Origin: Candidatus Xenobia bacterium | GTDB taxonomy: Bacteria; Vulcanimicrobiota; Xenobia; Xenobiales; QWHO01 | Direction: 5' to 3' | Assembly (NCBI GenBank): GCA_045863235.1 | Contig: BTUM01000046.1 | Location: 1 to 63,355, forward strand | Length of the DNA: 63,355 nucleotides | Part shown: piece by piece, positions 1 to 63,355 of the stretch | How positions within the stretch are numbered: the stretch's first letter is position 1 | How the letters are laid out: each line of letters begins with the position of its first letter | Position numbers and translations under genes: made by a program | Notes under the pieces: model-generated | What the model saw: only the letters and a program-made list of their open reading frames with translations | What the model was told of the DNA's origin: nothing | Database searches by the model: none

Positions 1-17
1 ACTAAAATGGACTTCAT
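1..17 (-). CDS. Probable 5' end of a gene running off the left edge (MKSIL...)
   Basis: Minus strand reads GGGAGG-CAAG-ATG AAG TCC ATT TTA. This is a strong SD before an ATG at 17, downstream of the kinase gene. Only 5 codons are visible. Confidence 0.35.
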
Positions 18-96
18 CTTGCCTCCCAGACTAGAACCCCCTACGGATAAGGAACGCGATTTCCACCACAGGCTTCCAGTTCCTGCTGAGGCGCAT

Positions 97-891
97 TCAG
101 GGCTTACCCCTCAAATGGGCAAGAAACTTTGCCAATCTGGATTTTGGCCGCACCGAATCGCGGGAATGACCCTCGTCGCGGCCGTGGTCGCCACCATAGC
201 CATAACCATAGCCGTAACCGTAGCCATAACCGCCGTAACCGTAGGCAGTATCCAGGGCGTCAACTCCGTTGAGCAAGACGCCCAATACCCTGACTCCCTG
301 GTCTTCCAGGGATTGTCGGATGCGAACCTCGACCTCGCCATTCCAGCGCTTGGGATTGATGACCATGGCCGCGCTTCCAGCGCACGGTGCAAAGCTAAGG
401 GCGTCGCTGCAAGCCGCCAGCGGTGATGTGTCGAAAACGCAGAAATCGGAAGTTGCCTGGACCTTGCGGCAAAAAGCCTCCAGGGATGGACGCCCCAGGA
501 GGTCGGCCGGATTCTCGGTCACCTGGCCGCAGGGGACGATCCGCAGCCGGTCGATGGGGCTCTCGTGGATCACCGATTCCAGCGGAGCCTGCCCGAGCAG
601 GTAGTCAGCCAGGCCAGGCTTCCCATCCATTCCAAAGAGCTTCGTGATCGTGGGCCTGCGCAGATCTCCATCTACCAGAATGATGTTGAAGAAGAGTTGC
701 GTCATTGCAACTGCCACGTTGGCGCAGACCATAGACTTTCCGTCGCCGGCAAAGGCACTGACCACCATCAAGCTGCTCACCCCACCGGCCATGGCCCTTT
801 GCAGCTGGGTCCGAATGCCGCGGTAGCTCTCGGCCACGGCCGAGCGAGGATGGCTGAGAATTGCCAACAGGTCCTCGGGATTGGTCACCAT
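97..891 (-). CDS. BY-kinase, CpsD/CapB family (stand-alone Wzc C-terminal tyrosine kinase)
   Basis: P-x-S-x-x-AESYRGIRT N-terminus, Walker A SAFAGDGKS, A' LVDGDLRRP, Walker B VFDTSP, GVLLN, and a C-terminal Tyr cluster YGYGGYGYGYGYGYGYG. AGGA lies upstream of the ATG. Confidence 0.95.
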   Translation of the reverse strand: MVTNPEDLLAILSHPRSAVAESYRGIRTQLQRAMAGGVSSLMVVSAFAGDGKSMVCANVAVAMTQLFFNIILVDGDLRRPTITKLFGMDGKPGLADYLLGQAPLESVIHESPIDRLRIVPCGQVTENPADLLGRPSLEAFCRKVQATSDFCVFDTSPLAACSDALSFAPCAGSAAMVINPKRWNGEVEVRIRQSLEDQGVRVLGVLLNGVDALDTAYGYGGYGYGYGYGYGYGGDHGRDEGHSRDSVRPKSRLAKFLAHLRGKP

Positions 892-1098
892 CGCGGTCCT
901 CCGGGAAACCCGTCCTGACCTGCTGACCCTGTATGAGCTCTGACCAAGTCACGAGTTCCTTCACTTGAGATTTCCTCTGATTAGGCCGCTGCACAGTGCA
1001 TTCCTGCCGACGGGACAAAGACTTGCCAACCAGAGCTCAAGGTGTGCAGACGGACTGTGGACCGCTGAGCCAAGCAGCGTATCCACGATTCCAGTAGA

Positions 1099-1194
1099 GC
1101 GCACAGTTCCGATCAGGAACTGGGCGCGTAACGTTCAAGTGGTTGTACAGTAGCGCACACTGACATCCTGACACTATCAGTGCGCGCTACTGTA
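1099..1194. promoter_or_regulatory. Two inverted repeats in the divergent kinase/co-polymerase intergenic region
   Basis: 1099-1110/1116-1127 pair at 11 of 12 positions. 1146-1163/1177-1194 pair at 17 of 18 positions with a 13-nt loop. Confidence 0.5.
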
Positions 1195-1249
1195 GTTCCA
1201 GTTGCGATTGGCAGGAACCACGCCGCCGGCCACCCAACTATCCCCCCTG

Positions 1250-2692
1250 ATGGATGTATGGCGCAGTCTCAAACTGGTTCGCGAGCGCAGTGGCCTCTTT
1301 CTGGCCTCCTGCCTGATTGCGTTTATCGTCGTCCTGTTCGGGCCCCTCTTGATCGGCGCCGCCGACCCCATCTACAGCTCGTCCGCAAAGATCTTGCTCG
1401 CAGGCAAGAACAGCGGGGGGGAGCAAAACCCGGACAGAGAACCCAGCGCGGTTCGAGCCTGGTTCTCTGATGAGTCCACATTGCGCGCGCTCATCACTTC
1501 CGAGCCGTTGCTCAAGCGCGTGGTGGAGAGCGCCAACCTCAAGAAAAAGTGGTCCGCGCTCCGCCCCAGCATCAAGATCCGCATTTTGTCCCACAACCCC
1601 AATCAGGTAAGTCTGATCGAGGTTTCAGTCGAGGGCGAGACACCGCAGGCCTCGGAGAAGCTGACCAACACCCTGGCCAAGGAATTCGTCGAGTATGTCA
1701 TGGAGTTGTCAGCCAAGGAGTTTACTTCTACGCGAGTCTACCTCGAAGAGCTGGTCGAAAAGGCCAAGAAGCAGATGGAGGAAGCCGAGGCAGCCATGCT
1801 CAAGACGCGCGTGGTTCCACGCTCGGCCGAGCAGCGCGACCCTCAGATCGAAGCCATGATGCGCCTTCGCGAACGCCGCACCGAGCTTACCCAGGAGGAG
1901 GCGCGCCTGAAGGGTGAGCTCGACGACCTTCAGCTGGCCCGCTACACTCCCTGGGCCATCGTGGAGCAAAAGGACGGCACTCTGTCGAAGCTGGAAGACA
2001 ACCTCTCCAACGAACGCTTCCAACTCGTTTCGCTTCGTCAGGTTTACACCGACAGCAACGAGAACGTCAAAGCCCAGATCGAGCGAGTCAGGCAGGCCGA
2101 AGCCCTTTACAACCAGGAGGTCGAGCGCAAGGTCAACGCCCTTTCTGTCTCCACCCAACGCAAGTACGAGCAGGCTCGGCAGGCTCTGGCCACCACCACG
2201 CAGGAGCTGCGCAAACTCGAGGAGGCCCAGCCGACCTCCAAGGAATACCTCGAATATTCGCAACGCGAGCGCCAGCTGCAGATGTGGCATGAGAATTACC
2301 TTTCGCTCACCCGACAGCTCTATCAGGCTCGAGTGGCGGAGCAATCCAGTCGGCGCCAGGGGGCGATCACGATTCTCGAGCAGGCTCAGGTCGGAGTGCC
2401 CCTGAGGGCACCAGGCCCGGGGAGCTCGACCCTGACCCGAGCACTGATCGCCATTCCCCTGTCTCTTCTTTTCGCGCTCGGGGTGGTGTTGATGAGCGAC
2501 TACCTGATGGCCAGTATGCGCATGCAGCCCCGCATCGAGGAGGCACTCGGTTTGCCCGTCATCGGGGCTATCCCCGTCCTGCCCGAGGACTTGACCCGCA
2601 ACTGGGACCGGATGAAGAATTCTTTGAAGAACGGGACCACTCGGAACGGGTCGGCACCCCTCGACACACTCTCCACCAAGACCGAAGCGTAG
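1250..2692 (+). CDS. Polysaccharide co-polymerase / chain-length determinant (GumC/Wzz-like, Wzc N-terminal half)
   Basis: N-terminal TM followed by PIYSSSAKILL, a long coiled-coil, ITILEQA, a second TM, and the IEEALGLPVIGAIP tail. The ORF is open from 1202; ATG at 1250 is preferred. Confidence 0.9.
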   Translation: MDVWRSLKLVRERSGLFLASCLIAFIVVLFGPLLIGAADPIYSSSAKILLAGKNSGGEQNPDREPSAVRAWFSDESTLRALITSEPLLKRVVESANLKKKWSALRPSIKIRILSHNPNQVSLIEVSVEGETPQASEKLTNTLAKEFVEYVMELSAKEFTSTRVYLEELVEKAKKQMEEAEAAMLKTRVVPRSAEQRDPQIEAMMRLRERRTELTQEEARLKGELDDLQLARYTPWAIVEQKDGTLSKLEDNLSNERFQLVSLRQVYTDSNENVKAQIERVRQAEALYNQEVERKVNALSVSTQRKYEQARQALATTTQELRKLEEAQPTSKEYLEYSQRERQLQMWHENYLSLTRQLYQARVAEQSSRRQGAITILEQAQVGVPLRAPGPGSSTLTRALIAIPLSLLFALGVVLMSDYLMASMRMQPRIEEALGLPVIGAIPVLPEDLTRNWDRMKNSLKNGTTRNGSAPLDTLSTKTEA

Positions 2693-2816
2693 CCGCCCGC
2701 CTTCAGCTTGGACCGCAGATCTGGGCCGTGCCCTCGAAAGGAACCAGAGGTCCACCGGACAATAATGCTTCCCCCGTGTTCCTGAAAACTACCTGCCATC
2801 CGGTTTCACTCCAGTC

Positions 2817-3896
2817 GTGCTAGGGCGACTGTGCAATCTGCTGCTGGGCCTGAGCTTAAGCCTGTTCTGCCTGGAGAGCTTCTGTCGTTTCTTTCGCGAT
2901 CCGGGCCAACTTCACCACGACCCGCAACTGGGAATCTGCTTCGCCCCAGGCTCGGTCGTTCGCTTTACGGACGAAGGATTTGGCGTCAGCCACTGGCACC
3001 AGAATGGCATCCGGGGCGAGGCCCCTCGGGTCGGAGAACCTTCGATTCTGGTTCTGGGTGACTCATTCACCGAGGCCTGCCACGTCCATGACGATGAAGT
3101 CTTTACCCGGCTTGCACAAATAGACCTGACCTTAACTGGAAGCCCGCTCAGAATTTACAACTGCGGACGGGCCGGTCACTCGCTGGCAGACTTCGTCGGG
3201 AGGGGGCCTGCGTACCTTGAGCGGCTCCGGCCTGCATGGACCGTAGTGGTGGTGCGCCGGGAAGATCTGGAAGAGGGAGCCTGGGGAAAAGGCCCTTCGG
3301 CCCATTTCATCGTCAACGGGAACAACGTTGAGACCGCTGTGCCACAAATCGGACGTTCACGACTTCGAGATCTGATGCAGGCGACCTCAAAGTTTATCCT
3401 GTTACCAGAATTTGCCTATGACCGATTTCTGCTCTACCGGAACGGGATAGAGCAGGAACCGCGGCTCTTCTCGGCCGGGTCAAAGCAAAATGAGACGAAA
3501 CTTTCCGCGCCCCTGGGCGGACCGCTCACCGGCCCTTTTGGCGACGGCAGTCAGCGCTCTGGGCGCGACTTTCCCATCGAACACGAACTCGACCTGCTCA
3601 GCAAGGTGTATAACAGGCGCGTTACAGTCCTCTACTTGTCGGAATTTGATCCCGAGGCCACGACCGCTACCACTCCGCTCGAGAAGCGCATTCAGGCCCA
3701 CTGCCAGAAACAGGGATTAAGCTTTGCGGCGACCAGTCAAGCAAATGCCGAGCACTTTCGCTCAACAGGCCGAGTTCCATACGGCGCCTGGAACACCAAA
3801 TTCAACACGGGCCACATGAATCCGGATGGGCATCGGGTAGCAGCCAGAGTTTTGTCCCAAGAGCTTCACAGACTTCGTAACAATGGTTTTTTCTAG
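2817..3896 (+). CDS. Membrane-anchored SGNH/GDSL-family protein (MBOAT partner, AlgJ/PatB-like)
   Basis: N-terminal hydrophobic anchor, block I ILVLGDSFT, block II NCGRAG, C-terminal TGHMNPDGH. Overlaps the start of the downstream MBOAT. Confidence 0.8.
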   Translation: MLGRLCNLLLGLSLSLFCLESFCRFFRDPGQLHHDPQLGICFAPGSVVRFTDEGFGVSHWHQNGIRGEAPRVGEPSILVLGDSFTEACHVHDDEVFTRLAQIDLTLTGSPLRIYNCGRAGHSLADFVGRGPAYLERLRPAWTVVVVRREDLEEGAWGKGPSAHFIVNGNNVETAVPQIGRSRLRDLMQATSKFILLPEFAYDRFLLYRNGIEQEPRLFSAGSKQNETKLSAPLGGPLTGPFGDGSQRSGRDFPIEHELDLLSKVYNRRVTVLYLSEFDPEATTATTPLEKRIQAHCQKQGLSFAATSQANAEHFRSTGRVPYGAWNTKFNTGHMNPDGHRVAARVLSQELHRLRNNGFF

Positions 3897-5346
3897 CCCT
3901 CGATTCTTTGTCTTCCTGGCCTTCACTCTCTTCCTGCTCTCGTGGCCGACTATTTCCAGCCGGTCACAGAAGCTTACACTTGCATTCTGCTCGTGCCTCT
4001 TCTACGCTGCGTGGGACTGGCGTTACCTTGGCCTGCTGCTGTCCATTAGCGTCATCGATTACCTGGTAGCCCGAAGAATCTACAACTCGACTGAAAGTGG
4101 CGCTCGCACCGCCTGGCTCTGGGTGAGCATCTGCTCAAATCTAGGAATTCTTGCCTACTTCAAATATCTAAATTTCTTCATTGAGAACTTAAACAACCTG
4201 GGCCTGACCGAATTCTCCGTTCGTGCAATCCTGTTACCGGCCGGCATTAGTTTCTACACATTCAAAACTCTCAGCTACACGATCGACGTCTATCGCCGGG
4301 AACTCGAGCCGTGCGATTCCATTCTCGACTACACCACCTTTGTGACGTTCTTTCCAGAGTTGATCGCCGGCCCCATCGTACGCGCCTCCATCTTCATCCC
4401 CCAGATGGGTCGACGAATTGGTCCCACCCGGACCCGCCTGGCAGAGGGCGCCAGTATCTTTCTCCTGGGGCTTACCAAGAAGCTTTTCATAGCCGATCGA
4501 ATGGCCACCATCGCTGACCCTATCTTCTTGCGCCCCGAGATTTTCACAAGCGGGACGGTCTGGGTGGGAGTGCTAGCCTACACCATTCAAATTTACTGTG
4601 ATTTCTCGGGCTACTCCGACATGGCGATCGGATCGGCCCGAATGATCGGGTATGACCTTCCCCAGAATTTCAACATGCCCTATCTCAGCTTGAGCATCAC
4701 CGAGTTCTGGAGACGCTGGCACATCACCCTGAGCAGTTGGCTCAGAGATTACCTTTACATTCCACTAGGGGGCAACCGGCACGGCACTTTCCGCACCTAC
4801 ATCAACCTGATGCTGACCATGCTTCTGGGGGGGCTCTGGCACGGTGCGAGCTGGAATTTTGTTCTCTGGGGGGGGATGCACGGGGTGGCCCTGGCCGTCC
4901 ACAAATTGCTCATGGGCTTGCCGGCGTTTCAGAAGATTCCTCGCCTGCTGGCCTGGCTTGGAACCCTGCTCTTTGTGATATTCACCTGGGTACCCTTTCG
5001 TTCCGTCTCGTGGGACACCACGCTAACCATTTTCGAGAAGATGCTCGGCCTGTCAGTCATCCCAGACCAGGGAGCGGCGAACTGGATTCCCCTCTGGTTC
5101 TGGCTTGGTCTGGCGCTAACCGTGGTGGGGCACGGACTGGGAACCGGTCTCCAGCGTGAAGCCCACTGGCTGGTTCAAACCCTGAAGGGCCTGGGCGCAA
5201 AGATTGACAAGAACGCAATCGCAGGCAGCTATGCGGTCATGGAGGACCTTCCCATCGCCGGAGCCTTTGTCGTCTCATTGTGGGTACTGATCCTCTACTT
5301 CTTTTCACCCACCGATACCAGCCCATTCATCTACTTCCAGTTTTGA
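3883..5346 (+). CDS. MBOAT O-acyltransferase, AlgI/PatA/DltB family (#1)
   Basis: LPAGISFYTF, FFPELIAGPI, DFSGYSDMA, FWRRWHITLSSWLRDYLYIPLGG, GLWHGA (catalytic His) and C-terminal FIYFQF. Confidence 0.95.
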   Translation: MVFSSPRFFVFLAFTLFLLSWPTISSRSQKLTLAFCSCLFYAAWDWRYLGLLLSISVIDYLVARRIYNSTESGARTAWLWVSICSNLGILAYFKYLNFFIENLNNLGLTEFSVRAILLPAGISFYTFKTLSYTIDVYRRELEPCDSILDYTTFVTFFPELIAGPIVRASIFIPQMGRRIGPTRTRLAEGASIFLLGLTKKLFIADRMATIADPIFLRPEIFTSGTVWVGVLAYTIQIYCDFSGYSDMAIGSARMIGYDLPQNFNMPYLSLSITEFWRRWHITLSSWLRDYLYIPLGGNRHGTFRTYINLMLTMLLGGLWHGASWNFVLWGGMHGVALAVHKLLMGLPAFQKIPRLLAWLGTLLFVIFTWVPFRSVSWDTTLTIFEKMLGLSVIPDQGAANWIPLWFWLGLALTVVGHGLGTGLQREAHWLVQTLKGLGAKIDKNAIAGSYAVMEDLPIAGAFVVSLWVLILYFFSPTDTSPFIYFQF

Positions 5347-5405
5347 GCAGGGCCGATTGAGGGAGCCACGAAGGCGCGGCGACCTCTTCACTCGATGATT
5401 GGCCT

Positions 5406-6545
5406 ATGAAGATCCTGGTACTGAGCACTGACTACCCCCCAACACGAGGCGGAATCGCGCGCTTGACCTTCGAAACCACCCGGCAACTTGCAGAGCTTGG
5501 CAATGAGATCGTGGTTATTGCAACCCTCGAACGAGGGATGAGGGCCGATCTGGACGTCGAGCAACGTTTTCAGACCATTCGCATCCCGGCGACCTTTGGC
5601 CTCAGAGAGTTCCGCCAATGGCGTGAGTTGGTCCAACAGGTGCGCAGCTTCCGGCCTGACGTCATCTGGTCGGCGGCCTGGTACCCGGGCGGCGTCCTGG
5701 CATCATTCATCCCTCAGGTGCCGTTCGTCTTCTCTACCTATGGCTCCGAAATCTTCCCCAATTTCAATGGAATCGTTCAGATCATCAAGGCCTTGCTCCC
5801 CTTTCGGAGACTCGTCTTCGGTCGGGCCGCGGCCATTACCGCATTGAGCAAGTTTACCCGCGATTACATCGTCCGACTTGGAGCACCCCCAGGAAAGATT
5901 GAGTTGATCGGCGGCGGCGTTGGACAGGAATGGTTCGAAATCGAAAACCGCCCGGTCTCACCTCCGGTCATCCTTACAGTAGGAAGGCTCGACTGGCACA
6001 AAGGTCACGAAGTTGTCGTCCGAGCACTGCCAGAGGTCCTACGGCACTGTCCGGAAGCGCTGTATCACATCGTCGGCCCAGACCCCGGCAACTGGCCACG
6101 AATCAGGTCTCTGGCCGAAGCGCTGGGGGTCGATTCGAGAGTTCGATACCTGGGCGCTGTCTCGGAAGCCGAGTTGAGGACACAGTATGCGCAAGCTTCT
6201 GTCTTCGCCATGCTCAGCCGGGAGTTGCCCGGTCGACCAGACTTGCTGGAAGGTTTCGGGCTGACCTTTTTAGAGGCGAATGCTGTCGGCTTACCGGTCG
6301 TTGCGGGCAATTCCGGCGGAGTAAGCGATGCGGTCGACCACGAGCAGACGGGCTACCTGGTTGCGCCCGAGTCGGTCGAGGATGTTGCCCAGGCCCTGAG
6401 CCGGTTGTTGACCGACAGGGCCCTGGCACGTCGGCTCGGAGAACAGGGGCGGCATAGAGCGCTGAAGGACTTCACCTGGCAGGTCCAGGCCAAACGATTG
6501 CACGAGTTGCTCGAGCGGGCCGCCCAAAGGCACCTTGGAGGCTGA
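5406..6545 (+). CDS. Glycosyltransferase family 4 (PimB-like)
   Basis: DYPPTRGG, LTVGRL..HKG and EGFGLTFLEA (E-x7-E) motifs. Confidence 0.93.
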   Translation: MKILVLSTDYPPTRGGIARLTFETTRQLAELGNEIVVIATLERGMRADLDVEQRFQTIRIPATFGLREFRQWRELVQQVRSFRPDVIWSAAWYPGGVLASFIPQVPFVFSTYGSEIFPNFNGIVQIIKALLPFRRLVFGRAAAITALSKFTRDYIVRLGAPPGKIELIGGGVGQEWFEIENRPVSPPVILTVGRLDWHKGHEVVVRALPEVLRHCPEALYHIVGPDPGNWPRIRSLAEALGVDSRVRYLGAVSEAELRTQYAQASVFAMLSRELPGRPDLLEGFGLTFLEANAVGLPVVAGNSGGVSDAVDHEQTGYLVAPESVEDVAQALSRLLTDRALARRLGEQGRHRALKDFTWQVQAKRLHELLERAAQRHLGG

Positions 6546-6548
6546 GGC

Positions 6549-7367
6549 TCAGGGCCCGTATCCAAGATGACCGAGCAGGCCCGGGTAGCTCCTCTCAAAA
6601 TGAGCCAGATGCTCGGAATTCAGGTGGTTCTTCCAGTCACCTGCCACGCCCTTGCGATAGTGGCTGCCAGTGTCCTCGCTGCCCTGCCTGCGCCCACCGC
6701 TGAGCGCCTCGAACCGATTTCGGTAAACAATGGCCAGACAGCGCTCAGGCGGTAAACCTCTGAGCCGCCATGGTGGCAACCGACGCCCACCGCGGATCTG
6801 TCCTCTAGAGCGATTATAGGCCCGAATCAAGTGCTCCCAGGAGGGGGTCGGGTCCTGAAGCAGGCCCACGAACTGAAAGGCATTCAGGAATCCATTGTAA
6901 GGATCGGTCGTCAACTCTTCAAACCGCAGTTCGAGCACGTTCGGCTGCCTGAAATTCCAGGCCATGAAGTGCTCGAACCAGTGCCGATTCAAGTCAATCT
7001 CCTCGTGCAGTCCCTCAGCCTTGGGAAGTTGATTCAGTCGCTCACGATGAGCCCGAACCGTCGGACCGAGAGCCTCTTGACGATGCGTCTTCAAATGGCT
7101 GAAGTAGCCCGAAACGACGATATCGCGAGGGTCTCGAACGACGTGGACTCCCTTCCAATGGGCCAGAGCCTGAGCATGAGACGCCCGAGCATTCTCGATG
7201 GCCAGCACGTCGATCTGGCTGCGGGCCAAGAAGTTCAACAAGCTCGCTCCCGACAACTCCGGGTCGGGGAGGCGAGCAAATCGAAGACCAAGGTCCCAGG
7301 CAGCGGCCTCAAAGTGTGTCAGGACCCACTGGGAGGCGCACTTATGGTGCCCATAATAGACGATCAC
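6549..7367 (-). CDS. Sulfotransferase-domain protein
   Basis: GHHKCASQW (5'-PSB-like), VRDPRDIVVSGY (3'-PB) and HYRKGVAGDWKNH. GGAG precedes a GTG at 7367; the ORF is open from 7400. Confidence 0.85.
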   Translation of the reverse strand: MIVYYGHHKCASQWVLTHFEAAAWDLGLRFARLPDPELSGASLLNFLARSQIDVLAIENARASHAQALAHWKGVHVVRDPRDIVVSGYFSHLKTHRQEALGPTVRAHRERLNQLPKAEGLHEEIDLNRHWFEHFMAWNFRQPNVLELRFEELTTDPYNGFLNAFQFVGLLQDPTPSWEHLIRAYNRSRGQIRGGRRLPPWRLRGLPPERCLAIVYRNRFEALSGGRRQGSEDTGSHYRKGVAGDWKNHLNSEHLAHFERSYPGLLGHLGYGP

Positions 7368-7524
7368 AAAGTCTCCAAAGGCGAGCGAGTCAGCCGCCAC
7401 CCGGGCAGCAAGCCCTTTTTTGCCACACGCAACAGCAGACTTCCTTCCCGTTGCGCAAGTCGCCCAGTTGGTAGCTTTGGCAGACCGGCAGGTGCTGGAA
7501 TGCTAACAGAGAAGCAGCCGGGCC

Positions 7525-8583
7525 ATGAAGAAGGCGCTTATCACCGGAATCACTGGCCAGGATGGCTCCTACCTGGCCGAGTTTCTCTTGTCCAAAGGGT
7601 ACGAGGTCCATGGAATCGTCCGTCGCTGCTCGACAGAGAACACCGATCGGATCGCCCACCTGTGCAACGAGCCCCACGGTCCTCGATCGGGAGTCACACT
7701 CCACAACGGCGATATCAATGACTCGAGCGGTCTGCGAAGGATCGTCGAGGTCGTCCAGCCCGACGAAGTTTACAACCTGGGGGCTCAGTCCCACGTCAAG
7801 GTTTCATTTGAGCAACCCGAGTACACCGCCGACGCAGTGGCCCTCGGGACGCTGAGAGTCCTGGAAGCCGTGCGCGGATTCTCCAGTCAGACCGGGCGGG
7901 TCGTAAAAATCTACCAGGCCAGCTCATCGGAGATGTATGGCTCGACTCCCCCGCCGCAGAACGAGCAGACACCCTTCCACCCTCGCAGCCCCTATGCTGT
8001 GAGCAAAGTAGCGGCTCACTACTACTGCGTGAATTACCGCGAGGCATACGAAATGTTCGTCTGCAACGGGATTCTCTTCAACCACGAATCCCCCCGTCGA
8101 GGGGAAACCTTCGTCACTCGAAAGATAACCAGGGCCGTCGGACGAATCAAGCTCGGACTCCAGGAACAGCTCTACCTGGGCAACCTGGACGCGAGACGGG
8201 ATTGGGGTTTCGCTGGAGACTATGTAGAAGCCATGTGGCTAATGCTTCAGCAAGCCAGACCTGGGGATTACGTGGTTGGTACCGGCGAGTCGCGTTCAGT
8301 GCGAGAGTTTGTTCAGCTCGCGTTCGAGCGAGTCGGCCTGGACTGGGAGCGATACGTGCAGGTAGACCCCCGCTACTTCCGCCCGAGCGAAGTCGATTAT
8401 CTCCTGGCCGATTCCAGCCGAGCGCGTCAGACTCTGGGCTGGTCGCCCAAGGTCAGCTTCCGCGGCCTGGTCGAAATGATGGTGGATTCCGATTTAAAGC
8501 TGGCTGAGCGCGACCTGCTGCTCGTGCAGCGAGGGCACTCCGGCGGCCTGCGGGACCTGGCCGTGACCCCGGGGCCTGCTTGA
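7525..8583 (+). CDS. gmd: GDP-mannose 4,6-dehydratase (copy 1)
   Basis: [57 protein letters not shown] and [10 protein letters not shown]. Confidence 0.97.
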
Positions 8584-8587
8584 CCAA

Positions 8588-10444
8588 ATGGCGGTCGCCG
8601 GCTTGGAAGCGACAACCTACCCGTTCAATCTGCGGGTCTTGCTGCGGAGAAGGGCGCAGATCAAGCAAGAGCTTGCCGAAAGAAGCATTCGCCCTTTGAG
8701 AGTTGCCTGCCTCGGAGGCTCGAGCACGCAGGAACTGGTTGACTTTCTTGAACTCTTCCTCCTTAAGCTTGGTTTTCGGCCTGAGCTTTTCGAATCCGAC
8801 TTCAACCGTTATCTGGAAGAAGCTCTCTTCCCCGGGCCGGAGCTGCAAAGTTTCGCTCCCGAGGTCGTCGTCGTGCATAACGGATTGCACAACCTGCAGC
8901 ATCTGCCCACTGCTTCAGACCAGGGGACCACCGTCGCCGACAAGCAAATGCGGTCGCTCGATAGCTTACTGGCCGCCGTCGATTCGTTACACCGTCACTT
9001 TGGATGTTGCGTCGTGCTCAACAATCTCCCCTATCCAGATTATCGCGTGCTGGGCAATCTGGATGGCACCGACCCGAGAGGACTTTGCCACTTCATTCTG
9101 GGTCTCAACCTTGCCCTGGCTGCAAACCGAACGGGGCGGGAGTTCTTGCAGGTCCATGACGTCCACTACCTGTCCGCCCAGATTGGCCTCGACCATTACT
9201 TTGATCCTGCCCGCTGGCACCTCTACCGAATCGCCGAAAGCTCGCTGGGCACCGTGCATCTGGCTCACAGCCTCTCGCGGGTCATCGGCTCTCAATTCGG
9301 AGCCTCAAAGAAGTGCCTGGTAGTCGACCTGGACAACACGCTCTGGGGAGGCGTGATCGGCGACGACGGCGCTGACGGAATCGAGCTTGGGCCCGAAACT
9401 GCCAGCGGAGATGCCTTCCAGGAATTCCAACGCTATCTTCAGCAACTGAAGCAGCGAGGAGTTCTGCTGGCTGTCGCCTCAAAGAACGATCCAGACAAGG
9501 CTCTTCAAGGCTTGGGCCATCCCCATTCTCAATTGGGACCGCAAGACTTCGCAGCCTTTGAAGCGAGTTGGGATCCCAAGGATCAGAGCCTGCATAAAAT
9601 CGCCAAAGAACTCGGACTGGGCCTGGACAGCTTTGTTTTTCTGGACGACAACCCGTTTGAGCGCGAGCTTGTGCGGGCCCAGTGCCCGGTCAGCGTTCCC
9701 GAGGTGATCGAGGTCGGAGACTTTCGACGGGTCATCGATCGGGAGCGGTATTTCGAGCCGGGGTCAGTCACGGCCGAAGACCTGAAACGTAGCGCCCACT
9801 ACCAGGCCGAGCGGGGAAGGGCTGAGGCCAGCAGCCGGTTCGCCAGTTACGACGACTACCTTCGCTCGCTCGAGATGGAGGCTCTGGTGGAGAGCTTCTC
9901 CCCTGGTGACCTCGAACGCATCGCCCAACTGGTCAACAAGACCAATCAGTTCAACCTGACCACCAGACGACTCTCCCTTCCTCAACTCCAGGAGTTGTGC
10001 CAACGGGGGTGGCTGAATCTCTCAGCCAGGCTGAGAGACAAGCACCAGGATTACGGGTTGGTCTCGGTGGTTCTGGGCGAATACCGGGGAACCCAACTGC
10101 ACCTCGCATTGTGGTTGATGAGCTGTCGGGTGCTCAGACGAGGGTTGGAGAATGCGATCTTCGAAAAGGTCGTCGAGGTGGCTCGAGAGCGCGGAACGTC
10201 CGAGATCTGGGGTTATTACTTGCCCACCGAGAAGAATCAAATGGTAGCCGATTTTTACCCCCAGTTGGGCTTCTGCCCGGCCGAAGGCAGGCCCGATGCC
10301 CCCGTCCAGGGCCAGGCCTTCCGCCTGGAGCTCGGGCTCTACCGGCCCACTCAGCATTGCATAAGGAGAGTCTATTCCAGTGAGCGATGTCCTGGTAACG
10401 GTTCAGGAGATCCTGCGCGACATACTGAACCAACCTACTCTTGA
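8588..10444 (+). CDS. fkbH: FkbH-like HAD-IIIC phosphatase / glyceryl-ACP transferase
   Basis: KKCLVVDLDNTLWGG (HAD DxD), ASKN, FVFLDDNP, KTNQFNLT and LMSCRV. Has an N-terminal extra domain and is directly followed by an ACP. Confidence 0.93.
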   Translation: MAVAGLEATTYPFNLRVLLRRRAQIKQELAERSIRPLRVACLGGSSTQELVDFLELFLLKLGFRPELFESDFNRYLEEALFPGPELQSFAPEVVVVHNGLHNLQHLPTASDQGTTVADKQMRSLDSLLAAVDSLHRHFGCCVVLNNLPYPDYRVLGNLDGTDPRGLCHFILGLNLALAANRTGREFLQVHDVHYLSAQIGLDHYFDPARWHLYRIAESSLGTVHLAHSLSRVIGSQFGASKKCLVVDLDNTLWGGVIGDDGADGIELGPETASGDAFQEFQRYLQQLKQRGVLLAVASKNDPDKALQGLGHPHSQLGPQDFAAFEASWDPKDQSLHKIAKELGLGLDSFVFLDDNPFERELVRAQCPVSVPEVIEVGDFRRVIDRERYFEPGSVTAEDLKRSAHYQAERGRAEASSRFASYDDYLRSLEMEALVESFSPGDLERIAQLVNKTNQFNLTTRRLSLPQLQELCQRGWLNLSARLRDKHQDYGLVSVVLGEYRGTQLHLALWLMSCRVLRRGLENAIFEKVVEVARERGTSEIWGYYLPTEKNQMVADFYPQLGFCPAEGRPDAPVQGQAFRLELGLYRPTQHCIRRVYSSERCPGNGSGDPARHTEPTYS

Positions 10445-10622
10445 GTTGACCGCAATGACCACCGCCCAGGAAGTGCCTGGCTGGGATTCCCTGGCCCACA
10501 TCAACCTGGTGGCCGCCGTCGAGGAGGAGTTCCGTATCCGATTTGCCATGGCCGAGCTCCAGAAGCTCCAGAACGTTGGCGAGATGGTGGCCCTGATTGA
10601 GAGGAAGGCCGGGCGCAACTGA
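10380..10622 (+). CDS. Acyl carrier protein (WDSL type)
   Basis: 80-aa acidic protein with the GWDSLAHINL phosphopantetheine motif. AAGGAG SD upstream of the GTG. Confidence 0.93.
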   Translation: MSDVLVTVQEILRDILNQPTLELTAMTTAQEVPGWDSLAHINLVAAVEEEFRIRFAMAELQKLQNVGEMVALIERKAGRN

Positions 10623-11560
10623 CCGGGAAGCGCTTTGTTCTGGCCTTTCTGGCCCTGGTTCTGGGGGCGAGCGGTTTGGTCGTCGTCGCTTCGGCATGGG
10701 CCGACCCTTATGGGCTGTTTGGCGTTGGGGACCGGTCCATTCCGGTCTACGACAATGAGCGCCTCTCCAAGTATCTCTTGAGCTATCGCTACATTCCCGC
10801 CAGGTTTGATGCTCTCCTGATCGGACCTTCCGTGAGCGCCAACCTCGACCCCGCATTGATTCCCGGCTTGAAGCTCTACAACGGCTCTCTGGATGGTGCC
10901 AACGCTTGCGAGCTGGCGATCCTGGCCCGCAACGTCATGAGCCGGGGACGACCTTCCCACCTCTTTATCGCTGTGACGCCCATCGTCTTGCGCAACCACG
11001 AGATGGAGACCAGGGCACTGCAGCCTGAGCAGCTTTCGGTAGCCTTGGGCTCTCTCGATCTGGCCAAAGCGGTGTGGGTGTCAATTCGGGTGCCTCGTCA
11101 GGATTTGCGCATCGACCCCAAAGGCTACACCAAGCCAGTGCAGGCCAGCAAAGCCAGAGTCGAGCAGTCGATCGAGAGATTCTTGCGCGAGCACGGCTCC
11201 GGCCAGGCTGCCTCGGAATACTGGCATATCGATCCCCGGGCCCTCGAGTGCCTGGCGCAGGTCGTGGGCGAGGCTCACCAGCGATCAATCAAGGTGGTTG
11301 GCTTCTTCCCACCCATCCCGGCACCTATCTACCAGACTTGTCAGGCGAGGCATCGAACCTTCAAGACGCGAGCTCTGAGCTGCTTCGGCCCGACCGACAC
11401 GGTCATCGACTTCAATGAGGATCAGTATGCCCGGCTCCGAAGCGATCTGGACAACTTTACGGACAGTGTCCACCTGAGCGCCGCAGGCGCCAAAGTGGTG
11501 ACGGAAACTATCGGGGGCGCGCGGCTCGAAGGCCCAAAGCGTGCCGAACCGGGCGGGTGA
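10619..11560 (+). CDS. Membrane-anchored SGNH-like protein (DltD-like acyl-transfer partner); probable CTG start
   Basis: TM anchor then DPYGLF, block-I-like LLIGPSVS and a C-terminal FTDSVHL (DxxH). The ORF track starts at TTG 10676, but the frame is open from 10601 and CTG 10619 restores the full anchor. Confidence 0.7.
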   Translation: MTGKRFVLAFLALVLGASGLVVVASAWADPYGLFGVGDRSIPVYDNERLSKYLLSYRYIPARFDALLIGPSVSANLDPALIPGLKLYNGSLDGANACELAILARNVMSRGRPSHLFIAVTPIVLRNHEMETRALQPEQLSVALGSLDLAKAVWVSIRVPRQDLRIDPKGYTKPVQASKARVEQSIERFLREHGSGQAASEYWHIDPRALECLAQVVGEAHQRSIKVVGFFPPIPAPIYQTCQARHRTFKTRALSCFGPTDTVIDFNEDQYARLRSDLDNFTDSVHLSAAGAKVVTETIGGARLEGPKRAEPGG

Positions 11561-12401
11561 GATCCAACAGGTGGTGCCACAGAAGCGTCCAGGGGCGAAG
11601 GAGATAGAAATAGAGCTTGAGGGTGCCTGCCCAGCTGCGCCTCACTCCGGAGTCGGTAAGGCGATGGGTGCTCTCGTGCATACTGTGAAGGTGCCAGTAA
11701 CCACCGGCGGCCGCTAGATTCGCGAGCACGTCGGCTGAAGGCAGGCTGTAGACAGTCTGACCTGCCCCCGCGTGAGAGTAATCGTGGTTCTGGTGAATAC
11801 AAACCACCGAAGGAGTGATGTCCACAACACTGCAGCCTTGCCGTCGAGCATTCCAGACCAACCAGTTGTCGAACCACAGGCGTCCAATGGCAAATTGAGG
11901 AACGTCCTTGAAGAGGCCTCGATTGAAGACAAAGAAGTCCATGGCCTTTCTGCCTCGGGACCTGCCTTTCGAACGGGCTCGCTGAGTGAGCGTGGCAGCC
12001 CAGTCGGGATCAGTAAAAGCGATGGGCTCTGGAACCTCGATATCCAGACACTCGCCGATGGCAAGAAAGTCATCATTCCAGCTCAAGAGGCGCTCGAGTG
12101 CCCGCCGAAAATCCGGAGTCAGCACGATGTCGCTGTTGATGTAGCAGAGTCGGTCAAAACGCGCGGCGCACTGAGCCTGCTCAAAGAGATCGGAGATCAG
12201 GGGCACGCCTTTCGGCGTAGCCTGCACATCCGGGAGGTGAACAGCGCCGATCTCCCGCGCGAACTCTCGAGTCCCTTCGTCATTTCCCAACAGGATGATC
12301 TCCGCCTCGGGGATGCACCGAATCCAGCTCAGAATTGCGTTACGCTGCAGTAAGCTAGAGCGAGCCACGAACCCTTTGGGGCAGGTAAAGAAAGAGAGCA
12401 C
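11508..12401 (-). CDS. GT-A fold glycosyltransferase-like protein
   Basis: MLSFFTCPKGF...QRNAILSW, YINSDIVL (DxD-like), DFFVF, GRLWFDNW and HQNHDY. Co-oriented with the nucleotide-sugar genes. Confidence 0.65.
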   Translation of the reverse strand: MLSFFTCPKGFVARSSLLQRNAILSWIRCIPEAEIILLGNDEGTREFAREIGAVHLPDVQATPKGVPLISDLFEQAQCAARFDRLCYINSDIVLTPDFRRALERLLSWNDDFLAIGECLDIEVPEPIAFTDPDWAATLTQRARSKGRSRGRKAMDFFVFNRGLFKDVPQFAIGRLWFDNWLVWNARRQGCSVVDITPSVVCIHQNHDYSHAGAGQTVYSLPSADVLANLAAAGGYWHLHSMHESTHRLTDSGVRRSWAGTLKLYFYLLRPWTLLWHHLLDLTRPVRHALGLRAARPR

Positions 12402-12402
12402 G

Positions 12403-13773
12403 TCAGTTCACCCGAGCGGTCGACCACATTTCAGCCAGGATGCCCTGGGCTGTCCGCTCGTCTGCGCACCGGCCGCGCGCAACATAGTGCACGTCATCGC
12501 GATTTCCGAGACTGTGCTCCAAGGCACGCCAAAAATCGACAACCACGACCTTACGCGGATACTCGCGGTCACCGAGCACCTGGAAGGCGGGATCTGGGGT
12601 GCAAATCATGATCACATCGGCCTGCTCGAGGCAAGCCTCCAGCGTGGGCAAGATGACGGCCTGGTGCTTGAGTTCCTTCTGGGCCGCCTCGCCGGCGAGC
12701 GGGTCGTAGGCGATCACTCGGGCTCCAAAGGTCGCCGAGAGGGACCTGGCCAGTTGGATACCGGGGGACTCTTCGATGACGGACGAGTGCGGCTTGTAGG
12801 AGAGGCCAAGCACAGCCACAGTAGACCCTTTCTCGATAGGTACGGGCATCCGCTTGAGAATATCAGGCACCAACTGCCGATTGGCCCGGTCCGTGGTCTC
12901 TGCCAGGTCAGCTGTTCGACCCAACTGACGCGCCAGGAAACCGAGGGCGATGTTGTCCCGGGGGAAGCAAGGTCCCCCATAGGCAAGTCCACCTTTGAGA
13001 TACTTCGATCCAATGCGCGAGTCTTGACCCAACGCGCGGGTGACGACGTCCACGTCGCCACCGGGGATTCGCTCGCACAGGTCGGCCAGCATGTTAGCGA
13101 ACGTAATCTTGGTCGTCACATAGGTATTCAAGGCGACTTTGGCCAGTTCGGCATTCTCGATGCTCATTCGCAGACATGGAGCCTTGTTGGGCAGAATCTG
13201 GGAATACAGAGCTTCGAGCTCGAGGCCGCTGCGCTGGTCGAACTCGCCCACGAGGGTAAAGTCGGGGTTCAGGAAGTCGCGAATGACACTGCCCAGGGCG
13301 ATGAACTCGGGGCTATAGCAGAGCCCGAAGTCCGGGCCGCAGACCTTCCCGGAAGCTTGCTCGAGCACCGGCAGGAGTCCGAATCGGGTTGAACCAGGCA
13401 GGACGGTGCTGGTCAAAACCACGAGATGATAGCCCTGCTTGGTGGCCATGGCCTGGCCGATCTCCTTGAAGGCCCAACTGACGTATTGCAGAGCGAAGCA
13501 GCCGCGCTCATCGCTGGGAGTCGGCACGATCACGAAGCTGACATCCGACTGCTCGACGGCCTCTCGGTGGCTCAGAGTCGCTCCCAGGCGGTCGCGATTG
13601 GCTGCGATCAGGCCTTGGAGGTCGGTCTCCTGGACTGGAGTCTTACCCTGATTGATACACTCAACGGCTCGCTCGCTGACATCCACCCCGATGACCTGGA
13701 ACCCGCGACTGGCGATGGCGGCAGCCATACTGGCACCCAGTTTTCCCAGTCCGATAATGGATACTCTCTTCAC
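12403..13773 (-). CDS. UDP-glucose/GDP-mannose dehydrogenase family protein
   Basis: IIGLGKLG Rossmann motif, VPTPS, STVLPG, YSPEF, AELAK, GGPCFPRD (catalytic Cys) and LGLSYK. Confidence 0.93.
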   Translation of the reverse strand: MKRVSIIGLGKLGASMAAAIASRGFQVIGVDVSERAVECINQGKTPVQETDLQGLIAANRDRLGATLSHREAVEQSDVSFVIVPTPSDERGCFALQYVSWAFKEIGQAMATKQGYHLVVLTSTVLPGSTRFGLLPVLEQASGKVCGPDFGLCYSPEFIALGSVIRDFLNPDFTLVGEFDQRSGLELEALYSQILPNKAPCLRMSIENAELAKVALNTYVTTKITFANMLADLCERIPGGDVDVVTRALGQDSRIGSKYLKGGLAYGGPCFPRDNIALGFLARQLGRTADLAETTDRANRQLVPDILKRMPVPIEKGSTVAVLGLSYKPHSSVIEESPGIQLARSLSATFGARVIAYDPLAGEAAQKELKHQAVILPTLEACLEQADVIMICTPDPAFQVLGDREYPRKVVVVDFWRALEHSLGNRDDVHYVARGRCADERTAQGILAEMWSTARVN

Positions 13774-13782
13774 GTGAGTCTC

Positions 13783-14802
13783 CTAAGACCGGGCCCCAAC
13801 AGGCCGCTTCGGCTGAGGCGCCTCCCCGCGGGCCCTCCCCTGGCTGTTCAGTTGGCCCCAGATCCAGGCGTAGGTTTGAGCCAGACCTTCCTCGAGCGAT
13901 ATCCTTGGCGACCAGTCCAGAACCTGCTTCATTCGAGTCAGGTCAGCGTTCCGGCCGCGCACACCCTGCGGCTTGGTCAAATCGTAATCCTTGGAGATCT
14001 TCTTCCCGGCGCATTCAGCCACGATGTCCACCAACTCATTGATGGAAACCATCCGGTCCTGACCAAGGTTGAGAGGCTCATGATAGTCGGAATGAATCAA
14101 GCGGTAGATTCCGTCGACACAATCATCCACGTAGCAGTAGGAGCGGGTCTGCTCTCCGTCACCCCACACCTCGATCTTATCCTCGGTCTTGGCCAGTGCC
14201 ACTTTGCGACAGATAGCCGCGGGTGACTTCTCACGACCCCCTTCATACGTTCCGAGCGGCCCGAAGATGTTGTGGAATCGAACGCAGTAAGTTTTGAGGC
14301 CGTAATCCTCGAAGTAGTGGCGGCCCATGCGCTCGGAATAGAGCTTCTCCCAGCCGTAGCCGTCCTCGGCGTCCGCCGGATAAGCATCCTCTTCCTTAAG
14401 CGGAGTCACATCGGCCGATTTCTGGAGATAGCCTGGATAGACACAGGCAGAGGAAGTGTACAGGAACCTCTCCACGCCGTTGAGCCGGGCCGCCTCGAGC
14501 ATATGCACGTTGATCAGGACGTTATCGTGGCTGATCAGGGCTTTATTGCACTCGATGAAACCGATACCGCCCATGTTTGCAGCCAGGTTGAAGACTTGCT
14601 GAACGCCACGGGTCGCCTGCAGACACTCGGCCCACCGCCGCAGGTCGAGAATCTCGAACTCATGCGCGTGGGTCGGCTCATACTCAGGATACTTCAGGTC
14701 CACTCCACGAACGTGATAGCCCTTCTCGACCAGGTACTTGACCAGAAAGCTGCCGATAAATCCACCCGCCCCTGTCACCAGTACGTTTCCACGATTGCTC
14801 AC
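13783..14802 (-). CDS. NAD-dependent epimerase, GDP-mannose 3',5'-epimerase (GME)-like
   Basis: TGAGGFIG, LAANMGGIGFI, SSACVYP (Cys), DGYGWEK and RFHNIFGP..GGREKSPAAICRK, which match the GME-type signature. GGAG precedes GTG 14802. Confidence 0.85.
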   Translation of the reverse strand: MSNRGNVLVTGAGGFIGSFLVKYLVEKGYHVRGVDLKYPEYEPTHAHEFEILDLRRWAECLQATRGVQQVFNLAANMGGIGFIECNKALISHDNVLINVHMLEAARLNGVERFLYTSSACVYPGYLQKSADVTPLKEEDAYPADAEDGYGWEKLYSERMGRHYFEDYGLKTYCVRFHNIFGPLGTYEGGREKSPAAICRKVALAKTEDKIEVWGDGEQTRSYCYVDDCVDGIYRLIHSDYHEPLNLGQDRMVSINELVDIVAECAGKKISKDYDLTKPQGVRGRNADLTRMKQVLDWSPRISLEEGLAQTYAWIWGQLNSQGRARGEAPQPKRPVGARS

Positions 14803-14921
14803 AACAATAACTCTCCAGAGTGTCCAAAATGCCCAGTTGAAGAGGCGCATTCTACTCCGCGAGGCGACATTCTCCTCCCACAAAGGTCTCGCTTGCTGTT
14901 CTAACGAAACCTGCGGCCCCG

Positions 14922-15815
14922 ATGTCCATCGAGCGACACAAAACCGCCCGAGCCGTTCTTCTCGCCGTTCTCATCATCGCAGCCGTAGGCTTGTTCTGGC
15001 CTCGCGGCTACGAAGGGATTGCCAAGAGCGAGTTCTGGGCCCGCAAGAAACTCTGGCGACGCTGCTTTGACACCGTCGTTGCCGGAGACTCGCGGGCCTA
15101 TCATTCTCTATTTCCGACCGAAATGGCCCCGCTGGCGCGGGGAAGAACCATCGGGAACTTCGGGTTTGCTGGCTGCGCCATCGAGAAACGCTACCTGGAC
15201 GCCGTCGACCAAGTGCTCGACCTGCGCCCTGGACGCGAACGAACAGTCATCCTGGCAATCACGCCCCATTCACTCACCCGCCTGGCCCATCAGTCAAACG
15301 GATTTCTCGAGCTCAACCGCGTCAACCGACTTGAGCTTCTGGCGCTAAGCCGCCTGGGTGGCATTCGGGACCTGGGCGACCCGATTACGGCCGACGATGT
15401 CAAGAACCAGATCCGAGGCGTGCGTTACATCCAGACGCTCAAGCCCGATGGCTCGATTGCAGCCTACAAGACGCCCGAAAATCCAAAGGAGGCTCTGTCG
15501 GAGTACCGAGCCCGTCTTGAGACCACGGAGCTGCGCCCGGAGTCACTGCAGGAGCTGAGCTCGGCCATCCAGGCCTGGACAGCCCGCGGGGTGAGGGTCG
15601 TCGGTTTTCGCCCCCCTACCACCACTGCCATGGTCGAGCTCGAGGAGCAACTTCTCCCCTATCCACCCGTCCCTCAACTGTTCCAGTCGGCAGGGGGCCA
15701 GTGGCTGGAGATCCCCCCGGCAGCCTATCCGACCTATGATGGGAGCCATCTGCGCTTCGACGGGGCCGCCAGGTTCTCACAAGACTTCGCCCGGATGCTC
15801 TGGCCGAGCCGGTAG
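14922..15815 (+). CDS. Membrane-anchored SGNH-like protein (MBOAT partner)
   Basis: N-terminal TM, VVAGDSRA, NFGFAG and C-terminal YDGSHL (DxxH). Sits 2 nt upstream of MBOAT #2. Confidence 0.72.
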   Translation: MSIERHKTARAVLLAVLIIAAVGLFWPRGYEGIAKSEFWARKKLWRRCFDTVVAGDSRAYHSLFPTEMAPLARGRTIGNFGFAGCAIEKRYLDAVDQVLDLRPGRERTVILAITPHSLTRLAHQSNGFLELNRVNRLELLALSRLGGIRDLGDPITADDVKNQIRGVRYIQTLKPDGSIAAYKTPENPKEALSEYRARLETTELRPESLQELSSAIQAWTARGVRVVGFRPPTTTAMVELEEQLLPYPPVPQLFQSAGGQWLEIPPAAYPTYDGSHLRFDGAARFSQDFARMLWPSR

Positions 15816-15817
15816 CT

Positions 15818-17224
15818 GTGCTCTTCAACTCCTTTATCTTTCTGCTGTTTGCCCTGATCTACTTCGCCGGCTGGCCGGCCGTCCGCAACCGACCGGTCTT
15901 GAAGTATGCCTACATTGTGGTCTGCTCACTCTTCTTCTACGGGTTCAACGAACCGATCTACATTCTGCTACTGGCATTCACGGGCTTCATCGACTTTGTG
16001 GCCGGACTGATGATGGAGCGCTACCTGCCCCACCGCAAAGCCATTCTGCTTTTCTCATTGATCGCCAACATCAGCGTTTTGGCAGTCTTCAAGTATTCCG
16101 GATTTCTAGCAACCAACCTGAATGCATTGCTCGGTCTCGATCTCCCGGTTCCCAACCTCACTCTTCCCATCGGCATCAGCTTCTACACTTTCCAGTCCAT
16201 GAACTACACGATCAGCGTCTACCGAGGAGACATCCGGGCCACTCGCAACCCTCTCCATTTCTTTGCATTCATTGCCCTGTTTCCGCACCTGGTAGCCGGC
16301 CCGCTGGTCCGTGCATCGGACATCCTCCCGCAATTGCGCGAATGTCGGGGAGGAACGGACAAGCAGGTCTGGGACGGTCTTCAGCTCATTGCGAAAGGCT
16401 TCTTCAAGAAGAATGTGCTGGCCGACAATTTTGCCCCGGCCGTCAATGCCGCCTTTGCCGGCGTGTCCGACAACCCGGGTGGAAGCCTCTACTGGTGGAC
16501 GGTGGGGCTACTCTTCTCGGCCCAAATCTACTGTGACTTCAGCGGCTACACAGACATCGCCAGAGGGCTGGCCAAGTGGATGGGCGTCGAATTCACGGTC
16601 AATTTCAATCACCCTTACTCGGCCGTGAGCATGCGAGACTTCTGGCAGCGCTGGCACATCTCGCTGTCGACCTGGTTTCGCGATTACGTCTACATCCCGC
16701 TCGGCGGCTCCCGTGGCTCGATGGTGCAGTCGCTCAGCAACATGTGGGTCACGATGCTCATTTCCGGGCTCTGGCACGGAGCTTCCTGGACCTACGTCAT
16801 CTGGGCGGCGCTCCATGCTGGCTACCTGAGCCTGGAGCGCGTCAGTGGTTGGCCAGCCCGAGTTCGGTTGCTGCCCGGAGGCTCCTTTGCGTGCGCCCTG
16901 ATCGTAAATCTCTTGGCATGCGTGGCCTGGATTTTCTTCCGAGCAACCTCGCTGGGAGACGCTGCCCTGATACTGCAGAGGATGCTTTCCCTGGACTGGT
17001 GGCGCTCGAGCGACCTTTTGTTGATTCGAAACGAAATCGGAACAGTTGTTCTCGCCTGGTTGGCGCTGTTCTGGGCCGCCGAGGCCTGGAACTTCCTCCG
17101 AGAGCACTACTTCCGCCGGCTGACCATTCCCGAATGGGCCCAACCCCTCGCTGTCGGCGCCCTGCTGGCGGCGTCAGTGTTCTTGAGGGGGCCGGGCGGA
17201 GCATTCATCTATTTCCAGTTCTAG
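15818..17224 (+). CDS. MBOAT O-acyltransferase, AlgI family (#2)
   Basis: LPIGISFYTFQ, FPHLVAGP, DFSGYTDIA, FWQRWHISLS, GLWHGA and C-terminal FIYFQF. Confidence 0.95.
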   Translation: MLFNSFIFLLFALIYFAGWPAVRNRPVLKYAYIVVCSLFFYGFNEPIYILLLAFTGFIDFVAGLMMERYLPHRKAILLFSLIANISVLAVFKYSGFLATNLNALLGLDLPVPNLTLPIGISFYTFQSMNYTISVYRGDIRATRNPLHFFAFIALFPHLVAGPLVRASDILPQLRECRGGTDKQVWDGLQLIAKGFFKKNVLADNFAPAVNAAFAGVSDNPGGSLYWWTVGLLFSAQIYCDFSGYTDIARGLAKWMGVEFTVNFNHPYSAVSMRDFWQRWHISLSTWFRDYVYIPLGGSRGSMVQSLSNMWVTMLISGLWHGASWTYVIWAALHAGYLSLERVSGWPARVRLLPGGSFACALIVNLLACVAWIFFRATSLGDAALILQRMLSLDWWRSSDLLLIRNEIGTVVLAWLALFWAAEAWNFLREHYFRRLTIPEWAQPLAVGALLAASVFLRGPGGAFIYFQF

Positions 17225-18606
17225 AAATGAGCATAGATGAAGCTCACCCCGCGACTCGAGCAAAGAAAGAGACACCCCAGCAAGAAGGCGACTGTCGTAA
17301 CCAGAAGCTGGCTCCGGCCGGGCTTGAAATCTTCGAGCAACTGTCGAGTCGAGGGCGCCAGGAACGCGACGGCGGCACCCAGGACGAACGAACTCGAGAT
17401 GATCGCGCTATCGAACGTGTCGAATCGGTCCCCCCAAAGAATCGTCTTTGTGCCTGCCCAACCAGCCAGATTCCCCAGCATCCGCGAACAGGTCGTCAGA
17501 TCGGGCGAGCGGAAGAGCACAAACGATAAGATCACGAAGACCTGGGTGAGGGCCAGGGCTGCCAGCCTCGGTAGCCCACCTCGGCGGCGATGCCAAAGAT
17601 GGTGAGCCACCAGGCCGAATCCGTGCATCGCGCCCCAGAGCAAGAACATGACCGTCAACCCGTGCCAGAGGCCACAGATGACCATGGACAGCCAGGTAGC
17701 CGTCATGGCCCAGGAGAAGCTGACCCGTCGCCCTTTGAGCCGCGCCAGCGAAAAGTATACGTAGTTGGTGATGAAGGCGGTGAGCGACATGTGCCACTCG
17801 CTCCAGAAGCGCACCAGACTGGAACAACGATAGGGGCGCTCGAAGTTGATGGGCAAACGAATTCCTAACATCAGTCCGGCTCCCAGGGCCATGTCGCTGT
17901 AGCCCGAAAAATCCAGGAATATCTGGAGATAGTAGCCCACCGCAACCACCCAGGCATCCAGCACCCTGAGTCCTTCGACCTGGGCGTAGCCAGGGTCGAC
18001 CAACATCGCCAGGGAATCAGCCAGGACCACCTTCTTGAAGAGTCCGAACGAGAAGACAAACAATCCGGCCGCGCAGTCGTCCCATCGAGGCAGATTTGAC
18101 GAGAAGCCGAGGTGCTGCTCGAGCGTGTCCGAAGGCCTGGGAATCGGGCCGGCTACGACCTGAGGGAAGAAGGCGACAAAATTCCAATAGTCAAGCCTGG
18201 CTGGCTGGACCCAGACGCCCTGGTAGCTGTCCACCAACACCATGATCTGTTGAATTGTGTAGAAACTGAGTCCGATGGGCGCCAGGGGGGACTCGCCGGG
18301 GGCCTCGGCCACGAGGTCCCAGCCCGAAGCCACCAGCTTGTAGGAGAAGAGCCACAGCACATTGGCGAAGAGACCCAGCCAGAGCTTGCGCAGCCGAATC
18401 GGAGGGCTTGTCTCGCGAGAAATCGACCCCGCGAGAGAATAATTCAGGCCGAGCGAGAGAAGAAAGCTCGGAAACGCCCGCCAATCGACCAGCAGGTAAA
18501 ACAGCGCCGACAGGCAGGCGAGCGCCCAGGGTCGTCGCCAGCGAGCCAGGATGGCGATGCTCAGGGGCAGGAACATTAAAATGTAAGGCAGGGACAGGCT
18601 GCTCAT
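17221..18606 (-). CDS. MBOAT O-acyltransferase (#3, more divergent)
   Basis: PIGLSFYTIQQ, FFPQVVAGPI, DFSGYSDMA, FWSEWHMSL, GLWHG and C-terminal FIYAHF. Confidence 0.93.
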   Translation of the reverse strand: MSSLSLPYILMFLPLSIAILARWRRPWALACLSALFYLLVDWRAFPSFLLSLGLNYSLAGSISRETSPPIRLRKLWLGLFANVLWLFSYKLVASGWDLVAEAPGESPLAPIGLSFYTIQQIMVLVDSYQGVWVQPARLDYWNFVAFFPQVVAGPIPRPSDTLEQHLGFSSNLPRWDDCAAGLFVFSFGLFKKVVLADSLAMLVDPGYAQVEGLRVLDAWVVAVGYYLQIFLDFSGYSDMALGAGLMLGIRLPINFERPYRCSSLVRFWSEWHMSLTAFITNYVYFSLARLKGRRVSFSWAMTATWLSMVICGLWHGLTVMFLLWGAMHGFGLVAHHLWHRRRGGLPRLAALALTQVFVILSFVLFRSPDLTTCSRMLGNLAGWAGTKTILWGDRFDTFDSAIISSSFVLGAAVAFLAPSTRQLLEDFKPGRSQLLVTTVAFLLGCLFLCSSRGVSFIYAHF

Positions 18607-18652
18607 CCAGGAGCCCTGAGGTTTGCGCCCTCAGCACCCGACACCTCCCGTC

Positions 18653-19969
18653 TCAGCGCGGGTAGGGCAGGCGGGCCAGCATTGCATAGGTATTGTCACC
18701 CAGCCCCGGCATGGGCCGAAAATCGACCGCATCGTGCCAGGCCTGCCAGAGCCCCAGCTCTCCCGAAGCCAGGAACGGCTGCGCAGGTCGCAAAGGGGGA
18801 TTGAGCAAGGTCACGGTGGCTCGAATTCCTCCCGGATCGGCCATGAGAACCTCCGAACCAGTGCTGATGTAGACGGTGCCCGGGGCCTGGCCAGCCAGGA
18901 CGGCGGGCTCGGCTCGCGGTGGAGCAACGACGGCGGCCGGAACGAGCTGGCCCCCTTCGGAGGTCAGCCAACAGGCGTAAGTTCCACGCCCGCGGACCGA
19001 CCACACGACGCAGAAGCGATCGCCCGAGCCCGCTACTGAGACGATCCGGAAAAACTTCGTATGTGCCGGCCCCGGGCCGATCTCGAAAGAGGCCCCAATG
19101 GGCCTCAATTGCAGGTCGAGCAGCCGCCCTCGAATCGGCCGATCGTCAGTCCGGGCATCGACCCAGACCACCAGGGCGCGCCCTGCGGCGCTGGCTAAAG
19201 CGGGAAACTCGGCCATTTCTTTGTCACTGAGCCGAATGATCGGTCCGAGCTCTCGACCTGGCCCCAGGAGGCGTGCGCTCACCACTCCGTCCACCGACCA
19301 GACGACGGCCGGTCGGTTGACTACCAGCCCCAGACTGGGCATCTCTCCGGTCGACCCGGCCGAAGCCAGCAATTCCGGGCCATCGGGAGACCCGTCAGCA
19401 TGAAACCTGCGCACGAACACACCCTTCCCCTGACGGACCAGGACACCGGGATTGTCTGAGGCGTGCCATGAGCACCAGAACTCCCCGTCGGGTGCACCGA
19501 CCAGCGAGCTGTGGTGGGCCAATAGTCCGGCACTGGGCCCAGAATTGACCCGCCGCTCGGGAGTGAGGAAGCGGCCCTCTTGATTCAAGACCCGGCCATA
19601 GATCTTATAGGTTTGACGGTCTCGCGCGTCGCGCATCATCCACACGGTCAGCACCGTCCCCGAGGCATTCTCGGCGACCGCGACACATTCACTCATCCCG
19701 GCCGTGACTCGCTCATCCAGTCGAAGCGGCCCGACGCTGGCAGACCGGCTGGTGACCGGGCTTGGCCTCCACAGGCCCGTCGTCAGGCGAATGCAGTCCC
19801 ACAGACAGGTCAGTTTACCCAGCGGCCCCGCCGGATACTCCGGGGTCGCAGAGCTCCAGCGAAGGGCGACTCCCGGGGCAACCCCCCCCGCCAATAGGAA
19901 CATTACCAACAATCCAGCTGACAACCAGCAGCCCTTTCTCATTCCTGGAGCCACTTCGACACCCTTCAT
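18653..19969 (-). CDS. Hypothetical exported protein (beta-rich repeats)
   Basis: 438-aa ORF with an N-terminal hydrophobic segment and recurring 'VVW...(I/V)xxRxL' units. No family recognised. Confidence 0.6.
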   Translation of the reverse strand: MKGVEVAPGMRKGCWLSAGLLVMFLLAGGVAPGVALRWSSATPEYPAGPLGKLTCLWDCIRLTTGLWRPSPVTSRSASVGPLRLDERVTAGMSECVAVAENASGTVLTVWMMRDARDRQTYKIYGRVLNQEGRFLTPERRVNSGPSAGLLAHHSSLVGAPDGEFWCSWHASDNPGVLVRQGKGVFVRRFHADGSPDGPELLASAGSTGEMPSLGLVVNRPAVVWSVDGVVSARLLGPGRELGPIIRLSDKEMAEFPALASAAGRALVVWVDARTDDRPIRGRLLDLQLRPIGASFEIGPGPAHTKFFRIVSVAGSGDRFCVVWSVRGRGTYACWLTSEGGQLVPAAVVAPPRAEPAVLAGQAPGTVYISTGSEVLMADPGGIRATVTLLNPPLRPAQPFLASGELGLWQAWHDAVDFRPMPGLGDNTYAMLARLPYPR

Positions 19970-19992
19970 CGAGCTTCCCTACCCGCGGTTCA

Positions 19993-20008
19993 GAGGAATC
20001 GATTCCTC
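19993..20008. promoter_or_regulatory. Perfect 16-bp palindrome between divergent genes (candidate operator)
   Basis: GAGGAATCGATTCCTC equals its own reverse complement. Confidence 0.45.
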
Positions 20009-20061
20009 CCAGGAGAACCTCCCGGGGTTATCCTGAAATTTAAAACGAGTGGGGTGTTGGT

Positions 20062-22809
20062 GTGAAAATTTTCAGCTCTCGGGCGCGAATAACCGCGCTC
20101 TCGCTGGCGGCGACACTACTGTTGTCGGCCTGCGGCGACAATGGCTCAATCAACGGCTCGGGTCTGAGCGGACCCGGGCCAACCGGCCAGACGGCCGTTC
20201 CGCTTGAAGCAAACCCGGGCAAGGACGAGTTGCAGGCGCGGCTGATCCAGTTCCCGATGTTCAACCTTTCCCAACGCGCGGTTGGCCACGTTCGCGAGAC
20301 CGAGCTCGTCAGCAAGGACAGCAGTGGCAATGTTGGTGACAAGAACTGCCTCAACCCGGTCGTTTCGGCCGATGGACGCTACGTTGCGTTTGTCTGTGCC
20401 TCCACCAACCTGGTGACCGGCTTCACGCTACCCAGCAACATCAACCAGGTCTACCGCAAGGACAACGTCACAGGAACGGTTGAGCTCGTCAGCCGCGTCG
20501 GGACGACTCCCGCCAACAAAGCATGCCAGAATCCAAGCATTTCCGACGATGGACGCTACATCGTCTTCAACACTGCTTCGACGAACGTCGGCGGAGGCAC
20601 TTCTGGCAGTCAGCACCACGTCTACGTCTGGGATGACACCAATCCTGGCGTTCTGACCCTGGTTGACATGAAGGATGGATCGACCGCCTTCGCAGACCGC
20701 TCCAACGGGACCAGTTTCTCGACCAAGCAGGCGATTTCCGGCGACGGCCAGTTCGTCGTCTTCGACTCGGCCGGGACGAACCTGCTCACCTCGACCGACG
20801 CCAATGCCGCCCGAGACATCTTCGTGCGCGACCTGGTAAACGACGCGACCTACCGGATCAATCGACCCAACAACAGCCCCGACAGCGAGGCCAGCAGCGC
20901 CAGCACCAGCAATCAGGGCGCCCTTACTCTGCTTGACGGCAGCGTCACGCCAGCCGAGTATGCCATCGCCTACACCACCAATGCCACCAACCTGGCCGAC
21001 AAGACCTCCAGCACCTTCAACGACATTCTGGTAGCCGTCTGGGATACCGACAACAACGTCACCACGACCCGGGCCAGCCGCAGCACCGGCGGAGGGGATC
21101 CGGACGGGAGCAGCTCTGTCCCGACCGTCTCGACCGATGGGGTGGCCTTTGAATCGGTTGCCACCAACCTGGTCACCCCCACCCCGTCGGCGACGAGCCA
21201 CTGCTTCTACGCCCAGTTCAACGGTACCGGGACCGAAATGGTCGATGTCAGCAGCGCCGGTGCTCAGGCCACGGCAGCCGGCAACCTGCCCTGGATCTCG
21301 GACAACGGTCGCCTGGTCGCCTTCCAGAGCAGCGACAACACGCTGGTTTCGGGTGATACTGGCGGCAATGACATCTTCGTGCGTGACCGCCTGCTGGAAA
21401 TGACCTACCGAGCCAGCCAGACGTCCAACCCCGCCTTCGGTTCGACCACCGGAAACCAGCAGGCAGCCGGGCAGTGCAATGAGCCCGGCTTCTCCAAGGG
21501 CGGCGACTACATCGTCTTCCGCACCAACGCCAAGAACCTGGTGCCAACTGCGGCCACCATTTCCGTGAACATTTTCATGCGCGAGCATCGCGACCTGGTG
21601 GTCTTCAGCTCGAACGAACCCACCCTCAACGGCGGCAAATCCGAGTACGACGCCTTCATCAAAGACCTGACCACCGGCGAGCTGCGCGACCTCACCACCG
21701 TGGGTGACCGCAACTCTCGCGAGGTGACCATCAGCCCGAACGGGCGCTTCGTCTGCTTCACTTCGCAGGCGACCAACCTGCCCGTTCCCGGAACGCACGT
21801 TTCCAATGCCAGCTTCAGCGCTGCCGACGTCTACCTCTATGACGTGGAGAACGACACCCTCAGCCGCGCCAGCGCCGTCAACGGATCTGACGACGGAGGG
21901 AACTCGACCAGCAGTTGGGGCACGGCCACCGACGACGGCTCTCTGGTGCTGTTTACCTCGCGCGCCACCAACCTGGCGACCGCCGACACCCCCAGCGCCT
22001 TCGCCAACGTGTACGTTCGCAACACGGCAACCGACGTGACCAGCCTGGTGAGCCGCAGCCCGGTCAACCCCGGCGCGGAGAACGGCGATTCCAGCGCGGC
22101 GATGATCGCCGCCGGAACCAACCAGGCAGTCTTCCAGACGGCTGCCAGCAACTTCTTCGCGACCGATGCCAACGGCACGCAGACAGACATCGTCAAGGTG
22201 GACATGACCGGCCCCACCTTTACGCTGGTGAGCGTCAGCAGTGCCGGCGTCCAGGGGAACAACCGCTCCCGAGAAGCCGACATCTCACGGGACGGCCACC
22301 TGATTTCTTACAACAGCTTCGCAACCAACCTGGTGACCGGCGACACCAACGGCCAGCCGGACGTCTTCACTCGCAACACGACCACCTCGACGACCTCTCG
22401 GGTCAGCATCTCGACGCTCAGTGCCCAGGGCAACAACTCCAGCATCATCAGCTGGCCCAGCACCGCCAGTGACGCGACCTACGTCGGTTTCTGCTCGGTG
22501 GCCAACACCCTGCTCGGGCCCGGAGTCGACACCAACGGCGTCTCGGACGCCTTTGTGCGGCTTCTGAGCCTGAGCCAGACCAGCCGGCCCAGCGTGGGCA
22601 ACCCCGTGGTCGTGACCGACCCTCCAGTTCAGCTTGACGACACGACCGACCAGGTCAGCGTGGGCACCGGCGGCACGTTCATCGCCTTCGAGTCCCAAGC
22701 GACCAACGTCGACCCGATCTCGCTCCCTGGGGATGCCATCGGCGCTTGCAGTGACAACGTCTACGTGCGAGTCAACGGCAAGACGGTGATCGTCAACCTC
22801 ACCCCCTAG
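20062..22809 (+). CDS. Large lipoprotein with TolB/PD40-like beta-propeller repeats
   Basis: Lipobox LLSA-C. About 12 repeats of the type ISxDGRYVAFxSxAxNLV...D(I/V)FVRD. Ser/Thr/Asn-rich with strongly C-ending codons. Confidence 0.85.
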   Translation: MKIFSSRARITALSLAATLLLSACGDNGSINGSGLSGPGPTGQTAVPLEANPGKDELQARLIQFPMFNLSQRAVGHVRETELVSKDSSGNVGDKNCLNPVVSADGRYVAFVCASTNLVTGFTLPSNINQVYRKDNVTGTVELVSRVGTTPANKACQNPSISDDGRYIVFNTASTNVGGGTSGSQHHVYVWDDTNPGVLTLVDMKDGSTAFADRSNGTSFSTKQAISGDGQFVVFDSAGTNLLTSTDANAARDIFVRDLVNDATYRINRPNNSPDSEASSASTSNQGALTLLDGSVTPAEYAIAYTTNATNLADKTSSTFNDILVAVWDTDNNVTTTRASRSTGGGDPDGSSSVPTVSTDGVAFESVATNLVTPTPSATSHCFYAQFNGTGTEMVDVSSAGAQATAAGNLPWISDNGRLVAFQSSDNTLVSGDTGGNDIFVRDRLLEMTYRASQTSNPAFGSTTGNQQAAGQCNEPGFSKGGDYIVFRTNAKNLVPTAATISVNIFMREHRDLVVFSSNEPTLNGGKSEYDAFIKDLTTGELRDLTTVGDRNSREVTISPNGRFVCFTSQATNLPVPGTHVSNASFSAADVYLYDVENDTLSRASAVNGSDDGGNSTSSWGTATDDGSLVLFTSRATNLATADTPSAFANVYVRNTATDVTSLVSRSPVNPGAENGDSSAAMIAAGTNQAVFQTAASNFFATDANGTQTDIVKVDMTGPTFTLVSVSSAGVQGNNRSREADISRDGHLISYNSFATNLVTGDTNGQPDVFTRNTTTSTTSRVSISTLSAQGNNSSIISWPSTASDATYVGFCSVANTLLGPGVDTNGVSDAFVRLLSLSQTSRPSVGNPVVVTDPPVQLDDTTDQVSVGTGGTFIAFESQATNVDPISLPGDAIGACSDNVYVRVNGKTVIVNLTP

Positions 22810-22838
22810 CTTAACCAGCCAGGTCGACCAGATGGCCG

Positions 22839-23681
22839 GTGCGGTTCGCCGCATCGGCCATCTGCTTTCAAGGCGGAAGGTATCGTGTCGGGGAGAAAGA
22901 ACCGCCACCTGCCGTGAGCTTCTTTGCAGACCGAAAGTATTTTGTGGCCCGCGCCTGGTCCAACAACGAGCTCAAACGCTTCAGCCCCTGGTTCGAGGGG
23001 GACGCGGTCAACGTCAGTGCCTGGCTCGACGAGGACAAGCAGGGTCGGCGCTACCGAGATTACTTTTCAGGCGCCCGCTCTTATGCGATCACCAACCACC
23101 AGTCGGCGGGTCAGATCGACCCGGCACTCGACTCCCTGACACTCGATCTGGAGGCCCCCCTCCCTGTCAATCTGCATCAACGCTTTGACGTGGTCTTCAA
23201 TCACACCACACTGGAACATGTGTTCGATTTTCAACTCGCTCTGAAGAACATGTGCGACATGAGCCGCGACGTCGTGATCCTGGTCGTGCCCTTTCTCCAG
23301 CAGCAGCATCAGCAGCCAACCTTTGGAGACTTCTGGCGATTTACTCCATCAGCAATGGAGCGACTGCTCGCCCAACACGAATTCAGCGTCGTCCACAATA
23401 TAACCAACAATGAGCTCTTCGCTTCAGTTTATGTCCTGACTGTCGCCACGCGCTACCCCGAGCGATGGAAGGGCCGCTTCGAGCAGTTGAGACCGCCGGC
23501 ATCACGAGCAAGTCGGCTCAAGCGTGCCCTCACCTACGGCTTCGAGATGCAGGTAGGATCCTTCGCCATCCCCAATCTGGGTTATCTGACCGGAACCTTC
23601 CTGCGAAAAGTCGGCCTCAAAGTCGGCCAGATGGCCGGCGAAGTTCGGACGTCCGAGGTCGGCGCACCAGAGCATAACTGA
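22839..23681 (+). CDS. Class I SAM-methyltransferase-like protein of polysaccharide loci
   Basis: FDVVFNHTTLEHV, LVVPF and GDFWRFTP motifs. The true start may be GTG 22914. Confidence 0.7.
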   Translation: MRFAASAICFQGGRYRVGEKEPPPAVSFFADRKYFVARAWSNNELKRFSPWFEGDAVNVSAWLDEDKQGRRYRDYFSGARSYAITNHQSAGQIDPALDSLTLDLEAPLPVNLHQRFDVVFNHTTLEHVFDFQLALKNMCDMSRDVVILVVPFLQQQHQQPTFGDFWRFTPSAMERLLAQHEFSVVHNITNNELFASVYVLTVATRYPERWKGRFEQLRPPASRASRLKRALTYGFEMQVGSFAIPNLGYLTGTFLRKVGLKVGQMAGEVRTSEVGAPEHN

Positions 23682-23684
23682 CCT

Positions 23685-24839
23685 GTGGCTCAAGAATCGT
23701 CCACCGAACGTCGCAATGCAGGCCTTGACGTTCTCCGAGGAGTGGCTATCCTGTTGGTGCTCCTGCGCCATCTCCCCATGAGCAAAACCGGCTGGCTCCG
23801 AGAGGCGCTGACCCCTTTCCACACCATCGGTTGGTGCGGAGTCGACCTCTTCTTCGTTCTGTCGGGTTATCTCATCGCCGGGTTGCTTCTCTCTGACCTG
23901 CGCCGTTTTGGCAAAATCCGCCTGAAGAGATTCTGGCTGCGCCGAGGATTGAAGATCTGGCCCTCATACTTTCTGATCTACGGCGCCTGGTTTGCCCTGG
24001 CTGTACTCTCGCCCATGCGCCACGAGCAGTGGACCACGGCCTGGCAAAAGTTTCTGGCCGGAATTCCCAATTTTCTCTTCATCCAGAACTATTTTCCTCT
24101 GGAAGCTCGCTGGCCTCACTCCTGGTCGCTGGCCATCGAGGAGCAATTCTACCTGCTCCTCCCTTTGATCTTGATCTTGTGTTTTCAAGCTCGGCGATCC
24201 AAGACAGAGGCACTGGAGACCGCATCAGCAAGCATTCTCGTTCTCTGCGTGGCGACTTTGCTGCTGCGGGCCTGGACCAACGCGGTGCATCCAGGTGATT
24301 GGACGGCTCTCTATTACCCCACTCACTTGCGGATCGACTCTCTGGCTTTCGGGGTCTACCTGCGGGTGCTCCAGGCCCGACTCACCCTCGAGCAATTCGA
24401 GGACCTGGCTCGTCGTGTCAGGCTGGCAACCTACCTGCTGGTTGTCGCCCTGTTCATTTGCCTGGCCTCGGTGCCGATGGAGACCCACGTCTGGATTCTG
24501 GTGCCAGGATTCACCGCTCTCTACCTGGCTTTTGGCGGGTTGGTGGTGATTGCGGGCTCGGGCTACTCGTGGGAGAGTCACCTGGTCGTCCTCACCGGAT
24601 TGCGTCGTCTCCTGATCTACCTGGGCACTTACTCTTATACGATCTACCTGGTTCACTCGGTCTGGAAACTATTTGAGTATCTCCCCTTGACCAGTTCGGT
24701 ATATTCCTGGGTTACGGGCATTTGGCCCGGTTGGGGCGCTGCCGTCATCTACTTGCTGGTTTCGCTCGGCGGGGGAGTGCTGGCTTCTCGACTCGTGGAG
24801 CAACCAGTGCTGGCCTGGCGAGCTCGGCATATCCCCTGA
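23685..24839 (+). CDS. Acyltransferase family 3 (OafA/YrhL-like) (#1)
   Basis: LDVLRGVAILLV, GVDLFFVLSGYLI, RRGLKIWP, HSWSLAIEEQFY and YTIYLVH. Confidence 0.93.
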   Translation: MAQESSTERRNAGLDVLRGVAILLVLLRHLPMSKTGWLREALTPFHTIGWCGVDLFFVLSGYLIAGLLLSDLRRFGKIRLKRFWLRRGLKIWPSYFLIYGAWFALAVLSPMRHEQWTTAWQKFLAGIPNFLFIQNYFPLEARWPHSWSLAIEEQFYLLLPLILILCFQARRSKTEALETASASILVLCVATLLLRAWTNAVHPGDWTALYYPTHLRIDSLAFGVYLRVLQARLTLEQFEDLARRVRLATYLLVVALFICLASVPMETHVWILVPGFTALYLAFGGLVVIAGSGYSWESHLVVLTGLRRLLIYLGTYSYTIYLVHSVWKLFEYLPLTSSVYSWVTGIWPGWGAAVIYLLVSLGGGVLASRLVEQPVLAWRARHIP

Positions 24840-26029
24840 TGCTGCGCATTGCCTACCCATCGGTCCTCGACCTGGCTGCCGAATCAGCTCCTGTGACGCA
24901 CACCCTGGAGATCTCCAACGGTCTGGCCAGGCTGGGACACCAGGTCCGCGTTTGGGCTCCGGCCAGGCCGCCCGAAATGGACTTTGCATACAGCCGGCTC
25001 TGGTGTTTCTGGCGCCTCCCGCGCTGGCATCGGCTCCGACAATGGCTCCTGTGGAGAGAGGCCGCCCTTCGTTTTCTAGCGAGCCATACAAGACGCCGCT
25101 TCGATTGCATCTATGCGCGATACGAGGCCGGGGCGGGCCCGATTATCCGGGCCGCCCGCCTGGCAGGAGTCCCGCTCTTCCTTGAAATCAATGGAACCAC
25201 TCGCCAGATTGGAACATGGGGCCATCTTTCGGCCGAGGACTGGCAAAGGCTCAACGCCACCTGGACCCGCGACCTCCATCTGGCTACCGCCTTGCTGACT
25301 ACCGGGCCGGGCATCGTGAAATCCCTGGGGGACCTCCACGGCATTGCGAAAGAGCGAATGTTCGTCATCGAGAACGGGGTTGACGCATCAACTTTTCGGC
25401 CCCTCGATCGGATGGAATGCCGGCGTCAGCGAGGCATTCCTCCAGCAAGACTCATCCTTGGCTATGTTGGCTCTTACCAAATTTACCATGATTTGAAGAC
25501 CCCCCTCCAGTCCGTGGCGCAGTTACGACAGCAGGGGTGCGATTCGTGGCTTTACTGTCTGGGCAAAGGCCGCCTGAGGGAAGGTTATGCTCAACTTGCA
25601 CAAGAACTAGGGGTCGCAGATTTCGTTCGCTGGCTGGATCCCGTGCCAAAGAGCGAAGTCGCGAGTTTCATCAACTGCATTGATTATGCATTGAACACGA
25701 TTCATGGAGCGCTAGCGGAGGAGATCCGCTCCTTCAAACTGCTCGAGTATCTGGCCTGTGGTTGCCCGGTCATTTCCACCCGCCTGGAAAGCGGAGCGGA
25801 TCCAATGGCCCGCTACGTGCTCGAGGTACCGCCCGACGATCCGAAAGCGCTGACCGAGCTGTTGCTTCGGGTAAGGGATGACCCGGCTCCAAGGGCTCAA
25901 GCCCTCAAGGCCAGTCAGGTTGTCGCCCAGGATTACAGTTGGGAACGCGCAGCGAGGCAAACTGCAGCAGCGCTGGCGAGCTTCGTCAGGGAGCTCAACT
26001 TCCCGCGCCGGCCTGGGCCAGTTGTTTGA
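24839..26029 (+). CDS. Glycosyltransferase family 4
   Basis: ATG overlaps the upstream stop. IENGVD, GYVGS and KLLEYLACGCPVI motifs. Confidence 0.88.
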   Translation: MLRIAYPSVLDLAAESAPVTHTLEISNGLARLGHQVRVWAPARPPEMDFAYSRLWCFWRLPRWHRLRQWLLWREAALRFLASHTRRRFDCIYARYEAGAGPIIRAARLAGVPLFLEINGTTRQIGTWGHLSAEDWQRLNATWTRDLHLATALLTTGPGIVKSLGDLHGIAKERMFVIENGVDASTFRPLDRMECRRQRGIPPARLILGYVGSYQIYHDLKTPLQSVAQLRQQGCDSWLYCLGKGRLREGYAQLAQELGVADFVRWLDPVPKSEVASFINCIDYALNTIHGALAEEIRSFKLLEYLACGCPVISTRLESGADPMARYVLEVPPDDPKALTELLLRVRDDPAPRAQALKASQVVAQDYSWERAARQTAAALASFVRELNFPRRPGPVV

Positions 26030-27782
26030 AGGGCTCACACGTTTCCAGCAGGTTGCGGTACTGTCCACGAGCGAGTATCTGACCCTGATCCACGACCAGA
26101 ATCTCGTCGCACTCACTCAGTGTAGCCAGCCGATGAGCGATGATCAAAATGGTCTTGCGTCCCTTGAGGCTCTGGAGTGCCCCCAGGAAGGCCTCCTCGG
26201 TCACCGTATCCAGGGCGCTGGTAGCCTCGTCAAAGACGATGAAACTCGGGTCGTGATAAATCGCCCGGGCGATTCCGATCCTCTGTCTCTGCCCTCCGCT
26301 CAACCGAACCCCACGCTCTCCAACATTGGTCTCGAGGCCCTCCGGCAGCTCCTCTACAAAACTGCCGAGTTGGGCGATCTCCAGCACTTCGCGCACGCGG
26401 GCGGTGTCGACCTGGTCGGCGGCAATCCCATAGCCGACATTGTTTCGAATGCTGTCGTCGGCCAAGAAGATGTGCTGGGGAACGTAGCCGATGGCCCTTT
26501 GCCACGCTCGCAAATTCTCGCTTGTCAGAGGTGACTGATCGATCAGAACCCGACCCGCTGTGGGGGAGAGCAAGCCCATCAGCAGGTCGACGAAGGTCGT
26601 CTTGCCCGATCCCGTAGTGCCCACGACTCCTATGGTACGATTGGCGGGGAGACTCAAACTCAATCCGCTCAGTACCGTCTCGCTGGCCCCAGGATACGCG
26701 AAGTCAACGCCCTCCAGCGTGATCGAGTCGCCAAGCATCATCCGCTCGCAGGCAGTCTGGGCAGACGAAGTCGGGGTCGCAAGACGCAGATCCTGGGTGA
26801 TTTCGCTCAAGAAGGGCCGATAGTAGCGGATCAAAGCGAGCGAGCTGAAGACTTGCTGCAGAGCAGGCATCATCCGGTAACCCGACAGAGCGAACAGTGC
26901 CAGGGTCGGCAAAATGGTGGCCACATTCTCACCTCTCCACAAGAGAAACAGAACGGCCACCACCAGGGTCCCGAAGGTCACGGTCTCGACCAGGTAACGG
27001 GGCACCGTGGACAGGAGTTGAGTACGCTCCTGGCTGTGCACCCATCGATTGGTGCTTTCTTGAAATTGATCCGCGAGGTGCTGCTCGCACCCGAGAATCT
27101 TCACCTCCTTCATGGCACTGATCGCCTCGATCACAACCGAGGTTCGTCGGTTGGCGGCCGCTCGCAAGGTGATGCCTTCGCGGGTCACCACCCGATCGAC
27201 CAGTCGGTAGATCAGCGCATAGGCGCCTCCGAGAATGAGAGATACCATGCCAGCCAGGGCTGGCCGGGCCAACAGCATCACGAGCAGGAAGCAGACAATG
27301 ACAAAGAGGCGACTCACCAGCAAGATCATTGGCTGGTAAATTCCTATGGCGATCCGATAGCCAAGGGTCAGGAGTTTGTCTTCCCTTGCTCGTTTCTGAA
27401 TCTGCTCGACATAGGGTCGATCAAGATGCGATCGAAACAGAGCCCCGGCCAGAGTCCGTGCCTGCTGAGCGACAAATTCCTTGCTGAGGAACATGAAGAG
27501 GGCCCCTGTACCATTGGCCACACCGATGGCAAGAACGGTGGTAAATCCGAGATAGAATAGGAACTGCTGGGTATCGACACAGCCCAGCGCCTGGTAGGCC
27601 TGCTTGAGATACGGGTTCTCCAGGACTCTCTCGGGAGCTGCCACGGCCGCCAGAAAGGGCAAAACTGAGGTAGTGCCGACCATCTCCACGAAGCCGGCCA
27701 AAATGCCGGCCACTAGAATCAAATAGAACCTTCGTCGCGAACTGGCCGACAAGAGCGCCAGCGCTTGCGATATTAGAGACAA
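25995..27782 (-). CDS. ABC transporter, fused TMD+NBD (PglK/HepA-like glycan exporter)
   Basis: Multiple TMs, GTTGSGKT, YVPQ, LSGGQRQRIGIARA, VFDEATSALD and IAHRL. External-helix-like segment ENPYLKQAYQALG. GAGGG precedes TTG 27782. Confidence 0.88.
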   Translation of the reverse strand: MSLISQALALLSASSRRRFYLILVAGILAGFVEMVGTTSVLPFLAAVAAPERVLENPYLKQAYQALGCVDTQQFLFYLGFTTVLAIGVANGTGALFMFLSKEFVAQQARTLAGALFRSHLDRPYVEQIQKRAREDKLLTLGYRIAIGIYQPMILLVSRLFVIVCFLLVMLLARPALAGMVSLILGGAYALIYRLVDRVVTREGITLRAAANRRTSVVIEAISAMKEVKILGCEQHLADQFQESTNRWVHSQERTQLLSTVPRYLVETVTFGTLVVAVLFLLWRGENVATILPTLALFALSGYRMMPALQQVFSSLALIRYYRPFLSEITQDLRLATPTSSAQTACERMMLGDSITLEGVDFAYPGASETVLSGLSLSLPANRTIGVVGTTGSGKTTFVDLLMGLLSPTAGRVLIDQSPLTSENLRAWQRAIGYVPQHIFLADDSIRNNVGYGIAADQVDTARVREVLEIAQLGSFVEELPEGLETNVGERGVRLSGGQRQRIGIARAIYHDPSFIVFDEATSALDTVTEEAFLGALQSLKGRKTILIIAHRLATLSECDEILVVDQGQILARGQYRNLLETCEPFKQLAQAGAGS

Positions 27783-27975
27783 GAGACACCCTCTGACAAA
27801 GTGATTCAAAGTCCTCGAAGAGGGCGTTTGCAGCACTCTGCGCTCAACAGATTGTCTGAGGTGCCGCGCGTCAAAGACTGGCGCAGCGCCGTTCAACAGA
27901 CTTCTACACATCCGCGCGTCCTTATTCTGAACAGGTCAACGGGCGGGAGTGTAGCAGGCTGATGAACTCAAGCCT

Positions 27976-28950
27976 TTACCCAACAGCCTGCGGAAAGTCC
28001 TGCAGTGCCGCCAGATCTGCCTGCAACATCAACTCGACCATCTCCTCGAAAGGGACAGAAGGTTGCCATCCAAGGGTCTCCCTGGCATGAGAGGCGTCGC
28101 CAACCAGGAGCCGCTCGGCAGGCCTGACCAACCCCGGGTCAGTGACGACGTACTTCTGCCACTGCAGTCCCGCCAGACGGAAGGCGAGTTCTACGAACTC
28201 TTGCACCGAGTGCGTCTGGCCGGTTGCGATGACGAAGTCGTCGGGCGACTCCTGACGCAGCATGAGCCACATCGCCCGCACGAAATCAGGTGCATAACCC
28301 CAGTCGCGACGAGGCTCCAAGCTGCCCAGCGGCAGGCTGCTCTGAAGCCCGAGCTTGATCCGGGCAACGCCCTGGGTGATTTTGCGGGTAACGAACTGCT
28401 CACCTCGGCGCGGGCTCTCATGGTTGAACAGAATCGCGCAGGACGCGTGCAATTGATAGACATCGCGGAAGTACCGCATCAGATGGTAGCAGGCCAATTT
28501 AGAAACACCATAGGCGCTCCGGGGCCTGAAGGGGGTCTGCTCGTTCTGGGGAGCCGTCGGCGTCGAGCCAAACATCTCGCTCGAGCCCGCCAGGCAGATC
28601 CGGCACTGAGGGGCGGCTTCACGCGCCGCCGCCAGCACGGCGTGAGTCCCCTTGATGTTTGTGTCCAGGGCAGCTGACTCTGCCTCATAGCCAAATCCCA
28701 CCATCGAGTGAGCGGCCAGATGGTAAACCTCCCCCGGTTGCACCTGCTCGAACAGGCGCAGAAGACTCGGAAAATCCTCCACCGACTGATGGTACAGGTG
28801 CAGTCGTTCGTTGCCCGTCAGGTGCCGAAGGCGCTGAGGGTCTTGTCTGCGGCAAATTCCGTGCACGTCATAGCCGTTGGCGAGCAAGAGCTCAGCCAGA
28901 TACGATCCGTCCTGGCCCGAGATTCCTGTTATCAGAGCGGCCGTCTGCAT
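27976..28950 (-). CDS. gmd: GDP-mannose 4,6-dehydratase (copy 2)
   Basis: [47 protein letters not shown] and RRDWG. Confidence 0.92.
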   Translation of the reverse strand: MQTAALITGISGQDGSYLAELLLANGYDVHGICRRQDPQRLRHLTGNERLHLYHQSVEDFPSLLRLFEQVQPGEVYHLAAHSMVGFGYEAESAALDTNIKGTHAVLAAAREAAPQCRICLAGSSEMFGSTPTAPQNEQTPFRPRSAYGVSKLACYHLMRYFRDVYQLHASCAILFNHESPRRGEQFVTRKITQGVARIKLGLQSSLPLGSLEPRRDWGYAPDFVRAMWLMLRQESPDDFVIATGQTHSVQEFVELAFRLAGLQWQKYVVTDPGLVRPAERLLVGDASHARETLGWQPSVPFEEMVELMLQADLAALQDFPQAVG

Positions 28951-29016
28951 GCTGGAAGGGACTGTGGGGCGCGAAGCGTATCAGCTTTCGAATTGTATCC
29001 GCAAGACCCTGCAAGC

Positions 29017-30156
29017 ATGAGAATCGCCCACATCATCACCCGCATGGTCCATGGTGGCGCCCAGATCAATACCCTGATGTGTGCTGTCGAGCAAGCCCGC
29101 CAGGGGCACGACGTAACTCTCGTGACCGGGGTCCAGAGCGGCTCAGAGGGGAGCATTCTCGAGCAAGCCCACCGCTCGCCAATCCGGGTCATCGAGGTTC
29201 CCCCTCTGGTGCGAGAGCTCAATCCCCTGCTCGACCTCGTCGCACTTAACCGGCTTTATCGTCTTCTCGGTGAGGGCTATGACATCGTGCACACGCATAC
29301 CTCCAAGGCTGGCATTCTGGGGCGAGCCGCGGCCCGTGCCCGCAAAGTGCCGATCATCGTCCACACCTCGCACGGCCACGTGTTTCACAGCTTCTTTCAC
29401 CCCTGGAAGGCCAGACTTTTCGTTGCCCTGGAACGAATCGCTGCCCGTTGGTGCGATCGGCTGGTTATGCTGACGGAAGGGGAATTGCGTGATCATCTAG
29501 CTGAGAAGATTGCCCCGCCAGAGATGTTCACGGTGATCCCGAGTGGGGTGGATCTATCGCCCTTCCCTCGACGCGCATCGCTTCCGCGAGACTCGACAGT
29601 GGTGGGCACAGTTCTTCGGCTTGTGGCTATCAAGGGGGTGCTCGACCTGCTCGACGCCTTTGCCCTGGTCCATCAGGCCCTTCCGAGCGCAAGGCTGGTG
29701 ATCGCGGGCGATGGCCCTCTCAGGGCCGAGGTGCAAGCCAAAGTGGTGAAGTTGGGCCTGCAAGACCAAGTATCCCTCCTGGGCCACGTTGAGCCTGGCA
29801 GTGTTCTGCCAACCTATGACGTGTTCGTCATGCCGTCTCACAACGAAGGGATGGGCCGGGCCGTCGTGGAGGCTATGGCCACGGGGCTTCCGATTGTGGC
29901 AACCGAAGTTGGCGGCCTTCCAGACCTGGTCGAGAATGGCCTGAATGGGCTGTTGGTTCCTCCCAGGGAGCCGCGGGCACTGGCAAAGGCCATCGAGAAA
30001 CTATTGCGAGAGCCGCAAACTGCCTGGCGGATGGGGGAGGCCTCGTATGAGCGCTCACGAGAGTTCACCGAGCAGGTGATGTTCGAGCGACTCGGTTCGC
30101 TCTATCAATCCCTCGCTCTGGAGCGGGCGGGGAAGCGACTCCACGCCGCAAGCTAA
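29017..30156 (+). CDS. Glycosyltransferase family 4
   Basis: MRIAHIITR..GGAQ, VHTHTSKAG, HTSHGH and EGMGRAVVEAMA. The ORF-track extension to 28708 overlaps gmd2 and is unlikely. Confidence 0.93.
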   Translation: MRIAHIITRMVHGGAQINTLMCAVEQARQGHDVTLVTGVQSGSEGSILEQAHRSPIRVIEVPPLVRELNPLLDLVALNRLYRLLGEGYDIVHTHTSKAGILGRAAARARKVPIIVHTSHGHVFHSFFHPWKARLFVALERIAARWCDRLVMLTEGELRDHLAEKIAPPEMFTVIPSGVDLSPFPRRASLPRDSTVVGTVLRLVAIKGVLDLLDAFALVHQALPSARLVIAGDGPLRAEVQAKVVKLGLQDQVSLLGHVEPGSVLPTYDVFVMPSHNEGMGRAVVEAMATGLPIVATEVGGLPDLVENGLNGLLVPPREPRALAKAIEKLLREPQTAWRMGEASYERSREFTEQVMFERLGSLYQSLALERAGKRLHAAS

Positions 30157-30258
30157 TGTGCTCGCACTTTGGTTTTGCACATTAGCACAATCTGACGAAC
30201 GCGCCGGAACTTCGTTCCTGCGCGTTGTAAAGTGCAAGACCAGAGGCCTTGCACTTTA
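30152..30258. terminator. Three consecutive hairpins between convergent genes
   Basis: 30152-30161/30177-30186 (10 bp), 30198-30210/30214-30226 (12 of 13 bp) and 30228-30238/30248-30258 (11 bp). Confidence 0.55.
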
Positions 30259-30290
30259 GCTAGAAGCTTGGGGCGCGGGCGGAGACCGTG

Positions 30291-31139
30291 TCAGGGGGAT
30301 CCGGCTGCGCGACTGGACGGGGCTTTCGTCTTGGGCGGGATGATCAGACAATAGATATAGCCCGCGATGTAGGCCAGACTGTAGAGTGCCCCCATCGACC
30401 GGCCACTCAGGAACTGAAGCACCAGGGTCCCGATTCTGCGCCCATAGCGAAAGATCGGATTGCGATGTGCCTGAAACTCCGACACGTGTCCTTCGGGATT
30501 GAAAATGACCAGTTCGGGATACTGACGAAAGACCTGGGCCGACGAGTAGCCATCCCGCAGAGCCATACGGATCAGCTCTTTCAAAGTAGCTGGTACGGGA
30601 TGGTAGTGCCAGACGCCCGGGGCCACCACGATATCCAGGCCAAGGCCTCGAATCCGCTGGCGAAATTCCGGGTCGACCCCTCGCAACAGGCCCTCGTGAA
30701 AGCCCCCAAGCTTCGTGAAGACTTCCCGCCGAATGGCACAGCATTGGGTAGTCACCATGTCGCTGCTCTGGTAGTCGGACACGATCGGCGACTGAGAACG
30801 CGGGAGTTGCCCGGCGAGAGACAGCTGAAACGCGCTGGAATCGGGAGGAAGTTGCTGGGAAGTACCGGCCAGCCCGATCTCGGGCCTTTCCAGGGCTCGC
30901 ACCAGACCCTCGACCACTCGGGTCGTTCCCATGCGCACGTCGTCGTCGAGAAACAGCAAAATCTCGCCCGAGGTTCTGGCCGCCCCGACATTCCGTGCCC
31001 GGCCGTTGGGGGAGACCTGGCGGACGATCTCCACCTCATCCGGCCGGATCGACTGAGCGGTCAAGTCCTCCAGAAGACGCTCGAGGTTCTTTGACCTTTC
31101 CTTCCCCCAACTCGGAATGATCACGGAAATTCGCGCCAC
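30291..31139 (-). CDS. Glycosyltransferase family 2
   Basis: ISVIIPS, ARNVGA, LFLDDD and GGFHE..GVDPE. GGAGGT SD precedes GTG 31139. Confidence 0.9.
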   Translation of the reverse strand: MARISVIIPSWGKERSKNLERLLEDLTAQSIRPDEVEIVRQVSPNGRARNVGAARTSGEILLFLDDDVRMGTTRVVEGLVRALERPEIGLAGTSQQLPPDSSAFQLSLAGQLPRSQSPIVSDYQSSDMVTTQCCAIRREVFTKLGGFHEGLLRGVDPEFRQRIRGLGLDIVVAPGVWHYHPVPATLKELIRMALRDGYSSAQVFRQYPELVIFNPEGHVSEFQAHRNPIFRYGRRIGTLVLQFLSGRSMGALYSLAYIAGYIYCLIIPPKTKAPSSRAAGSP

Positions 31140-31875
31140 AAACACCTCCAGGCAAAGAGCTGCAACCCACAATCGGTGAAGTTCGAGTCCCTAAAATTAA
31201 TTCCCGAGTGCGCTCCCAACCGCAATTCATCAGTGCATCCAGCACCGAAAGGCCGGGTCGAAACTCCTTGGTCCCCACCTGCGGATACGGATGCGCGTGA
31301 AAGCGGGTGATCTCCAGCCTGAGCCCTCGCTCGTCGAACGGCTCGGGTGACTGGTAAGTCGCACCCCCACCAGAGACATAAGTATGTCCCCCGACGAGTT
31401 GGACGATCTGAGCATTCATGTTGTTCTTGTATTCGGTCACCTCCAGGTCGGCACTGTCTCGCCAGGCCAGCTTGAATTCCAGGCCACGGAGGATCTTCTG
31501 CAGCAGCTCAGCATTCCGGAGGGCTAGAAGATCGGACTCGTGTTGATAGAACGCCTCGACCAGCGGCAAGAACTCATTGAAATAGGGAGCCGAGCGGTAA
31601 TTTTGCTCGATCCAACGCTGCTGCTTCTTCAGGAGCTTGCTCTCCCTCTCGATCCGCAACTCGCTGATGGGAACAAAGGTTCCTTCCGTTCGACAGAGCG
31701 GAACCGTGAACCACTCAGCCTCACCGTCCACCATCATCTGGACCCGCTTGAGATAGCGACAGTTCTTTACATCGACGACACAGTGAGTCAAGCAAACGAA
31801 AACATCAGCCTGACTCAGCTTAAAAAAGAATCCCAGCCAGGGAAAGAAGTCGGGTTGGTGGATGGCGACTTTCAC
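31036..31875 (-). CDS. wbqC: WbqC-family protein (putative glycine transfer to O-antigen-type glycans)
   Basis: VAIHQPDFFPWLGFF, QNYRSAPYF, YVSGGGA, YPQ and LSVLDALMNCG. Confidence 0.85.
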   Translation of the reverse strand: MKVAIHQPDFFPWLGFFFKLSQADVFVCLTHCVVDVKNCRYLKRVQMMVDGEAEWFTVPLCRTEGTFVPISELRIERESKLLKKQQRWIEQNYRSAPYFNEFLPLVEAFYQHESDLLALRNAELLQKILRGLEFKLAWRDSADLEVTEYKNNMNAQIVQLVGGHTYVSGGGATYQSPEPFDERGLRLEITRFHAHPYPQVGTKEFRPGLSVLDALMNCGWERTRELILGTRTSPIVGCSSLPGGVCGANFRDHSELGEGKVKEPRASSGGLDRSVDPAG

Positions 31876-32138
31876 CTGGGCTGAAAACCGAGGGGAGGTA
31901 TGACCGCACCTGCCTTTTTCCGTGTGAGGGTCGGAAGGGTAGGAATCGACAAGCAATGCCTCCACCAGCGTTCAGCGTGAGGCGGGCGCCCTGATCCGAA
32001 CGGCAAACCGATAGCTGACCTCCTTCTCGCGGGCGACGGCGCGTCGTGATGCATGACCATACGGGCGGTCCTTTCTATCCCGTGGCTTGCGGGCCTGCCG
32101 GAAGGCAAACTGCCCTCGTGCTCGTATAAGCCTGTCCC

Positions 32139-33242
32139 GTGAGCTACCTGATCCGTTTCGTCCTGCTTCCATTCCTTTGCTCTCTCACAGCCAGCTTGCT
32201 GTTGACCTGGCTGGTGCGTTTCCTGGCCAGAACCTTCAAGGTCCTGGACAAGCCCGGTGCCCACAAGCAACACGAGCGCCCGACCCCAACCCTCGGGGGG
32301 GTGGCCGTCTTTCTTGCCTTCGCCCTCGGACTGGCCTGTCTGGGCCCGTTGAGCATGAAGCTCAAGGTGATCCTGCTGTCAGGTGGCTTCCTGGTCCTGG
32401 TCGGCTTGGTGGACGATCTGAGAGGCGTCAACGCCAATATCAAGCTCCTCTGCCTGGCGCTGGCGACCTGCATTCTCTATGCCGGTGGCATTCGACTCGA
32501 CACGGGCGGCATTCAGGGCCTGGCAGCACTTCTGGCTACTTTCCTGTGGATCGGGCTGGTGGCCAGCGCTTTCAATGGCGTAGACAATGCCGATGGGGCG
32601 GCCGGAGGCCTGGCTGCAATCTCCAGTCTGGCGACATTCTTCATTTCATGGTACACCTGGCAGCACGAACTGGCCGTTATCTCCCTGCTGTTGTGCGGCT
32701 CCTCGCTCGGATTCTTGTTCTTCAACTTCCCCAGACCCAAAGCCACCATCTTCCTGGGCGACTCGGGCAGTCTCTTTCTCGGCTTCTGTCTTGGCATCTT
32801 CACGGTCTTGGGCGAATGGTCCGATACCGATTGGAAGGCGGCCGTGCTTGCGGTCTCTCTGGTGCTGGTCCCTCTGTTCGACTTTGGCCTCATCCTGGTG
32901 GTCCGGGGGCTGGACGGTCGCTACAAGCGCTGGGACGACCCGATTCGCATGTGTGCCCGCGACCACACCTTTCATCGCCTCCGAGCCCTGGGGCTGAGCC
33001 CTCGCGCAGCCCTGGGTTGCCTCTACATCGGTGGGGCCGCGACGGGGCTGTTCAGTCTGGTTGGAACGTTACGACCCGACTGGCTCCGGGTGGAAACCGT
33101 GGCTCAGCTCATTGGGTTCTTGGGACTGCTCGCCTTCCTGCTCTGGCGGGTCCCGCTGCCGCCCGGCGCCTATGGAGAGGATGATTCAACCTCAATGACC
33201 AGCCTGGAAGTCGAGCAAACGATAGTTCGAACCGGTCGCTGA
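32139..33242 (+). CDS. wecA: Undecaprenyl-phosphate sugar-1-phosphate transferase, WecA/TagO (MraY family)
   Basis: DKPGAHKQH..PTPTLGG, GLVDD, FNGVDNADG, FNF..ATIFLGDSGS and DHTFHRL. Confidence 0.9.
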   Translation: MSYLIRFVLLPFLCSLTASLLLTWLVRFLARTFKVLDKPGAHKQHERPTPTLGGVAVFLAFALGLACLGPLSMKLKVILLSGGFLVLVGLVDDLRGVNANIKLLCLALATCILYAGGIRLDTGGIQGLAALLATFLWIGLVASAFNGVDNADGAAGGLAAISSLATFFISWYTWQHELAVISLLLCGSSLGFLFFNFPRPKATIFLGDSGSLFLGFCLGIFTVLGEWSDTDWKAAVLAVSLVLVPLFDFGLILVVRGLDGRYKRWDDPIRMCARDHTFHRLRALGLSPRAALGCLYIGGAATGLFSLVGTLRPDWLRVETVAQLIGFLGLLAFLLWRVPLPPGAYGEDDSTSMTSLEVEQTIVRTGR

Positions 33243-34631
33243 CTCTTCCAGCTGTCGCAGCAACCTGATCGCGACCTCCACGGTCGAGAGGGCAGGGTCG
33301 AGGTCGAACGGCAGGTTGGTCTGGTCAGTGCGCATTCTGGGTAGTCGCGCCACCACGAAGCGGTGCTGAGGAGCCTCCAGGGCCAGCCCCCGGAGCCAGC
33401 CTTCCAGGGCCCCCTTGGCCGCCAGGTAGTGGCTGAACTGTGGTTTGGGAAGGCTCAGGTAGGTCGAAGACACAAGCACCAACTGACCACCAGGTCGCAA
33501 GAGAGGCAGAAGCACCCTGGCGAGCTCGACCGAACAGGCCAACGACTGTTGAACAAAGCTCAGCCACTCGACTCCAGATTGCTCTTGGAACAGAGCAGCT
33601 TGAATGGGGGGAGATGCGTTCAACACGCACATGTCGAGGCTCCCCCAGGTCTGGGCAATGGCTCCGGCCAGACGAACGCATTCGTCTGCCCGAGATGCGT
33701 CCCCGAACAACCGCAGCGCTTGTGGAGCGATCTCCGGCTCGAGCTCGAACTCCTGCCGCCCGTGGTAGGCGACTCGAGCTCCCTGCAAAGACAGGGCCTG
33801 GCCGAGTACCGAGCCAAAACCGCGCGAGGAGCCAGAGACAAAGATGTGTCGGCCAGACCAGAACGCGCTCTGGCTCAAACTGGCCCTCACCTCGGCCAGC
33901 GAGACGGTGACCGGGTCGGGCCGCAAGAAGGCCGACAATTGCAGGCGCGAGCCGTCCTCCGCTTCGGCATTGATGCTTACCAGGTTGAATCGCTCGTCGA
34001 AGCGTGCGCTGGCGCTGCTGAACTGGCACAACCCACTACCTGACACTCCGAACTCGATGCTGAGACTCGAGAAGAGCGCCTGTTCGCCTGGACACTCCAT
34101 TCCAACGTAGTAGCTGCTCCAGCAGAGCAGTGCGAGCTGGTCCAGGGGAAACTGTCCCCGGCTCAGTCCGCAGGTATTGAGGGCCTCGTCCAGAGCCTCC
34201 TCGACCAGGGCGTAGGGTTGGGGACAAGAGAGCTCCTCTCCGGGGAGGTAACGTCGGGGTTGCCGACTGGCGGGGCTGGCGGTTGCGGGAAATGACAGCT
34301 CAACGGGGCCGTGACTCGGGGTGAAACTCAAGTCGAGTTGAGAGACTGATCCCCTTTCAAGACTCAGACTCACCCGCTCGCCAGAGTCCTGAATTCGCAT
34401 CTGATAACTGACGCCCACGAAGAGTGGTTTGCGAAAGGTGGCCTTCAATCGCCCAAGACGAAAGCTTCGCCCCGCAGACCACTCACCGAGACAGGCGAGC
34501 ACCGCACAAACGCCATAGACCACGGGTCGCCCAAAAGGCGATCTGCGGGCATAGTCCTCGTGAAGATGCAGAGGGTTGCGGTCTTGAGAGAGCCGCTCGA
34601 AGGCCCGAATCTGCTCAGGACTGAACTTCAC
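33192..34631 (-). CDS. MaoC-like (hot-dog) dehydratase fused to SDR ketoreductase
   Basis: N-terminal hydratase-2 motif LSQDRNPLH...FGRPVVYG. C-terminal SDR with VSGSSRGFG, LNAS and YLAAK (YxxxK). Confidence 0.88.
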   Translation of the reverse strand: MKFSPEQIRAFERLSQDRNPLHLHEDYARRSPFGRPVVYGVCAVLACLGEWSAGRSFRLGRLKATFRKPLFVGVSYQMRIQDSGERVSLSLERGSVSQLDLSFTPSHGPVELSFPATASPASRQPRRYLPGEELSCPQPYALVEEALDEALNTCGLSRGQFPLDQLALLCWSSYYVGMECPGEQALFSSLSIEFGVSGSGLCQFSSASARFDERFNLVSINAEAEDGSRLQLSAFLRPDPVTVSLAEVRASLSQSAFWSGRHIFVSGSSRGFGSVLGQALSLQGARVAYHGRQEFELEPEIAPQALRLFGDASRADECVRLAGAIAQTWGSLDMCVLNASPPIQAALFQEQSGVEWLSFVQQSLACSVELARVLLPLLRPGGQLVLVSSTYLSLPKPQFSHYLAAKGALEGWLRGLALEAPQHRFVVARLPRMRTDQTNLPFDLDPALSTVEVAIRLLRQLEESATGSNYRLLDFQAGH

Positions 34632-35781
34632 GGCAATCTCCTGCCAGACCCATGGAGAACTCCCAGACCTGCTCGGCGGCCCTTGGCCAGGTTAAGCTCT
34701 TTGCAAATTCGCGCCCTTGCCGCCCGAGTTGCTCTGCGTGAGCCGGATTCTCAAGCAGGTACCCCAGCCGCTGGCTCAATTCCCGATGCGACTGCGGGTC
34801 TACCAGATAGCCGGTTTCACCGTCGCGCACGGCATCGACCGCCCCCCCGGACCGTCCGGCGATGACGGGGGTCTGGCAGGAGCCCGCCTCCAGGAACACG
34901 ATCCCAAACCCCTCAGTATCTCCATTCTGCAACTCTCGATTCGGGTGCACGAAAACGTCTGCCGCCTGGTAAGCGAGAACGAGTTGAGAGTCAGGTAGCT
35001 TGCCAAGCATCGTAACGTGATCTTGCAGCCCCAACTCGCGAATCATCGCATCCAGGCGAGGCCGGTCGGGACCATCCCCCACGATGACGTAACGCAGGTC
35101 AGGGTATCTGGGCAACAGCTCTCGTACGCTCTGGAGAACCGTGTCGTGTCCTTTGCGGCGCATCAAGCGTGCCACCGTCACCAACAGCGGGGATCCTGAC
35201 AATCCCAGGCGCCGTCGAGCCTCCAGCCGGTCTCCCGGCTCGAATCGTCGGGTATCTACTCCAGGCAGGACGACCAGAAGGGGTCCGGCATAGCCGAACT
35301 CATCCACCAGCAACCGGGCGGTCTGGTGGCTGCAAGCCGTGATCCCGGCAGCGGAATCGATCAATTTCTGATAGTGCGTATGCAACCATCGAGACTCTTT
35401 GGAAATGCCCAGCTCTTCGCCGTAGACATTCAGGATATAGGGTATCTTTAGCCATCGGCTGAGCGACGGAGCCAGCAGGGCCGAGCCAAACATCTGGCCG
35501 TAGTGCACCACGGTGGGTCTCCAGGCTCTGCAGGAGGCGACGGCCTGAAGCCACATCCTGGCCCAAAGAAAGGGCATCCTCACTTTGGGAACGTTGAGGT
35601 ACCAGAGTCGGTGGACCCGGACCGGGTGCGCGGCATCATACTGCCTGTCCCCAGGCGTTACGGCGGTGATGACCCTGACACATTCAGGACGCCAGTGATT
35701 ACACCAGTTGCTGATCACTACGGCACTCCCGCCGGCGTGAGGAGCGTACTTGTCGGTCACCATCAAGATGCGCCCACTCAT
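34615..35781 (-). CDS. Glycosyltransferase family 4 (PimB-like)
   Basis: KYAPHAGG, VARLMRRKG and EGFGIVFLEAG. Confidence 0.93.
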   Translation of the reverse strand: MSGRILMVTDKYAPHAGGSAVVISNWCNHWRPECVRVITAVTPGDRQYDAAHPVRVHRLWYLNVPKVRMPFLWARMWLQAVASCRAWRPTVVHYGQMFGSALLAPSLSRWLKIPYILNVYGEELGISKESRWLHTHYQKLIDSAAGITACSHQTARLLVDEFGYAGPLLVVLPGVDTRRFEPGDRLEARRRLGLSGSPLLVTVARLMRRKGHDTVLQSVRELLPRYPDLRYVIVGDGPDRPRLDAMIRELGLQDHVTMLGKLPDSQLVLAYQAADVFVHPNRELQNGDTEGFGIVFLEAGSCQTPVIAGRSGGAVDAVRDGETGYLVDPQSHRELSQRLGYLLENPAHAEQLGRQGREFAKSLTWPRAAEQVWEFSMGLAGDCREVQS

Positions 35782-36707
35782 TCGAAATGGGAATCTTTCT
35801 TTCCATTCAGGAAGTAGGACAGTCCCTGGGCGATTCCCACCAGCTTGGAGCCTAAAATCAACGGTCCAGCCAGGAGAACGACAGCGGAACGGTAGGAGAT
35901 GCCCTCACGGGCCCAGGCCAGCATCTCGTCCCAGCAGATCCGCTTCCAGGCGCGAGGGGAGTGACCGAAGTGCTTCAGCGTGAAATACCCCTCATTCCGA
36001 GCATAGGAGTAGCGCAGGTAGAACTCGTCAAAGCGCTTGAGCTCCTTGAGCCGAAGGCGAGCTGCCAGATGCAAGACCTCCGCGGCCGGCTCATAGTAGA
36101 GGCGGCCACCGTTGCGCACGAGACGAAGGCACAGATCGGGGTCCTCGCGGTGGTTGGTGGCGACATAGCCGGGATCGAATCCACCCACGTCGAGGAGACC
36201 CTCCCGGCGGAATGACATGTTACCCCCCGGCAGAATGGCCACCGGGCAGGCCCCTCCGGTGTCGCCAAAGAAATTGGCTGAAACGCGGCCACAGGCATCC
36301 ACCGCCCCGATAGGCCGCTCCGGGTCGAACTTCCAGCGCTCGTCCCGGATCAATCCTCCCACCCCAAGCGCTTCCGGGTGGCGTTGGTAGCAACTGGCGA
36401 GGGACTGGAGCCAGCCGGGCGATGCCAGGCAATCATCATCGAGGAAGACCACAACCTCTCCACAGGATTGCTGAATTCCAAAGTTTCGTGCCCGCGGCAT
36501 CTGGCCCAGTCCCCTCGGGTAGCAAAAGTGCCGAACCGGAAATGGGTAAACTCGCTCGAGCTGCTGCTTCCACTGCCGGGCAGGCTCGGAGCTATCCACC
36601 AGGATGACTTCCAGGGGCTTGAGAGTCTGCTCAGCAAGGGCATCTAGATTCAGATCGACGATGCCTGGACGATTGCGCGTGATGACGACGATGGAACAGC
36701 CTACCAT
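35778..36707 (-). CDS. Glycosyltransferase family 2
   Basis: SIVVITRNR, ARNFG, VFLDDD, GGNMSFRR and GGFD..REDPDL. Confidence 0.93.
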   Translation of the reverse strand: MVGCSIVVITRNRPGIVDLNLDALAEQTLKPLEVILVDSSEPARQWKQQLERVYPFPVRHFCYPRGLGQMPRARNFGIQQSCGEVVVFLDDDCLASPGWLQSLASCYQRHPEALGVGGLIRDERWKFDPERPIGAVDACGRVSANFFGDTGGACPVAILPGGNMSFRREGLLDVGGFDPGYVATNHREDPDLCLRLVRNGGRLYYEPAAEVLHLAARLRLKELKRFDEFYLRYSYARNEGYFTLKHFGHSPRAWKRICWDEMLAWAREGISYRSAVVLLAGPLILGSKLVGIAQGLSYFLNGKKDSHFE

Positions 36708-37042
36708 GGCCAGGCAGGTTCACGCGCTATGAAGGATTCCCTTCCCGGCGGGACGCAGACAACAGTGCGAGCGGCTCTTTCGCCTGGGTACCGGATCGTA
36801 GACCTGCCTTTCAGAGCGAGCCAACCGACCGACGGATGGAGCTCCATGCCCGGTTTTGCGATGAGCCGTCCCCAGGGAGACCTGCCGACGCCTTCCTCTC
36901 GCAGGAAGTGAAGAATCTGCTGCTGTCGCCGGCAGGTTCCTCACCGCGGGATCAGAACAGCACCCTACCGGAAAGGGGCACGGCCTCGCCCGGGACAACC
37001 CCCCACGCGCCAGAGCTTCCCAGAGAAAGGTAGATTCTTCCT

Positions 37043-37903
37043 GTGACCAGCGAGGTAATCCAGACCTGCACTCTTTGCGGGGGTCACCCCCTCAAAGAGA
37101 CCAGTCTCCCCAGCATTTTCGCTTGTCCTGATTGCACTGCCCTTCTGAATCACCGCAGCCATTCCCGCGCCGAGGAGGAGCAGATCTACCTGACCGAGTC
37201 CTTCGACACCGCTCTGGAATTGTCAAAGAACCAGGCAGAATGGTTCCGTCAAATCGTCAGCGAGGCGGCCATCGAGCCGGGCTACCTGGTTGACTTTGGC
37301 TGTGGGACCGGTGGATTTCTCTGGCAAGCCGAGCAAATTGGCTGGGAGGTGGCTGGACTTGAAATCAACCCTGAGAGCGCCCAGAAAGCCGGGGATCGAC
37401 TGGGACGACCGGTCTTCTCAGGCAGCTTCTATGATTACCCGGGCCCGACTCGGCCGGCAGACGTGGTAACCTTTTGGGATAGCCTGGACCACTTGCTCCA
37501 GCCGGACGAAGCTCTGTCACGAGCTCACTCATGGCTGCGAGCAGGCGGTGGCGTGGTCATCCGGGTGCGCAACGGGCCCTGGCACTACTGGGCGCGTCGC
37601 GTTCAGGGTGCACTTCGCAAGCTCGGGCTGCTCAGGTCGCGGCGTTACGTTGGGGTGATTCATCGCTACGGATTCACGCGCAAGAGCCTGGCCCGGTTGC
37701 TGGCCCAGGAGGGGTTCGGTGAGATTCGCTGGTATCCAGCCGACCTGACCGCAGGTGATCGCTACTTCTGGTTCCGCTCGATGACCTTGCGCCACCTACT
37801 GGTGCAGCTCTACTTCGGAGTCGCCGATTCGATCTACCGGCTCACCGGAGGCCGGTTCTACCCCTTTGCCTCGCTCCTCGTTTATGCCAAGAGGCGCGAA
37901 TGA
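37043..37903 (+). CDS. Class I SAM-dependent methyltransferase with N-terminal CxxC..CxxC
   Basis: CTLCG...CPDC, VDFGCGTG, GLEIN and DVVTFWDSLDH. Confidence 0.88.
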   Translation: MTSEVIQTCTLCGGHPLKETSLPSIFACPDCTALLNHRSHSRAEEEQIYLTESFDTALELSKNQAEWFRQIVSEAAIEPGYLVDFGCGTGGFLWQAEQIGWEVAGLEINPESAQKAGDRLGRPVFSGSFYDYPGPTRPADVVTFWDSLDHLLQPDEALSRAHSWLRAGGGVVIRVRNGPWHYWARRVQGALRKLGLLRSRRYVGVIHRYGFTRKSLARLLAQEGFGEIRWYPADLTAGDRYFWFRSMTLRHLLVQLYFGVADSIYRLTGGRFYPFASLLVYAKRRE

Positions 37904-39261
37904 AGGGGAATTCACAGGCCTGGCTGGCTCCGACAGCGCGGTCCAGAACCGGTCGGCTCGACCCGGCCTGGTTGATCACCCTGTTTGCCATCGCAATCGC
38001 GATCACTCCTGAATTCGAGTTTTTGGGAATCCCGAAAATCCGACTGACCGACTTGTTGCTCCCCGTGATTCTGGTCGTCAACATCGGGGCGCTCCGAAAC
38101 CAGCCCGCCAGGACGAAGAAAGCCAGCATCAGCCTCATCTTGATCATTGCGACCGGCCTGATCATGCAAAATCTCGCCGCCCTGCTTGCCTTTGGAGGAG
38201 CCGGTTTGTTTCCTGGGCTGTATTATCTTGGCAAGAGAGTGGCGCTCTTCCTGATCCTCTACCTCGGCTATACCGCAGTGAATGATGTCCAGTCCTGGAA
38301 TCGGGTCGTCCGCGCCCTGGTTTTTACCACCCCGCTGTTGAATCTGTCGGTCATCTGGGAACTGTCGACCAAGATCGCCCAGGGGGGCGTGCACGCGACG
38401 GGGGAGGGGATGCGGGCCTCCGGAATCATTGCCAACCAGCAGACCTCCACCGGCCTGTTCATCGTGATCTTGTTCTGTCTTGCCATCGGTATGTGGGGAG
38501 CCTATCTCGACCCGGCCTGGAGATTTGGGGTCTTGATCGCCTTCTCGTCAGGGTGCCTGGCGCTGCTGGCGACTGGGAGCCGGGGCCCGATGGCCTCGGC
38601 GGTTCTGGCGATCGTTTTGCTGGCGGCCATGAATCCTCGCCGCGGGCTCGGACTGGCCATCTTTCTGGGCTCAATCGGGGCGATCTCCTGGGTCGTAACG
38701 CCGGACGCGCTGAGGGACCGACTCGGGGGAATCGTCCCTGAAACCCGTGCAACCCTGGCGGGCCTCGCCGACCCGGAGCTGATGCCCGAGTGGGGAGGCT
38801 CATCCATCGCCGACCGCGCCATTACGGCCCACCAGGCGCTCGTATACTACATCCCCAAAGCCGGTCTGATGGGCCTGGGCGCTGGCTATCGTCCTCTGGG
38901 GGCGTGGGACAACTTCTGGCTGACCGAGTGCGTCTATCACGGCAAGGTCGGCTTGCTCGTCTTTCTGACGCTTTTTCTGGCAGCGCTCGGTCTGCTCATT
39001 CGCGAAATCCGCGCCGCCCGAGACCCCGCCGAGAAGGGCGCTGCCCAGGGCGTCACTGCGGCCTTGCTCGTGATGGCGGCAAGCGGGATTCACGCGGACT
39101 CGTTCTACCTGATCCGTCCCATGGAAGCCCTGATGCTCTTGCTTGGCCTTGTAGCAGCTCGCAGTCGAATTCGCCAGAGCTCCGGCGAATTCGCCGTTTC
39201 GGGTCCTCACAGTGCTTCCTCTCGATCAGGGCGAGGAAACGAGGCGCGGCGCTGGTCGTAA
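37900..39261 (+). CDS. O-antigen polymerase/ligase (Wzy_C) family membrane protein
   Basis: About 11 TMs, RASGIIANQ, ATGSRG, a periplasmic loop with SIADR and GLGAG..DNFWL. Confidence 0.8.
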   Translation: MKGNSQAWLAPTARSRTGRLDPAWLITLFAIAIAITPEFEFLGIPKIRLTDLLLPVILVVNIGALRNQPARTKKASISLILIIATGLIMQNLAALLAFGGAGLFPGLYYLGKRVALFLILYLGYTAVNDVQSWNRVVRALVFTTPLLNLSVIWELSTKIAQGGVHATGEGMRASGIIANQQTSTGLFIVILFCLAIGMWGAYLDPAWRFGVLIAFSSGCLALLATGSRGPMASAVLAIVLLAAMNPRRGLGLAIFLGSIGAISWVVTPDALRDRLGGIVPETRATLAGLADPELMPEWGGSSIADRAITAHQALVYYIPKAGLMGLGAGYRPLGAWDNFWLTECVYHGKVGLLVFLTLFLAALGLLIREIRAARDPAEKGAAQGVTAALLVMAASGIHADSFYLIRPMEALMLLLGLVAARSRIRQSSGEFAVSGPHSASSRSGRGNEARRWS

Positions 39262-39339
39262 GCTTAGCAACACCCCGACGGCATCGTGAGCTGACTGTAC
39301 AGGCGCAGGATTTCAACCTCGCAACGCCAACGCTGCCGA

Positions 39340-40410
39340 ATGGCCAAGGACGCTGGGTTTAGAATCTCTTGCCTGGATGGAATTCGTGCCCTGTCCGTCG
39401 GGTTAGTCGTTTACGACCATCTGTTTCTCAAGAACCATGGGGTGCCCCAGGGACTTCGAGATGCCGCCCAAACGATATTGCCGTTCACTGGTACGACGGG
39501 CGTCTGCTTCTTCTTTGTCATCAGCGGATATTTGATCACAACGTTGCTCCTTCGAGAGCGGGACCGTCGCGGCTCGATTTCATTGAGAAAATTCTATCTC
39601 CGAAGATTCCTCCGCATTTTTCCAGCCTTCTATGGCTACCTGCTGCTGGCGGGCATCCTGCAACTACACATCGACCCGGCGCCTAGCCACTTTCAGGACT
39701 TCCTGATCAGCGGCCTGTATCTCTACAATCTGTTTGGCGGTCCAACCCATCTGGTGAACCACAGCTGGAGCCTGTCCATTGAGGAGCAGTACTACCTGTT
39801 CTGGCCGGCGATACTGATCCTGATTCCGCGACGGTGGATCGCCTGGCTTCTGGGCATCGGGATCGCAGTCTGGCCGCTTCTTCGCGTCGCACGCCACGGT
39901 CTGAGTGCCCTGGGCGATCCCCGATACGCCCTTGAGGTCGCGGCTATGGATACGATCCTCTATGGCTCATTGCTGGCTCTACTTGCTCACCATCCAATAG
40001 CCGGCCCCACCTTGCGGCGCTGGTCTGGCCAAGCCTGGCCCGGCTGGGCAGCTGGGGTCCTCTTGTTTGCGGTCTATTCCTGCTACCCATCGATTCCAGT
40101 TTTCCTGGCGCCACTTGTTACCCCGCTTCGAAACGCCTGCATCGTCATACTCATCTGGTGGTGCATCAACAACTCCCACACCCTGGTCGGGCGCGTGTTG
40201 GAAACTCGCCTCATGGTCCACATCGGCGTGATCTCTTATAGCCTCTACCTCTGGCAACAGCCATTTTACGGACCGACCGCCTTAAGGCTCGAAGGCGGAG
40301 ACTGGTGCACAAGTCTCCTCCTGAACTTGTTCGGGGCTCTCACCGCCGCCCACCTGTCTTACTATTTCCTAGAGAAACCGCTTCTCGGCCTCAGGCACCG
40401 CCTCCAGTGA
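39340..40410 (+). CDS. Acyltransferase family 3 (#2)
   Basis: LDGIRAL, GVCFFFVISGYLIT, FYLRRFLRIFP, HSWSLSIEEQYY and SYSLYLWQ. Confidence 0.93.
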   Translation: MAKDAGFRISCLDGIRALSVGLVVYDHLFLKNHGVPQGLRDAAQTILPFTGTTGVCFFFVISGYLITTLLLRERDRRGSISLRKFYLRRFLRIFPAFYGYLLLAGILQLHIDPAPSHFQDFLISGLYLYNLFGGPTHLVNHSWSLSIEEQYYLFWPAILILIPRRWIAWLLGIGIAVWPLLRVARHGLSALGDPRYALEVAAMDTILYGSLLALLAHHPIAGPTLRRWSGQAWPGWAAGVLLFAVYSCYPSIPVFLAPLVTPLRNACIVILIWWCINNSHTLVGRVLETRLMVHIGVISYSLYLWQQPFYGPTALRLEGGDWCTSLLLNLFGALTAAHLSYYFLEKPLLGLRHRLQ

Positions 40411-40540
40411 GGTCTGTCCCACTTCAGTCATGTGGGAAAGACCGAACAGACTGCGAAGAGTGACCGCTCGACCAGGCGGACCGGCTGCTCGACGACCCCA
40501 CCCAGAAGGTGTGTTCGACACAATTGAAGAATCTTCAGCA

Positions 40541-40569
40541 TTGACACCCGCTCCAGCGAAAAGTATTCT
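40541..40569 (+). promoter_or_regulatory. Sigma70-type promoter
   Basis: TTGACA (40541-46), 17-nt spacer, TATTCT (40564-69). AGGAGG at 40591 precedes ATG 40599. Confidence 0.75.
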
Positions 40570-40598
40570 CAAACACAGTCCCCAGGGCACAGGAGGCC

Positions 40599-42638
40599 AT
40601 GCGCTCAAGAACGGATCAAACACGCCAGCCGGCCCCCCGATCGCAAGCTCTGCGGCTCGCGTTGCTGATCGTGCTGGCCTGCCTGGTAGGGCGCGTCGGA
40701 TTCGAGCTGGCCTACGATATCCACGATGGCGGGCGCCGGGCCGATCGCTGGTTCACCCTCACCGGTCCCCTGCTCGAGGCCTGGCGGACATCCCCCAATG
40801 CTGAGCTGCGTGCCTATGCCAGGCAAGCCCTTTCGCGTCAGCCCTATCCCAGGTCGTTGCAGTGGCTCCTCGAAGAATTGTCTACCAACCCCGAGGAGCA
40901 GTGCCAGCTCACTCGAGAAGACTGGCTCAGATACCGGCTCGACGAGCCGGGCAGCCAGCAAGCAGCCCTGCGGGCGGCACTGACCGGGGCGGTCGAGCCC
41001 GGCAGCTTCTGCTATAGCTTTCTTGCCCAGTTCAGTCAGCAGTTCCCTGCCGATTCCTGGGTCTGGCCGGAGATCGTCAAGCGAGCCGAGCAACCTGACG
41101 GGGAGGCGCTCCGGGCGCTCTTACCTTACCGTCTGCCGGACGAGCCCGTCATGGGCTCGCCCGAGTTCCGCGCAGCCGTGGCCACGGTCAATCGAGGAGG
41201 GGAAGCCGGCCCCCCCCTGGCCACGCTCACCAGACAAGAGCATGAGCACTTCCTGCGCTGGGTGGCTGTCCACCGACCAGAGCGTCTGCCAGCGCTCTTT
41301 TCGAGCGCAACCGGTCGCTGCAAGGCCATGGCGGCGATATTGCTGCTCGGGCACGAAGAAAGCCCGGTTCAGGTTCGTCCCTGGCTCGAGCAGCAGGCCA
41401 ACCGAGAGCTGTCAGCTCTGGCAGGTTACCAGTTGAGCCGCGGGCTGCTGGCCGAACTGGCCAGAGCCCTGCCCGAGAGTCGGTTCGCACGGGGGTGCAG
41501 CGATTACCTCACTTTGCGAGGCGGGGGCGACTTCAACGAGGGCTCGGACCGCCTGGACCTGCCAACCCGCAGGCGCCTGATTCAGAGCGCAGGCCGCGAC
41601 GAGAAGTGCTGGCGCAACTGGCTGGCCTGCTACCCCGGCCACCCCCAGGCAGACGAGGCTACCTACTGGCTGGCCCGAAGCCTGGAGTGGCAGGGCAAGC
41701 GCAAGCAGGCCTTTGCACTGGTGATGCGCCAGCTGGTGACTCCGGTTGGCGACGCCAGCAATCAGGACGATTTTCGCTCCCGATTGCTCTGGATGCTCGA
41801 CGTGGGGCTCACGGCCGGTGAGCTGGCCGACTTCGTGGGCAAGAATCCCCGCTCGCCGCTGACTCCGCTGGCCAGCTACGCCCTCTCGGTGCGGGCTGCG
41901 CGTCAGCATCAGTATGCTCGAGCCCTGAACCTGTCTCAGCGACTGTCGCTGGACAGAGCCTACCGGCTGGCCTTCGGAGCCGACTGGCGACCCTCTTTCA
42001 AAGAGGTCGAGCTTCGAAGCCTCGCGCTCAGCCTGAGCCGCCAGCGTCAGCATTGGCAGTCCATGCTGGGCGCCCGGCGTGAGCAGCTGGCCTCCCGGTG
42101 GAGCCGGGAGGACGGTTGGCAACTGGGCTACCTGTTTCTCTACTCAGGCGATCGCAAGGAAGCAATGGCCAGCGGAGACAACTACGTTGACAGCCTGGCC
42201 GTGCTCCCCTGCGGCCGGCCCGACGCCGAGCTGATTCGCAGGCATTATCAACAGGCTAGCAGCCAGGCCGTTGCTCTGGCGCTACTGCGGAAACTGCCCC
42301 AGAACGAGCACGTGATGTTTACGCAAATCCGGCTCCTGCACGAGCAGAGGAGGCGCGGTCAGCACGAGTCGCTGGCCATGGCCCCGCTGCAGGGACTGCC
42401 CGACCCGGAAGGCGAGCCTTATTACGCCTTCCAGATCGAGTGTTTGACGCGTCAACTCGAGGAGGAGCATCCCGAAAGCCACTATTGCGATGACGCCTTG
42501 ATGCTCTGCTACCAGGCCAGCTCCAATCGGGCCTTTCTCGACGAGATTCGTGTTTTCTATCCGGACGGCGATCAGGTGTTGCTGTTGCCGGAAGAATCGG
42601 CCCAGGTGCGCGCCGAGCGTCAGCTCTCAGAGCTTTAG
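40599..42638 (+). CDS. Membrane-anchored alpha-helical hypothetical protein with TPR-like motifs
   Basis: N-terminal TM. YPGHPQADEATYWLA and HPESHYCDDAL resemble TPR motifs. Has its own promoter and SD. Confidence 0.7.
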   Translation: MRSRTDQTRQPAPRSQALRLALLIVLACLVGRVGFELAYDIHDGGRRADRWFTLTGPLLEAWRTSPNAELRAYARQALSRQPYPRSLQWLLEELSTNPEEQCQLTREDWLRYRLDEPGSQQAALRAALTGAVEPGSFCYSFLAQFSQQFPADSWVWPEIVKRAEQPDGEALRALLPYRLPDEPVMGSPEFRAAVATVNRGGEAGPPLATLTRQEHEHFLRWVAVHRPERLPALFSSATGRCKAMAAILLLGHEESPVQVRPWLEQQANRELSALAGYQLSRGLLAELARALPESRFARGCSDYLTLRGGGDFNEGSDRLDLPTRRRLIQSAGRDEKCWRNWLACYPGHPQADEATYWLARSLEWQGKRKQAFALVMRQLVTPVGDASNQDDFRSRLLWMLDVGLTAGELADFVGKNPRSPLTPLASYALSVRAARQHQYARALNLSQRLSLDRAYRLAFGADWRPSFKEVELRSLALSLSRQRQHWQSMLGARREQLASRWSREDGWQLGYLFLYSGDRKEAMASGDNYVDSLAVLPCGRPDAELIRRHYQQASSQAVALALLRKLPQNEHVMFTQIRLLHEQRRRGQHESLAMAPLQGLPDPEGEPYYAFQIECLTRQLEEEHPESHYCDDALMLCYQASSNRAFLDEIRVFYPDGDQVLLLPEESAQVRAERQLSEL

Positions 42639-43441
42639 AGCTTTCGCGCCACGATCTCCGTCAGCACGGGCGAGTAGAACAGGGCCAGCGGGTCGGCCGC
42701 TCGCAAGCGCCAATCATGCTCGAAGGCGTCCTGCTCGGCAGGGGTGAGCAGGCCCCGCTCCACCAGCAGTGGCACATAGTTGAAGAAGAACCCCTCGGGC
42801 CACTGCCAGAACTCGGTCTTTGGGCCGCCAGCGCGCACCACCGGCTCGAGGTGCTCCACCCTGAGTCCCGAGTCTTCCAGCATGGCCGGCAGGCGACAGG
42901 CGATGTCGGGGTCGCCGCCGCGCTGGCGGAAGCTGTGGGCCACGGCCTCCACCACGCGCTCGAAGGCGCGGCTGCGGGGGGCCAGGCGCATGGCCTCGTA
43001 GTTGGCATACTCCTGAATAACGAAAGCGCCGCCCGGCTTGAGGGCGCGGGCCACGGCGGCCACCACCTTCTCGGGCTCAGGCACGAAGCACATCACCCAG
43101 CGCTCGAAAGCCCCGTCCAGGCTGGCCGCATCCAGCTCGAGCCGCTGGGCGTCCCCCACCCAGGCCTCGACGCGGGACTGCTCGGCCAACCGGGGCTGGG
43201 CCTGCAGATGCTCGATGTAGCGCTCCGAGGCGTCCACGGCCAGCACCTCGCCGCTGCTGGTCGCCAGGCGCGCAAGGTCGAGCGTGACGTAGCCCGGGCC
43301 GCAGCCCACGTCGAGCAACCGCTGGCCCTGGCCCAAGCCGGCCCGCTCGAAAAGAGCCAGAGCGCGGGCGCGCCAGACCTGAGCTTGAAAGCCGAGCCGC
43401 TGCAGCTCGGCGTCGTGGGTTCCGAGAACGTAGGTGGACAT
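42635..43441 (-). CDS. Class I SAM-dependent methyltransferase
   Basis: YVLG...ELQRL, LDVGCGPG, AVD, GDA and LKPGG. ATG 43441 is preferred. Confidence 0.9.
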   Translation of the reverse strand: MSTYVLGTHDAELQRLGFQAQVWRARALALFERAGLGQGQRLLDVGCGPGYVTLDLARLATSSGEVLAVDASERYIEHLQAQPRLAEQSRVEAWVGDAQRLELDAASLDGAFERWVMCFVPEPEKVVAAVARALKPGGAFVIQEYANYEAMRLAPRSRAFERVVEAVAHSFRQRGGDPDIACRLPAMLEDSGLRVEHLEPVVRAGGPKTEFWQWPEGFFFNYVPLLVERGLLTPAEQDAFEHDWRLRAADPLALFYSPVLTEIVARKL

Positions 43442-43576
43442 GGTATCTGGCTTTCGTCGGGGGAGCGGGGCGGCCTGCCGTTTGGGGCATCGCGCGGCAC
43501 TTTCGAGGGGCGCGAAACTCACCGTGAGAAGAGAGCCTCCCAGGAAGGATGCAGCCGGACACGGAAAACTCTACTC

Positions 43577-44158
43577 ATGAGCCTGTTGCACGTACGGACC
43601 CGGCCCATCACGGTCGAAGAGTTCAACCTGATGGCCGAAAAAGGCATCCTGGCGCCAGACGAGCGGGTGGAGCTAATCGAAGGAGCCATCGTCCCCTTGA
43701 GTCCTCAGAACAAGCCGCACAGCGATGCCATCAGTTGGACGAACAACCTCCTGGTTGAGCTCTTCGGCAAGACTCATCTCGTCCGCGTCCAGCTGCCCCT
43801 GGACCTGAGCCCCTACTCCGAGCCTGAGCCAGACTTTGCTGTCGTCCTCAAGGAGTGCCTGGCGAAGGTCAAGCGTCATCCCACCGGTGCCGACCTCATC
43901 ATCGAGGTGGCCCAGACGTCGCTTGCCTACGACCGCTATGAGAAGGCCAGCCTTTATGCGCGCTTCGGCATTCCCGACTACTGGGTGCTGAACACGGTCG
44001 ACGGCTGCCTGGAGGTGCACCGGGCCCCCAAAGTGGACGCGGCCGCCCCCTTCGGCTACAGCTACGCCGAGCGGCAGGTCTATCTGCCCGATCAGACCGT
44101 GGCGCCCTGCGCCCTTCCCCCGCATCCTATTCAGGTGAGCAAACTGACCGGTCCCTGA
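43577..44158 (+). CDS. Uma2 (DUF820) family endonuclease-like protein
   Basis: ITVEEF..M, RVELIEG, SEPEPD, LIIEVA, DRYEKASLYA.GIPDYWV. The long N-terminal extension in the ORF track is antisense shadow. Confidence 0.92.
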   Translation: MSLLHVRTRPITVEEFNLMAEKGILAPDERVELIEGAIVPLSPQNKPHSDAISWTNNLLVELFGKTHLVRVQLPLDLSPYSEPEPDFAVVLKECLAKVKRHPTGADLIIEVAQTSLAYDRYEKASLYARFGIPDYWVLNTVDGCLEVHRAPKVDAAAPFGYSYAERQVYLPDQTVAPCALPPHPIQVSKLTGP

Positions 44159-45294
44159 GTGGACGCCAACTCGGGCGCTCGAGGGTCGCTCGGCAGGCCG
44201 GGATTGAGGATCACTCCGCTGAGCGTCCAGAACAGGCAAGCGACCTGGGGCACGACGAGCACATCGGCACCCACTCCGCCACCCAGGATCACCAGCCAGG
44301 CCGCAGTACAGAACTGCTTGAGACTGTTCCGAGGGGCTCGGAGACCGGCTCGAAGCACGGCCACGATCACCGCGGCGAAGCTCAAGAACCCGGGCCATCC
44401 GGTCTCGTAGGCGATCTTGGCGAACTGGACGTCGGCCAACCCCATACGCCCTGCCCCCCTTCCCCAGGGTGCCTTCACCAGGCTCTCTCCAGCTCTCTGG
44501 AGGGTCTGCAGCCGGCCGCCTGAGGTTTGCATGACGTGCTGAAAGCGGTACTGGTCGCGATAAGTTCCCACCTGAAAAGACAGGGCGAACAGCAACGGGA
44601 GCAGCACCAGAGCAACCCACCATCCCCGTCGGGCGAAGAGAAAGAGAAGAGCCAACGCCAGACCGACCCAGGCACTGCGGGAGAATCCGAAGAGGAAGCA
44701 AACAATGGGCAGGATGGCTGCCCAGCGCCACCGCCCCAGGAGCTTGACCAGGAGGAGTGCCTGGGCGGCGGCGAGCATGGCGGAGTAGTTGTCGTTCAAG
44801 AGAGTGCCTGCCAACCGCCAGCCTCGAGGGTAGACGGGTGTGGAGTAAGGAAACGTCAGGATCTGCTCAATAAGACCGCTGGCAGGAGCTCGCTGACAGT
44901 CATTCACGAATCGAAACCAGCAATAAGACGCCAGCGAGTAGAGGCAGGCCAGCAGGCCGACCCAGCACCAGATCCTCAAGACCCGTTCGATAGCATCCGA
45001 CCTGAGAGCTACGCCGACCAGGCAACAAACCAGGTAGGGCAGCAGCAAGCGGGCCGACTCGAAAGCATCGCTCGCGCCCACCAGGGCGATCGCGTTCACC
45101 AGTCCAAAGACCAGCACCGGCGCCAGAGCCTTCAGCATCGGCAGAGTCATCCGGGGCATGATTGCCAGCAGCAGGAAGACCAGAAGGCCGTCGTCCAGAA
45201 CCCCGAGCGCAGGCCAGCCGAGCACCAGGAACTCATGCCAGATGTGCTCGGTCAGCAGCAACCCGAGGCCGACCGCTGCCAGGTCAGGCCGCAT
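44131..45294 (-). CDS. O-antigen ligase (Wzy_C) family membrane protein
   Basis: Polytopic membrane protein with RLAGTLLNDN, FSRSAW, SGGRL and PWGRGAG. Its start overlaps the nucleotidyltransferase stop. Confidence 0.72.
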   Translation of the reverse strand: MRPDLAAVGLGLLLTEHIWHEFLVLGWPALGVLDDGLLVFLLLAIMPRMTLPMLKALAPVLVFGLVNAIALVGASDAFESARLLLPYLVCCLVGVALRSDAIERVLRIWCWVGLLACLYSLASYCWFRFVNDCQRAPASGLIEQILTFPYSTPVYPRGWRLAGTLLNDNYSAMLAAAQALLLVKLLGRWRWAAILPIVCFLFGFSRSAWVGLALALLFLFARRGWWVALVLLPLLFALSFQVGTYRDQYRFQHVMQTSGGRLQTLQRAGESLVKAPWGRGAGRMGLADVQFAKIAYETGWPGFLSFAAVIVAVLRAGLRAPRNSLKQFCTAAWLVILGGGVGADVLVVPQVACLFWTLSGVILNPGLPSDPRAPELASTQGPVSLLT

Positions 45295-46291
45295 CGCCCC
45301 GGTTGCGGCGGGGGTTGGTCACAAAGCGCCAGAACCTGCGCCAAGCAGCGGCAAGCCTGAGCCGCGGACCGCCCGCACTGACCACCTCGTCCCCCAGGAA
45401 GCCATACTCGACGAGGTAGCGAAGACGGGCCGAGAGTCCGGGCAGGGAAGCGGCCAGGAAGAGCTCTCCCCAGATCGGACCGGGACGGCGCCTGGCGGCG
45501 ACGCGCAGAAACATTCTCTCAGACCAGGCCAGGGGTGGAAGCTGCACGAGCGGGGCTGAGCAGGGGAAGAGCTCAGTTACGAGGTGGGCGCAAAAGAGAA
45601 CCGGTCGAGAGTTGAGGGGGATTCTCGCGGGCGGGCAGCAGCGCAAGGCCAGAGCCAGGTCCACCAGCCAGATCAGGCGGCAACAGGAGTGTTTCAGGGC
45701 GTGCAGCGACAGGTGCAGCAACTGATGCTCCTCAGAAAGAAGGCGAAGGCCCGGTCGCCAGGGCCGGCTGTCAGCCCACAAGGCGCCGGTGGGAGGCCCG
45801 AGAAGGCGGCGGCTGGGGATACGGCGGGTGTCGAGAAGCTCTGTATGCAAGTCGACCTGCGGCCGATCAGGGCCAAAGCTCTCCAGCAAGCTCTGAACCC
45901 GTTGGAGGTCCCGGGAGCCAACCAACAAGTCCAGGTCGCCCATGGGCCTCAGCAGCGGGTCGACATAAGCCGTGGGAATCAAGGCCGCCCCTTTGAGCGC
46001 AATGACCTCGAGGTCTTGCTGCTCAAGACGAGAGCCCAAACGCTCGAGAAAGGCCATCTGCCACAGGCCGCGTCCCCAGTATCCGGCCTGTCGTTGGCGA
46101 CGCGCCGGGTCGCCAGGAAGCATGGCCGCGATGATTCCCAGGGTTCCCTCCTGTTCGGCCAGCTCGAGCAGGCCGGGACAGGTCGGATCCGAGCCGAGCG
46201 CAGGAGCGCCGGCGAGCCAGCGAGCGACCAGTAACAGGTGCAGGGCGCGGGGGGACACCCGGGCTGGTTCGCCCTCCCACACAGGATTCAT
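45284..46291 (-). CDS. Nucleotidyltransferase family protein (NTP_transf_5 type, as in paeninodin/pseudomycoidin clusters)
   Basis: VIALKGAAL, RPMGDLDLLV, VDLH, HALKH and LIWLVDL. Start uncertain (ATG 46291 or GTG 46258). Confidence 0.85.
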   Translation of the reverse strand: MNPVWEGEPARVSPRALHLLLVARWLAGAPALGSDPTCPGLLELAEQEGTLGIIAAMLPGDPARRQRQAGYWGRGLWQMAFLERLGSRLEQQDLEVIALKGAALIPTAYVDPLLRPMGDLDLLVGSRDLQRVQSLLESFGPDRPQVDLHTELLDTRRIPSRRLLGPPTGALWADSRPWRPGLRLLSEEHQLLHLSLHALKHSCCRLIWLVDLALALRCCPPARIPLNSRPVLFCAHLVTELFPCSAPLVQLPPLAWSERMFLRVAARRRPGPIWGELFLAASLPGLSARLRYLVEYGFLGDEVVSAGGPRLRLAAAWRRFWRFVTNPRRNRGDAA

Positions 46292-46317
46292 CCACAATCG
46301 GTGGAAACGGCTGCCAC

Positions 46318-48012
46318 GTGTCCTTGAGGCTGGTCTTGCGTCTTGCCCGAGCGGTGTCTCGAGAACGACCGGGTCTGGTGGCAACCAGTCTCTTGCTCAG
46401 CCTGGCTACGGCGCTCAGCGGAGGGCTCGGCATCCTGCTTCTGGTCCCTCTACTCAGCCTGGTGGGGATCGGGCAGCCCGGTTCGGAAACCCTTGCCTGG
46501 CTCGGCCGCCTGGAGCGGCAGACGGGCGTCACGCCTGACCTTGCGGTGATCCTGATCCTCTTTCTGGTGGCCCTGACAGCCCAGGCTTGGCTCCAGAGGG
46601 CCCAGAGCCTGACGACCTACGAGCTCTCCGTCCAGTTTCCGCTGAACATACAGCGTCAACTCTACGAAGCCATATCCGGCACCCGATGGACGCACTTTTT
46701 GAGCATGCGTAAGTCCAGTCTCCTGCAGGCTTGCACCTTTGAAGTGGAGCGACTGGAGCGCGCCGTTTACTGCCTGCACGCGCTCATCCTCGAAGGATGC
46801 CTCTGCTTGACCTACACGCTTGTGGCCCTGGCGCTGATGCCCGGGGTCACCCTGGTGTGGGTAGCCTGCGGCCTCCTCATGCTCGCGATGATGCGAAAGC
46901 GCATCCGGCGCGCCCGCCACATGGGCGAGCAGATCAGTGAGGATACGACCCGGATCTACCAGACGATATCCGACCACCTGGACGCCTTCCAGGTTGCTCG
47001 GGCCTACCAGGCCCAAGAACGACACGTCAGTCGGTTCCTGGAGGACATGGAGAGCTATTACGCGACGTTGAGGCAGGCCAACCGCAACTATCTCGACTCG
47101 AAGTTTACCTTCCGGGCAGCCTCGCTCCTGGCCCTGTGCCTGGTCTGCTACGCTGCCGTCCGCTGGGTCGAGGCCTCACCCGCTACCGTCGTACTCTCGA
47201 TCTACGTCTTCTCGCGCCTGGTTCCCAACTTGTCGAGTCTCGAGCAGCTCCTTCAGAGCTTTCTGCATGCCGCTCCGGCCTACGACACCCTGAAAGCCAC
47301 CATTAAACGCTGTCAGGAGGAGTCGGACAGGGAGCCGAGCGGAGAAGCTCCCGCCCTGCCCTTTGAACGAGAGATCCGCCTCGAGGGAGTATGTTTTTCC
47401 TACCCGGGCACAGAGCGTCTGCAAATCGAGGACCTGAGCCTGTCGATCGAGTCGGGCCGAATGACGGCGTTGGTAGGCGCGAGCGGCAGTGGGAAAAGCA
47501 CGACCGTCGATCTGATCCTGGGCCTGCTCACGCCCTTGCGAGGGAAAATTCTGGTCGACGGGAGGGAGCTGACCCCCGAGCTTCTGCCTGCCTGGCGCCG
47601 GACGGTTGCCTATGTGCCACAGGACATCTTCCTGTTTCACGCCAGCATTCGCGACAACTTGCTGTGGGCCCGGCCTGAAGCGACCGAGTCAGAGCTGTGG
47701 GAGGCGCTCGGTCGCGTGCAAGCCGATGGAATGGTAAGGGAGATGCCGGCGGGAATCGACACGTTGGTAGGTGACCGGGGCAGTCGCCTGTCCGGAGGAC
47801 AGGCTCAAAGACTGGCGCTGGCCCGGGCTCTTGTGCGCAGGCCCCGCATCCTCATACTGGACGAGGCGACCAGCGCCCTGGACGAGGCCTCCGAGAGCCA
47901 GATCCTGGCGATGCTTCGGACCGACCTGACGATCCTGATGATCACCCATCGAGCATCAGCCGCAAGCCGAGCCGACCAGGTGCTCTGCCTCGAGTCGGGA
48001 CGCCGCGCGTAG
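46318..48012 (+). CDS. ABC transporter TMD+NBD, probable lasso peptide exporter
   Basis: GASGSGKST, YVPQD, LSGGQAQRLALARA, ILDEATSALD and ITHR. Immediately upstream of the lasso genes. Confidence 0.88.
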   Translation: MSLRLVLRLARAVSRERPGLVATSLLLSLATALSGGLGILLLVPLLSLVGIGQPGSETLAWLGRLERQTGVTPDLAVILILFLVALTAQAWLQRAQSLTTYELSVQFPLNIQRQLYEAISGTRWTHFLSMRKSSLLQACTFEVERLERAVYCLHALILEGCLCLTYTLVALALMPGVTLVWVACGLLMLAMMRKRIRRARHMGEQISEDTTRIYQTISDHLDAFQVARAYQAQERHVSRFLEDMESYYATLRQANRNYLDSKFTFRAASLLALCLVCYAAVRWVEASPATVVLSIYVFSRLVPNLSSLEQLLQSFLHAAPAYDTLKATIKRCQEESDREPSGEAPALPFEREIRLEGVCFSYPGTERLQIEDLSLSIESGRMTALVGASGSGKSTTVDLILGLLTPLRGKILVDGRELTPELLPAWRRTVAYVPQDIFLFHASIRDNLLWARPEATESELWEALGRVQADGMVREMPAGIDTLVGDRGSRLSGGQAQRLALARALVRRPRILILDEATSALDEASESQILAMLRTDLTILMITHRASAASRADQVLCLESGRRA

Positions 48013-48114
48013 AGCACTTAGGACATGGCGCGGCGTCGTTCAATAGATAGATGGAACACACTCCCTGTTCTGAATCTGAACAAATCAAGGACGGGAGGAT
48101 AGCACGAATATCGC

Positions 48115-48143
48115 TTGTCAGCCCCACCGGGATTGTTTAAGAT
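48115..48143 (+). promoter_or_regulatory. Sigma70-like promoter for the lasso maturation genes
   Basis: TTGTCA (48115-20), 17-nt spacer, TAAGAT (48138-43). Confidence 0.6.
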
Positions 48144-48178
48144 TGAATGGACGACAGGAACTGGGCCAGGTCTTATAC

Positions 48179-48454
48179 TTGGATTTTCGGAAGAGGGTCA
48201 TTGAATCAGAGGACGTGCTTGTGCGCGAGATCGACGGGCAAGCGATCCTGCTGAACCTTGAAACAGAAGCATATTTTGGACTCAACGAGCCGGGCACGCG
48301 AATGTGGGAGCTCCTGACGAGCTCACCATCCATTGATGATGCCTACCGGAAGCTGCTCGACGAGTTTGAGGTGGAGCCTGAGCGGCTGAAGGCCGACCTG
48401 GGGGAGCTGCTGGCCGGCTTGATCGGGCAAGGTCTCGTAGCGGTCGAAGGATGA
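48179..48454 (+). CDS. PqqD-family RiPP recognition element (lasso B1)
   Basis: REIDGQAILLNLETEAYFGLNEPGTRMWELL...LLDEFEV..ERLKADL..L...GL. TTG 48179 is preferred over 48143, which overlaps the -10 box. Confidence 0.93.
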   Translation: MDFRKRVIESEDVLVREIDGQAILLNLETEAYFGLNEPGTRMWELLTSSPSIDDAYRKLLDEFEVEPERLKADLGELLAGLIGQGLVAVEG

Positions 48455-48888
48455 GCCTGGTTCGGTACGCACAGCTCTGCTTGCTGCAGGTCGCGCTCTT
48501 CTTCATTGGCATGCGGCGAGTGATGGGCCTTCTGAGGAAGCTTCCTTCGCGTCGTTCGGCTGGCGGCCGGAACCGCGAGGAGCGGGCCGAGATGTTGGCC
48601 CGACAGATCGAGCGAACCGCGCGAGTCGGTCGGTTGCGAGACAGCTGCCTGCCTCGTTCCATCCTGTTATGGTGGCTGCTCAGACGCCAGGGCATCCTCA
48701 CCCGGCTGCGCCTGGGGGTCAAGGGCAATGGGAAGGCGGTTCGGGCTCACGCCTGGGTGGAGCTGCGGGGCCGCCCGCTCGGCGCCGACCGTGACCAGAG
48801 CTCGGGATTCTCAGCATTCCCGGGCTTGACTCCCGGGTTCCGGCGGAAGAGGGCTGCCTGGAGGCTGCCGGCGGACCAGACTGGATGA
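48451..48888 (+). CDS. Lasso peptide leader protease (B2, transglutaminase-like)
   Basis: SCLPRS (catalytic Cys), LRLGV and AHAWVE (His). ATGA-coupled to B1 and C. Confidence 0.93.
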   Translation: MSLVRYAQLCLLQVALFFIGMRRVMGLLRKLPSRRSAGGRNREERAEMLARQIERTARVGRLRDSCLPRSILLWWLLRRQGILTRLRLGVKGNGKAVRAHAWVELRGRPLGADRDQSSGFSAFPGLTPGFRRKRAAWRLPADQTG

Positions 48889-50759
48889 GCTCCATCGTCG
48901 GCCTGCTCTCGAACGAGACCTTCCCGGCAGCCCCGGCTCTCATTGAGAAGATGCTGGGCAGGCTGATCCACCGCGGCCACGACCGCTCTGACCTCTGGTG
49001 GCATGATCGCCTGGCCCTGGGCCACGCAGCGCTCTGGACCACGGCGGACTGTCCGCTCAGCCGTTACCCTTCGGTCGCTCCCGATGGTCTGGTCGTGGTC
49101 GCCGATGCGCGCCTGGACAACCTGGGCGAGTTGCGAGAGTCCCTTGGACTCCCGGGTGGGCGGCCGGAGGAGCTGATCCTTGCGGCCTACCGCCGCTGGG
49201 GTGACCGGTTTCCAGGCTACCTCCTGGGTGATTTCGCAATTGCTCTGTCGGATCCTCATCGGGGCCGACTGGTCTGCGCCCGTGATCCGTTTGGAGTACG
49301 TCCCCTGGTGTATCACTGGCGCCCGGGATTCTTTGCGCTGGCCTCGGAAATCAAGGCTCTGCTGGCGGTGCCCGGCCTACCCTGCCACGTCAACGAAGGC
49401 AGAATCGCGGACTTCCTGGTGCCTCTGTTAGAGGGCATCGACCAGACTACGACGTTCTACGAAGAGATCCACCGCCTGCCTCCCGCTCACACCCTGGTGG
49501 TGGATCCGGCCGGCATTCGCCTGCAGCGTTACTGGCGCCTCGACCCACAACGCGAGCTCCGGTTTGCCGATCCAAATGACTATGTCGAGGGCTTTCGCCA
49601 GGTCTTCGGAGAGGCCGTGCGCTGCCGACTGGCAGGCAGTCACCAAGCCGGATTGCTGCTCAGTGGAGGCATCGACTCAGCCGCTATCGCCGCCGTCGCA
49701 AGCGATACGGGCAGACCACTGCGAACCTACTCGGCGGTGGCAGGGGAGGATGAGGAGAGCTGCTGCATCCGGGAGATGATCGCCCACCTGCCGGGCCTGC
49801 AAGCTCGCACGATTTCGGTTCAGGAGGCCCACCTATTCCAGGGGAGCCCGGCTGAGATGCTGCGCGGGCTCGATGACCTCTTTGACACCGACCTGATGGC
49901 CGTTCCGGCCCTGCTCTACGCGGCCGCGCGCCTTGACGGCACCCGGGTCGTGCTCGATGGGGTCGATGGGGATATCGTCACTTCCCACGGCTCTTCGTAC
50001 CTGGCATATCTGGTCCGCCAGGGTCTCTGGACTCGGTTCGCCCGCGAGGCTGTTGGGCTCTCGAATTTCTGGAGAATGTCCCTGCCCGAGCTCGTCTTGA
50101 AGGCGGTCAGGCAGGCAATGGTCCCCAATTTCCTACGCCGGCTGAAACTGGAGTATGACCGGCGCTTCGGCGACCGGACCTTGATCAAAGACTCTTGCAT
50201 CAACCCGGCCTTTGCTCGAAGCGCTCGACTGTCCGCGCGACGAGCCCGGCAACGGGAGAATCAGGGTTATGAGATGGCGGAGAATCTCAGACTCGCCACT
50301 GCCCGCCTCCTGGAAGCTCCTTTCATCACCGTTGCTTTGGAGCGCTATGAGCGGGTGGCCTCTCGGCAAGGGATCAAGTCCTGTCATCCCTTCTTTGATC
50401 GACGGCTGGTGGAGTACTGCCTTGCCCTGCCCTGGGATCAGAAGATCAGCCATGGGACCTCGAAGGTGGTTCTTCGTCGAGCATTGGAGCGCGATCTACC
50501 CCGTACGGTTCGCGGGGGTCGACCTCGTCGGCATGTGGCTCCTGTTTTCTGGAGCCATCTGACCGCTCGAGCTCAAAGCCTGCTGACCTCTGCTCCCCCG
50601 CAGCACCTGGAGCGCTACCTTGACCCGGCCAGGCTTCGCGGAGATGCTTCCTACCAGTGGCAGGCTTGCACGCTCGCCACCTGGTTGGCCGAGACCAGGC
50701 AGGAGCGAGTAGAAGACTCTAGTATAATCCGAAGTTTAAGTAATGGAGGTGTCTCGTGA
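48885..50759 (+). CDS. Lasso peptide cyclase (asparagine-synthetase-like)
   Basis: AsnB fold (ARDPFGVRPL, ASEIKAL, PP-loop LSGGIDS, HPFFDRRL) with Ser in place of the catalytic Cys (MSSIVG). Flanked by B1/B2 and the precursor. Confidence 0.93.
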   Translation: MSSIVGLLSNETFPAAPALIEKMLGRLIHRGHDRSDLWWHDRLALGHAALWTTADCPLSRYPSVAPDGLVVVADARLDNLGELRESLGLPGGRPEELILAAYRRWGDRFPGYLLGDFAIALSDPHRGRLVCARDPFGVRPLVYHWRPGFFALASEIKALLAVPGLPCHVNEGRIADFLVPLLEGIDQTTTFYEEIHRLPPAHTLVVDPAGIRLQRYWRLDPQRELRFADPNDYVEGFRQVFGEAVRCRLAGSHQAGLLLSGGIDSAAIAAVASDTGRPLRTYSAVAGEDEESCCIREMIAHLPGLQARTISVQEAHLFQGSPAEMLRGLDDLFDTDLMAVPALLYAAARLDGTRVVLDGVDGDIVTSHGSSYLAYLVRQGLWTRFAREAVGLSNFWRMSLPELVLKAVRQAMVPNFLRRLKLEYDRRFGDRTLIKDSCINPAFARSARLSARRARQRENQGYEMAENLRLATARLLEAPFITVALERYERVASRQGIKSCHPFFDRRLVEYCLALPWDQKISHGTSKVVLRRALERDLPRTVRGGRPRRHVAPVFWSHLTARAQSLLTSAPPQHLERYLDPARLRGDASYQWQACTLATWLAETRQERVEDSSIIRSLSNGGVS

Positions 50760-50923
50760 GTGAGTTCAACAGGGAGCCGTCGGATGTCCGGGCTTCTTCT
50801 AAGAGGGGCTATGTCAAGCCCCAGTTGGTGGCCTACGGAAACGTAAGAGCCCTGACCACCGGGGGCTCGGGAGCTGAAACCGAAAACAAGGGCAAGGATC
50901 CGCAACTCGACAAGAAGCCGTGA
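50756..50923 (+). CDS. Lasso peptide precursor (55 aa; absent from the ORF track)
   Basis: GGAGGT SD, then GTG: MSEFNREPSDVRASSKRGYVKPQLVAYGNVRALTT|GGSGAETENKGKDPQLDKKP. Shows the YxxPxL, G and T(-2) leader motifs, with Gly1 and Glu8 in the core. GTGA overlaps with both neighbours. Confidence 0.92.
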   Translation: MSEFNREPSDVRASSKRGYVKPQLVAYGNVRALTTGGSGAETENKGKDPQLDKKP

Positions 50924-51837
50924 GCTCCGTGCAACCCAGATGCTATCGGTTCTGCGATTGGATGGTGGTTTCCGAATTGCCGCTCTGCAGCTCACTCCTG
51001 GCTGAGTGCCCCCCCCTCGATGGAGACTGCGAGATCCTGGCGCGGGCATCACCCCCAGCACCGGAACGATACACTCATCGTCAGCAATGGCTCGGGCCGG
51101 ACGGGACCGTGTCACTCGAGCATTACTGGTCCGGGGAGCGGTCCACCTACCAACTCGTGCGATTTCCCGGCCAGGCCGATTGCCTGATCGACGGGCGACG
51201 CGTCCAGGTCACCCCGGCGGATGGCCTCCAGCCCGGTGAACTGGATCGCCTCCTCGTGTCCCAACTGTTACCCAGGCTGATGAGCTCGAGGGGCCGTCTT
51301 GTTCTCCACGCAAGTGCCGTCACCGCCGCTGGAGGAGCGATCGGATTCCTGGGTCCATCCGGAGCCGGCAAGTCCACCCTGTCCGCCTATCTCGCCAGCA
51401 CAGGAAAACCCATCCTGGCGGACGATTGCCTGGTCATCATCCCGGAAGCAAACGGGGGAGCTCGGGCTCTTCCGAACTACTCCGGCTCGAGGCTGTCTCC
51501 TGACACCGTTGCCTGGCTCTACCCAACCTCACGCTCTCACAAAGGGCAGAAGAACCGGGTCCACCTCCCCGACTGCGCGTCCCAATCGGCCCTGAAGGCT
51601 CTCTTTCTCATTGAGTCTTCGTCAAGCGTCACCTGCGAGCCCCTTGAGGCTCGGGAACGAGTGGTGCAGCTGCTGCGAAACTCCTTTCAACTCGGCTCCA
51701 GTCAGCGGAGCGAGCGGGCCCGCCTCCTGGAGCAGTTGGTGACGCTGGCCCGCTCGGTGCCCTGTTATCGTCTGGCCTATCCGCGTGAATATGAGAGACT
51801 GGGCGAGGTGGCGCGTCTTCTGGAGGGCTATGTATAG
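50920..51837 (+). CDS. HPr-kinase-like lasso peptide kinase (PadK/PsmK-like)
   Basis: VLHASAV, Walker A GPSGAGKST and ILADD. Start overlaps the precursor stop. Confidence 0.85.
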   Translation: MSSVQPRCYRFCDWMVVSELPLCSSLLAECPPLDGDCEILARASPPAPERYTHRQQWLGPDGTVSLEHYWSGERSTYQLVRFPGQADCLIDGRRVQVTPADGLQPGELDRLLVSQLLPRLMSSRGRLVLHASAVTAAGGAIGFLGPSGAGKSTLSAYLASTGKPILADDCLVIIPEANGGARALPNYSGSRLSPDTVAWLYPTSRSHKGQKNRVHLPDCASQSALKALFLIESSSSVTCEPLEARERVVQLLRNSFQLGSSQRSERARLLEQLVTLARSVPCYRLAYPREYERLGEVARLLEGYV

Positions 51838-52975
51838 CGTCTTCTTCTATGGTCGCATGATTGCCGACAGAGTCCGCATGGATGCCTATTGCGAGGCGTT
51901 GAGGCGTGCGGTTCAGCCTGGCTCGACCGTGCTCGATATCGGCACCGGAACCGGGATCATGGCCCTTCTCGCGTGTCGCTTCGGAGCCCGTCACGTCTAT
52001 GCGGTGGAGCCTTCGGAAGCCATTCATGTGGCCCGCAAGATGGCAGCCGACAATGGGTTTCTCGAGCAGATCACCTTTCTTCAAGATCTGTCGACTCGAG
52101 TCAACCTGCCTGAGAAAGTCGACGTCATCGTCTCGGACGTTCGCGGAAACCTTCCCCTGCTTGGGCAGAGCCTGGGCTCTTTGATGGATGCTCGCGACCG
52201 GCACCTCGCCAGGGAGGGACAAATGATCCCCCAGCGCGATCTCATGCAGGTAGCCCTGGTGGGCGCTTCATCTCTTTACTCGCGCTACGAGGGGGTCTGC
52301 GGCACCAACCTCTACGGCCTGGACCTCTCCGGCTCCTGGCCCTACGTGGCCAGCTCGATCTATCGTGAGGAGCTGCGTCCCGAGCACCTCTTGCTCGAGC
52401 CCCGCGTCTGGTGTGAGCTCGATTATCGCACTTTGTCCACTCCTCACGCTCGAGGCCAGGCCGAATGGACTTTGCCTTCGGGCAGCAGAATCTACGGGCT
52501 CGGTCTGTGGTTTGATGCTCAGCTGCTGGACGGAGTTGGCTTCTCCAATGCCCCACTGTATTCACCTCTGATCTACGGGCGCACCTTCTTGCCCCTCCGA
52601 GAACCGCTGGATGCCCAAGCTGGGGAGCAGGTCGTGGTGAGCCTCAGGGCGCAGCTCGTGGCAGAAGGCTATGTCTGGTCGTGGCAGGTCGAGGTCCTTT
52701 CCCCAGGCTCGACCCGGGCGCGATTGCGGTCCAAACAATCGACCTTCGAGGGGATTCCCATGGCTCCAGGCACTCTCGCTCGGCACGACCACCGCTTTGT
52801 GCCCAGCCTCAACGAAGCGGGGCGGGTGGAGCTGGCGATCCTCGAGTTGATGGACGGCCAGCGCCCCCTGGAGCAGATTGCCGGCGAGCTCACCCGGCGT
52901 TTCCCCACCCGTTACCCCACGATTACCCGCGCGATGGCGGAGGTGGGAGCTCTGGCGGTGAAATTCGGCTCCTGA
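51830..52975 (+). CDS. PRMT-fold class I SAM methyltransferase
   Basis: MIADRVRMDAY, LDIGTGTG, VYAVE, EKVDVIVSD and LWFDAQL. GGAGGG SD; overlaps the kinase stop. Confidence 0.85.
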   Translation: MYSVFFYGRMIADRVRMDAYCEALRRAVQPGSTVLDIGTGTGIMALLACRFGARHVYAVEPSEAIHVARKMAADNGFLEQITFLQDLSTRVNLPEKVDVIVSDVRGNLPLLGQSLGSLMDARDRHLAREGQMIPQRDLMQVALVGASSLYSRYEGVCGTNLYGLDLSGSWPYVASSIYREELRPEHLLLEPRVWCELDYRTLSTPHARGQAEWTLPSGSRIYGLGLWFDAQLLDGVGFSNAPLYSPLIYGRTFLPLREPLDAQAGEQVVVSLRAQLVAEGYVWSWQVEVLSPGSTRARLRSKQSTFEGIPMAPGTLARHDHRFVPSLNEAGRVELAILELMDGQRPLEQIAGELTRRFPTRYPTITRAMAEVGALAVKFGS

Positions 52976-53102
52976 TCTCGAGAATCGGCGACGTGTGAGA
53001 AGTTACGCCTGCTGTTACGTCGACAGTTGTCTCCTCTGGCAGCCGCCTATGGAACAAGATGGCAGCCGACAAGAGCGCTTGCCGTGAGCCTCGGCACCAG
53101 CC

Positions 53103-54110
53103 TTGCAAGCTGGGCTGAGTTCGGAGGACTCCCTCCCGGGCAAGCGGAATGGCTATCCCATCTTGGCGCGGAGCATGCGAGGCCGAACCGAACTCCCAGA
53201 GCGCCAGCTCAACCAGCTCACCCGAGATGAGCTGAAGAAGGCTGGCCGTGCCGACTTTTGGCGGGAGCTCAGCCCGGACAGCCGCCTGAGCGACGAGCCC
53301 TTCGCCGAACTCGGTGAGCTCTATCAGGTCTCGACGCAGGAGGTCAAAAGACTCCGAGCGCAGCTTCTCAGCGAAGGGTATTTCCAGTCCACCCCGCTGA
53401 TCCCGAAGGAAGAAACCGAAAAGCTCGCCTCCATGGTATCCACGGTCGTCGCTCGCGGTTTCCCTCCGCTCTTCTCCATGGTTTACGATGACTTCTGGCG
53501 TTTGATCGCCCGACTCGAATACCTCATCGTTCCCCTGGTGGGCTCCGAATTCAAGATCGTCCCGGACTTCTGGGTCTGGCGAGTGGATGGCTCCAGTGGG
53601 AAGGGGGGCTGGGTCGCGCACCGCGACCACGAGTGCGATCACCCCTTTGATGAGCAAGGACGCCCCAATCTCGTAACGGCCTGGATCGCCCTGACCGAAG
53701 CAACCCTGGAAAACGCTTGCATGTACGTCCTACCCACCTGCCACGACGAATATCTTCCCGACCAGGTCGCCAACTACAGCGTCCCACCCGGGGCCGAGCA
53801 CCACATCCGTGCCCTGCCCGCGCAGCCAGGTTCCGTGCTGGGCTGGAACCAGCACCTGCTGCACTGGGGCTCGGCCTATCGCTCAGGCCCTCCCCGGGTG
53901 AGCCTGGGAATCTACCTCCAACGCGCCAACGCCGGACCGGCCCTGACGGCTGCGCCCGCCTTCCGCCCCAAGGGCAGGCTGGGGTTTGACGAGAGGCTGG
54001 GCATGGTGGGGAGAATGCTGGTCAAGTACAGGCACTATGGTTTCTCCCAGGAGCTGGAAAGCTTCAGCCGTCAGGCCTGGGGGTTCTGGCAGGCTCTGAG
54101 GCTTCGCTGA
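53103..54110 (+). CDS. Fe(II)/2-oxoglutarate dioxygenase, PhyH family
   Basis: WVAHRD (HxD), TAWIALTEATLENACMYVLP, LLHWGS and PRVSL. Start uncertain (alternative ATG 53175). Confidence 0.82.
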   Translation: MQAGLSSEDSLPGKRNGYPILARSMRGRTELPERQLNQLTRDELKKAGRADFWRELSPDSRLSDEPFAELGELYQVSTQEVKRLRAQLLSEGYFQSTPLIPKEETEKLASMVSTVVARGFPPLFSMVYDDFWRLIARLEYLIVPLVGSEFKIVPDFWVWRVDGSSGKGGWVAHRDHECDHPFDEQGRPNLVTAWIALTEATLENACMYVLPTCHDEYLPDQVANYSVPPGAEHHIRALPAQPGSVLGWNQHLLHWGSAYRSGPPRVSLGIYLQRANAGPALTAAPAFRPKGRLGFDERLGMVGRMLVKYRHYGFSQELESFSRQAWGFWQALRLR

Positions 54111-54205
54111 GGTGTCTGTGGTCCCGCAAAGCGGGGAAACTGGCACCGCCAGACCGTTCCGGCAGGCAGCAGGAGGTCAGCGGCGCTAGCGAAGGGGTTG
54201 ATCCT

Positions 54206-55687
54206 GTGGAGCCTCAGACGCCGGCCGGCCTGGCCACCCGACTGACCGATTGGCTATGCGACCGGGTGCTGACGACGGGGCGCGTGACCGACTCGGTGCA
54301 CCACGAGCACGGCACCTACGCCGAGGGCTTCGCCACCCTGGCCCTGGCCCTTCAACCCGGTGACCCGGCAAGGGAACGAGCCCTGCGCCTGACGCTCCGA
54401 CACAGCCTGGCTCGCCCCCGCGACTCAGAGTTCGATCAGCTCGCCCTCCTCTTGCTCTGCCTGCGTCGACCGGGCGAGTACCTGCAACCCTCGGACATCC
54501 GGGTCTACGACGGCCGGCGCGTGGTCTCGCGCAACTGGATCGCCATGCGGGCGCTGAACTTCTCGCTCCGGGCCCGATTGACGAGCAACCGGGCCGACGC
54601 GGCGCGGGCGGAGCAGCTGTGGAAGAAGGTCCTCGCCTGGCAAACCCCGGAGGGGCTATTTCTGGACTCACCGGTCGGCGAGGTCGCACCGGTCACGTAT
54701 CACGCCAAGTTCTGCGCCATGCTGGCGCTGGAGGCCCGGGAGCTCGGGCAGCCTTCGGCTGAGCGCGCCTCGGCTCTCGAGCGAGGGCTCGGGGCCCTGG
54801 AGGCGCTGGTCAGCCCCTCCGGGGTGCTGGTGCCCTACGGCCGCTCCCGGGGCGCCCTGTTCGGCTACGCGGCGGCGGCCCTGGCCCTGCTCCTGGCCGG
54901 CAGTCCTTCCCAGCGCCAGGCCGGCTGGCGGGTGGTGGCGCGCATGGGCGAGTTCCTCCAGAGCGACGGGCATATCCCCTGCGTTCTCAATCAGGGCGAA
55001 GCCGAGCGCCTCGACTGGGACGTCTACGTCAACAACCCGGACTACAACGCCTACGCGGCCGCCCTGCTCGCCTGGCTGGGGGAGGTGCGGCCGGAGCCGA
55101 CCGAGCCGTCTGCTGGCGTTCCGGTGCGGCAGCTGGGGCCACTTTGCATCCTGCAATCCGAGACCGCCTACGTGGCGGTGGTGACCCGCGGCCAGAGCGC
55201 TCCCTGGAATACGCCGTTCTTTTGTGACTTCCGCACTTACGGGATGCAGCCCCTGTGGTGGGAGGAGAACGGGAAGTGCCTGTTGTCCCCCGTCCCCTAC
55301 CGCTGGCAAGGAGAGTCGAAGATGGGGCCTGTGGTGAGCCCGGTGGACCATGGCTGGCTACCCTGGCTCCGGCGAGGCAAGCAGGTGTTTCTCCCTCGAG
55401 TGTATTCCGAGATACAGGTTACGGATGAGGGCCAGGGCGTCGTAAGGATCGAGGGGCGGGGGAGCCTGACCGCCTACACCCGCATCCCTCGCTGGATGCG
55501 AGGGCTCTTTGCCCTGCTGATGTTGCCGATTCCACAATTCTGGGTGAGGACTCTTCCCGTGGAGGTGGTTCGCGTTCTGCGCTTGGACCTCGAGCAACAG
55601 GCGATCGAGCTCGAGACGAGCTACTCTCCCGAGCCCGATGACGAGGGCGACCCGTGCGCGGGGAGGGTCTGCTTCAGCACCTCTTGA
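54206..55687 (+). CDS. Hypothetical protein, possibly an alpha/alpha-toroid glycan-active enzyme
   Basis: 493-aa ORF with coding-like GC3. Helical N-terminal part with SRNWIAMRA, TYHAKF, VPYGRS and DYNAY; beta-rich C-terminal part. Confidence 0.6.
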   Translation: MEPQTPAGLATRLTDWLCDRVLTTGRVTDSVHHEHGTYAEGFATLALALQPGDPARERALRLTLRHSLARPRDSEFDQLALLLLCLRRPGEYLQPSDIRVYDGRRVVSRNWIAMRALNFSLRARLTSNRADAARAEQLWKKVLAWQTPEGLFLDSPVGEVAPVTYHAKFCAMLALEARELGQPSAERASALERGLGALEALVSPSGVLVPYGRSRGALFGYAAAALALLLAGSPSQRQAGWRVVARMGEFLQSDGHIPCVLNQGEAERLDWDVYVNNPDYNAYAAALLAWLGEVRPEPTEPSAGVPVRQLGPLCILQSETAYVAVVTRGQSAPWNTPFFCDFRTYGMQPLWWEENGKCLLSPVPYRWQGESKMGPVVSPVDHGWLPWLRRGKQVFLPRVYSEIQVTDEGQGVVRIEGRGSLTAYTRIPRWMRGLFALLMLPIPQFWVRTLPVEVVRVLRLDLEQQAIELETSYSPEPDDEGDPCAGRVCFSTS

Positions 55688-55819
55688 CTCCGTGGCAATG
55701 GATTCCCAGGCAAGGTGCGGCGGAGTCGGGTGCACCCGATCGACCAGGTGAAGTGCGCCACACGAGCAGGGGACTTCACCATCCAGTTGCGAACGTTCTC
55801 ACCTGATATGATTCTCGCC

Positions 55820-56722
55820 TTGCACATCCCGGACGGCTTTCTGTCCGTACCTGTCGACGCGGTGGGCTGGTTGCTGGCCATCCTGGCCATCGGCCTGGCG
55901 CTGCGAGCCACGGGGAGCGAGCTGGGCGAGCGCCAGGCCCCCTGGCTGGGCATCCTGGCAGCCTTCATCTTTGCGGCTCAAGCCATCAACTTCCCGGTGG
56001 CGGCGGGCACCAGCGGGCACCTGCTGGGGGGCGCGCTGGCGGCCATCGTGGCCGGGCCGGCGGCGGCCATCCTGGTGATGACCTGCGTGATCGCGCTGCA
56101 GGCGCTGCTCTTTCAAGACGGCGGGCTGCTCGTGATGGGCTGGAACATCGTCAACATGGGCGTCCTGACCGCGCTGGTGGGGTCGACCGTCTACCGCCTT
56201 GCTCCTTCTGGGCCCACGCTGAAGCTGGCGGCCGCCTTCCTGGCTGCCTGGCTCTCCGTGGTCGTCAGCTCGATGGCCTGTGCTCTCGAGCTGGCGGCCT
56301 CGGGCACGAGTCCCCTCCAGGTGGGCCTTCCGGCCATGGCGGGGGTGCACTCGGTGATCGGGCTGGGCGAAGCGCTGATCACGGTGTTCTTCCTGGCCTA
56401 CGTGATGAAGGTGCGGCCCGACGCCCTGGCCGAGCAGAAGGGCCCGGCGCCGGTCTTCCTGGCCGGGCTCTCGGTGGCGCTGCTGGTAGCGCTGTGCGCC
56501 CCCCTGGCCTCGAGCAGCCCCGATGGGCTGGAGGCAGTGGCCGAGCGCCAGGGGTTTCTCCAGGCCGCTCAAGAGCCACCCTTCCGCCTGCTGAGCGACT
56601 ACACGGTGCCCGGGGTCAGCCACGAGGTTGCCACCACGCTGGTAGCGGTGGCTCTGGGCACGGTGCTGGTGGGCCTGATGGGCCTGGCCCTGGGCCGCAC
56701 GCTAGCCCGCCGGCATGCTTAG
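55820..56722 (+). CDS. cbiM: ECF cobalt/nickel transporter S component CbiM/NikM fused to a PDGLE (NikN-like) domain
   Basis: (M)HIPDGFL, AAFIFAAQAINFPV..GTSGHLLG, QALLFQDGG, GLGEALIT and ASSSPDGLE. A TTG 55820 start gives the canonical MH N-terminus. Confidence 0.92.
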   Translation: MHIPDGFLSVPVDAVGWLLAILAIGLALRATGSELGERQAPWLGILAAFIFAAQAINFPVAAGTSGHLLGGALAAIVAGPAAAILVMTCVIALQALLFQDGGLLVMGWNIVNMGVLTALVGSTVYRLAPSGPTLKLAAAFLAAWLSVVVSSMACALELAASGTSPLQVGLPAMAGVHSVIGLGEALITVFFLAYVMKVRPDALAEQKGPAPVFLAGLSVALLVALCAPLASSSPDGLEAVAERQGFLQAAQEPPFRLLSDYTVPGVSHEVATTLVAVALGTVLVGLMGLALGRTLARRHA

Positions 56723-57368
56723 GCTGCTGGTCGTCCTGAGCTACCTGGTGGCCGTGGCGCTGGCCCACAACGCCCGCGAGCTGGGCCTTCTGGCCCTGCT
56801 GGGGCTGCCGTTCTTGAGAGCCTGGCGGCCGAAAAAGGCGCTCCTGGCCCTCCCCTTCGTGCTGATGGCCCTGCCGCTTTGCTTCCTGACCCCCGGTCCG
56901 GTCTGGCAGGCCGGCATCACCTACCCGGGACTGCACCGGTTTGCGCTGCTTCTGGCCCGCGGAGCCCTCTCCCTGACGGCTCTCTTGTGGCTCACCGCCC
57001 GCCCCTTCCCCGAGCTGCTCCAGGCCCTGCGGCAGATCGGCTGCCCCCGCGTGCTGGTGAGCCTGACCGGTCTGGTCTACCGCTACCTGTTCGTCATCTC
57101 GGACGAGGCGCAGCGCCTGATGCGAGCGCGAACCTCGCGCGCTTGCGGCTCCCCGGGCCTGCTCTACCAGGCGAGCACGGCCGGCTCGATGGTAGGCAAC
57201 CTGTTCCTGCGCTCGCTCGAGCGCAGTGAGCGGCTCTACGCGGCCATGCAGAGCCGGGGCTACGAGGGCGCTTTCCCGGCTCCCCCGCCAACCCCCGTCA
57301 AGCCGGCCCACCTGCTCGGATTGCTCGCCTGGGTCCTCCTGCTGACCGGGAGCCTCCACCTTGCTTGA
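56715..57368 (+). CDS. cbiQ: ECF transmembrane T component
   Basis: YRYLFVISDEAQRLMRARTSR and LFLRSLERSERLYAAMQSRGY. N-terminus appears short. Confidence 0.9.
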   Translation: MLRLLVVLSYLVAVALAHNARELGLLALLGLPFLRAWRPKKALLALPFVLMALPLCFLTPGPVWQAGITYPGLHRFALLLARGALSLTALLWLTARPFPELLQALRQIGCPRVLVSLTGLVYRYLFVISDEAQRLMRARTSRACGSPGLLYQASTAGSMVGNLFLRSLERSERLYAAMQSRGYEGAFPAPPPTPVKPAHLLGLLAWVLLLTGSLHLA

Positions 57369-58089
57369 GGTCGAGGAGCTGCGCTTTGCCTACCCCGATG
57401 GCCGCGAAGCGCTGCGGGGGGTGAGCTTTCGCCTGCAAGCTGGCGAGAAGGTGGCCCTGGTAGGCCCCAACGGGGCGGGCAAGTCCACCCTGCTCCTGCA
57501 GCTCAACGGGGTGCTGCGCTCGAACGCCGGGCAGGTGCGGGTGGACGGGCTGGTGCTCTCGCCCGGCACGGCCCCCCAGCTGCGGGCCCGCCTGGGGCTG
57601 GTCTTTCAGGACCCCGACGACCAGCTCTTCTGCCCCACGGTCCGCGAGGACGTGGCCTTCGGCCCTCGCTGCCAGGGGCTGACCGCCAGCGAAGTAGAGC
57701 ACCGCGTGCAGGAGGCCCTGCAGGCCGTGGGGATGGCCGCCTTGATCGATCGCTCCTCGCCCCACCTGAGCCAGGGCGAGAAGAAGCGCATCGCGGTGGC
57801 CACGGTGCTGGCCATGCGCCCCCCCATCCTGGTGCTCGACGAACCCACCGCCGGCCTCGACCCCCGCGCCCGCCGGGAGCTGATCCGCCTGCTGGCGGGG
57901 CTACCCCAGACGATGCTGGTCTCCACGCACGATCTCGCCATGGTGGCCGAGCTGTTTCCCCGCGCACTTTTGCTCGACGAGGGGCAACTGGTGACGGACC
58001 GACCCACCAGCGAGCTGCTGGCCGATGCAGGCCTGCTCGAGGCCCACGGCCTGGAGCTGCCGTGCGCCTGTTACTCGCGGCCTGCTTAA
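57361..58089 (+). CDS. cbiO: ECF ATPase component
   Basis: GPNGAGKST, VFQDPDDQLF, DVAFGP, LSQGEKKR, LDEPTAGLDP and STHD. Confidence 0.93.
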   Translation: MLEVEELRFAYPDGREALRGVSFRLQAGEKVALVGPNGAGKSTLLLQLNGVLRSNAGQVRVDGLVLSPGTAPQLRARLGLVFQDPDDQLFCPTVREDVAFGPRCQGLTASEVEHRVQEALQAVGMAALIDRSSPHLSQGEKKRIAVATVLAMRPPILVLDEPTAGLDPRARRELIRLLAGLPQTMLVSTHDLAMVAELFPRALLLDEGQLVTDRPTSELLADAGLLEAHGLELPCACYSRPA

Positions 58090-59015
58090 GCGAGCAAGCC
58101 CTTCAGCTCGGCCAGGCTGACGTGGCGGCCGAGCGCGAGAACAATAGCACTCAGTTGCTCTTCTTCGTGGACACGCTTGAGCTCTTCCAGCAAGCTACTG
58201 GCGTCGGCCGGGAATCGGTCCTGAATCTGAAGCTCGACGGCTCTCCGCAGACCCTCCTGGCGGCCCTCCTGGCGTCCTTCCTGGCGGCCACGGGCCAGGC
58301 CCTCGCGTTCCCAACTGGTGGTGTATTGCATCACCAACTCGCGCTCCTTCCGGCTCATCTGAGCAATTTCGGCATCAAACCTGCGTTTCTCCTCCAGTCC
58401 TGTCAGTGGCAGGTAGCTGTCCACGAACTGGAAGAGAAAACCCAGTCGAGTTGGCTCCAGCCCGAGACCGACCAGCATCTTGAAGGAAGCGGCCTTGACC
58501 TCGGCTCTTTCGTCCCGGGCCCGCCCCATGAAAGGCAACAGGCAGGCTCCAACCGGATTGGGCCTCTGGAGATACTCCCTCCATCTCAGAGCACTCAACT
58601 CGATGACCTGGAAGTGAAAGACCAGGGGCTGGAAGTCAGGGAACTCGACCACGAAACGGTCGGACTGAAGCCTGCTACGACGTCGGTAGGAGAGCACAGC
58701 CATCGGATAAACATCCAGTCCGTGACGCTCGAGCAGGCGGGCATAATAGAAGAACATCCGACGCTCGAAGTCCTTGCGGTACTGAGCCTCGTGCTCGAGG
58801 TGCACCAGAAAGATGCGGTCGCTGCCCGCCACGCTCAAGCTGGCCAGCAAGTCAGCCTCGCCCCGCTGCCCATCGGGCAGGTCGGCGAAGACCTCCTTGT
58901 CCATGAACACCAGTGAGTCCGGCTCTGCAAAGGCCCTGACCTTGGGCGCGAAGATCTCCAGAAACTCAAGAAAATAGGCAGACAGAAGGTGTTTGAAACC
59001 CTGATCGTGATTCAC
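58086..59015 (-). CDS. Rpn-family / putative transposase PD-(D/E)XK nuclease
   Basis: HDQGFKHLL, EADLL, FLVHLEHEA, RMFFYY, and C-terminal TSWEREG + EGRQEGRQEG repeats. Confidence 0.85.
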   Translation of the reverse strand: MNHDQGFKHLLSAYFLEFLEIFAPKVRAFAEPDSLVFMDKEVFADLPDGQRGEADLLASLSVAGSDRIFLVHLEHEAQYRKDFERRMFFYYARLLERHGLDVYPMAVLSYRRRSRLQSDRFVVEFPDFQPLVFHFQVIELSALRWREYLQRPNPVGACLLPFMGRARDERAEVKAASFKMLVGLGLEPTRLGFLFQFVDSYLPLTGLEEKRRFDAEIAQMSRKERELVMQYTTSWEREGLARGRQEGRQEGRQEGLRRAVELQIQDRFPADASSLLEELKRVHEEEQLSAIVLALGRHVSLAELKGLLA

Positions 59016-59119
59016 GGGGATTGCCCCCCGACGGGACGAGGCTCGAACGGCTCGTCCGGTTGAAATGAACGGAGACTACTTCCGTACTGCCCCTCTTGGC
59101 GACGGAGGCTGAGAATCCT

Positions 59120-62100
59120 TCAAGCCGAGATCTCCTTCTTTCTGACCACCACGCCCCCCACCAGCACGCGCTCCCCCTCCTCCACCACTCCCGTGGGGGC
59201 GGGCCTGGCGACCAGGGTGACCACGCTCAGGTAAGTCTCCAGCAACTTCTCCAGCGTCTCGCGCTCTTTGGGCTTGCGGCTCCAGTGCTCGTCGTAGTGC
59301 TTGAGCACGTTCTTGGCGAACTTGCGCGCCGCCTCGGCGTCGCCCAGCTCGGGCTGCTCCACGGCCCCGCGCCAGAGAGCGTAGCGAGCCCCCTCGCTCT
59401 GCACCTGGCCGCGCAGGGATTGAGTCAAGCGAGCAAGGTCCGTGCCCTGGGCGGCCAGGGTCCTGTCCTGCAGGGCCTGATCGCCGGGAGGGCAGATGGC
59501 CAGAGCCAGCCAGCGCTCCAACTCCGCTCCCCGCAACTCGGGACAGGTCAACACCGAGCGCGCCGCCCGCACCTTGTCGGCCGGCTGCCAGGCGCGCGCC
59601 AGGCGCGCGGCCTCGCCAGGCAGGTCCTGGAGGGCCTGCTCGGCCAGGATCTGGGCGTCGCGCTGGCGCTGGTCGGCCTGCCAGTTCGAGCTCAGGCTGG
59701 TGATGGCGTCCAGGCTCCGGGCGTAGAACTCAGGCAGGCTCTGCTGTTTCATCCCCTGCTTGTAGAGCGCGGTCTTGCTGGCGCTGGCCTGGCAGCTTCC
59801 GATCAGCTTCATGGCCAGCTGAGCGTTGGGAGCGCCCTTCTCGGCCAGCAGCCGGGTCTGCAGGGCGAAGTCGTGGTCGCTGCAGAGCTTCTCGCCCAGA
59901 GCCAGCGGGTCGGCCTGGGGGTTCTTCAGCACGGCCTGGATGCGCCGGGTCTCGTCGGAGTAGTTCCAGCGGTCCAGAGCCTCCAGCACCCGGTTGCCGG
60001 CCAGCAGCGGACGGGCCCGCCCGGCCAGAGCCAGGGCGTCGGTTTGCTTCTGGTCCGACTGATACGAGCTGCTACTCTCCTGCAGGTGGTCGATCAGGCT
60101 GGCATAGAGCTCGAGCGGCTTTCCAGCCAGCTCGGGACGTTTGGTGGCCATCTCCCAGATCTTCTCGCGGGCGATGTGCGACTTGACCAGCCTGCCCAGC
60201 TCGAGGGCCAGAGCGGCGGCCTGGCCCTCCCGACCCCCGGCGGCCACCTGCTCTTCCAGCAGGGCGGTGGTCATGGCAGTGTTGTAGTGGCTGCAAAGCG
60301 AGACTCCCACGGCGTGCACCTCGGCGGCGGTGCGGGCGCGCGGGTTGTCCAGGGTCTTGCGGATACGGCCCACCTCGTCCAGACCGGAGGGCCAACGATC
60401 CAGGGCCGCCAGCACGGGATTGCCGGCAAGCAAGGGACGCATCCTGCCGGCCAGCAGCTCGTGATCTTTCTGGATCTGCTCACGCTGGTAGTCGCTCTCT
60501 TGCTCGCTCGCATTGAGCAGCCAGCTGTAGGCCTGGAGCGGGTCCTTGACCAGGGCGGCCTGGCGGGTCGCCAGCTCGAAGGCCTTCTCGCGCACGCGCC
60601 GAGACTTGAGCTGGGGCATCAGCTCGAGGGCGAGTCGGGCGGCCTCGGCCCGCTCTGCGCCAAAGGCTTCCTGGTCCTTCAGGATCGCCTCGCACATGGC
60701 GCTGTTGTAAGTGCTGGTCAACTGGATGCCCACCTGGTGCACCTCTTCAGGAGTGCTCACCCGGAGATTCTCCAGCACGTGCGCCATTTTGCCCGCTTCG
60801 TCGTAGCCCAGCGGCCAGCGATCCAGGGCCTGCAGCAGGGGGTGCGACTGCAAGTGGGGACGCAAGCGCGCGGCCACCAGGTTCTGGTCGGCCTGCTGCG
60901 CCTCGCGTTGATACTCGCTGCTATTGCCGCGCAGGTCGTCGAGGATGGCCGGATAGAGCTTCATCGGGTCAACCACGGCTGTGGTGGCGAGCTTCCAGAG
61001 CTTTTCCTTGGCCCGGCGGGACTTGAGCTGGGGCAAGAGCTCCCGGGCGGTGCGGGCGGCCTGTGCCTGGTCGCCGCCGAAAGCCTCCTGCTCCTGCAGC
61101 AGCTTCATGCACTGGTCCATCTGGTAGAGGGAGACCCTGGAGACCCCGAAGCGGTGGATGTCCTTCGCGTCGGTCAGATTGCGGTTGTCCACGGCCAGCT
61201 GGATCAAGGCCGGCTCGTCCAGGCCGAGCTGCCAGCGGTCCAGAGCCTGCAGCACGGGGGTGCTCGCCAGCATCGGGCGCAGCTTGCCGGCCAGCAACTG
61301 GGCGTCCTGGTCGGCCCGGCTGCGATCCACGTCGCGCAGCAGGGTGGCGTAGACCTGCTCACGATCCTGAGCTTGCGCCGTGCTGCGCGTGCAAAGCTCC
61401 CACAGCTTCTGGCGGGTGGTGGAGGACTTCAGCTCGCCCATCAGCTCCAGGCCGATCTCGGCCGCCCGCGCCTGCTCGGGCCCGAGCGCCTTCTGCTCTT
61501 GCAGCAAGAGCTGGCAGAACGTCTGGTTGTAGGCGCTGCACTGCGAGACACCCAGGCGATGCAGCTCGGCGGGGGTCTTCAGGCCCTCGTTCTCGACCGC
61601 GAGCTTGACGGCCAACAGGGCCTCGTGGTGTCCCCAGCGGTTGATGGCCGCCATGACGGGGAGACCGGCCAGATCCTGGCGGGCCTGCTCGGCGATCAAA
61701 CTGGCGTCCTTCTGGTCGCGCAGGTTCTCGAGCAGGGGGCGGTAGAGCCGGACTCCGTGGGCTGATCCCATTCCGGCTTCCAGGACACGCCTTCTGGCGT
61801 CGTAGCTCTGGAGCCGGGGGTAGAGGGTGGCCGCCATCCGCGCCGCCGGAATGCCGCGCTCGGCGCGGGACTCGAGCAGGCGAGCCTCGCGCTTGTTGTC
61901 CCCCCGGCAAAGCTCCAGGCCCAGCTGGTCGAGCTCTTTCTCGCTCAGGCGGGGATTGACCAGCAGCTTTCGGGTCGCCTGAGCCAGGTCAGCTGGCTGC
62001 CAGTGCTCCAGGGCTCGGGCCGCCGGGCGCGTCTCGGGGTCTTGCTGCAGGGCGCGCAGTACCTCGAGCGCCACCTGGTTGCTGGGGGTCTTCTCGAGCA

Positions 62101-63046
62101 GGGACGAGCTGAAAGCCAGGGCGTCCTGGGTGGAGTTCTCGAGGAAGTGGGGCCAGGACTCGCGGTTCAGGTTGCGCGCGGTGATGCGGGCCGCCTGCCC
62201 CACCTCGGGATCGTCCTTGAGCTTGTCGAGCCAGGCCTGGTGAGGGGGGAGGTCACGGGCGATCTGCACGAGTTCGGGCCCCGACAGCGCGATTTTTTCG
62301 AGGGCGGGGGGCAGCACGCGCTCATAGTCCTCGGGTTGGGCCTCTTTCAGCAGCGCGGGCAGCTCGTGCGGTTTGGCATCGTAGACCTGGCGGGTGAGCT
62401 GCAGGTCGCCCTTCTCGGGCTGAAAGCGCTCGAAGTCGGTGAGCTCGGCACTGCGCTCGACGGGAAGCCAGGGCTCTTGCTTGCCCAGGCTGGTGGCCAG
62501 GTGCGGCAGGCACGGCTCGCCCCTGGCGTCAAAAGCGTCGTAGTGCAGCAGGTCGCTCGCCTTGTAGAAAGCCGCCAGCGCGCCCACCCCCGCAAGATCG
62601 AGAGCCAGCTTGTGGCTGTGGTAGAGCCCGGTCACCCGGCCCGCGGGCAGCTCCTGATAGGCCTGCAGGGCGCTGATGCTCTGCTGGCCGCTCTGGAAGG
62701 CCCAGCCCGCCTCGCGCAGGTCGAGCAGCGCTTCGGCCAGGGCCGGCTGAGGCAGCACGCTGGCCGGCAGCAGCCCCTGGAACACCGCCAGCTGGGTGAG
62801 GTCCTCCTGGCTCTTGAGGGCGCAGGGGAGATCGGCGTCGGGGAGGTGGACCTGCAGGTCGGGCTCGGCTTTGGCGAGCTGCTTCTGGATATCTTCGGCG
62901 CTGGCTGCGCGGCGGCCGAACAGCTTGAGCCAGCGGGGCACGGTGACCTCGGCCCCGGAGTCGAGCACGTCCTGGGCCAGTGGTTTCTTTTGCTGGGTGG
63001 CAGGGAGAGGCCTGAGCGACCAGCTATGCACTCCCTGGATGTTCAT
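59120..63046 (-). CDS. Large hypothetical protein (~1308 aa) with ~134-142-aa internal repeats
   Basis: AAGGAAG precedes ATG 63046 (MNIQGVH...). Five L-x-A-(L/I)-(D/N)-R-W repeat anchors. The ORF-track extension to 63337 runs through the DNA repeat array. Confidence 0.8.
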   Translation of the reverse strand: MNIQGVHSWSLRPLPATQQKKPLAQDVLDSGAEVTVPRWLKLFGRRAASAEDIQKQLAKAEPDLQVHLPDADLPCALKSQEDLTQLAVFQGLLPASVLPQPALAEALLDLREAGWAFQSGQQSISALQAYQELPAGRVTGLYHSHKLALDLAGVGALAAFYKASDLLHYDAFDARGEPCLPHLATSLGKQEPWLPVERSAELTDFERFQPEKGDLQLTRQVYDAKPHELPALLKEAQPEDYERVLPPALEKIALSGPELVQIARDLPPHQAWLDKLKDDPEVGQAARITARNLNRESWPHFLENSTQDALAFSSSLLEKTPSNQVALEVLRALQQDPETRPAARALEHWQPADLAQATRKLLVNPRLSEKELDQLGLELCRGDNKREARLLESRAERGIPAARMAATLYPRLQSYDARRRVLEAGMGSAHGVRLYRPLLENLRDQKDASLIAEQARQDLAGLPVMAAINRWGHHEALLAVKLAVENEGLKTPAELHRLGVSQCSAYNQTFCQLLLQEQKALGPEQARAAEIGLELMGELKSSTTRQKLWELCTRSTAQAQDREQVYATLLRDVDRSRADQDAQLLAGKLRPMLASTPVLQALDRWQLGLDEPALIQLAVDNRNLTDAKDIHRFGVSRVSLYQMDQCMKLLQEQEAFGGDQAQAARTARELLPQLKSRRAKEKLWKLATTAVVDPMKLYPAILDDLRGNSSEYQREAQQADQNLVAARLRPHLQSHPLLQALDRWPLGYDEAGKMAHVLENLRVSTPEEVHQVGIQLTSTYNSAMCEAILKDQEAFGAERAEAARLALELMPQLKSRRVREKAFELATRQAALVKDPLQAYSWLLNASEQESDYQREQIQKDHELLAGRMRPLLAGNPVLAALDRWPSGLDEVGRIRKTLDNPRARTAAEVHAVGVSLCSHYNTAMTTALLEEQVAAGGREGQAAALALELGRLVKSHIAREKIWEMATKRPELAGKPLELYASLIDHLQESSSSYQSDQKQTDALALAGRARPLLAGNRVLEALDRWNYSDETRRIQAVLKNPQADPLALGEKLCSDHDFALQTRLLAEKGAPNAQLAMKLIGSCQASASKTALYKQGMKQQSLPEFYARSLDAITSLSSNWQADQRQRDAQILAEQALQDLPGEAARLARAWQPADKVRAARSVLTCPELRGAELERWLALAICPPGDQALQDRTLAAQGTDLARLTQSLRGQVQSEGARYALWRGAVEQPELGDAEAARKFAKNVLKHYDEHWSRKPKERETLEKLLETYLSVVTLVARPAPTGVVEEGERVLVGGVVVRKKEISA

Positions 63047-63105
63047 CTTCCTTGCAGGATAAGCGTTTGGGCTGAAGGGGGGCTGAAAGCTGGGTTTGCG
63101 GCGGA

Positions 63106-63355
63106 TGCCCTCGCAAGCCCGGCGACCTGCCCAGCACAGCCCAGCCCGGGGCTGCGCCACCGCATGCGCACCCGACTTGCCCGCGCAAGCCCAGCAACCT
63201 GCACAGCACACGCACAGCCGGGGCTGCGCCACCGAGTGGGGCGCGCATGCGCACCCGACTTGCCCGCGCAAGCCCAGCAACCTGCACAGCACAACCCAGC
63301 CCGGGGCTGCGCCACCGAGTGGGGCGCGCATGCGCACCCGACTTGCCCGCGCAAG
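63106..63355. repeat. 83-bp palindromic tandem repeat array (truncated by the window end)
   Basis: Units start at 63106 (72 bp, lacking AGTGGGGCGCG), 63178, 63261 and 63344 (partial). Complete units carry GCGCATGCGC, CTTGC-ccgc-GCAAG and GCGCC...GGCGC hairpins. Confidence 0.9.

Follow-up and report, generated by a model that had tools for sequence, protein, structure and literature searches.

A scattered FkbH-ACP-MBOAT-SGNH cassette predicted to deliver a lactyl group to a surface polysaccharide in a Candidatus Xenobia bacterium

What would the functions of a polyketide loading module do in a bacterial surface-sugar locus? The question was raised by a window (the whole stretch of DNA analysed) of 63,355 nt from a Candidatus Xenobia bacterium (assembly GCA_045863235.1, contig BTUM01000046.1, positions 1 to 63,355 of the forward strand; GTDB lineage Bacteria; Vulcanimicrobiota; Xenobia; Xenobiales; QWHO01). 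Genes for FkbH, an acyl carrier protein (ACP), SGNH2, MBOAT3 and a MaoC-SDR fusion (DH-KR) are spread across 26 kb (8588..34631) of a surface-sugar gene cluster. The original prediction had joined these five in one pathway. All five reading frames were present and open over the coordinates given for them, and FkbH, ACP, SGNH2 and DH-KR each gave one tblastn match in the genome. The window had also been said to lack PKS and NRPS genes, and no PKS/NRPS domain (KS and condensation domains included) was found among its 56 ORFs scanned with Pfam. The same scan of 56 ORFs yielded no AMP-binding domain of a DltA-type adenylation enzyme. Contigs of run X1, which may be the source sample, covered all bins of the region at similar depth; one contig covers 9289-11345 (FkbH-ACP-SGNH2) and another 32283-34040, and none runs across the whole region.

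Candidate genes for an acceptor glycan are those of a split Wzc-like tyrosine kinase (97-891, - strand; NCBIfam TIGR01007, over cut-off) and a chain-length determinant (1202-2692, + strand; TIGR03007, weak). A WecA/MraY-type initiating sugar-phosphate transferase is encoded at 32139..33242 (+; PF00953). The Wzy/O-antigen-ligase-like membrane protein (37900..39261, +) had no direct Pfam match and was assigned from its Atlas look-alikes (Wzy_C, score 0.99). An ABC transporter (25995..27911, -; Pfam ABC_membrane and ABC_tran) was taken as a candidate flippase. GT2 and GT4 glycosyltransferases (34615..36707, -; Pfam) form one gene run with DH-KR through overlapping stops and starts. Two AT3 acyltransferase genes, one WbqC-like gene (all Pfam) and two methyltransferase genes (at 37043 and 42635) are also present. 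The AT3 genes, like the two SGNH-MBOAT pairs described below, had been left out of the original prediction.

The FkbH-type glyceryl transferase/phosphatase (8588..10444, +) carries an N-terminal FkbH_N domain (PF21211) and scored 291 bits against TIGR01686 (cut-off 147). The HAD motif D247-x-D249 and S512-C-R were present, and identity to the FkbH domain of the FERM BP-3421 PKS was 31%. Its 3' end is overlapped by 65 nt by the frame of a stand-alone ACP (10380..10622, +; PP-binding, PF00550). The Ppant serine, S37, lies in D36-S37-L; W35-D36-S37 was invariant among 19 aligned ACPs, and one PPTase was found in the genome. The gene coupled to the ACP is that of FkbH and not of a DltA-type loader. 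Enzymes of the FkbH family dephosphorylate 1,3-bisphosphoglycerate and load the glyceryl group onto an ACP, as established in the passages on OzmB in PMC9057759.

SGNH2 (10619..11560, +) was first listed with a start at 10676. Its open frame extends back to a CTG at 10619, overlapping the ACP stop; this codon is the probable start, giving back an N-terminal hydrophobic anchor (KD 2.69 vs 1.04) that is present in homologues. The model of this membrane-anchored protein has an SGNH fold and matched PatB and sialate esterases in a structure search (E about 5e-6), and the Ser/Asp/His motifs of its family include invariant G-P-S and D-x-x-H. SGNH2 is predicted to be a periplasmic O-acyltransferase. 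It had been labelled DltD-like; beyond the SGNH fold this was unsupported, with no Pfam DltD match at E<=1 and no DltD chain in a PDB profile search, so the label is only an analogy. An MBOAT gene is present in 35 of the 41 SGNH2-family metagenome loci compared; most loci of the family hold a PLGG MBOAT without FkbH or ACP.

The window encodes three MBOATs and three SGNH-like proteins, not a single pair. MBOAT3 (17221..18606, -; PF03062), the predicted ACP-fed member, has H315 in WHG as its catalytic His by motif, carries an FxYxxF shuttle motif (FIYAHF) fused at the C-terminus and has no PLGG loop. It matched DltB at E 7e-28 and scored 151 bits against the DltB equivalog TIGR04091, far under the cut-off of 375. 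As had been noted, no SGNH partner adjoins it: next to it are a convergent MBOAT and an unknown ORF of 438 aa. The pairs SGNH1-MBOAT1 (2817..5346, +) and SGNH3-MBOAT2 (14922..17224, +) have PLGG-type MBOATs, which are likely acyl-CoA-fed and outside the ACP route. MBOAT1 and MBOAT2 were rejected as ACP partners because each has its own coupled SGNH gene, keeps the PLGG loop and does not fall in the FkbH-linked groups to which MBOAT3 belongs.

The original pairing of the orphan MBOAT3 with FkbH-ACP-SGNH was borne out by gene order in relatives, tree grouping and PLGG loss, and these comparisons make MBOAT3 the likely partner of FkbH-ACP-SGNH2. FkbH or ACP was found in 10 of the 41 metagenome SGNH2-family loci, 9 of which also hold an MBOAT; for 8 of these 9 MBOATs the best score among the three window MBOATs was to MBOAT3. 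In a genome of the same genus (G004) FkbH, ACP, MBOAT and SGNH2 form a single operon, and the four are contiguous in G023 and G035. A quick ML tree, in which MBOAT3 is a long branch, placed it in a group of 12 rows with 10 FkbH/ACP-linked MBOATs and one contig-edge row (SH-aLRT 100), and the genome's other four MBOATs outside. The PLGG loop was missing from 28 of 30 scored FkbH/ACP-linked MBOATs and from DltB, and kept in 22 of 27 unlinked MBOATs and in the genome's other four, counts that were drawn from a few clades and are not independent. It was also missing from all 10 FkbH/ACP-adjacent MBOATs of a separate new sample. The MBOAT loop was also scored for net basic charge as a marker of ACP binding, with no difference (2.47 vs 2.37).

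DH-KR (33192..34631, -; MaoC and adh_short in Pfam) overlaps the upstream GT4 gene by 17 nt and contains the genome's only MaoC domain. Its motifs are intact (D17-x-N-P-x-H22, GSSRGFG, S388, Y402-xxx-K406). It was 28% identical over 488 columns (E 9e-39) to the N-terminal DH-KR of a MaoC-SDR-FkbH-ACP-KS protein encoded on plasmid p1 of Burkholderia FERM BP-3421, the FR901464 producer. The claimed homology to the DH-KR of PKS lactyl starters was upheld by this full-length match and the intact catalytic motifs. In the FR901464 loading module, DH-KR turns glyceryl-ACP via pyruvoyl-ACP into lactyl-ACP. A DH-KR family profile gave 270 bits, vs 113 or less for ordinary SDRs; fold searches with the whole model returned SDR matches only. 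None of 11 profile matches among proteins of 903-2575 aa was fused to FkbH (a weak search), and DH-KR-FkbH fusions were seen in plasmid-encoded PKSs some 5000 aa long. DH-KR lies 22 kb from FkbH-ACP-SGNH2 on the opposite strand. The cassettes with which the window FkbH groups carry a split DH/KR or none, and the fused DH-KR is without a close partner among them. By these groupings the window DH-KR seems to have been acquired separately, making the locus a mosaic.

Co-occurrence had been proposed as a check; it was run and came out in favour of the link. FkbH was carried by 61 of 62 assemblies with the DH-KR fusion, vs a background of 42/251 (controls, 0/14). It lay inside the fetched flank at 48 of 64 DH-KR loci and elsewhere in the genome for 14 of 15 further DH-KR genomes; distant DH-KR/FkbH pairs thus occur. 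Conversely, of the 38 FkbH loci counted in the phylum, six have the fused DH-KR and one more a split form (an earlier phylum count of 3/251 undercounts, with 6 candidates scored per genome, and 6/38 was used instead). DH-KR is optional to FkbH cassettes. In four SGNH2-family loci the ACP is followed by MaoC and SDR as separate genes; the MBOAT comes after these in three (L102, L104, L127) and lies upstream in the other (L113). Of the 46 DH-KR loci at least 12 kb long, 28 contain glycan genes, and a KS was found in 1 of all 64 DH-KR loci. Only 28 of the 64 have an MBOAT in the flank, and some hold an LbH transferase (6/64) or a condensation domain (4/64); therefore lactyl-ACP appears to have other sinks.

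The following pathway is proposed from sequence and gene context. FkbH would dephosphorylate 1,3-bisphosphoglycerate and load glyceryl onto S37 of the ACP, the established activity of its family. DH-KR would dehydrate glyceryl-ACP to pyruvoyl-ACP and reduce this with NAD(P)H to lactyl-ACP. MBOAT3 would bind the acyl-ACP on the cytoplasmic side and use H315 to move the group to Tyr458 in the FIYAHF motif of the same protein, a step modelled on DltB/DltX and PatA. From there the acyl group would pass to the serine of the GPS motif in SGNH2, which would esterify it to the Wzy-type glycan beyond the membrane. Alongside this route, groups derived from acyl-CoA would be added by the AT3 enzymes and by the two MBOAT/SGNH pairs of PLGG type. 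A relay of a C3 acyl group from ACP through MBOAT3 to SGNH2 is, on the motifs and linkages above, probable. For the whole path, a scattered cassette that puts lactyl on the surface polysaccharide of the locus, the comparisons tip the balance slightly in favour.

The same relay might instead deliver glyceroyl, or O-methylated glyceroyl or lactyl, with the separately acquired DH-KR idle or only partly active on the ACP. The cassette is complete without a MaoC domain in the 97% complete G004 and without DH/KR in L125 and L128; methyltransferases adjoin cassettes at 7 of the 38 phylum FkbH loci and in L141, L147, L148 and L104, and the window has its own two. The C. jejuni flagellar glycosylation locus has an FkbH gene, and the glycans bear dimethylglyceric acid, the two not being tied together in the relevant part of PMC7099621. 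The nearly constant company of FkbH with the DH-KR family, the single FkbH and single such ACP of this genome and the intact DH-KR motifs speak against this reading, which is considered unlikely. That the cassette is decaying and no longer works is highly improbable: the operon order of relatives is broken and MBOAT3 is a long branch, but none of the five ORFs is truncated, their catalytic motifs are intact, and other genomes also hold distant DH-KR/FkbH pairs.

Two further readings keep lactyl-ACP and change its destination. It could be used in the cytoplasm, or by another transferase (AT3, WbqC-like, or an N-acyltransferase encoded elsewhere), to acylate a nucleotide sugar or lipid-linked unit, leaving MBOAT3/SGNH2 as an ordinary acetylation pair. 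This would suit the 36 of 64 DH-KR loci with no MBOAT in the flank, the six with an LbH transferase, a WcbI-type acetyltransferase in one plasmid cassette and the AT3 and WbqC-like genes of the window. It is quite unlikely given that the SGNH2 gene is coupled to the stop of the ACP gene, that MBOAT3 lacks PLGG and sits in the FkbH-linked group, that no LbH gene was found among the 56 ORFs, and that AT3 occurs in 2/64 and WbqC in 0/64 DH-KR loci. Alternatively the relay works with a different acceptor (glycolipid, protein glycan or secreted small molecule), or a PKS of the genome is primed in trans by lactyl-ACP. Several PKS-size KS proteins are indeed encoded on other contigs, 18 of the 46 long DH-KR loci had no match to the glycan-gene probes, and in suomilide clusters MBOATs acylate small-molecule glycosides, an FkbH domain also being present (PMC10143770, in part). 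Little probability is given to such acceptors: the five genes all lie within the glycan locus, the window has neither KS nor condensation domain, and membrane-anchored SGNH partners are described as a mark of envelope-polymer acylation in part of bioRxiv 2024.09.17.613324.

Lactylation of the polysaccharide through MBOAT3 and SGNH2 thus remains the preferred reading. The cassette is a possible genetic source of glyceroyl or lactyl esters on bacterial polysaccharides; gellan bears an L-glyceryl ester. A literature search found no paper on FkbH/ACP-fed MBOAT glycan acylation, with mention in supplements or in the FR901464 DH/KR literature possible. Papers found to pair FkbH with MBOAT concerned cyanobacterial peptides only, and none was found that joins FkbH with lactyl, or a gellan glyceryl acyltransferase with a gene cluster. 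A 2024 mechanistic paper describes, in the part considered, MBOAT/SGNH pathways except Dlt as having no carrier protein (bioRxiv 2024.09.17.613324). An FkbH/ACP-fed MBOAT, if true, would be a second carrier-fed route besides teichoic-acid D-alanylation, and would widen the MBOAT/SGNH range from acetyl and D-alanyl to hydroxy acids derived from glycolysis. The PKS loading module would then be a portable acyl-supply cassette, and the PLGG loop a testable predictor of MBOAT donor type; if its loss marks ACP-fed MBOATs, scattered genes could be assigned by sequence alone. We tentatively suggest, as a possibility falling somewhat short of probable, an undescribed and widespread class of envelope acylation, in which PKS-free lactyl-starter chemistry supplies an MBOAT that accepts the ACP and has its tyrosine shuttle built in, so that a surface glycan is lactylated, PLGG loss separating ACP-fed from acyl-CoA-fed members. 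A cultured host is offered by S. meliloti, whose pSymB cassette holds MBOAT, an unknown gene, ACP and FkbH, with no DH-KR annotated in the stretch examined; a cyanobacterium with FkbH-ACP-MBOAT-SGNH-DH-KR is another candidate.

Among known systems, the flagellar glycosylation island of Campylobacter jejuni shares an FkbH gene (cj1302) in a glycan locus and a glycerate-derived acyl group (dimethylglyceric-acid pseudaminic acid), whereas the part of the source that describes it names no MBOAT, SGNH or DH-KR and does not tie FkbH to making the acyl group. The DH-KR-FkbH(GAT)-ACP loading module of the FR901464/spliceostatin PKS and similar trans-AT PKSs shares all four functions, with the full-length DH-KR and FkbH identities given above; here, in contrast, the proteins stand alone, FkbH has an extra N-terminal domain, no KS is nearby and the sink is an MBOAT/SGNH pair. 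The O-acetyltransferases PatA/PatB, AlgI/J/X and WssH/I share an MBOAT ending in FxYxxF and an N-anchored SGNH partner, and the SGNH2 fold matches PatB. They are described, in the same part of bioRxiv 2024.09.17.613324, as acyl-CoA users without a carrier protein, whereas in this locus the SGNH gene is coupled to that of an ACP and gene context points to an ACP donor. With Dlt (DltA/C/B/X/D, teichoic-acid D-alanylation) the locus shares a dedicated Ppant carrier, an MBOAT with catalytic His and no PLGG loop, an FxYxxF tyrosine shuttle and a membrane-anchored SGNH protein. It differs in its loader (FkbH instead of an adenylation enzyme), in the predicted C3 hydroxy acid, in an MBOAT under the DltB cut-off, in an SGNH protein with no DltD match and in its Wzy-type glycan setting. 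Of the original "Dlt-like pathway", the carrier-fed part was supported, through the ACP and its pairing with MBOAT3, and the idea of a Dlt copy did not: FxYxxF is on the separate DltX in Dlt and fused to MBOAT3 here. With its own C-terminal shuttle, the predicted system therefore combines the carrier-fed supply of Dlt with the fused shuttle of PatA/AlgI.

The five genes from which the original prediction had proposed lactyl or glyceryl acylation of a glycan were all found and were all intact. FkbH (8588-10444) scored 291 bits against TIGR01686 (cut-off 147) and kept its D-x-D and SCR motifs, and the ACP (10380-10622) carried D36-S37-L. The fused MaoC-SDR gene (DH-KR, 33192-34631, minus strand) lay 22 kb away on the opposite strand, within a run of glycosyltransferase genes. 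The genome (8.36 Mb, 97.6% complete), of which the window is the entire contig C46, contained one FkbH, one such ACP and one MaoC domain, leaving DH-KR without another evident partner. PKS genes were located elsewhere in the genome. SGNH2 (10619-11560) gave no Pfam match at E ≤ 0.001 and no DltD match by Pfam or profile searches, and its earlier label of DltD-like is no more than an analogy. Its predicted model adopts an SGNH fold, with PatB among the best structural matches, and its G-P-S and D-x-x-H motifs were invariant across six aligned homologues. Translation likely starts at a CTG at 10619 that overlaps the TGA stop of the ACP gene; this start gives SGNH2 an added membrane anchor.

MBOAT3 (17221-18606, minus strand) was unpaired, as originally described, but the presence of three MBOATs and three SGNH-like genes in the window had been overlooked. 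SGNH1-MBOAT1 (2817-5346) and SGNH3-MBOAT2 (14922-17224) are coupled gene pairs, so SGNH2 and MBOAT3 remain unpaired; two further MBOATs were found on other contigs. Scanning metagenomes with an SGNH2 alignment yielded 41 loci, mostly lacking a carrier protein (MBOAT in 35, ACP in 10, FkbH in 7). MBOAT3 was the best-scoring window MBOAT in 8 of the 9 SGNH2-family loci that contained an MBOAT with FkbH or ACP. Strong SGNH2 matches occurred in 3 of 60 relatives, each inside a contiguous FkbH/ACP/MBOAT/SGNH2 block whose MBOAT matched MBOAT3 best; the block of G004, from the same genus, was a single operon. In a tree of 67 MBOATs (fragments <340 residues excluded, quick maximum-likelihood search only), MBOAT3 shared a group of 12 rows (support 100) with 10 FkbH/ACP-linked MBOATs and one row truncated by a contig edge. 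The genome's other four MBOATs, MBOAT1 and MBOAT2 among them, fell outside this group, and the long branch of MBOAT3 makes the tree alone inconclusive for partner assignment. MBOAT2 (plus strand) and MBOAT3 converge at 17221-17224 with overlapping stop codons, and the ends encoding FxYxxF, the tyrosine shuttle motif that forms the C-terminus of all three window MBOATs, abut.

The PLGG motif, in the loop before the catalytic His, was absent from 28 of 30 scorable linked MBOATs (35 rows, 5 unscorable) and retained in 22/27 unlinked ones. The two linked exceptions lay ~2 kb from DH-KR and 3.5 kb from FkbH. PLGG was missing in MBOAT3 and retained in the genome's other four MBOATs; DltB likewise lacks it, and the site is presumably near the carrier-binding face of DltB. 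Loop net charge did not differ between linked and unlinked MBOATs. MBOATs were present in 11 of 38 FkbH loci newly sampled from the window's phylum, with one broken gene left unscored; PLGG was absent from all 10 scorable adjacent MBOATs, most of which come from one family, so these counts are not independent. Gene order elsewhere, tree and loop all favour MBOAT3 as the likely partner of SGNH2 and FkbH-ACP.

DH-KR belongs to a distinct family. Across 48 aligned full-length homologues the MaoC D17/H22 pair and SDR S388 and K406 were invariant, and Y402 nearly so. A plasmid search matched DH-KR to the N-terminus of WP_273995518.1 (domain order MaoC-SDR-FkbH-ACP-KS) on plasmid p1 of Burkholderia FERM BP-3421. 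The proposed relation to the FR901464-type didomain thus held as full-length homology (28% identity, 488 columns, E 9e-39); WP_273995518.1 scored 270 bits on the DH-KR family profile and ordinary SDRs at most 113. We take this protein to be Fr9C, and FR901464 loading reportedly runs from glyceryl through pyruvoyl to lactyl. The FR901464/spliceostatin cluster is placed on plasmid 1 of FERM BP-3421 (PMC10589681), and FkbH loading modules are tabulated as 1,3-BPG to D-lactate-ACP (PMC7901079).

Sixty-four genome loci with the MaoC-SDR fusion, counted with partial and frameshifted matches, contained FkbH (48), ACP (42) and MBOAT (28) inside the fetched flank, and KS in one. For the 16 loci without flanking FkbH, 15 genomes were searched and FkbH was found elsewhere in 14; the remaining locus came from the same assembly as a positive one. 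The co-occurrence that had been suggested as a check was therefore borne out for DH-KR with FkbH, at 61 of 62 assemblies against 42 of 251 genomes of the window's phylum (one unpublished) and 0/14 controls, the background being a different taxon set and kin not independent. The dependence runs one way: FkbH loci of the phylum had fused DH-KR in 6/38 and a split pair in one. Full cassettes with fused DH-KR occurred in cyanobacteria (loci L016 and L053) and in the window's phylum (genome G123), and separate MaoC and SDR genes lay downstream of ACP in 4 SGNH2-family loci. Glycan-gene probes were positive in 28/46 DH-KR loci of at least 12 kb; other cassette partners were LbH transferases, condensation domains and a WcbI-type enzyme. 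No full-length DH-KR match was found among 60 relatives, and no MaoC domain in G004. The window FkbH grouped with cassettes in which DH/KR is split or missing (FastTree, support 100) and the fused DH-KR had no close neighbour, so the five-gene set is probably a mosaic.

The glycan locus occupies the left 40 kb of the window. It encodes a split Wzc, GT2 and GT4 enzymes, two GDP-mannose dehydratases, a UDP-sugar dehydrogenase and a Wzy-like protein, with a WecA-type transferase, ABC transporter, sulfotransferase, methyltransferases and two AT3 acyltransferases. GC was 55-63% in the checked glycan genes (1-40000) against 65.8% genome-wide, a composition consistent with acquired DNA. A short element at 30150-30260 and 27900-27954, with high depth in sequencing run X1 and joints connecting both places, is probably a dispersed repeat. 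A 915-residue lipoprotein-like PD40 beta-propeller protein (20062-22809) and large ORFs of 438, 679 and 1405 residues without a Pfam family (18653-19969, 40599-42638, 59120-63337) were also present. A lasso-peptide-like or PqqD-family cassette (44131-52975) contained PqqD/B1 (48143-48454), B2 above cut-off (48451-48888), an asparagine-synthase-like cyclase (48885-50759), an HprK-like kinase, an ABC transporter, a nucleotidyltransferase, a methyltransferase that matches PqqD weakly and an O-antigen-ligase-like gene; no precursor peptide was obvious among ORFs of at least 30 residues in 46300-48500.

Related cassettes varied. On S. meliloti pSymB (L154:6342-19609), a cultured test host, MBOAT, ACP, FkbH and a gene annotated as a TonB-dependent receptor adjoin capsule export genes; the annotated receptor gene had no Pfam match and matched SGNH2 only weakly. 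A PglD-like LbH acyltransferase fused to ACP beside FkbH (L149:9912-10811, relative G014) suggests a cytoplasmic N-acylation variant. A glyoxalase/epimerase-family gene takes the DH/KR place between ACP and MBOAT at L128:3453-3881.

From the genes, motifs, homologies and co-occurrence, which are demonstrated, we infer the reactions, acyl group and acceptor of what is most likely a lactyl relay from FkbH through ACP, DH-KR and MBOAT3 to SGNH2 and the glycan. FkbH would load glyceryl onto ACP, the chemistry described for its family (PMC9057759), and DH-KR would turn glyceryl-ACP into lactyl-ACP. MBOAT3 would transfer the acyl group to Tyr458 in its own C-terminal motif, and SGNH2 would esterify the glycan with it; these putative shuttle steps are modelled on PatA/PatB and Dlt, for which tyrosine-shuttle steps are described in bioRxiv 2024.09.17.613324.

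Literature searches of openly available main texts returned no description of an FkbH/ACP-fed MBOAT module, and bioRxiv 2024.09.17.613324 has MBOAT/SGNH pathways other than Dlt as lacking a carrier protein. The system is real and coherent, and probably undescribed. The window shows its module in a scattered, mosaic form amid competing MBOATs, offers PLGG as a sequence marker able to pick the MBOAT partner, and gives a direct tie to the didomain of the FR901464 producer. Apart from the KS, the components match those of a PKS lactyl loading module. The likeness to Dlt is in the predicted way of working; here there is no DltA and no DltB equivalog, and the shuttle is fused to the MBOAT. The system is a functional parallel of Dlt rather than a member.

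Follow-up and report, generated by a model that had tools for sequence, protein, structure and literature searches.

The window, i.e., the whole stretch of 63,355 nucleotides analysed here, carries a lasso-peptide gene cluster at the edge of a polysaccharide locus, with two genes on the opposite strand lying between them. The features are the following:

97-40410, no strand assigned: polysaccharide locus (context; Pfam, NCBIfam)
44131-45294, minus strand: Wzy_C-like gene, encoding a Wzy_C-fold polytopic membrane protein of 387 aa
45284-46291 (longest ORF to 46384), minus strand: NTP_transf_5 nucleotidyltransferase (NT), likely start ATG 46291
46318-48012, plus strand: ABC exporter of the lasso D type (ABC_membrane and ABC_tran)
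48143-48454, plus strand: B1, PqqD-type leader-binding protein (RRE; PqqD 57.2 bits)
48451-48888, plus strand: B2, transglutaminase-like leader peptidase (Transglut_core3 74.7 bits)
48885-50759, plus strand: C, lasso macrolactam cyclase (Asn_synthase 121 bits)
50756-50923, plus strand: A, precursor peptide (translation; lasso_leader_L3 22.2 bits)
50920-51837, plus strand: K, HprK-like peptide kinase (weak HprK_rel_A match, motifs intact)
51830-52975 (ORF open from 51785), plus strand: MT, PRMT-fold methyltransferase (PrmA 45.4 bits)
53103-54110, plus strand: PhyH-type Fe/2-oxoglutarate dioxygenase (PhyH 43.9 bits)

B1 through the methyltransferase form a run of overlapping genes, with 4-nt overlaps at each of the B1/B2, B2/C, C/A and A/K junctions and 8 nt at K/MT (given a methyltransferase start at ATG 51830), in agreement with the translational coupling claimed in the original prediction. 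The nucleotidyltransferase, said there to lie head-to-head with the cluster at less than 60 nt, is separated from it by 26 nt (from its ATG to the GTG of the ABC gene), and its stop does overlap the start of the Wzy_C-like gene, by 11 nt.

Pfam and NCBIfam bear out the predicted lasso gene set (ABC, B1, B2, cyclase, precursor, kinase, PRMT-like methyltransferase and PhyH), and every core gene, like the precursor, passes its family model or comes near it: B2 exceeds the cut-off of NF033537 (lasso_biosyn_B2, 66.2 bits against 33) and the precursor that of lasso_leader_L3 (19), while the cyclase (NF033535, 433 bits against 525) and B1 (lasso_PqqD_Bac, 47.4 bits against 80) stay below theirs. We regard 46318-54110 as confirmed to be a real and complete lasso-peptide gene cluster. 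The precursor, the only ORF of lasso-precursor type found in the cluster and the genome, has in translation a leader that terminates in ...YVKPQLVAYGNVRALTT and carries YxxPxL and Thr(-2), and a predicted core, GGSGAETENKGKDPQLDKKP, with a predicted G1-E8 ring. Four Lys but no Arg occur in this core, which ends in ...DKKP, i.e., without a C-terminal Ser.

This cluster belongs to a cross-phylum lasso family marked by a kinase and a PRMT-fold methyltransferase, which we sampled as 80 loci (L088-L167) from many phyla, recovered via the methyltransferase. Genes in these loci were called by ORF and HMM and many loci end at contig ends, with a cyclase seen in 61, a kinase in 62, B1 in 59, a nucleotidyltransferase in 47 and an ABC gene in 45; in 32 loci the flanks span the full 10 kb, and 27 of these contain the lasso core, accompanied by the kinase in all 27 and by a nucleotidyltransferase in 22. 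The window's C, K, B1, B2 and ABC proteins score far higher against these cross-phylum loci than against the host's own class, e.g., 391 versus 170 bits for the cyclase (best homologues L112, L102 and L150, 384-391 bits) and 385 (L119) versus 208 bits for the exporter. Gene order is identical in L088 (NT-ABC-B1-B2-C-K-MT), and the family's GGSG...E cores are much like the window's, with closely similar ones in L150, L112, L103 and L096. The window differs in that its core closes with Pro and has no K-T motif, which most members carry, and in that its nucleotidyltransferase is of a glycan type, the family-type one being missing. Lasso B2, the methyltransferase and a close cyclase were not found in four same-genus genomes. 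Gene transfer probably brought the cluster to its place at the border of the polysaccharide locus. Our literature search found no characterised product for this family and no characterised cluster combining kinase, PRMT-like methyltransferase and PhyH, so the statement that the combination matched no characterised cluster stands.

Could such a cluster be cryptic or decaying, its genes present with no mature product in the host? It is a single copy, not found in the four same-genus genomes, and a promoter and terminator search of the locus gave no significant signals. However, none of the ten reading frames is interrupted, their motifs are conserved and the genes tightly coupled, and the precursor is intact and resembles those of the relatives; we consider this very improbable.

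The tailoring role proposed for the kinase, the PRMT-like methyltransferase and PhyH is supported by their recurrence in the cross-phylum family. The kinase matches HprK_rel_A weakly (35.8 bits, cut-off 200), yet LHASAV and the P-loop GPSGAGKST are intact and conserved, and its best homologues sit in cross-phylum lasso loci. The methyltransferase, which has a weak PRMT_C match beside PrmA, is 39-48% identical to those of the family and has over 1151 homologues (E<=1e-10); its family profile aligns with PRMT2/6/1 structures over positions 4-273 (E 1e-42), followed by an extra C-terminal domain of ~100 aa with weak PqqD-like similarity. PhyH homologues lie in or against just 3/80 related clusters (L124, with two copies, L135 and L163; E 1e-21 to 3e-35), where the gene is an occasional accessory.

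Among known systems, the bsf cluster of Bradymonas sediminis FA350 (bsfA, B1, B2, C, D, K and N) is similar in that it, too, is a lasso cluster of the split-B kind in which an HprK-like kinase, an ABC exporter and a predicted nucleotidyltransferase are encoded, and BsfK, assisted by B1, phosphorylates Ser3, a ring residue, and not a C-terminal Ser (PMC10368454). The window core also has Ser3. The two differ in that bsf has Ile(-2) where the window has Thr(-2), and the window adds the PRMT-fold methyltransferase and the PhyH dioxygenase. Paeninodin and pseudomycoidin clusters (PadeK, ThcoK, PsmK, PsmN) share an HprK-like kinase and an NTP_transf_5-type nucleotidyltransferase by a lasso core, as well as the YxxPxL leader motif (PMC9266682, PMC8498205). 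However, they are Firmicutes-type clusters without PRMT-fold methyltransferase or PhyH whose kinases modify a C-terminal Ser, a residue that the window precursor lacks, and the window's nucleotidyltransferase comes from a polysaccharide-locus clade. For the dioxygenase, a known analogue is the CanE hydroxylase of the canucin cluster, where B1-assisted tailoring of a lasso precursor by an Fe/2-oxoglutarate enzyme has a precedent (PMC9266682); the window enzyme belongs to the PhyH family.

Given the BsfK precedent and the presence of Ser or Thr at position 3 in 7/7 cores of the window's GGSG-type subfamily, core Ser3 is the predicted kinase target. In the pathway that we envisage, B1 would bind the leader (YxxPxL...T-2), the kinase would phosphorylate Ser3 as BsfK does, the methyltransferase would methylate the precursor (whose core offers Lys but not Arg) and PhyH would hydroxylate a side chain, whereupon B2 would cleave after ...ALTT, the cyclase would join Gly1 to Glu8 and the ABC protein would export the product.

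The original prediction carried this pathway further, running a chain from the kinase through the nucleotidyltransferase and the ligase to the glycan of the neighboring 40-kb locus. That neighbor (97-40410) is a genuine polysaccharide locus, as predicted, with glycosyltransferases, sugar-nucleotide enzymes, a chain-length determinant, WbqC, a PglK-like ABC transporter, MBOAT and AT3 acyltransferases, and a second Wzy_C-like gene (37900-39261). It is homologous to same-genus loci that bear homologues of the nucleotidyltransferase and of the Wzy_C-like gene (L058, L059 and L064; GDP-mannose dehydratase 73%, GT4 58% and chain-length determinant 36% identity).

The nucleotidyltransferase (Pfam PF14907, NTP_transf_5, 84.1 bits), one of 3-4 such genes in the genome, retains in translation an apparently intact KG...GDLDLLV motif, which we take to be of the polymerase-beta type. 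Against the copies of the same-genus genome G046 in L058 and L059 its scores are 188 and 137 bits, and no cluster-type copy gives more than 49 bits. In the trees it falls with these same-genus copies in a clade of three rows (98*), inside a clade of 17 (97*), eight of which have Wzy_C context, while 39/47 cluster-type nucleotidyltransferases form a clade of their own (95*) that excludes the window's copy. By its sequence affinities, it is of the polysaccharide-locus type and not the cross-phylum family's own. The stretches fetched around its closest relatives held no lasso genes. Within the class, a Wzy_C-type gene occurs in 12/58 nucleotidyltransferase-centered loci (~0.7 expected), i.e., the two travel together.

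The Wzy_C-like protein, with ~9-10 hydrophobic helices, falls below the Pfam cut-off (26.2 against 31.7 bits) and has no sequence match among solved chains, but the predicted family identity is upheld: 20/25 aligned subfamily members match Wzy_C, hhalign links the subfamily to Wzy_C-TPR proteins (probability 98.2%), its Atlas neighbors are Wzy_C clusters, it has conserved Arg residues and a G-x-G-P-G loop, and its AF2 model (pLDDT 87.5) finds as best solved match the polytopic membrane fold of the WaaL ligase (PDB 7tpg, chain 7tpg_B; TM 0.54, Foldseek E 2.3e-4). The subfamily is small and divergent (a search of 1.84 billion proteins gave just 27 representatives at E<=1e-3; full-length members in 4/401 genomes sampled from the phylum) and, unlike its Wzy_C-TPR relatives, lacks the His-bearing loop segment (AHND), whose His is presumably the ligase catalytic residue. 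A nucleotidyltransferase lies within ~2 kb in all four of its loci, in three different arrangements, and B2 and C accompany it in the window alone; it tracks the nucleotidyltransferase, not the lasso genes.

Since the nucleotidyltransferase is glycan-type and the Wzy_C-like gene follows it, meeting lasso genes only here, we favor, with moderate confidence, the view that 46318-54110 is a complete cluster of the kinase and PRMT-fold-methyltransferase family and that the divergent pair (44131-46291) is most likely part of the polysaccharide locus and not of the peptide pathway. Its two products would work jointly on the glycan, or on an acceptor of their own, as they would in relatives that yielded no lasso genes. 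The proposed chain is not supported by these results, nor by the precursor, which lacks the C-terminal Ser of the paeninodin/pseudomycoidin precedent, nor by the same-genus nucleotidyltransferase, which sits in a polysaccharide locus, in a genus whose four genomes yielded neither lasso B2 nor the methyltransferase nor a close cyclase.

However, chance is an unlikely explanation for the 26-nt adjacency of nucleotidyltransferase and ABC gene, and the landing of a cluster that usually carries such an enzyme (22/27) beside one suggests that the resident copy was co-opted. Inside polysaccharide loci, too, nucleotidyltransferases are found in the company of HprK-like kinases and PqqD proteins, and the glycan-type pair may thus itself act on a peptide. 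If the resident copy was co-opted, the cluster would have lost, or never had, the family-type nucleotidyltransferase and would use the glycan-type one, which, like PsmN, would attach a hexose or nucleotide to the peptide once it is phosphorylated; the Wzy_C-like protein would remain a glycan enzyme, linked to it by co-translation alone. The gene occupies the same position beside the ABC gene as in L088, its motif looks intact, a nucleotidyltransferase lies <=10 kb from 7/10 B2 loci of the class, and PsmK and PsmN yield a phosphoglycosylated peptide (PMC9266682, PMC8498205). We nevertheless hold this paralogue displacement to be rather doubtful, as the enzyme is distant from the cluster-type clade (49 bits), its closest relatives lie in fetched stretches without lasso genes, L102 and L103, the closest relatives with enough flank to be judged, both lack a nucleotidyltransferase, and the core is without the C-terminal K-T motif that most family cores accompanied by a nucleotidyltransferase carry and that appears to be linked to this enzyme.

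A hybrid of peptide and glycan, the larger proposal of the original prediction, is a minority reading that we judge unlikely. The nucleotidyltransferase and the Wzy_C-fold enzyme would join the phosphorylated lasso peptide to an undecaprenyl-linked glycan, or assemble and export the two together. The overlap of the pair, its head-to-head placement and the WaaL-like fold agree with this, whereas relatives have the pair without lasso genes, the subfamily lacks the AHND segment, the polysaccharide locus already has a second Wzy_C-like gene and gene insertion at such loci is common. Absence of the ligase from homologous clusters had been named as evidence against the hybrid, and this is largely what was observed: no Wzy_C gene was seen in 75/80 family clusters, nor in 8/9 other B2 loci of the class (the exception, L024, has no cyclase match). 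We do not reject it outright because the remaining five clusters (L130, L099, L155, L107 and L088) directly abut Wzy_C genes, all over the Pfam cut-off, four with a chain-length/tyrosine-kinase gene and one with a Poly_export gene, where ~1.0 is expected at the class density of 0.8 per Mb (P(>=5) 0.0035; 0.05 at twice that density). This excess also runs counter to our favored view, and L088 repeats the window's layout down to the ligase-type gene (Wzy_C, then NT-ABC-B1-B2-C-K-MT). Were the hybrid real, the lasso peptide, joined to the glycan or exported with it, would be a component of the envelope or matrix.

We consider it probable that the window holds two systems side by side, i.e., a horizontally acquired lasso peptide cluster and, divergent from it, a gene pair native to the polysaccharide locus of the genus. 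The ORF table and the Pfam and NCBIfam scans recovered every gene of the original prediction where it had been placed:

44131–45294, minus strand: Wzy_C-like membrane gene
45284–46384 (start probably 46291), minus strand, neighbour of the Wzy_C-like gene: NTP_transf_5 nucleotidyltransferase (NT)
46318–54110, plus strand: ABC exporter, B1 (PqqD), B2, cyclase (C), 55-codon precursor (A), HprK-like kinase (K), PRMT-like methyltransferase (MT) and PhyH dioxygenase

The proposed coupling from B1 to the MT is borne out, as each junction from B1 through the kinase is a 4-nt overlap and the kinase stop shares 8 nt with an MT open from the ATG at 51830. The end of the NT gene and the beginning of the Wzy_C-like gene have 11 nt in common, 26 nt separate the divergent NT and ABC starts in the head-to-head layout described before, and the glycan locus next door (positions 97–40410) is a genuine polysaccharide locus. 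The window is one entire contig of an 8.36-Mb assembly, and a promoter and terminator scan gave signals no higher than shuffled expectation. The polysaccharide locus encodes three MBOAT acyltransferases (3883–5346, 15818–17224, 17221–18606), a sulfotransferase (6549–7400) and an FkbH-like protein (8588–10444), a set suggestive of heavy O-acylation, and possibly sulfation, of the polymer.

By gene content and precursor, the operon reads as a class II split-B lasso cluster with a threaded macrolactam as its predicted product. B1 (a PqqD RRE), B2 (a transglutaminase-like peptidase) and C (an Asn-synthase-like cyclase) are encoded together; B2 scores above its cut-off, C reaches 433 bits, below the "exception" cut-off of 525, and B1 lies under the NCBIfam cut-off and over that of Pfam. 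The translated precursor consists of a leader ending in ...YVKPQLVAYGNVRALTT and the core GGSGAETENKGKDPQLDKKP, with the YxxPxL leader motif (YVKPQL...ALTT), Thr at position −2, Gly1 and an Asp/Glu at core positions 7–9 (GGSGAETE) of this class, and it scores 22.2 bits against the leader model NF033521 (cut-off 19). A search for a second precursor found none. The core contains Ser3, four Lys and no Arg. Its leader is common to the precursors of a cross-phylum cluster family and the core itself resembles GGSGAMAENKGNKGITRHP and GGSGARPELASQSKNKQRP, from the family loci L150 and L112, while most other family cores end in a K-T motif. L150 carries two tandem precursor genes (4667–5300) with an identical ring and differing tails.

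Lasso peptides are valued scaffolds for which few tailoring chemistries are known. The HprK-like kinase, with a weak HprK_rel_A match and conserved motifs, is a feature shared with paeninodin and pseudomycoidin clusters. According to PMC9266682, however, paeninodin-type kinases act on a C-terminal Ser, an acceptor that the window precursor (...QLDKKP) does not have. BsfK, the kinase of the bsf lasso cluster of Bradymonas sediminis, is described in PMC10368454 as phosphorylating the ring residue Ser3 with the assistance of B1. Ser or Thr at core position 3 is found in the window (Ser3) and in 7/7 cores of its subfamily, whereas leader position −2 is Ile/Val in the bsf type and Thr here. Given the missing C-terminal Ser, the BsfK precedent, the conserved position 3 and the intact kinase motifs, core Ser3 is the predicted target. 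Membership in the HPr-rel-A system (TIGR04352/TIGR04353) was rejected for the window kinase (35.8 bits, cut-off 200); one PqqD protein of the class, at the NT locus L059 of a same-genus genome, passes TIGR04353 (46.4 vs 35).

The MT profile matches the structures of PRMT2, PRMT6 and PRMT1 over positions 4–273 (E 1e-42), and the presence next to C, A and K of a PRMT-fold MT some 380 aa long places the window in the cross-phylum family. The core is free of Arg, which excludes arginine as the target in this peptide; our guess is lysine. Arginine methyltransferases carry an SEW...E "double-E" motif, at whose position the window MT reads SDLRG. About 100 residues extend beyond the PRMT match with faint PqqD-like similarity. 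Residues of about 290–381 (of 51830–52975) show family-wide conservation, with ...LNEDG...L.LM.G..SL.EIA....RFP..F... as the consensus, and faintly resemble a PqqD/RRE helix-turn-helix; assignment of this domain as an RRE was set aside, the sequence hints being weak (E 0.0025 and 0.056). PhyH homologues lie within or against 3/80 related clusters (the best 80 of at least 488 MT loci), and PhyH is thus a genuine but sporadic accessory gene of the family. Elsewhere in the family, L124 has two PhyH genes in tandem between its ABC and NT genes (14322–16261), and in L130 (Solibacteraceae) the MT is directly followed by genes for two 2OG-Fe(II) oxygenases and a B12-binding radical SAM protein (11146–13891), an accessory tailoring set different from that of the window within one family. 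Under the two-system reading, the lasso peptide would be phosphorylated at Ser3, methylated, hydroxylated and then exported by its own ABC protein; the window contributes the PhyH dioxygenase and a precursor that is open to direct testing.

This cluster family is large and spans many phyla, its hallmark enzyme having the fold of eukaryotic arginine methyltransferases. More than 1151 MT homologues were found at E ≤ 1e-10, and from a scan of species-representative genomes the best 80 of at least 488 MT loci were annotated with our own HMMs. These best 80 come from Acidobacteriota, Cyanobacteria, Chloroflexota, Gemmatimonadota, Trueperaceae, Gammaproteobacteria, Myxococcota and others, their MTs are 39–48% identical to that of the window, and they contain a cyclase (61), kinase (62), B1 (59), NT (47), ABC (45) or B2 (36). 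Of the 32 among them with full flanks, 27 bear the lasso core, and these core-bearing loci have a kinase in 27/27, an NT in 22/27 and an ABC in 19/27. The commonest order is B1-B2-C-A-K-MT-(ABC-NT), and the order of the window recurs in L088. The top homologues of the window C, K, B1, B2 and ABC lie in these cross-phylum loci and not within its own class, which suggests, at the level of sequence, that the operon was horizontally acquired. Lasso B2, MT and a close cyclase were each found in 0/4 same-genus genomes, two of which are 64–65% complete. Our searches returned no characterised product for the kinase/PRMT-fold-MT family and no paper in which O-antigen ligases, PhyH or PRMT-like enzymes are connected to lasso clusters (subscription journals being thinly covered), in line with the original prediction, which did not recognise the combination from a characterised cluster; PMC9332814, on cyanobacterial lasso peptides, yielded nothing bearing on the tailoring genes.

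The membrane protein of the pair scores 26.2 bits against Pfam Wzy_C (cut-off 31.7), and only 27 relatives emerged when 1.84 billion representatives were scanned in full with HMMER. Wzy_C is matched by 20/25 aligned subfamily relatives, the Wzy_C-TPR proteins of the class can be aligned over their membrane part to the subfamily profile (98.2% probability), the protein falls among Wzy_C clusters in the Atlas, and a confident AlphaFold model (pLDDT 87.5) has the O-antigen ligase WaaL as its top solved match (7tpg_B, E 2.3e-4, TM 0.54), followed by FtsW and RodA. On these grounds the modelled protein has a ligase/polymerase fold, that of O-antigen ligases and O-oligosaccharyltransferases (WaaL, PglL). 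In O-antigen ligases a periplasmic-loop His is conserved and catalytic. Aligned to the Wzy_C-TPR consensus, the subfamily has a gap where that consensus carries a His (AHND); it conserves Arg and Gly residues invariantly and has an invariant D288 instead. Sequence searches of solved structures gave no match for the protein or its profile, a protein search for relatives recovered the query alone, and a locus scan with an alignment for the Wzy_C-like gene found no locus in genome contigs and one near-identical 1.8-kb piece in metagenome contigs.

By the subfamily profile, full-length members occur in 4/401 genomes sampled from the phylum, all within the class of the window. An NTP_transf_5 gene lies within about 2 kb of all four, in three distinct arrangements, and B2 and a cyclase are nearby only in the window. 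NTP_transf_5 (PF14907) itself is present in 22/44 class genomes with up to seven copies each. Among 58 NT-centred sources (53 loci of PF14907 copies, L012, L013 and three regions of the window's genome, scanned with HMMs built for this analysis), a Wzy_C-type gene was present in 12, against about 0.7 expected from a class density of about 0.8 per Mb. Most copies in the window NT clade sit amid glycosyltransferases, acyltransferases, chain-length determinants and flippases. The window NT forms a trio with two copies from one same-genus genome (98% support). The loci that hold these two copies and the Wzy_C-like gene of the genus are homologues of the window polysaccharide locus (GDP-mannose dehydratase 73% identical, GT4 56–58%, chain-length determinant 36%). 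The NT/Wzy_C-like pair would thus be native to the polysaccharide locus of the genus and separate from the peptide pathway. We softened the view that the NT is simply foreign to lasso biology, as NTs are regular members of lasso loci. In the best 80 of at least 488 loci, 39/47 cluster-type copies form a single clade. The window copy falls outside this 39-member clade, its top score to a family copy being 49 bits. That the lasso cluster has co-opted the resident polysaccharide-type NT is the less favored reading, to which we assign a minor share of belief; it stays alive because chance hardly explains why, in a family usually accompanied by an NT, a cluster without a copy of its own clade sits 26 nt from one of the 3–4 NT genes of the genome.

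The original prediction went further, with a RiPP-glycan hybrid in which the peptide is activated and joined to, or displayed with, the neighbouring glycan. A wider association of the family with Wzy_C stood up in part: with a broader HMM, 5/80 related clusters (the best 80 of at least 488) directly abut a Wzy_C gene, each above the Pfam cut-off, but the subfamily of the window pair is beside lasso genes only in the window. The five are arranged as follows:

L130: chain-length gene beside Poly_export-Wzy_C-B1...
L099: NT beside a chain-length gene and Wzy_C
L155 and L107: Wzy_C, chain-length and CarboxypepD_reg genes beside the cluster
L088: fragmented Wzy_C, head-to-head with the NT

With 1.0 Wzy_C gene expected in 1.24 Mb, five have P 0.0035, or 0.018 with L155 and L107 as one event; at doubled density these values become 0.05 and 0.14. 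Among class B2 loci besides the window, 1/9 has a Wzy_C-TPR neighbour (L024, without a cyclase match), seen with the broader HMM, whereas the subfamily HMM gave 0/9. We regard a true peptide-glycan hybrid as improbable, with the abutting Wzy_C genes speaking for it. Similarly doubtful is a family-wide version in which lasso clusters work with polysaccharide-export machinery, a Wzy_C-fold enzyme with a chain-length partner receiving the phosphorylated, methylated peptide from the NT for attachment to, or co-assembly with, surface glycans, and the window being the tightest version, with a glycan-type pair in place of the cluster's own NT. The repeated docking beside polysaccharide-export genes, a weak signal in the density test, invites one to ask if surface glycans are partners or targets of some RiPPs. 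If so, they would be a new kind of envelope component; if not, polysaccharide loci would be preferred landing sites for such clusters.

Several further observations concern the same genes. The Wzy_C gene of L088 (Trueperaceae, 365–2735) runs in three successive frames with an IS4/5 transposase adjacent and may be decaying or reflect frame errors in the assembly. In twelve loci of the class (L015, L016, L017, L019, L020, L028, L032, L035, L039, L041, L052, L059), NTP_transf_5, an HprK-like kinase and PqqD form a trio, frequently accompanied by an ABC gene. B2 and cyclase matches are absent from these loci, and several of the trios lie within polysaccharide loci; the L059 PqqD protein mentioned above, a match to the "HPr-rel-A system peptide chaperone" model, belongs to one of them. 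L060 has a radical SAM domain fused to NTP_transf_5 in one ORF (8642–10678) beside PqqD, HprK-like kinase and ABC genes, and looks like a different RiPP-like cassette. Another cassette, NT, FecR-like, PsbP-like and Wzy_C(-TPR), recurs in polysaccharide loci (L022, L049, L064, L059, L021), and in L064 the TPR-less Wzy_C-like subfamily replaces its TPR-fused gene.

Two ORFs stand between the window pair and the remaining polysaccharide locus, and homologues of neither were found in same-genus loci. One, a Uma2-family endonuclease ORF (42716–44158, Pfam match at residues 301–440 only), lies on the strand opposite to the Wzy_C-like gene and ends 28 nt within its 3′ end; the other encodes a 679-aa protein (40599–42638) with an N-terminal hydrophobic helix and a faint TPR/YbgF match, without a Pfam family. 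At the far end of the window (59096–63355, 65–68% G+C), long ORFs without a Pfam match overlap on both strands (1405 aa on the minus strand, 889 and 451 aa on the plus strand).
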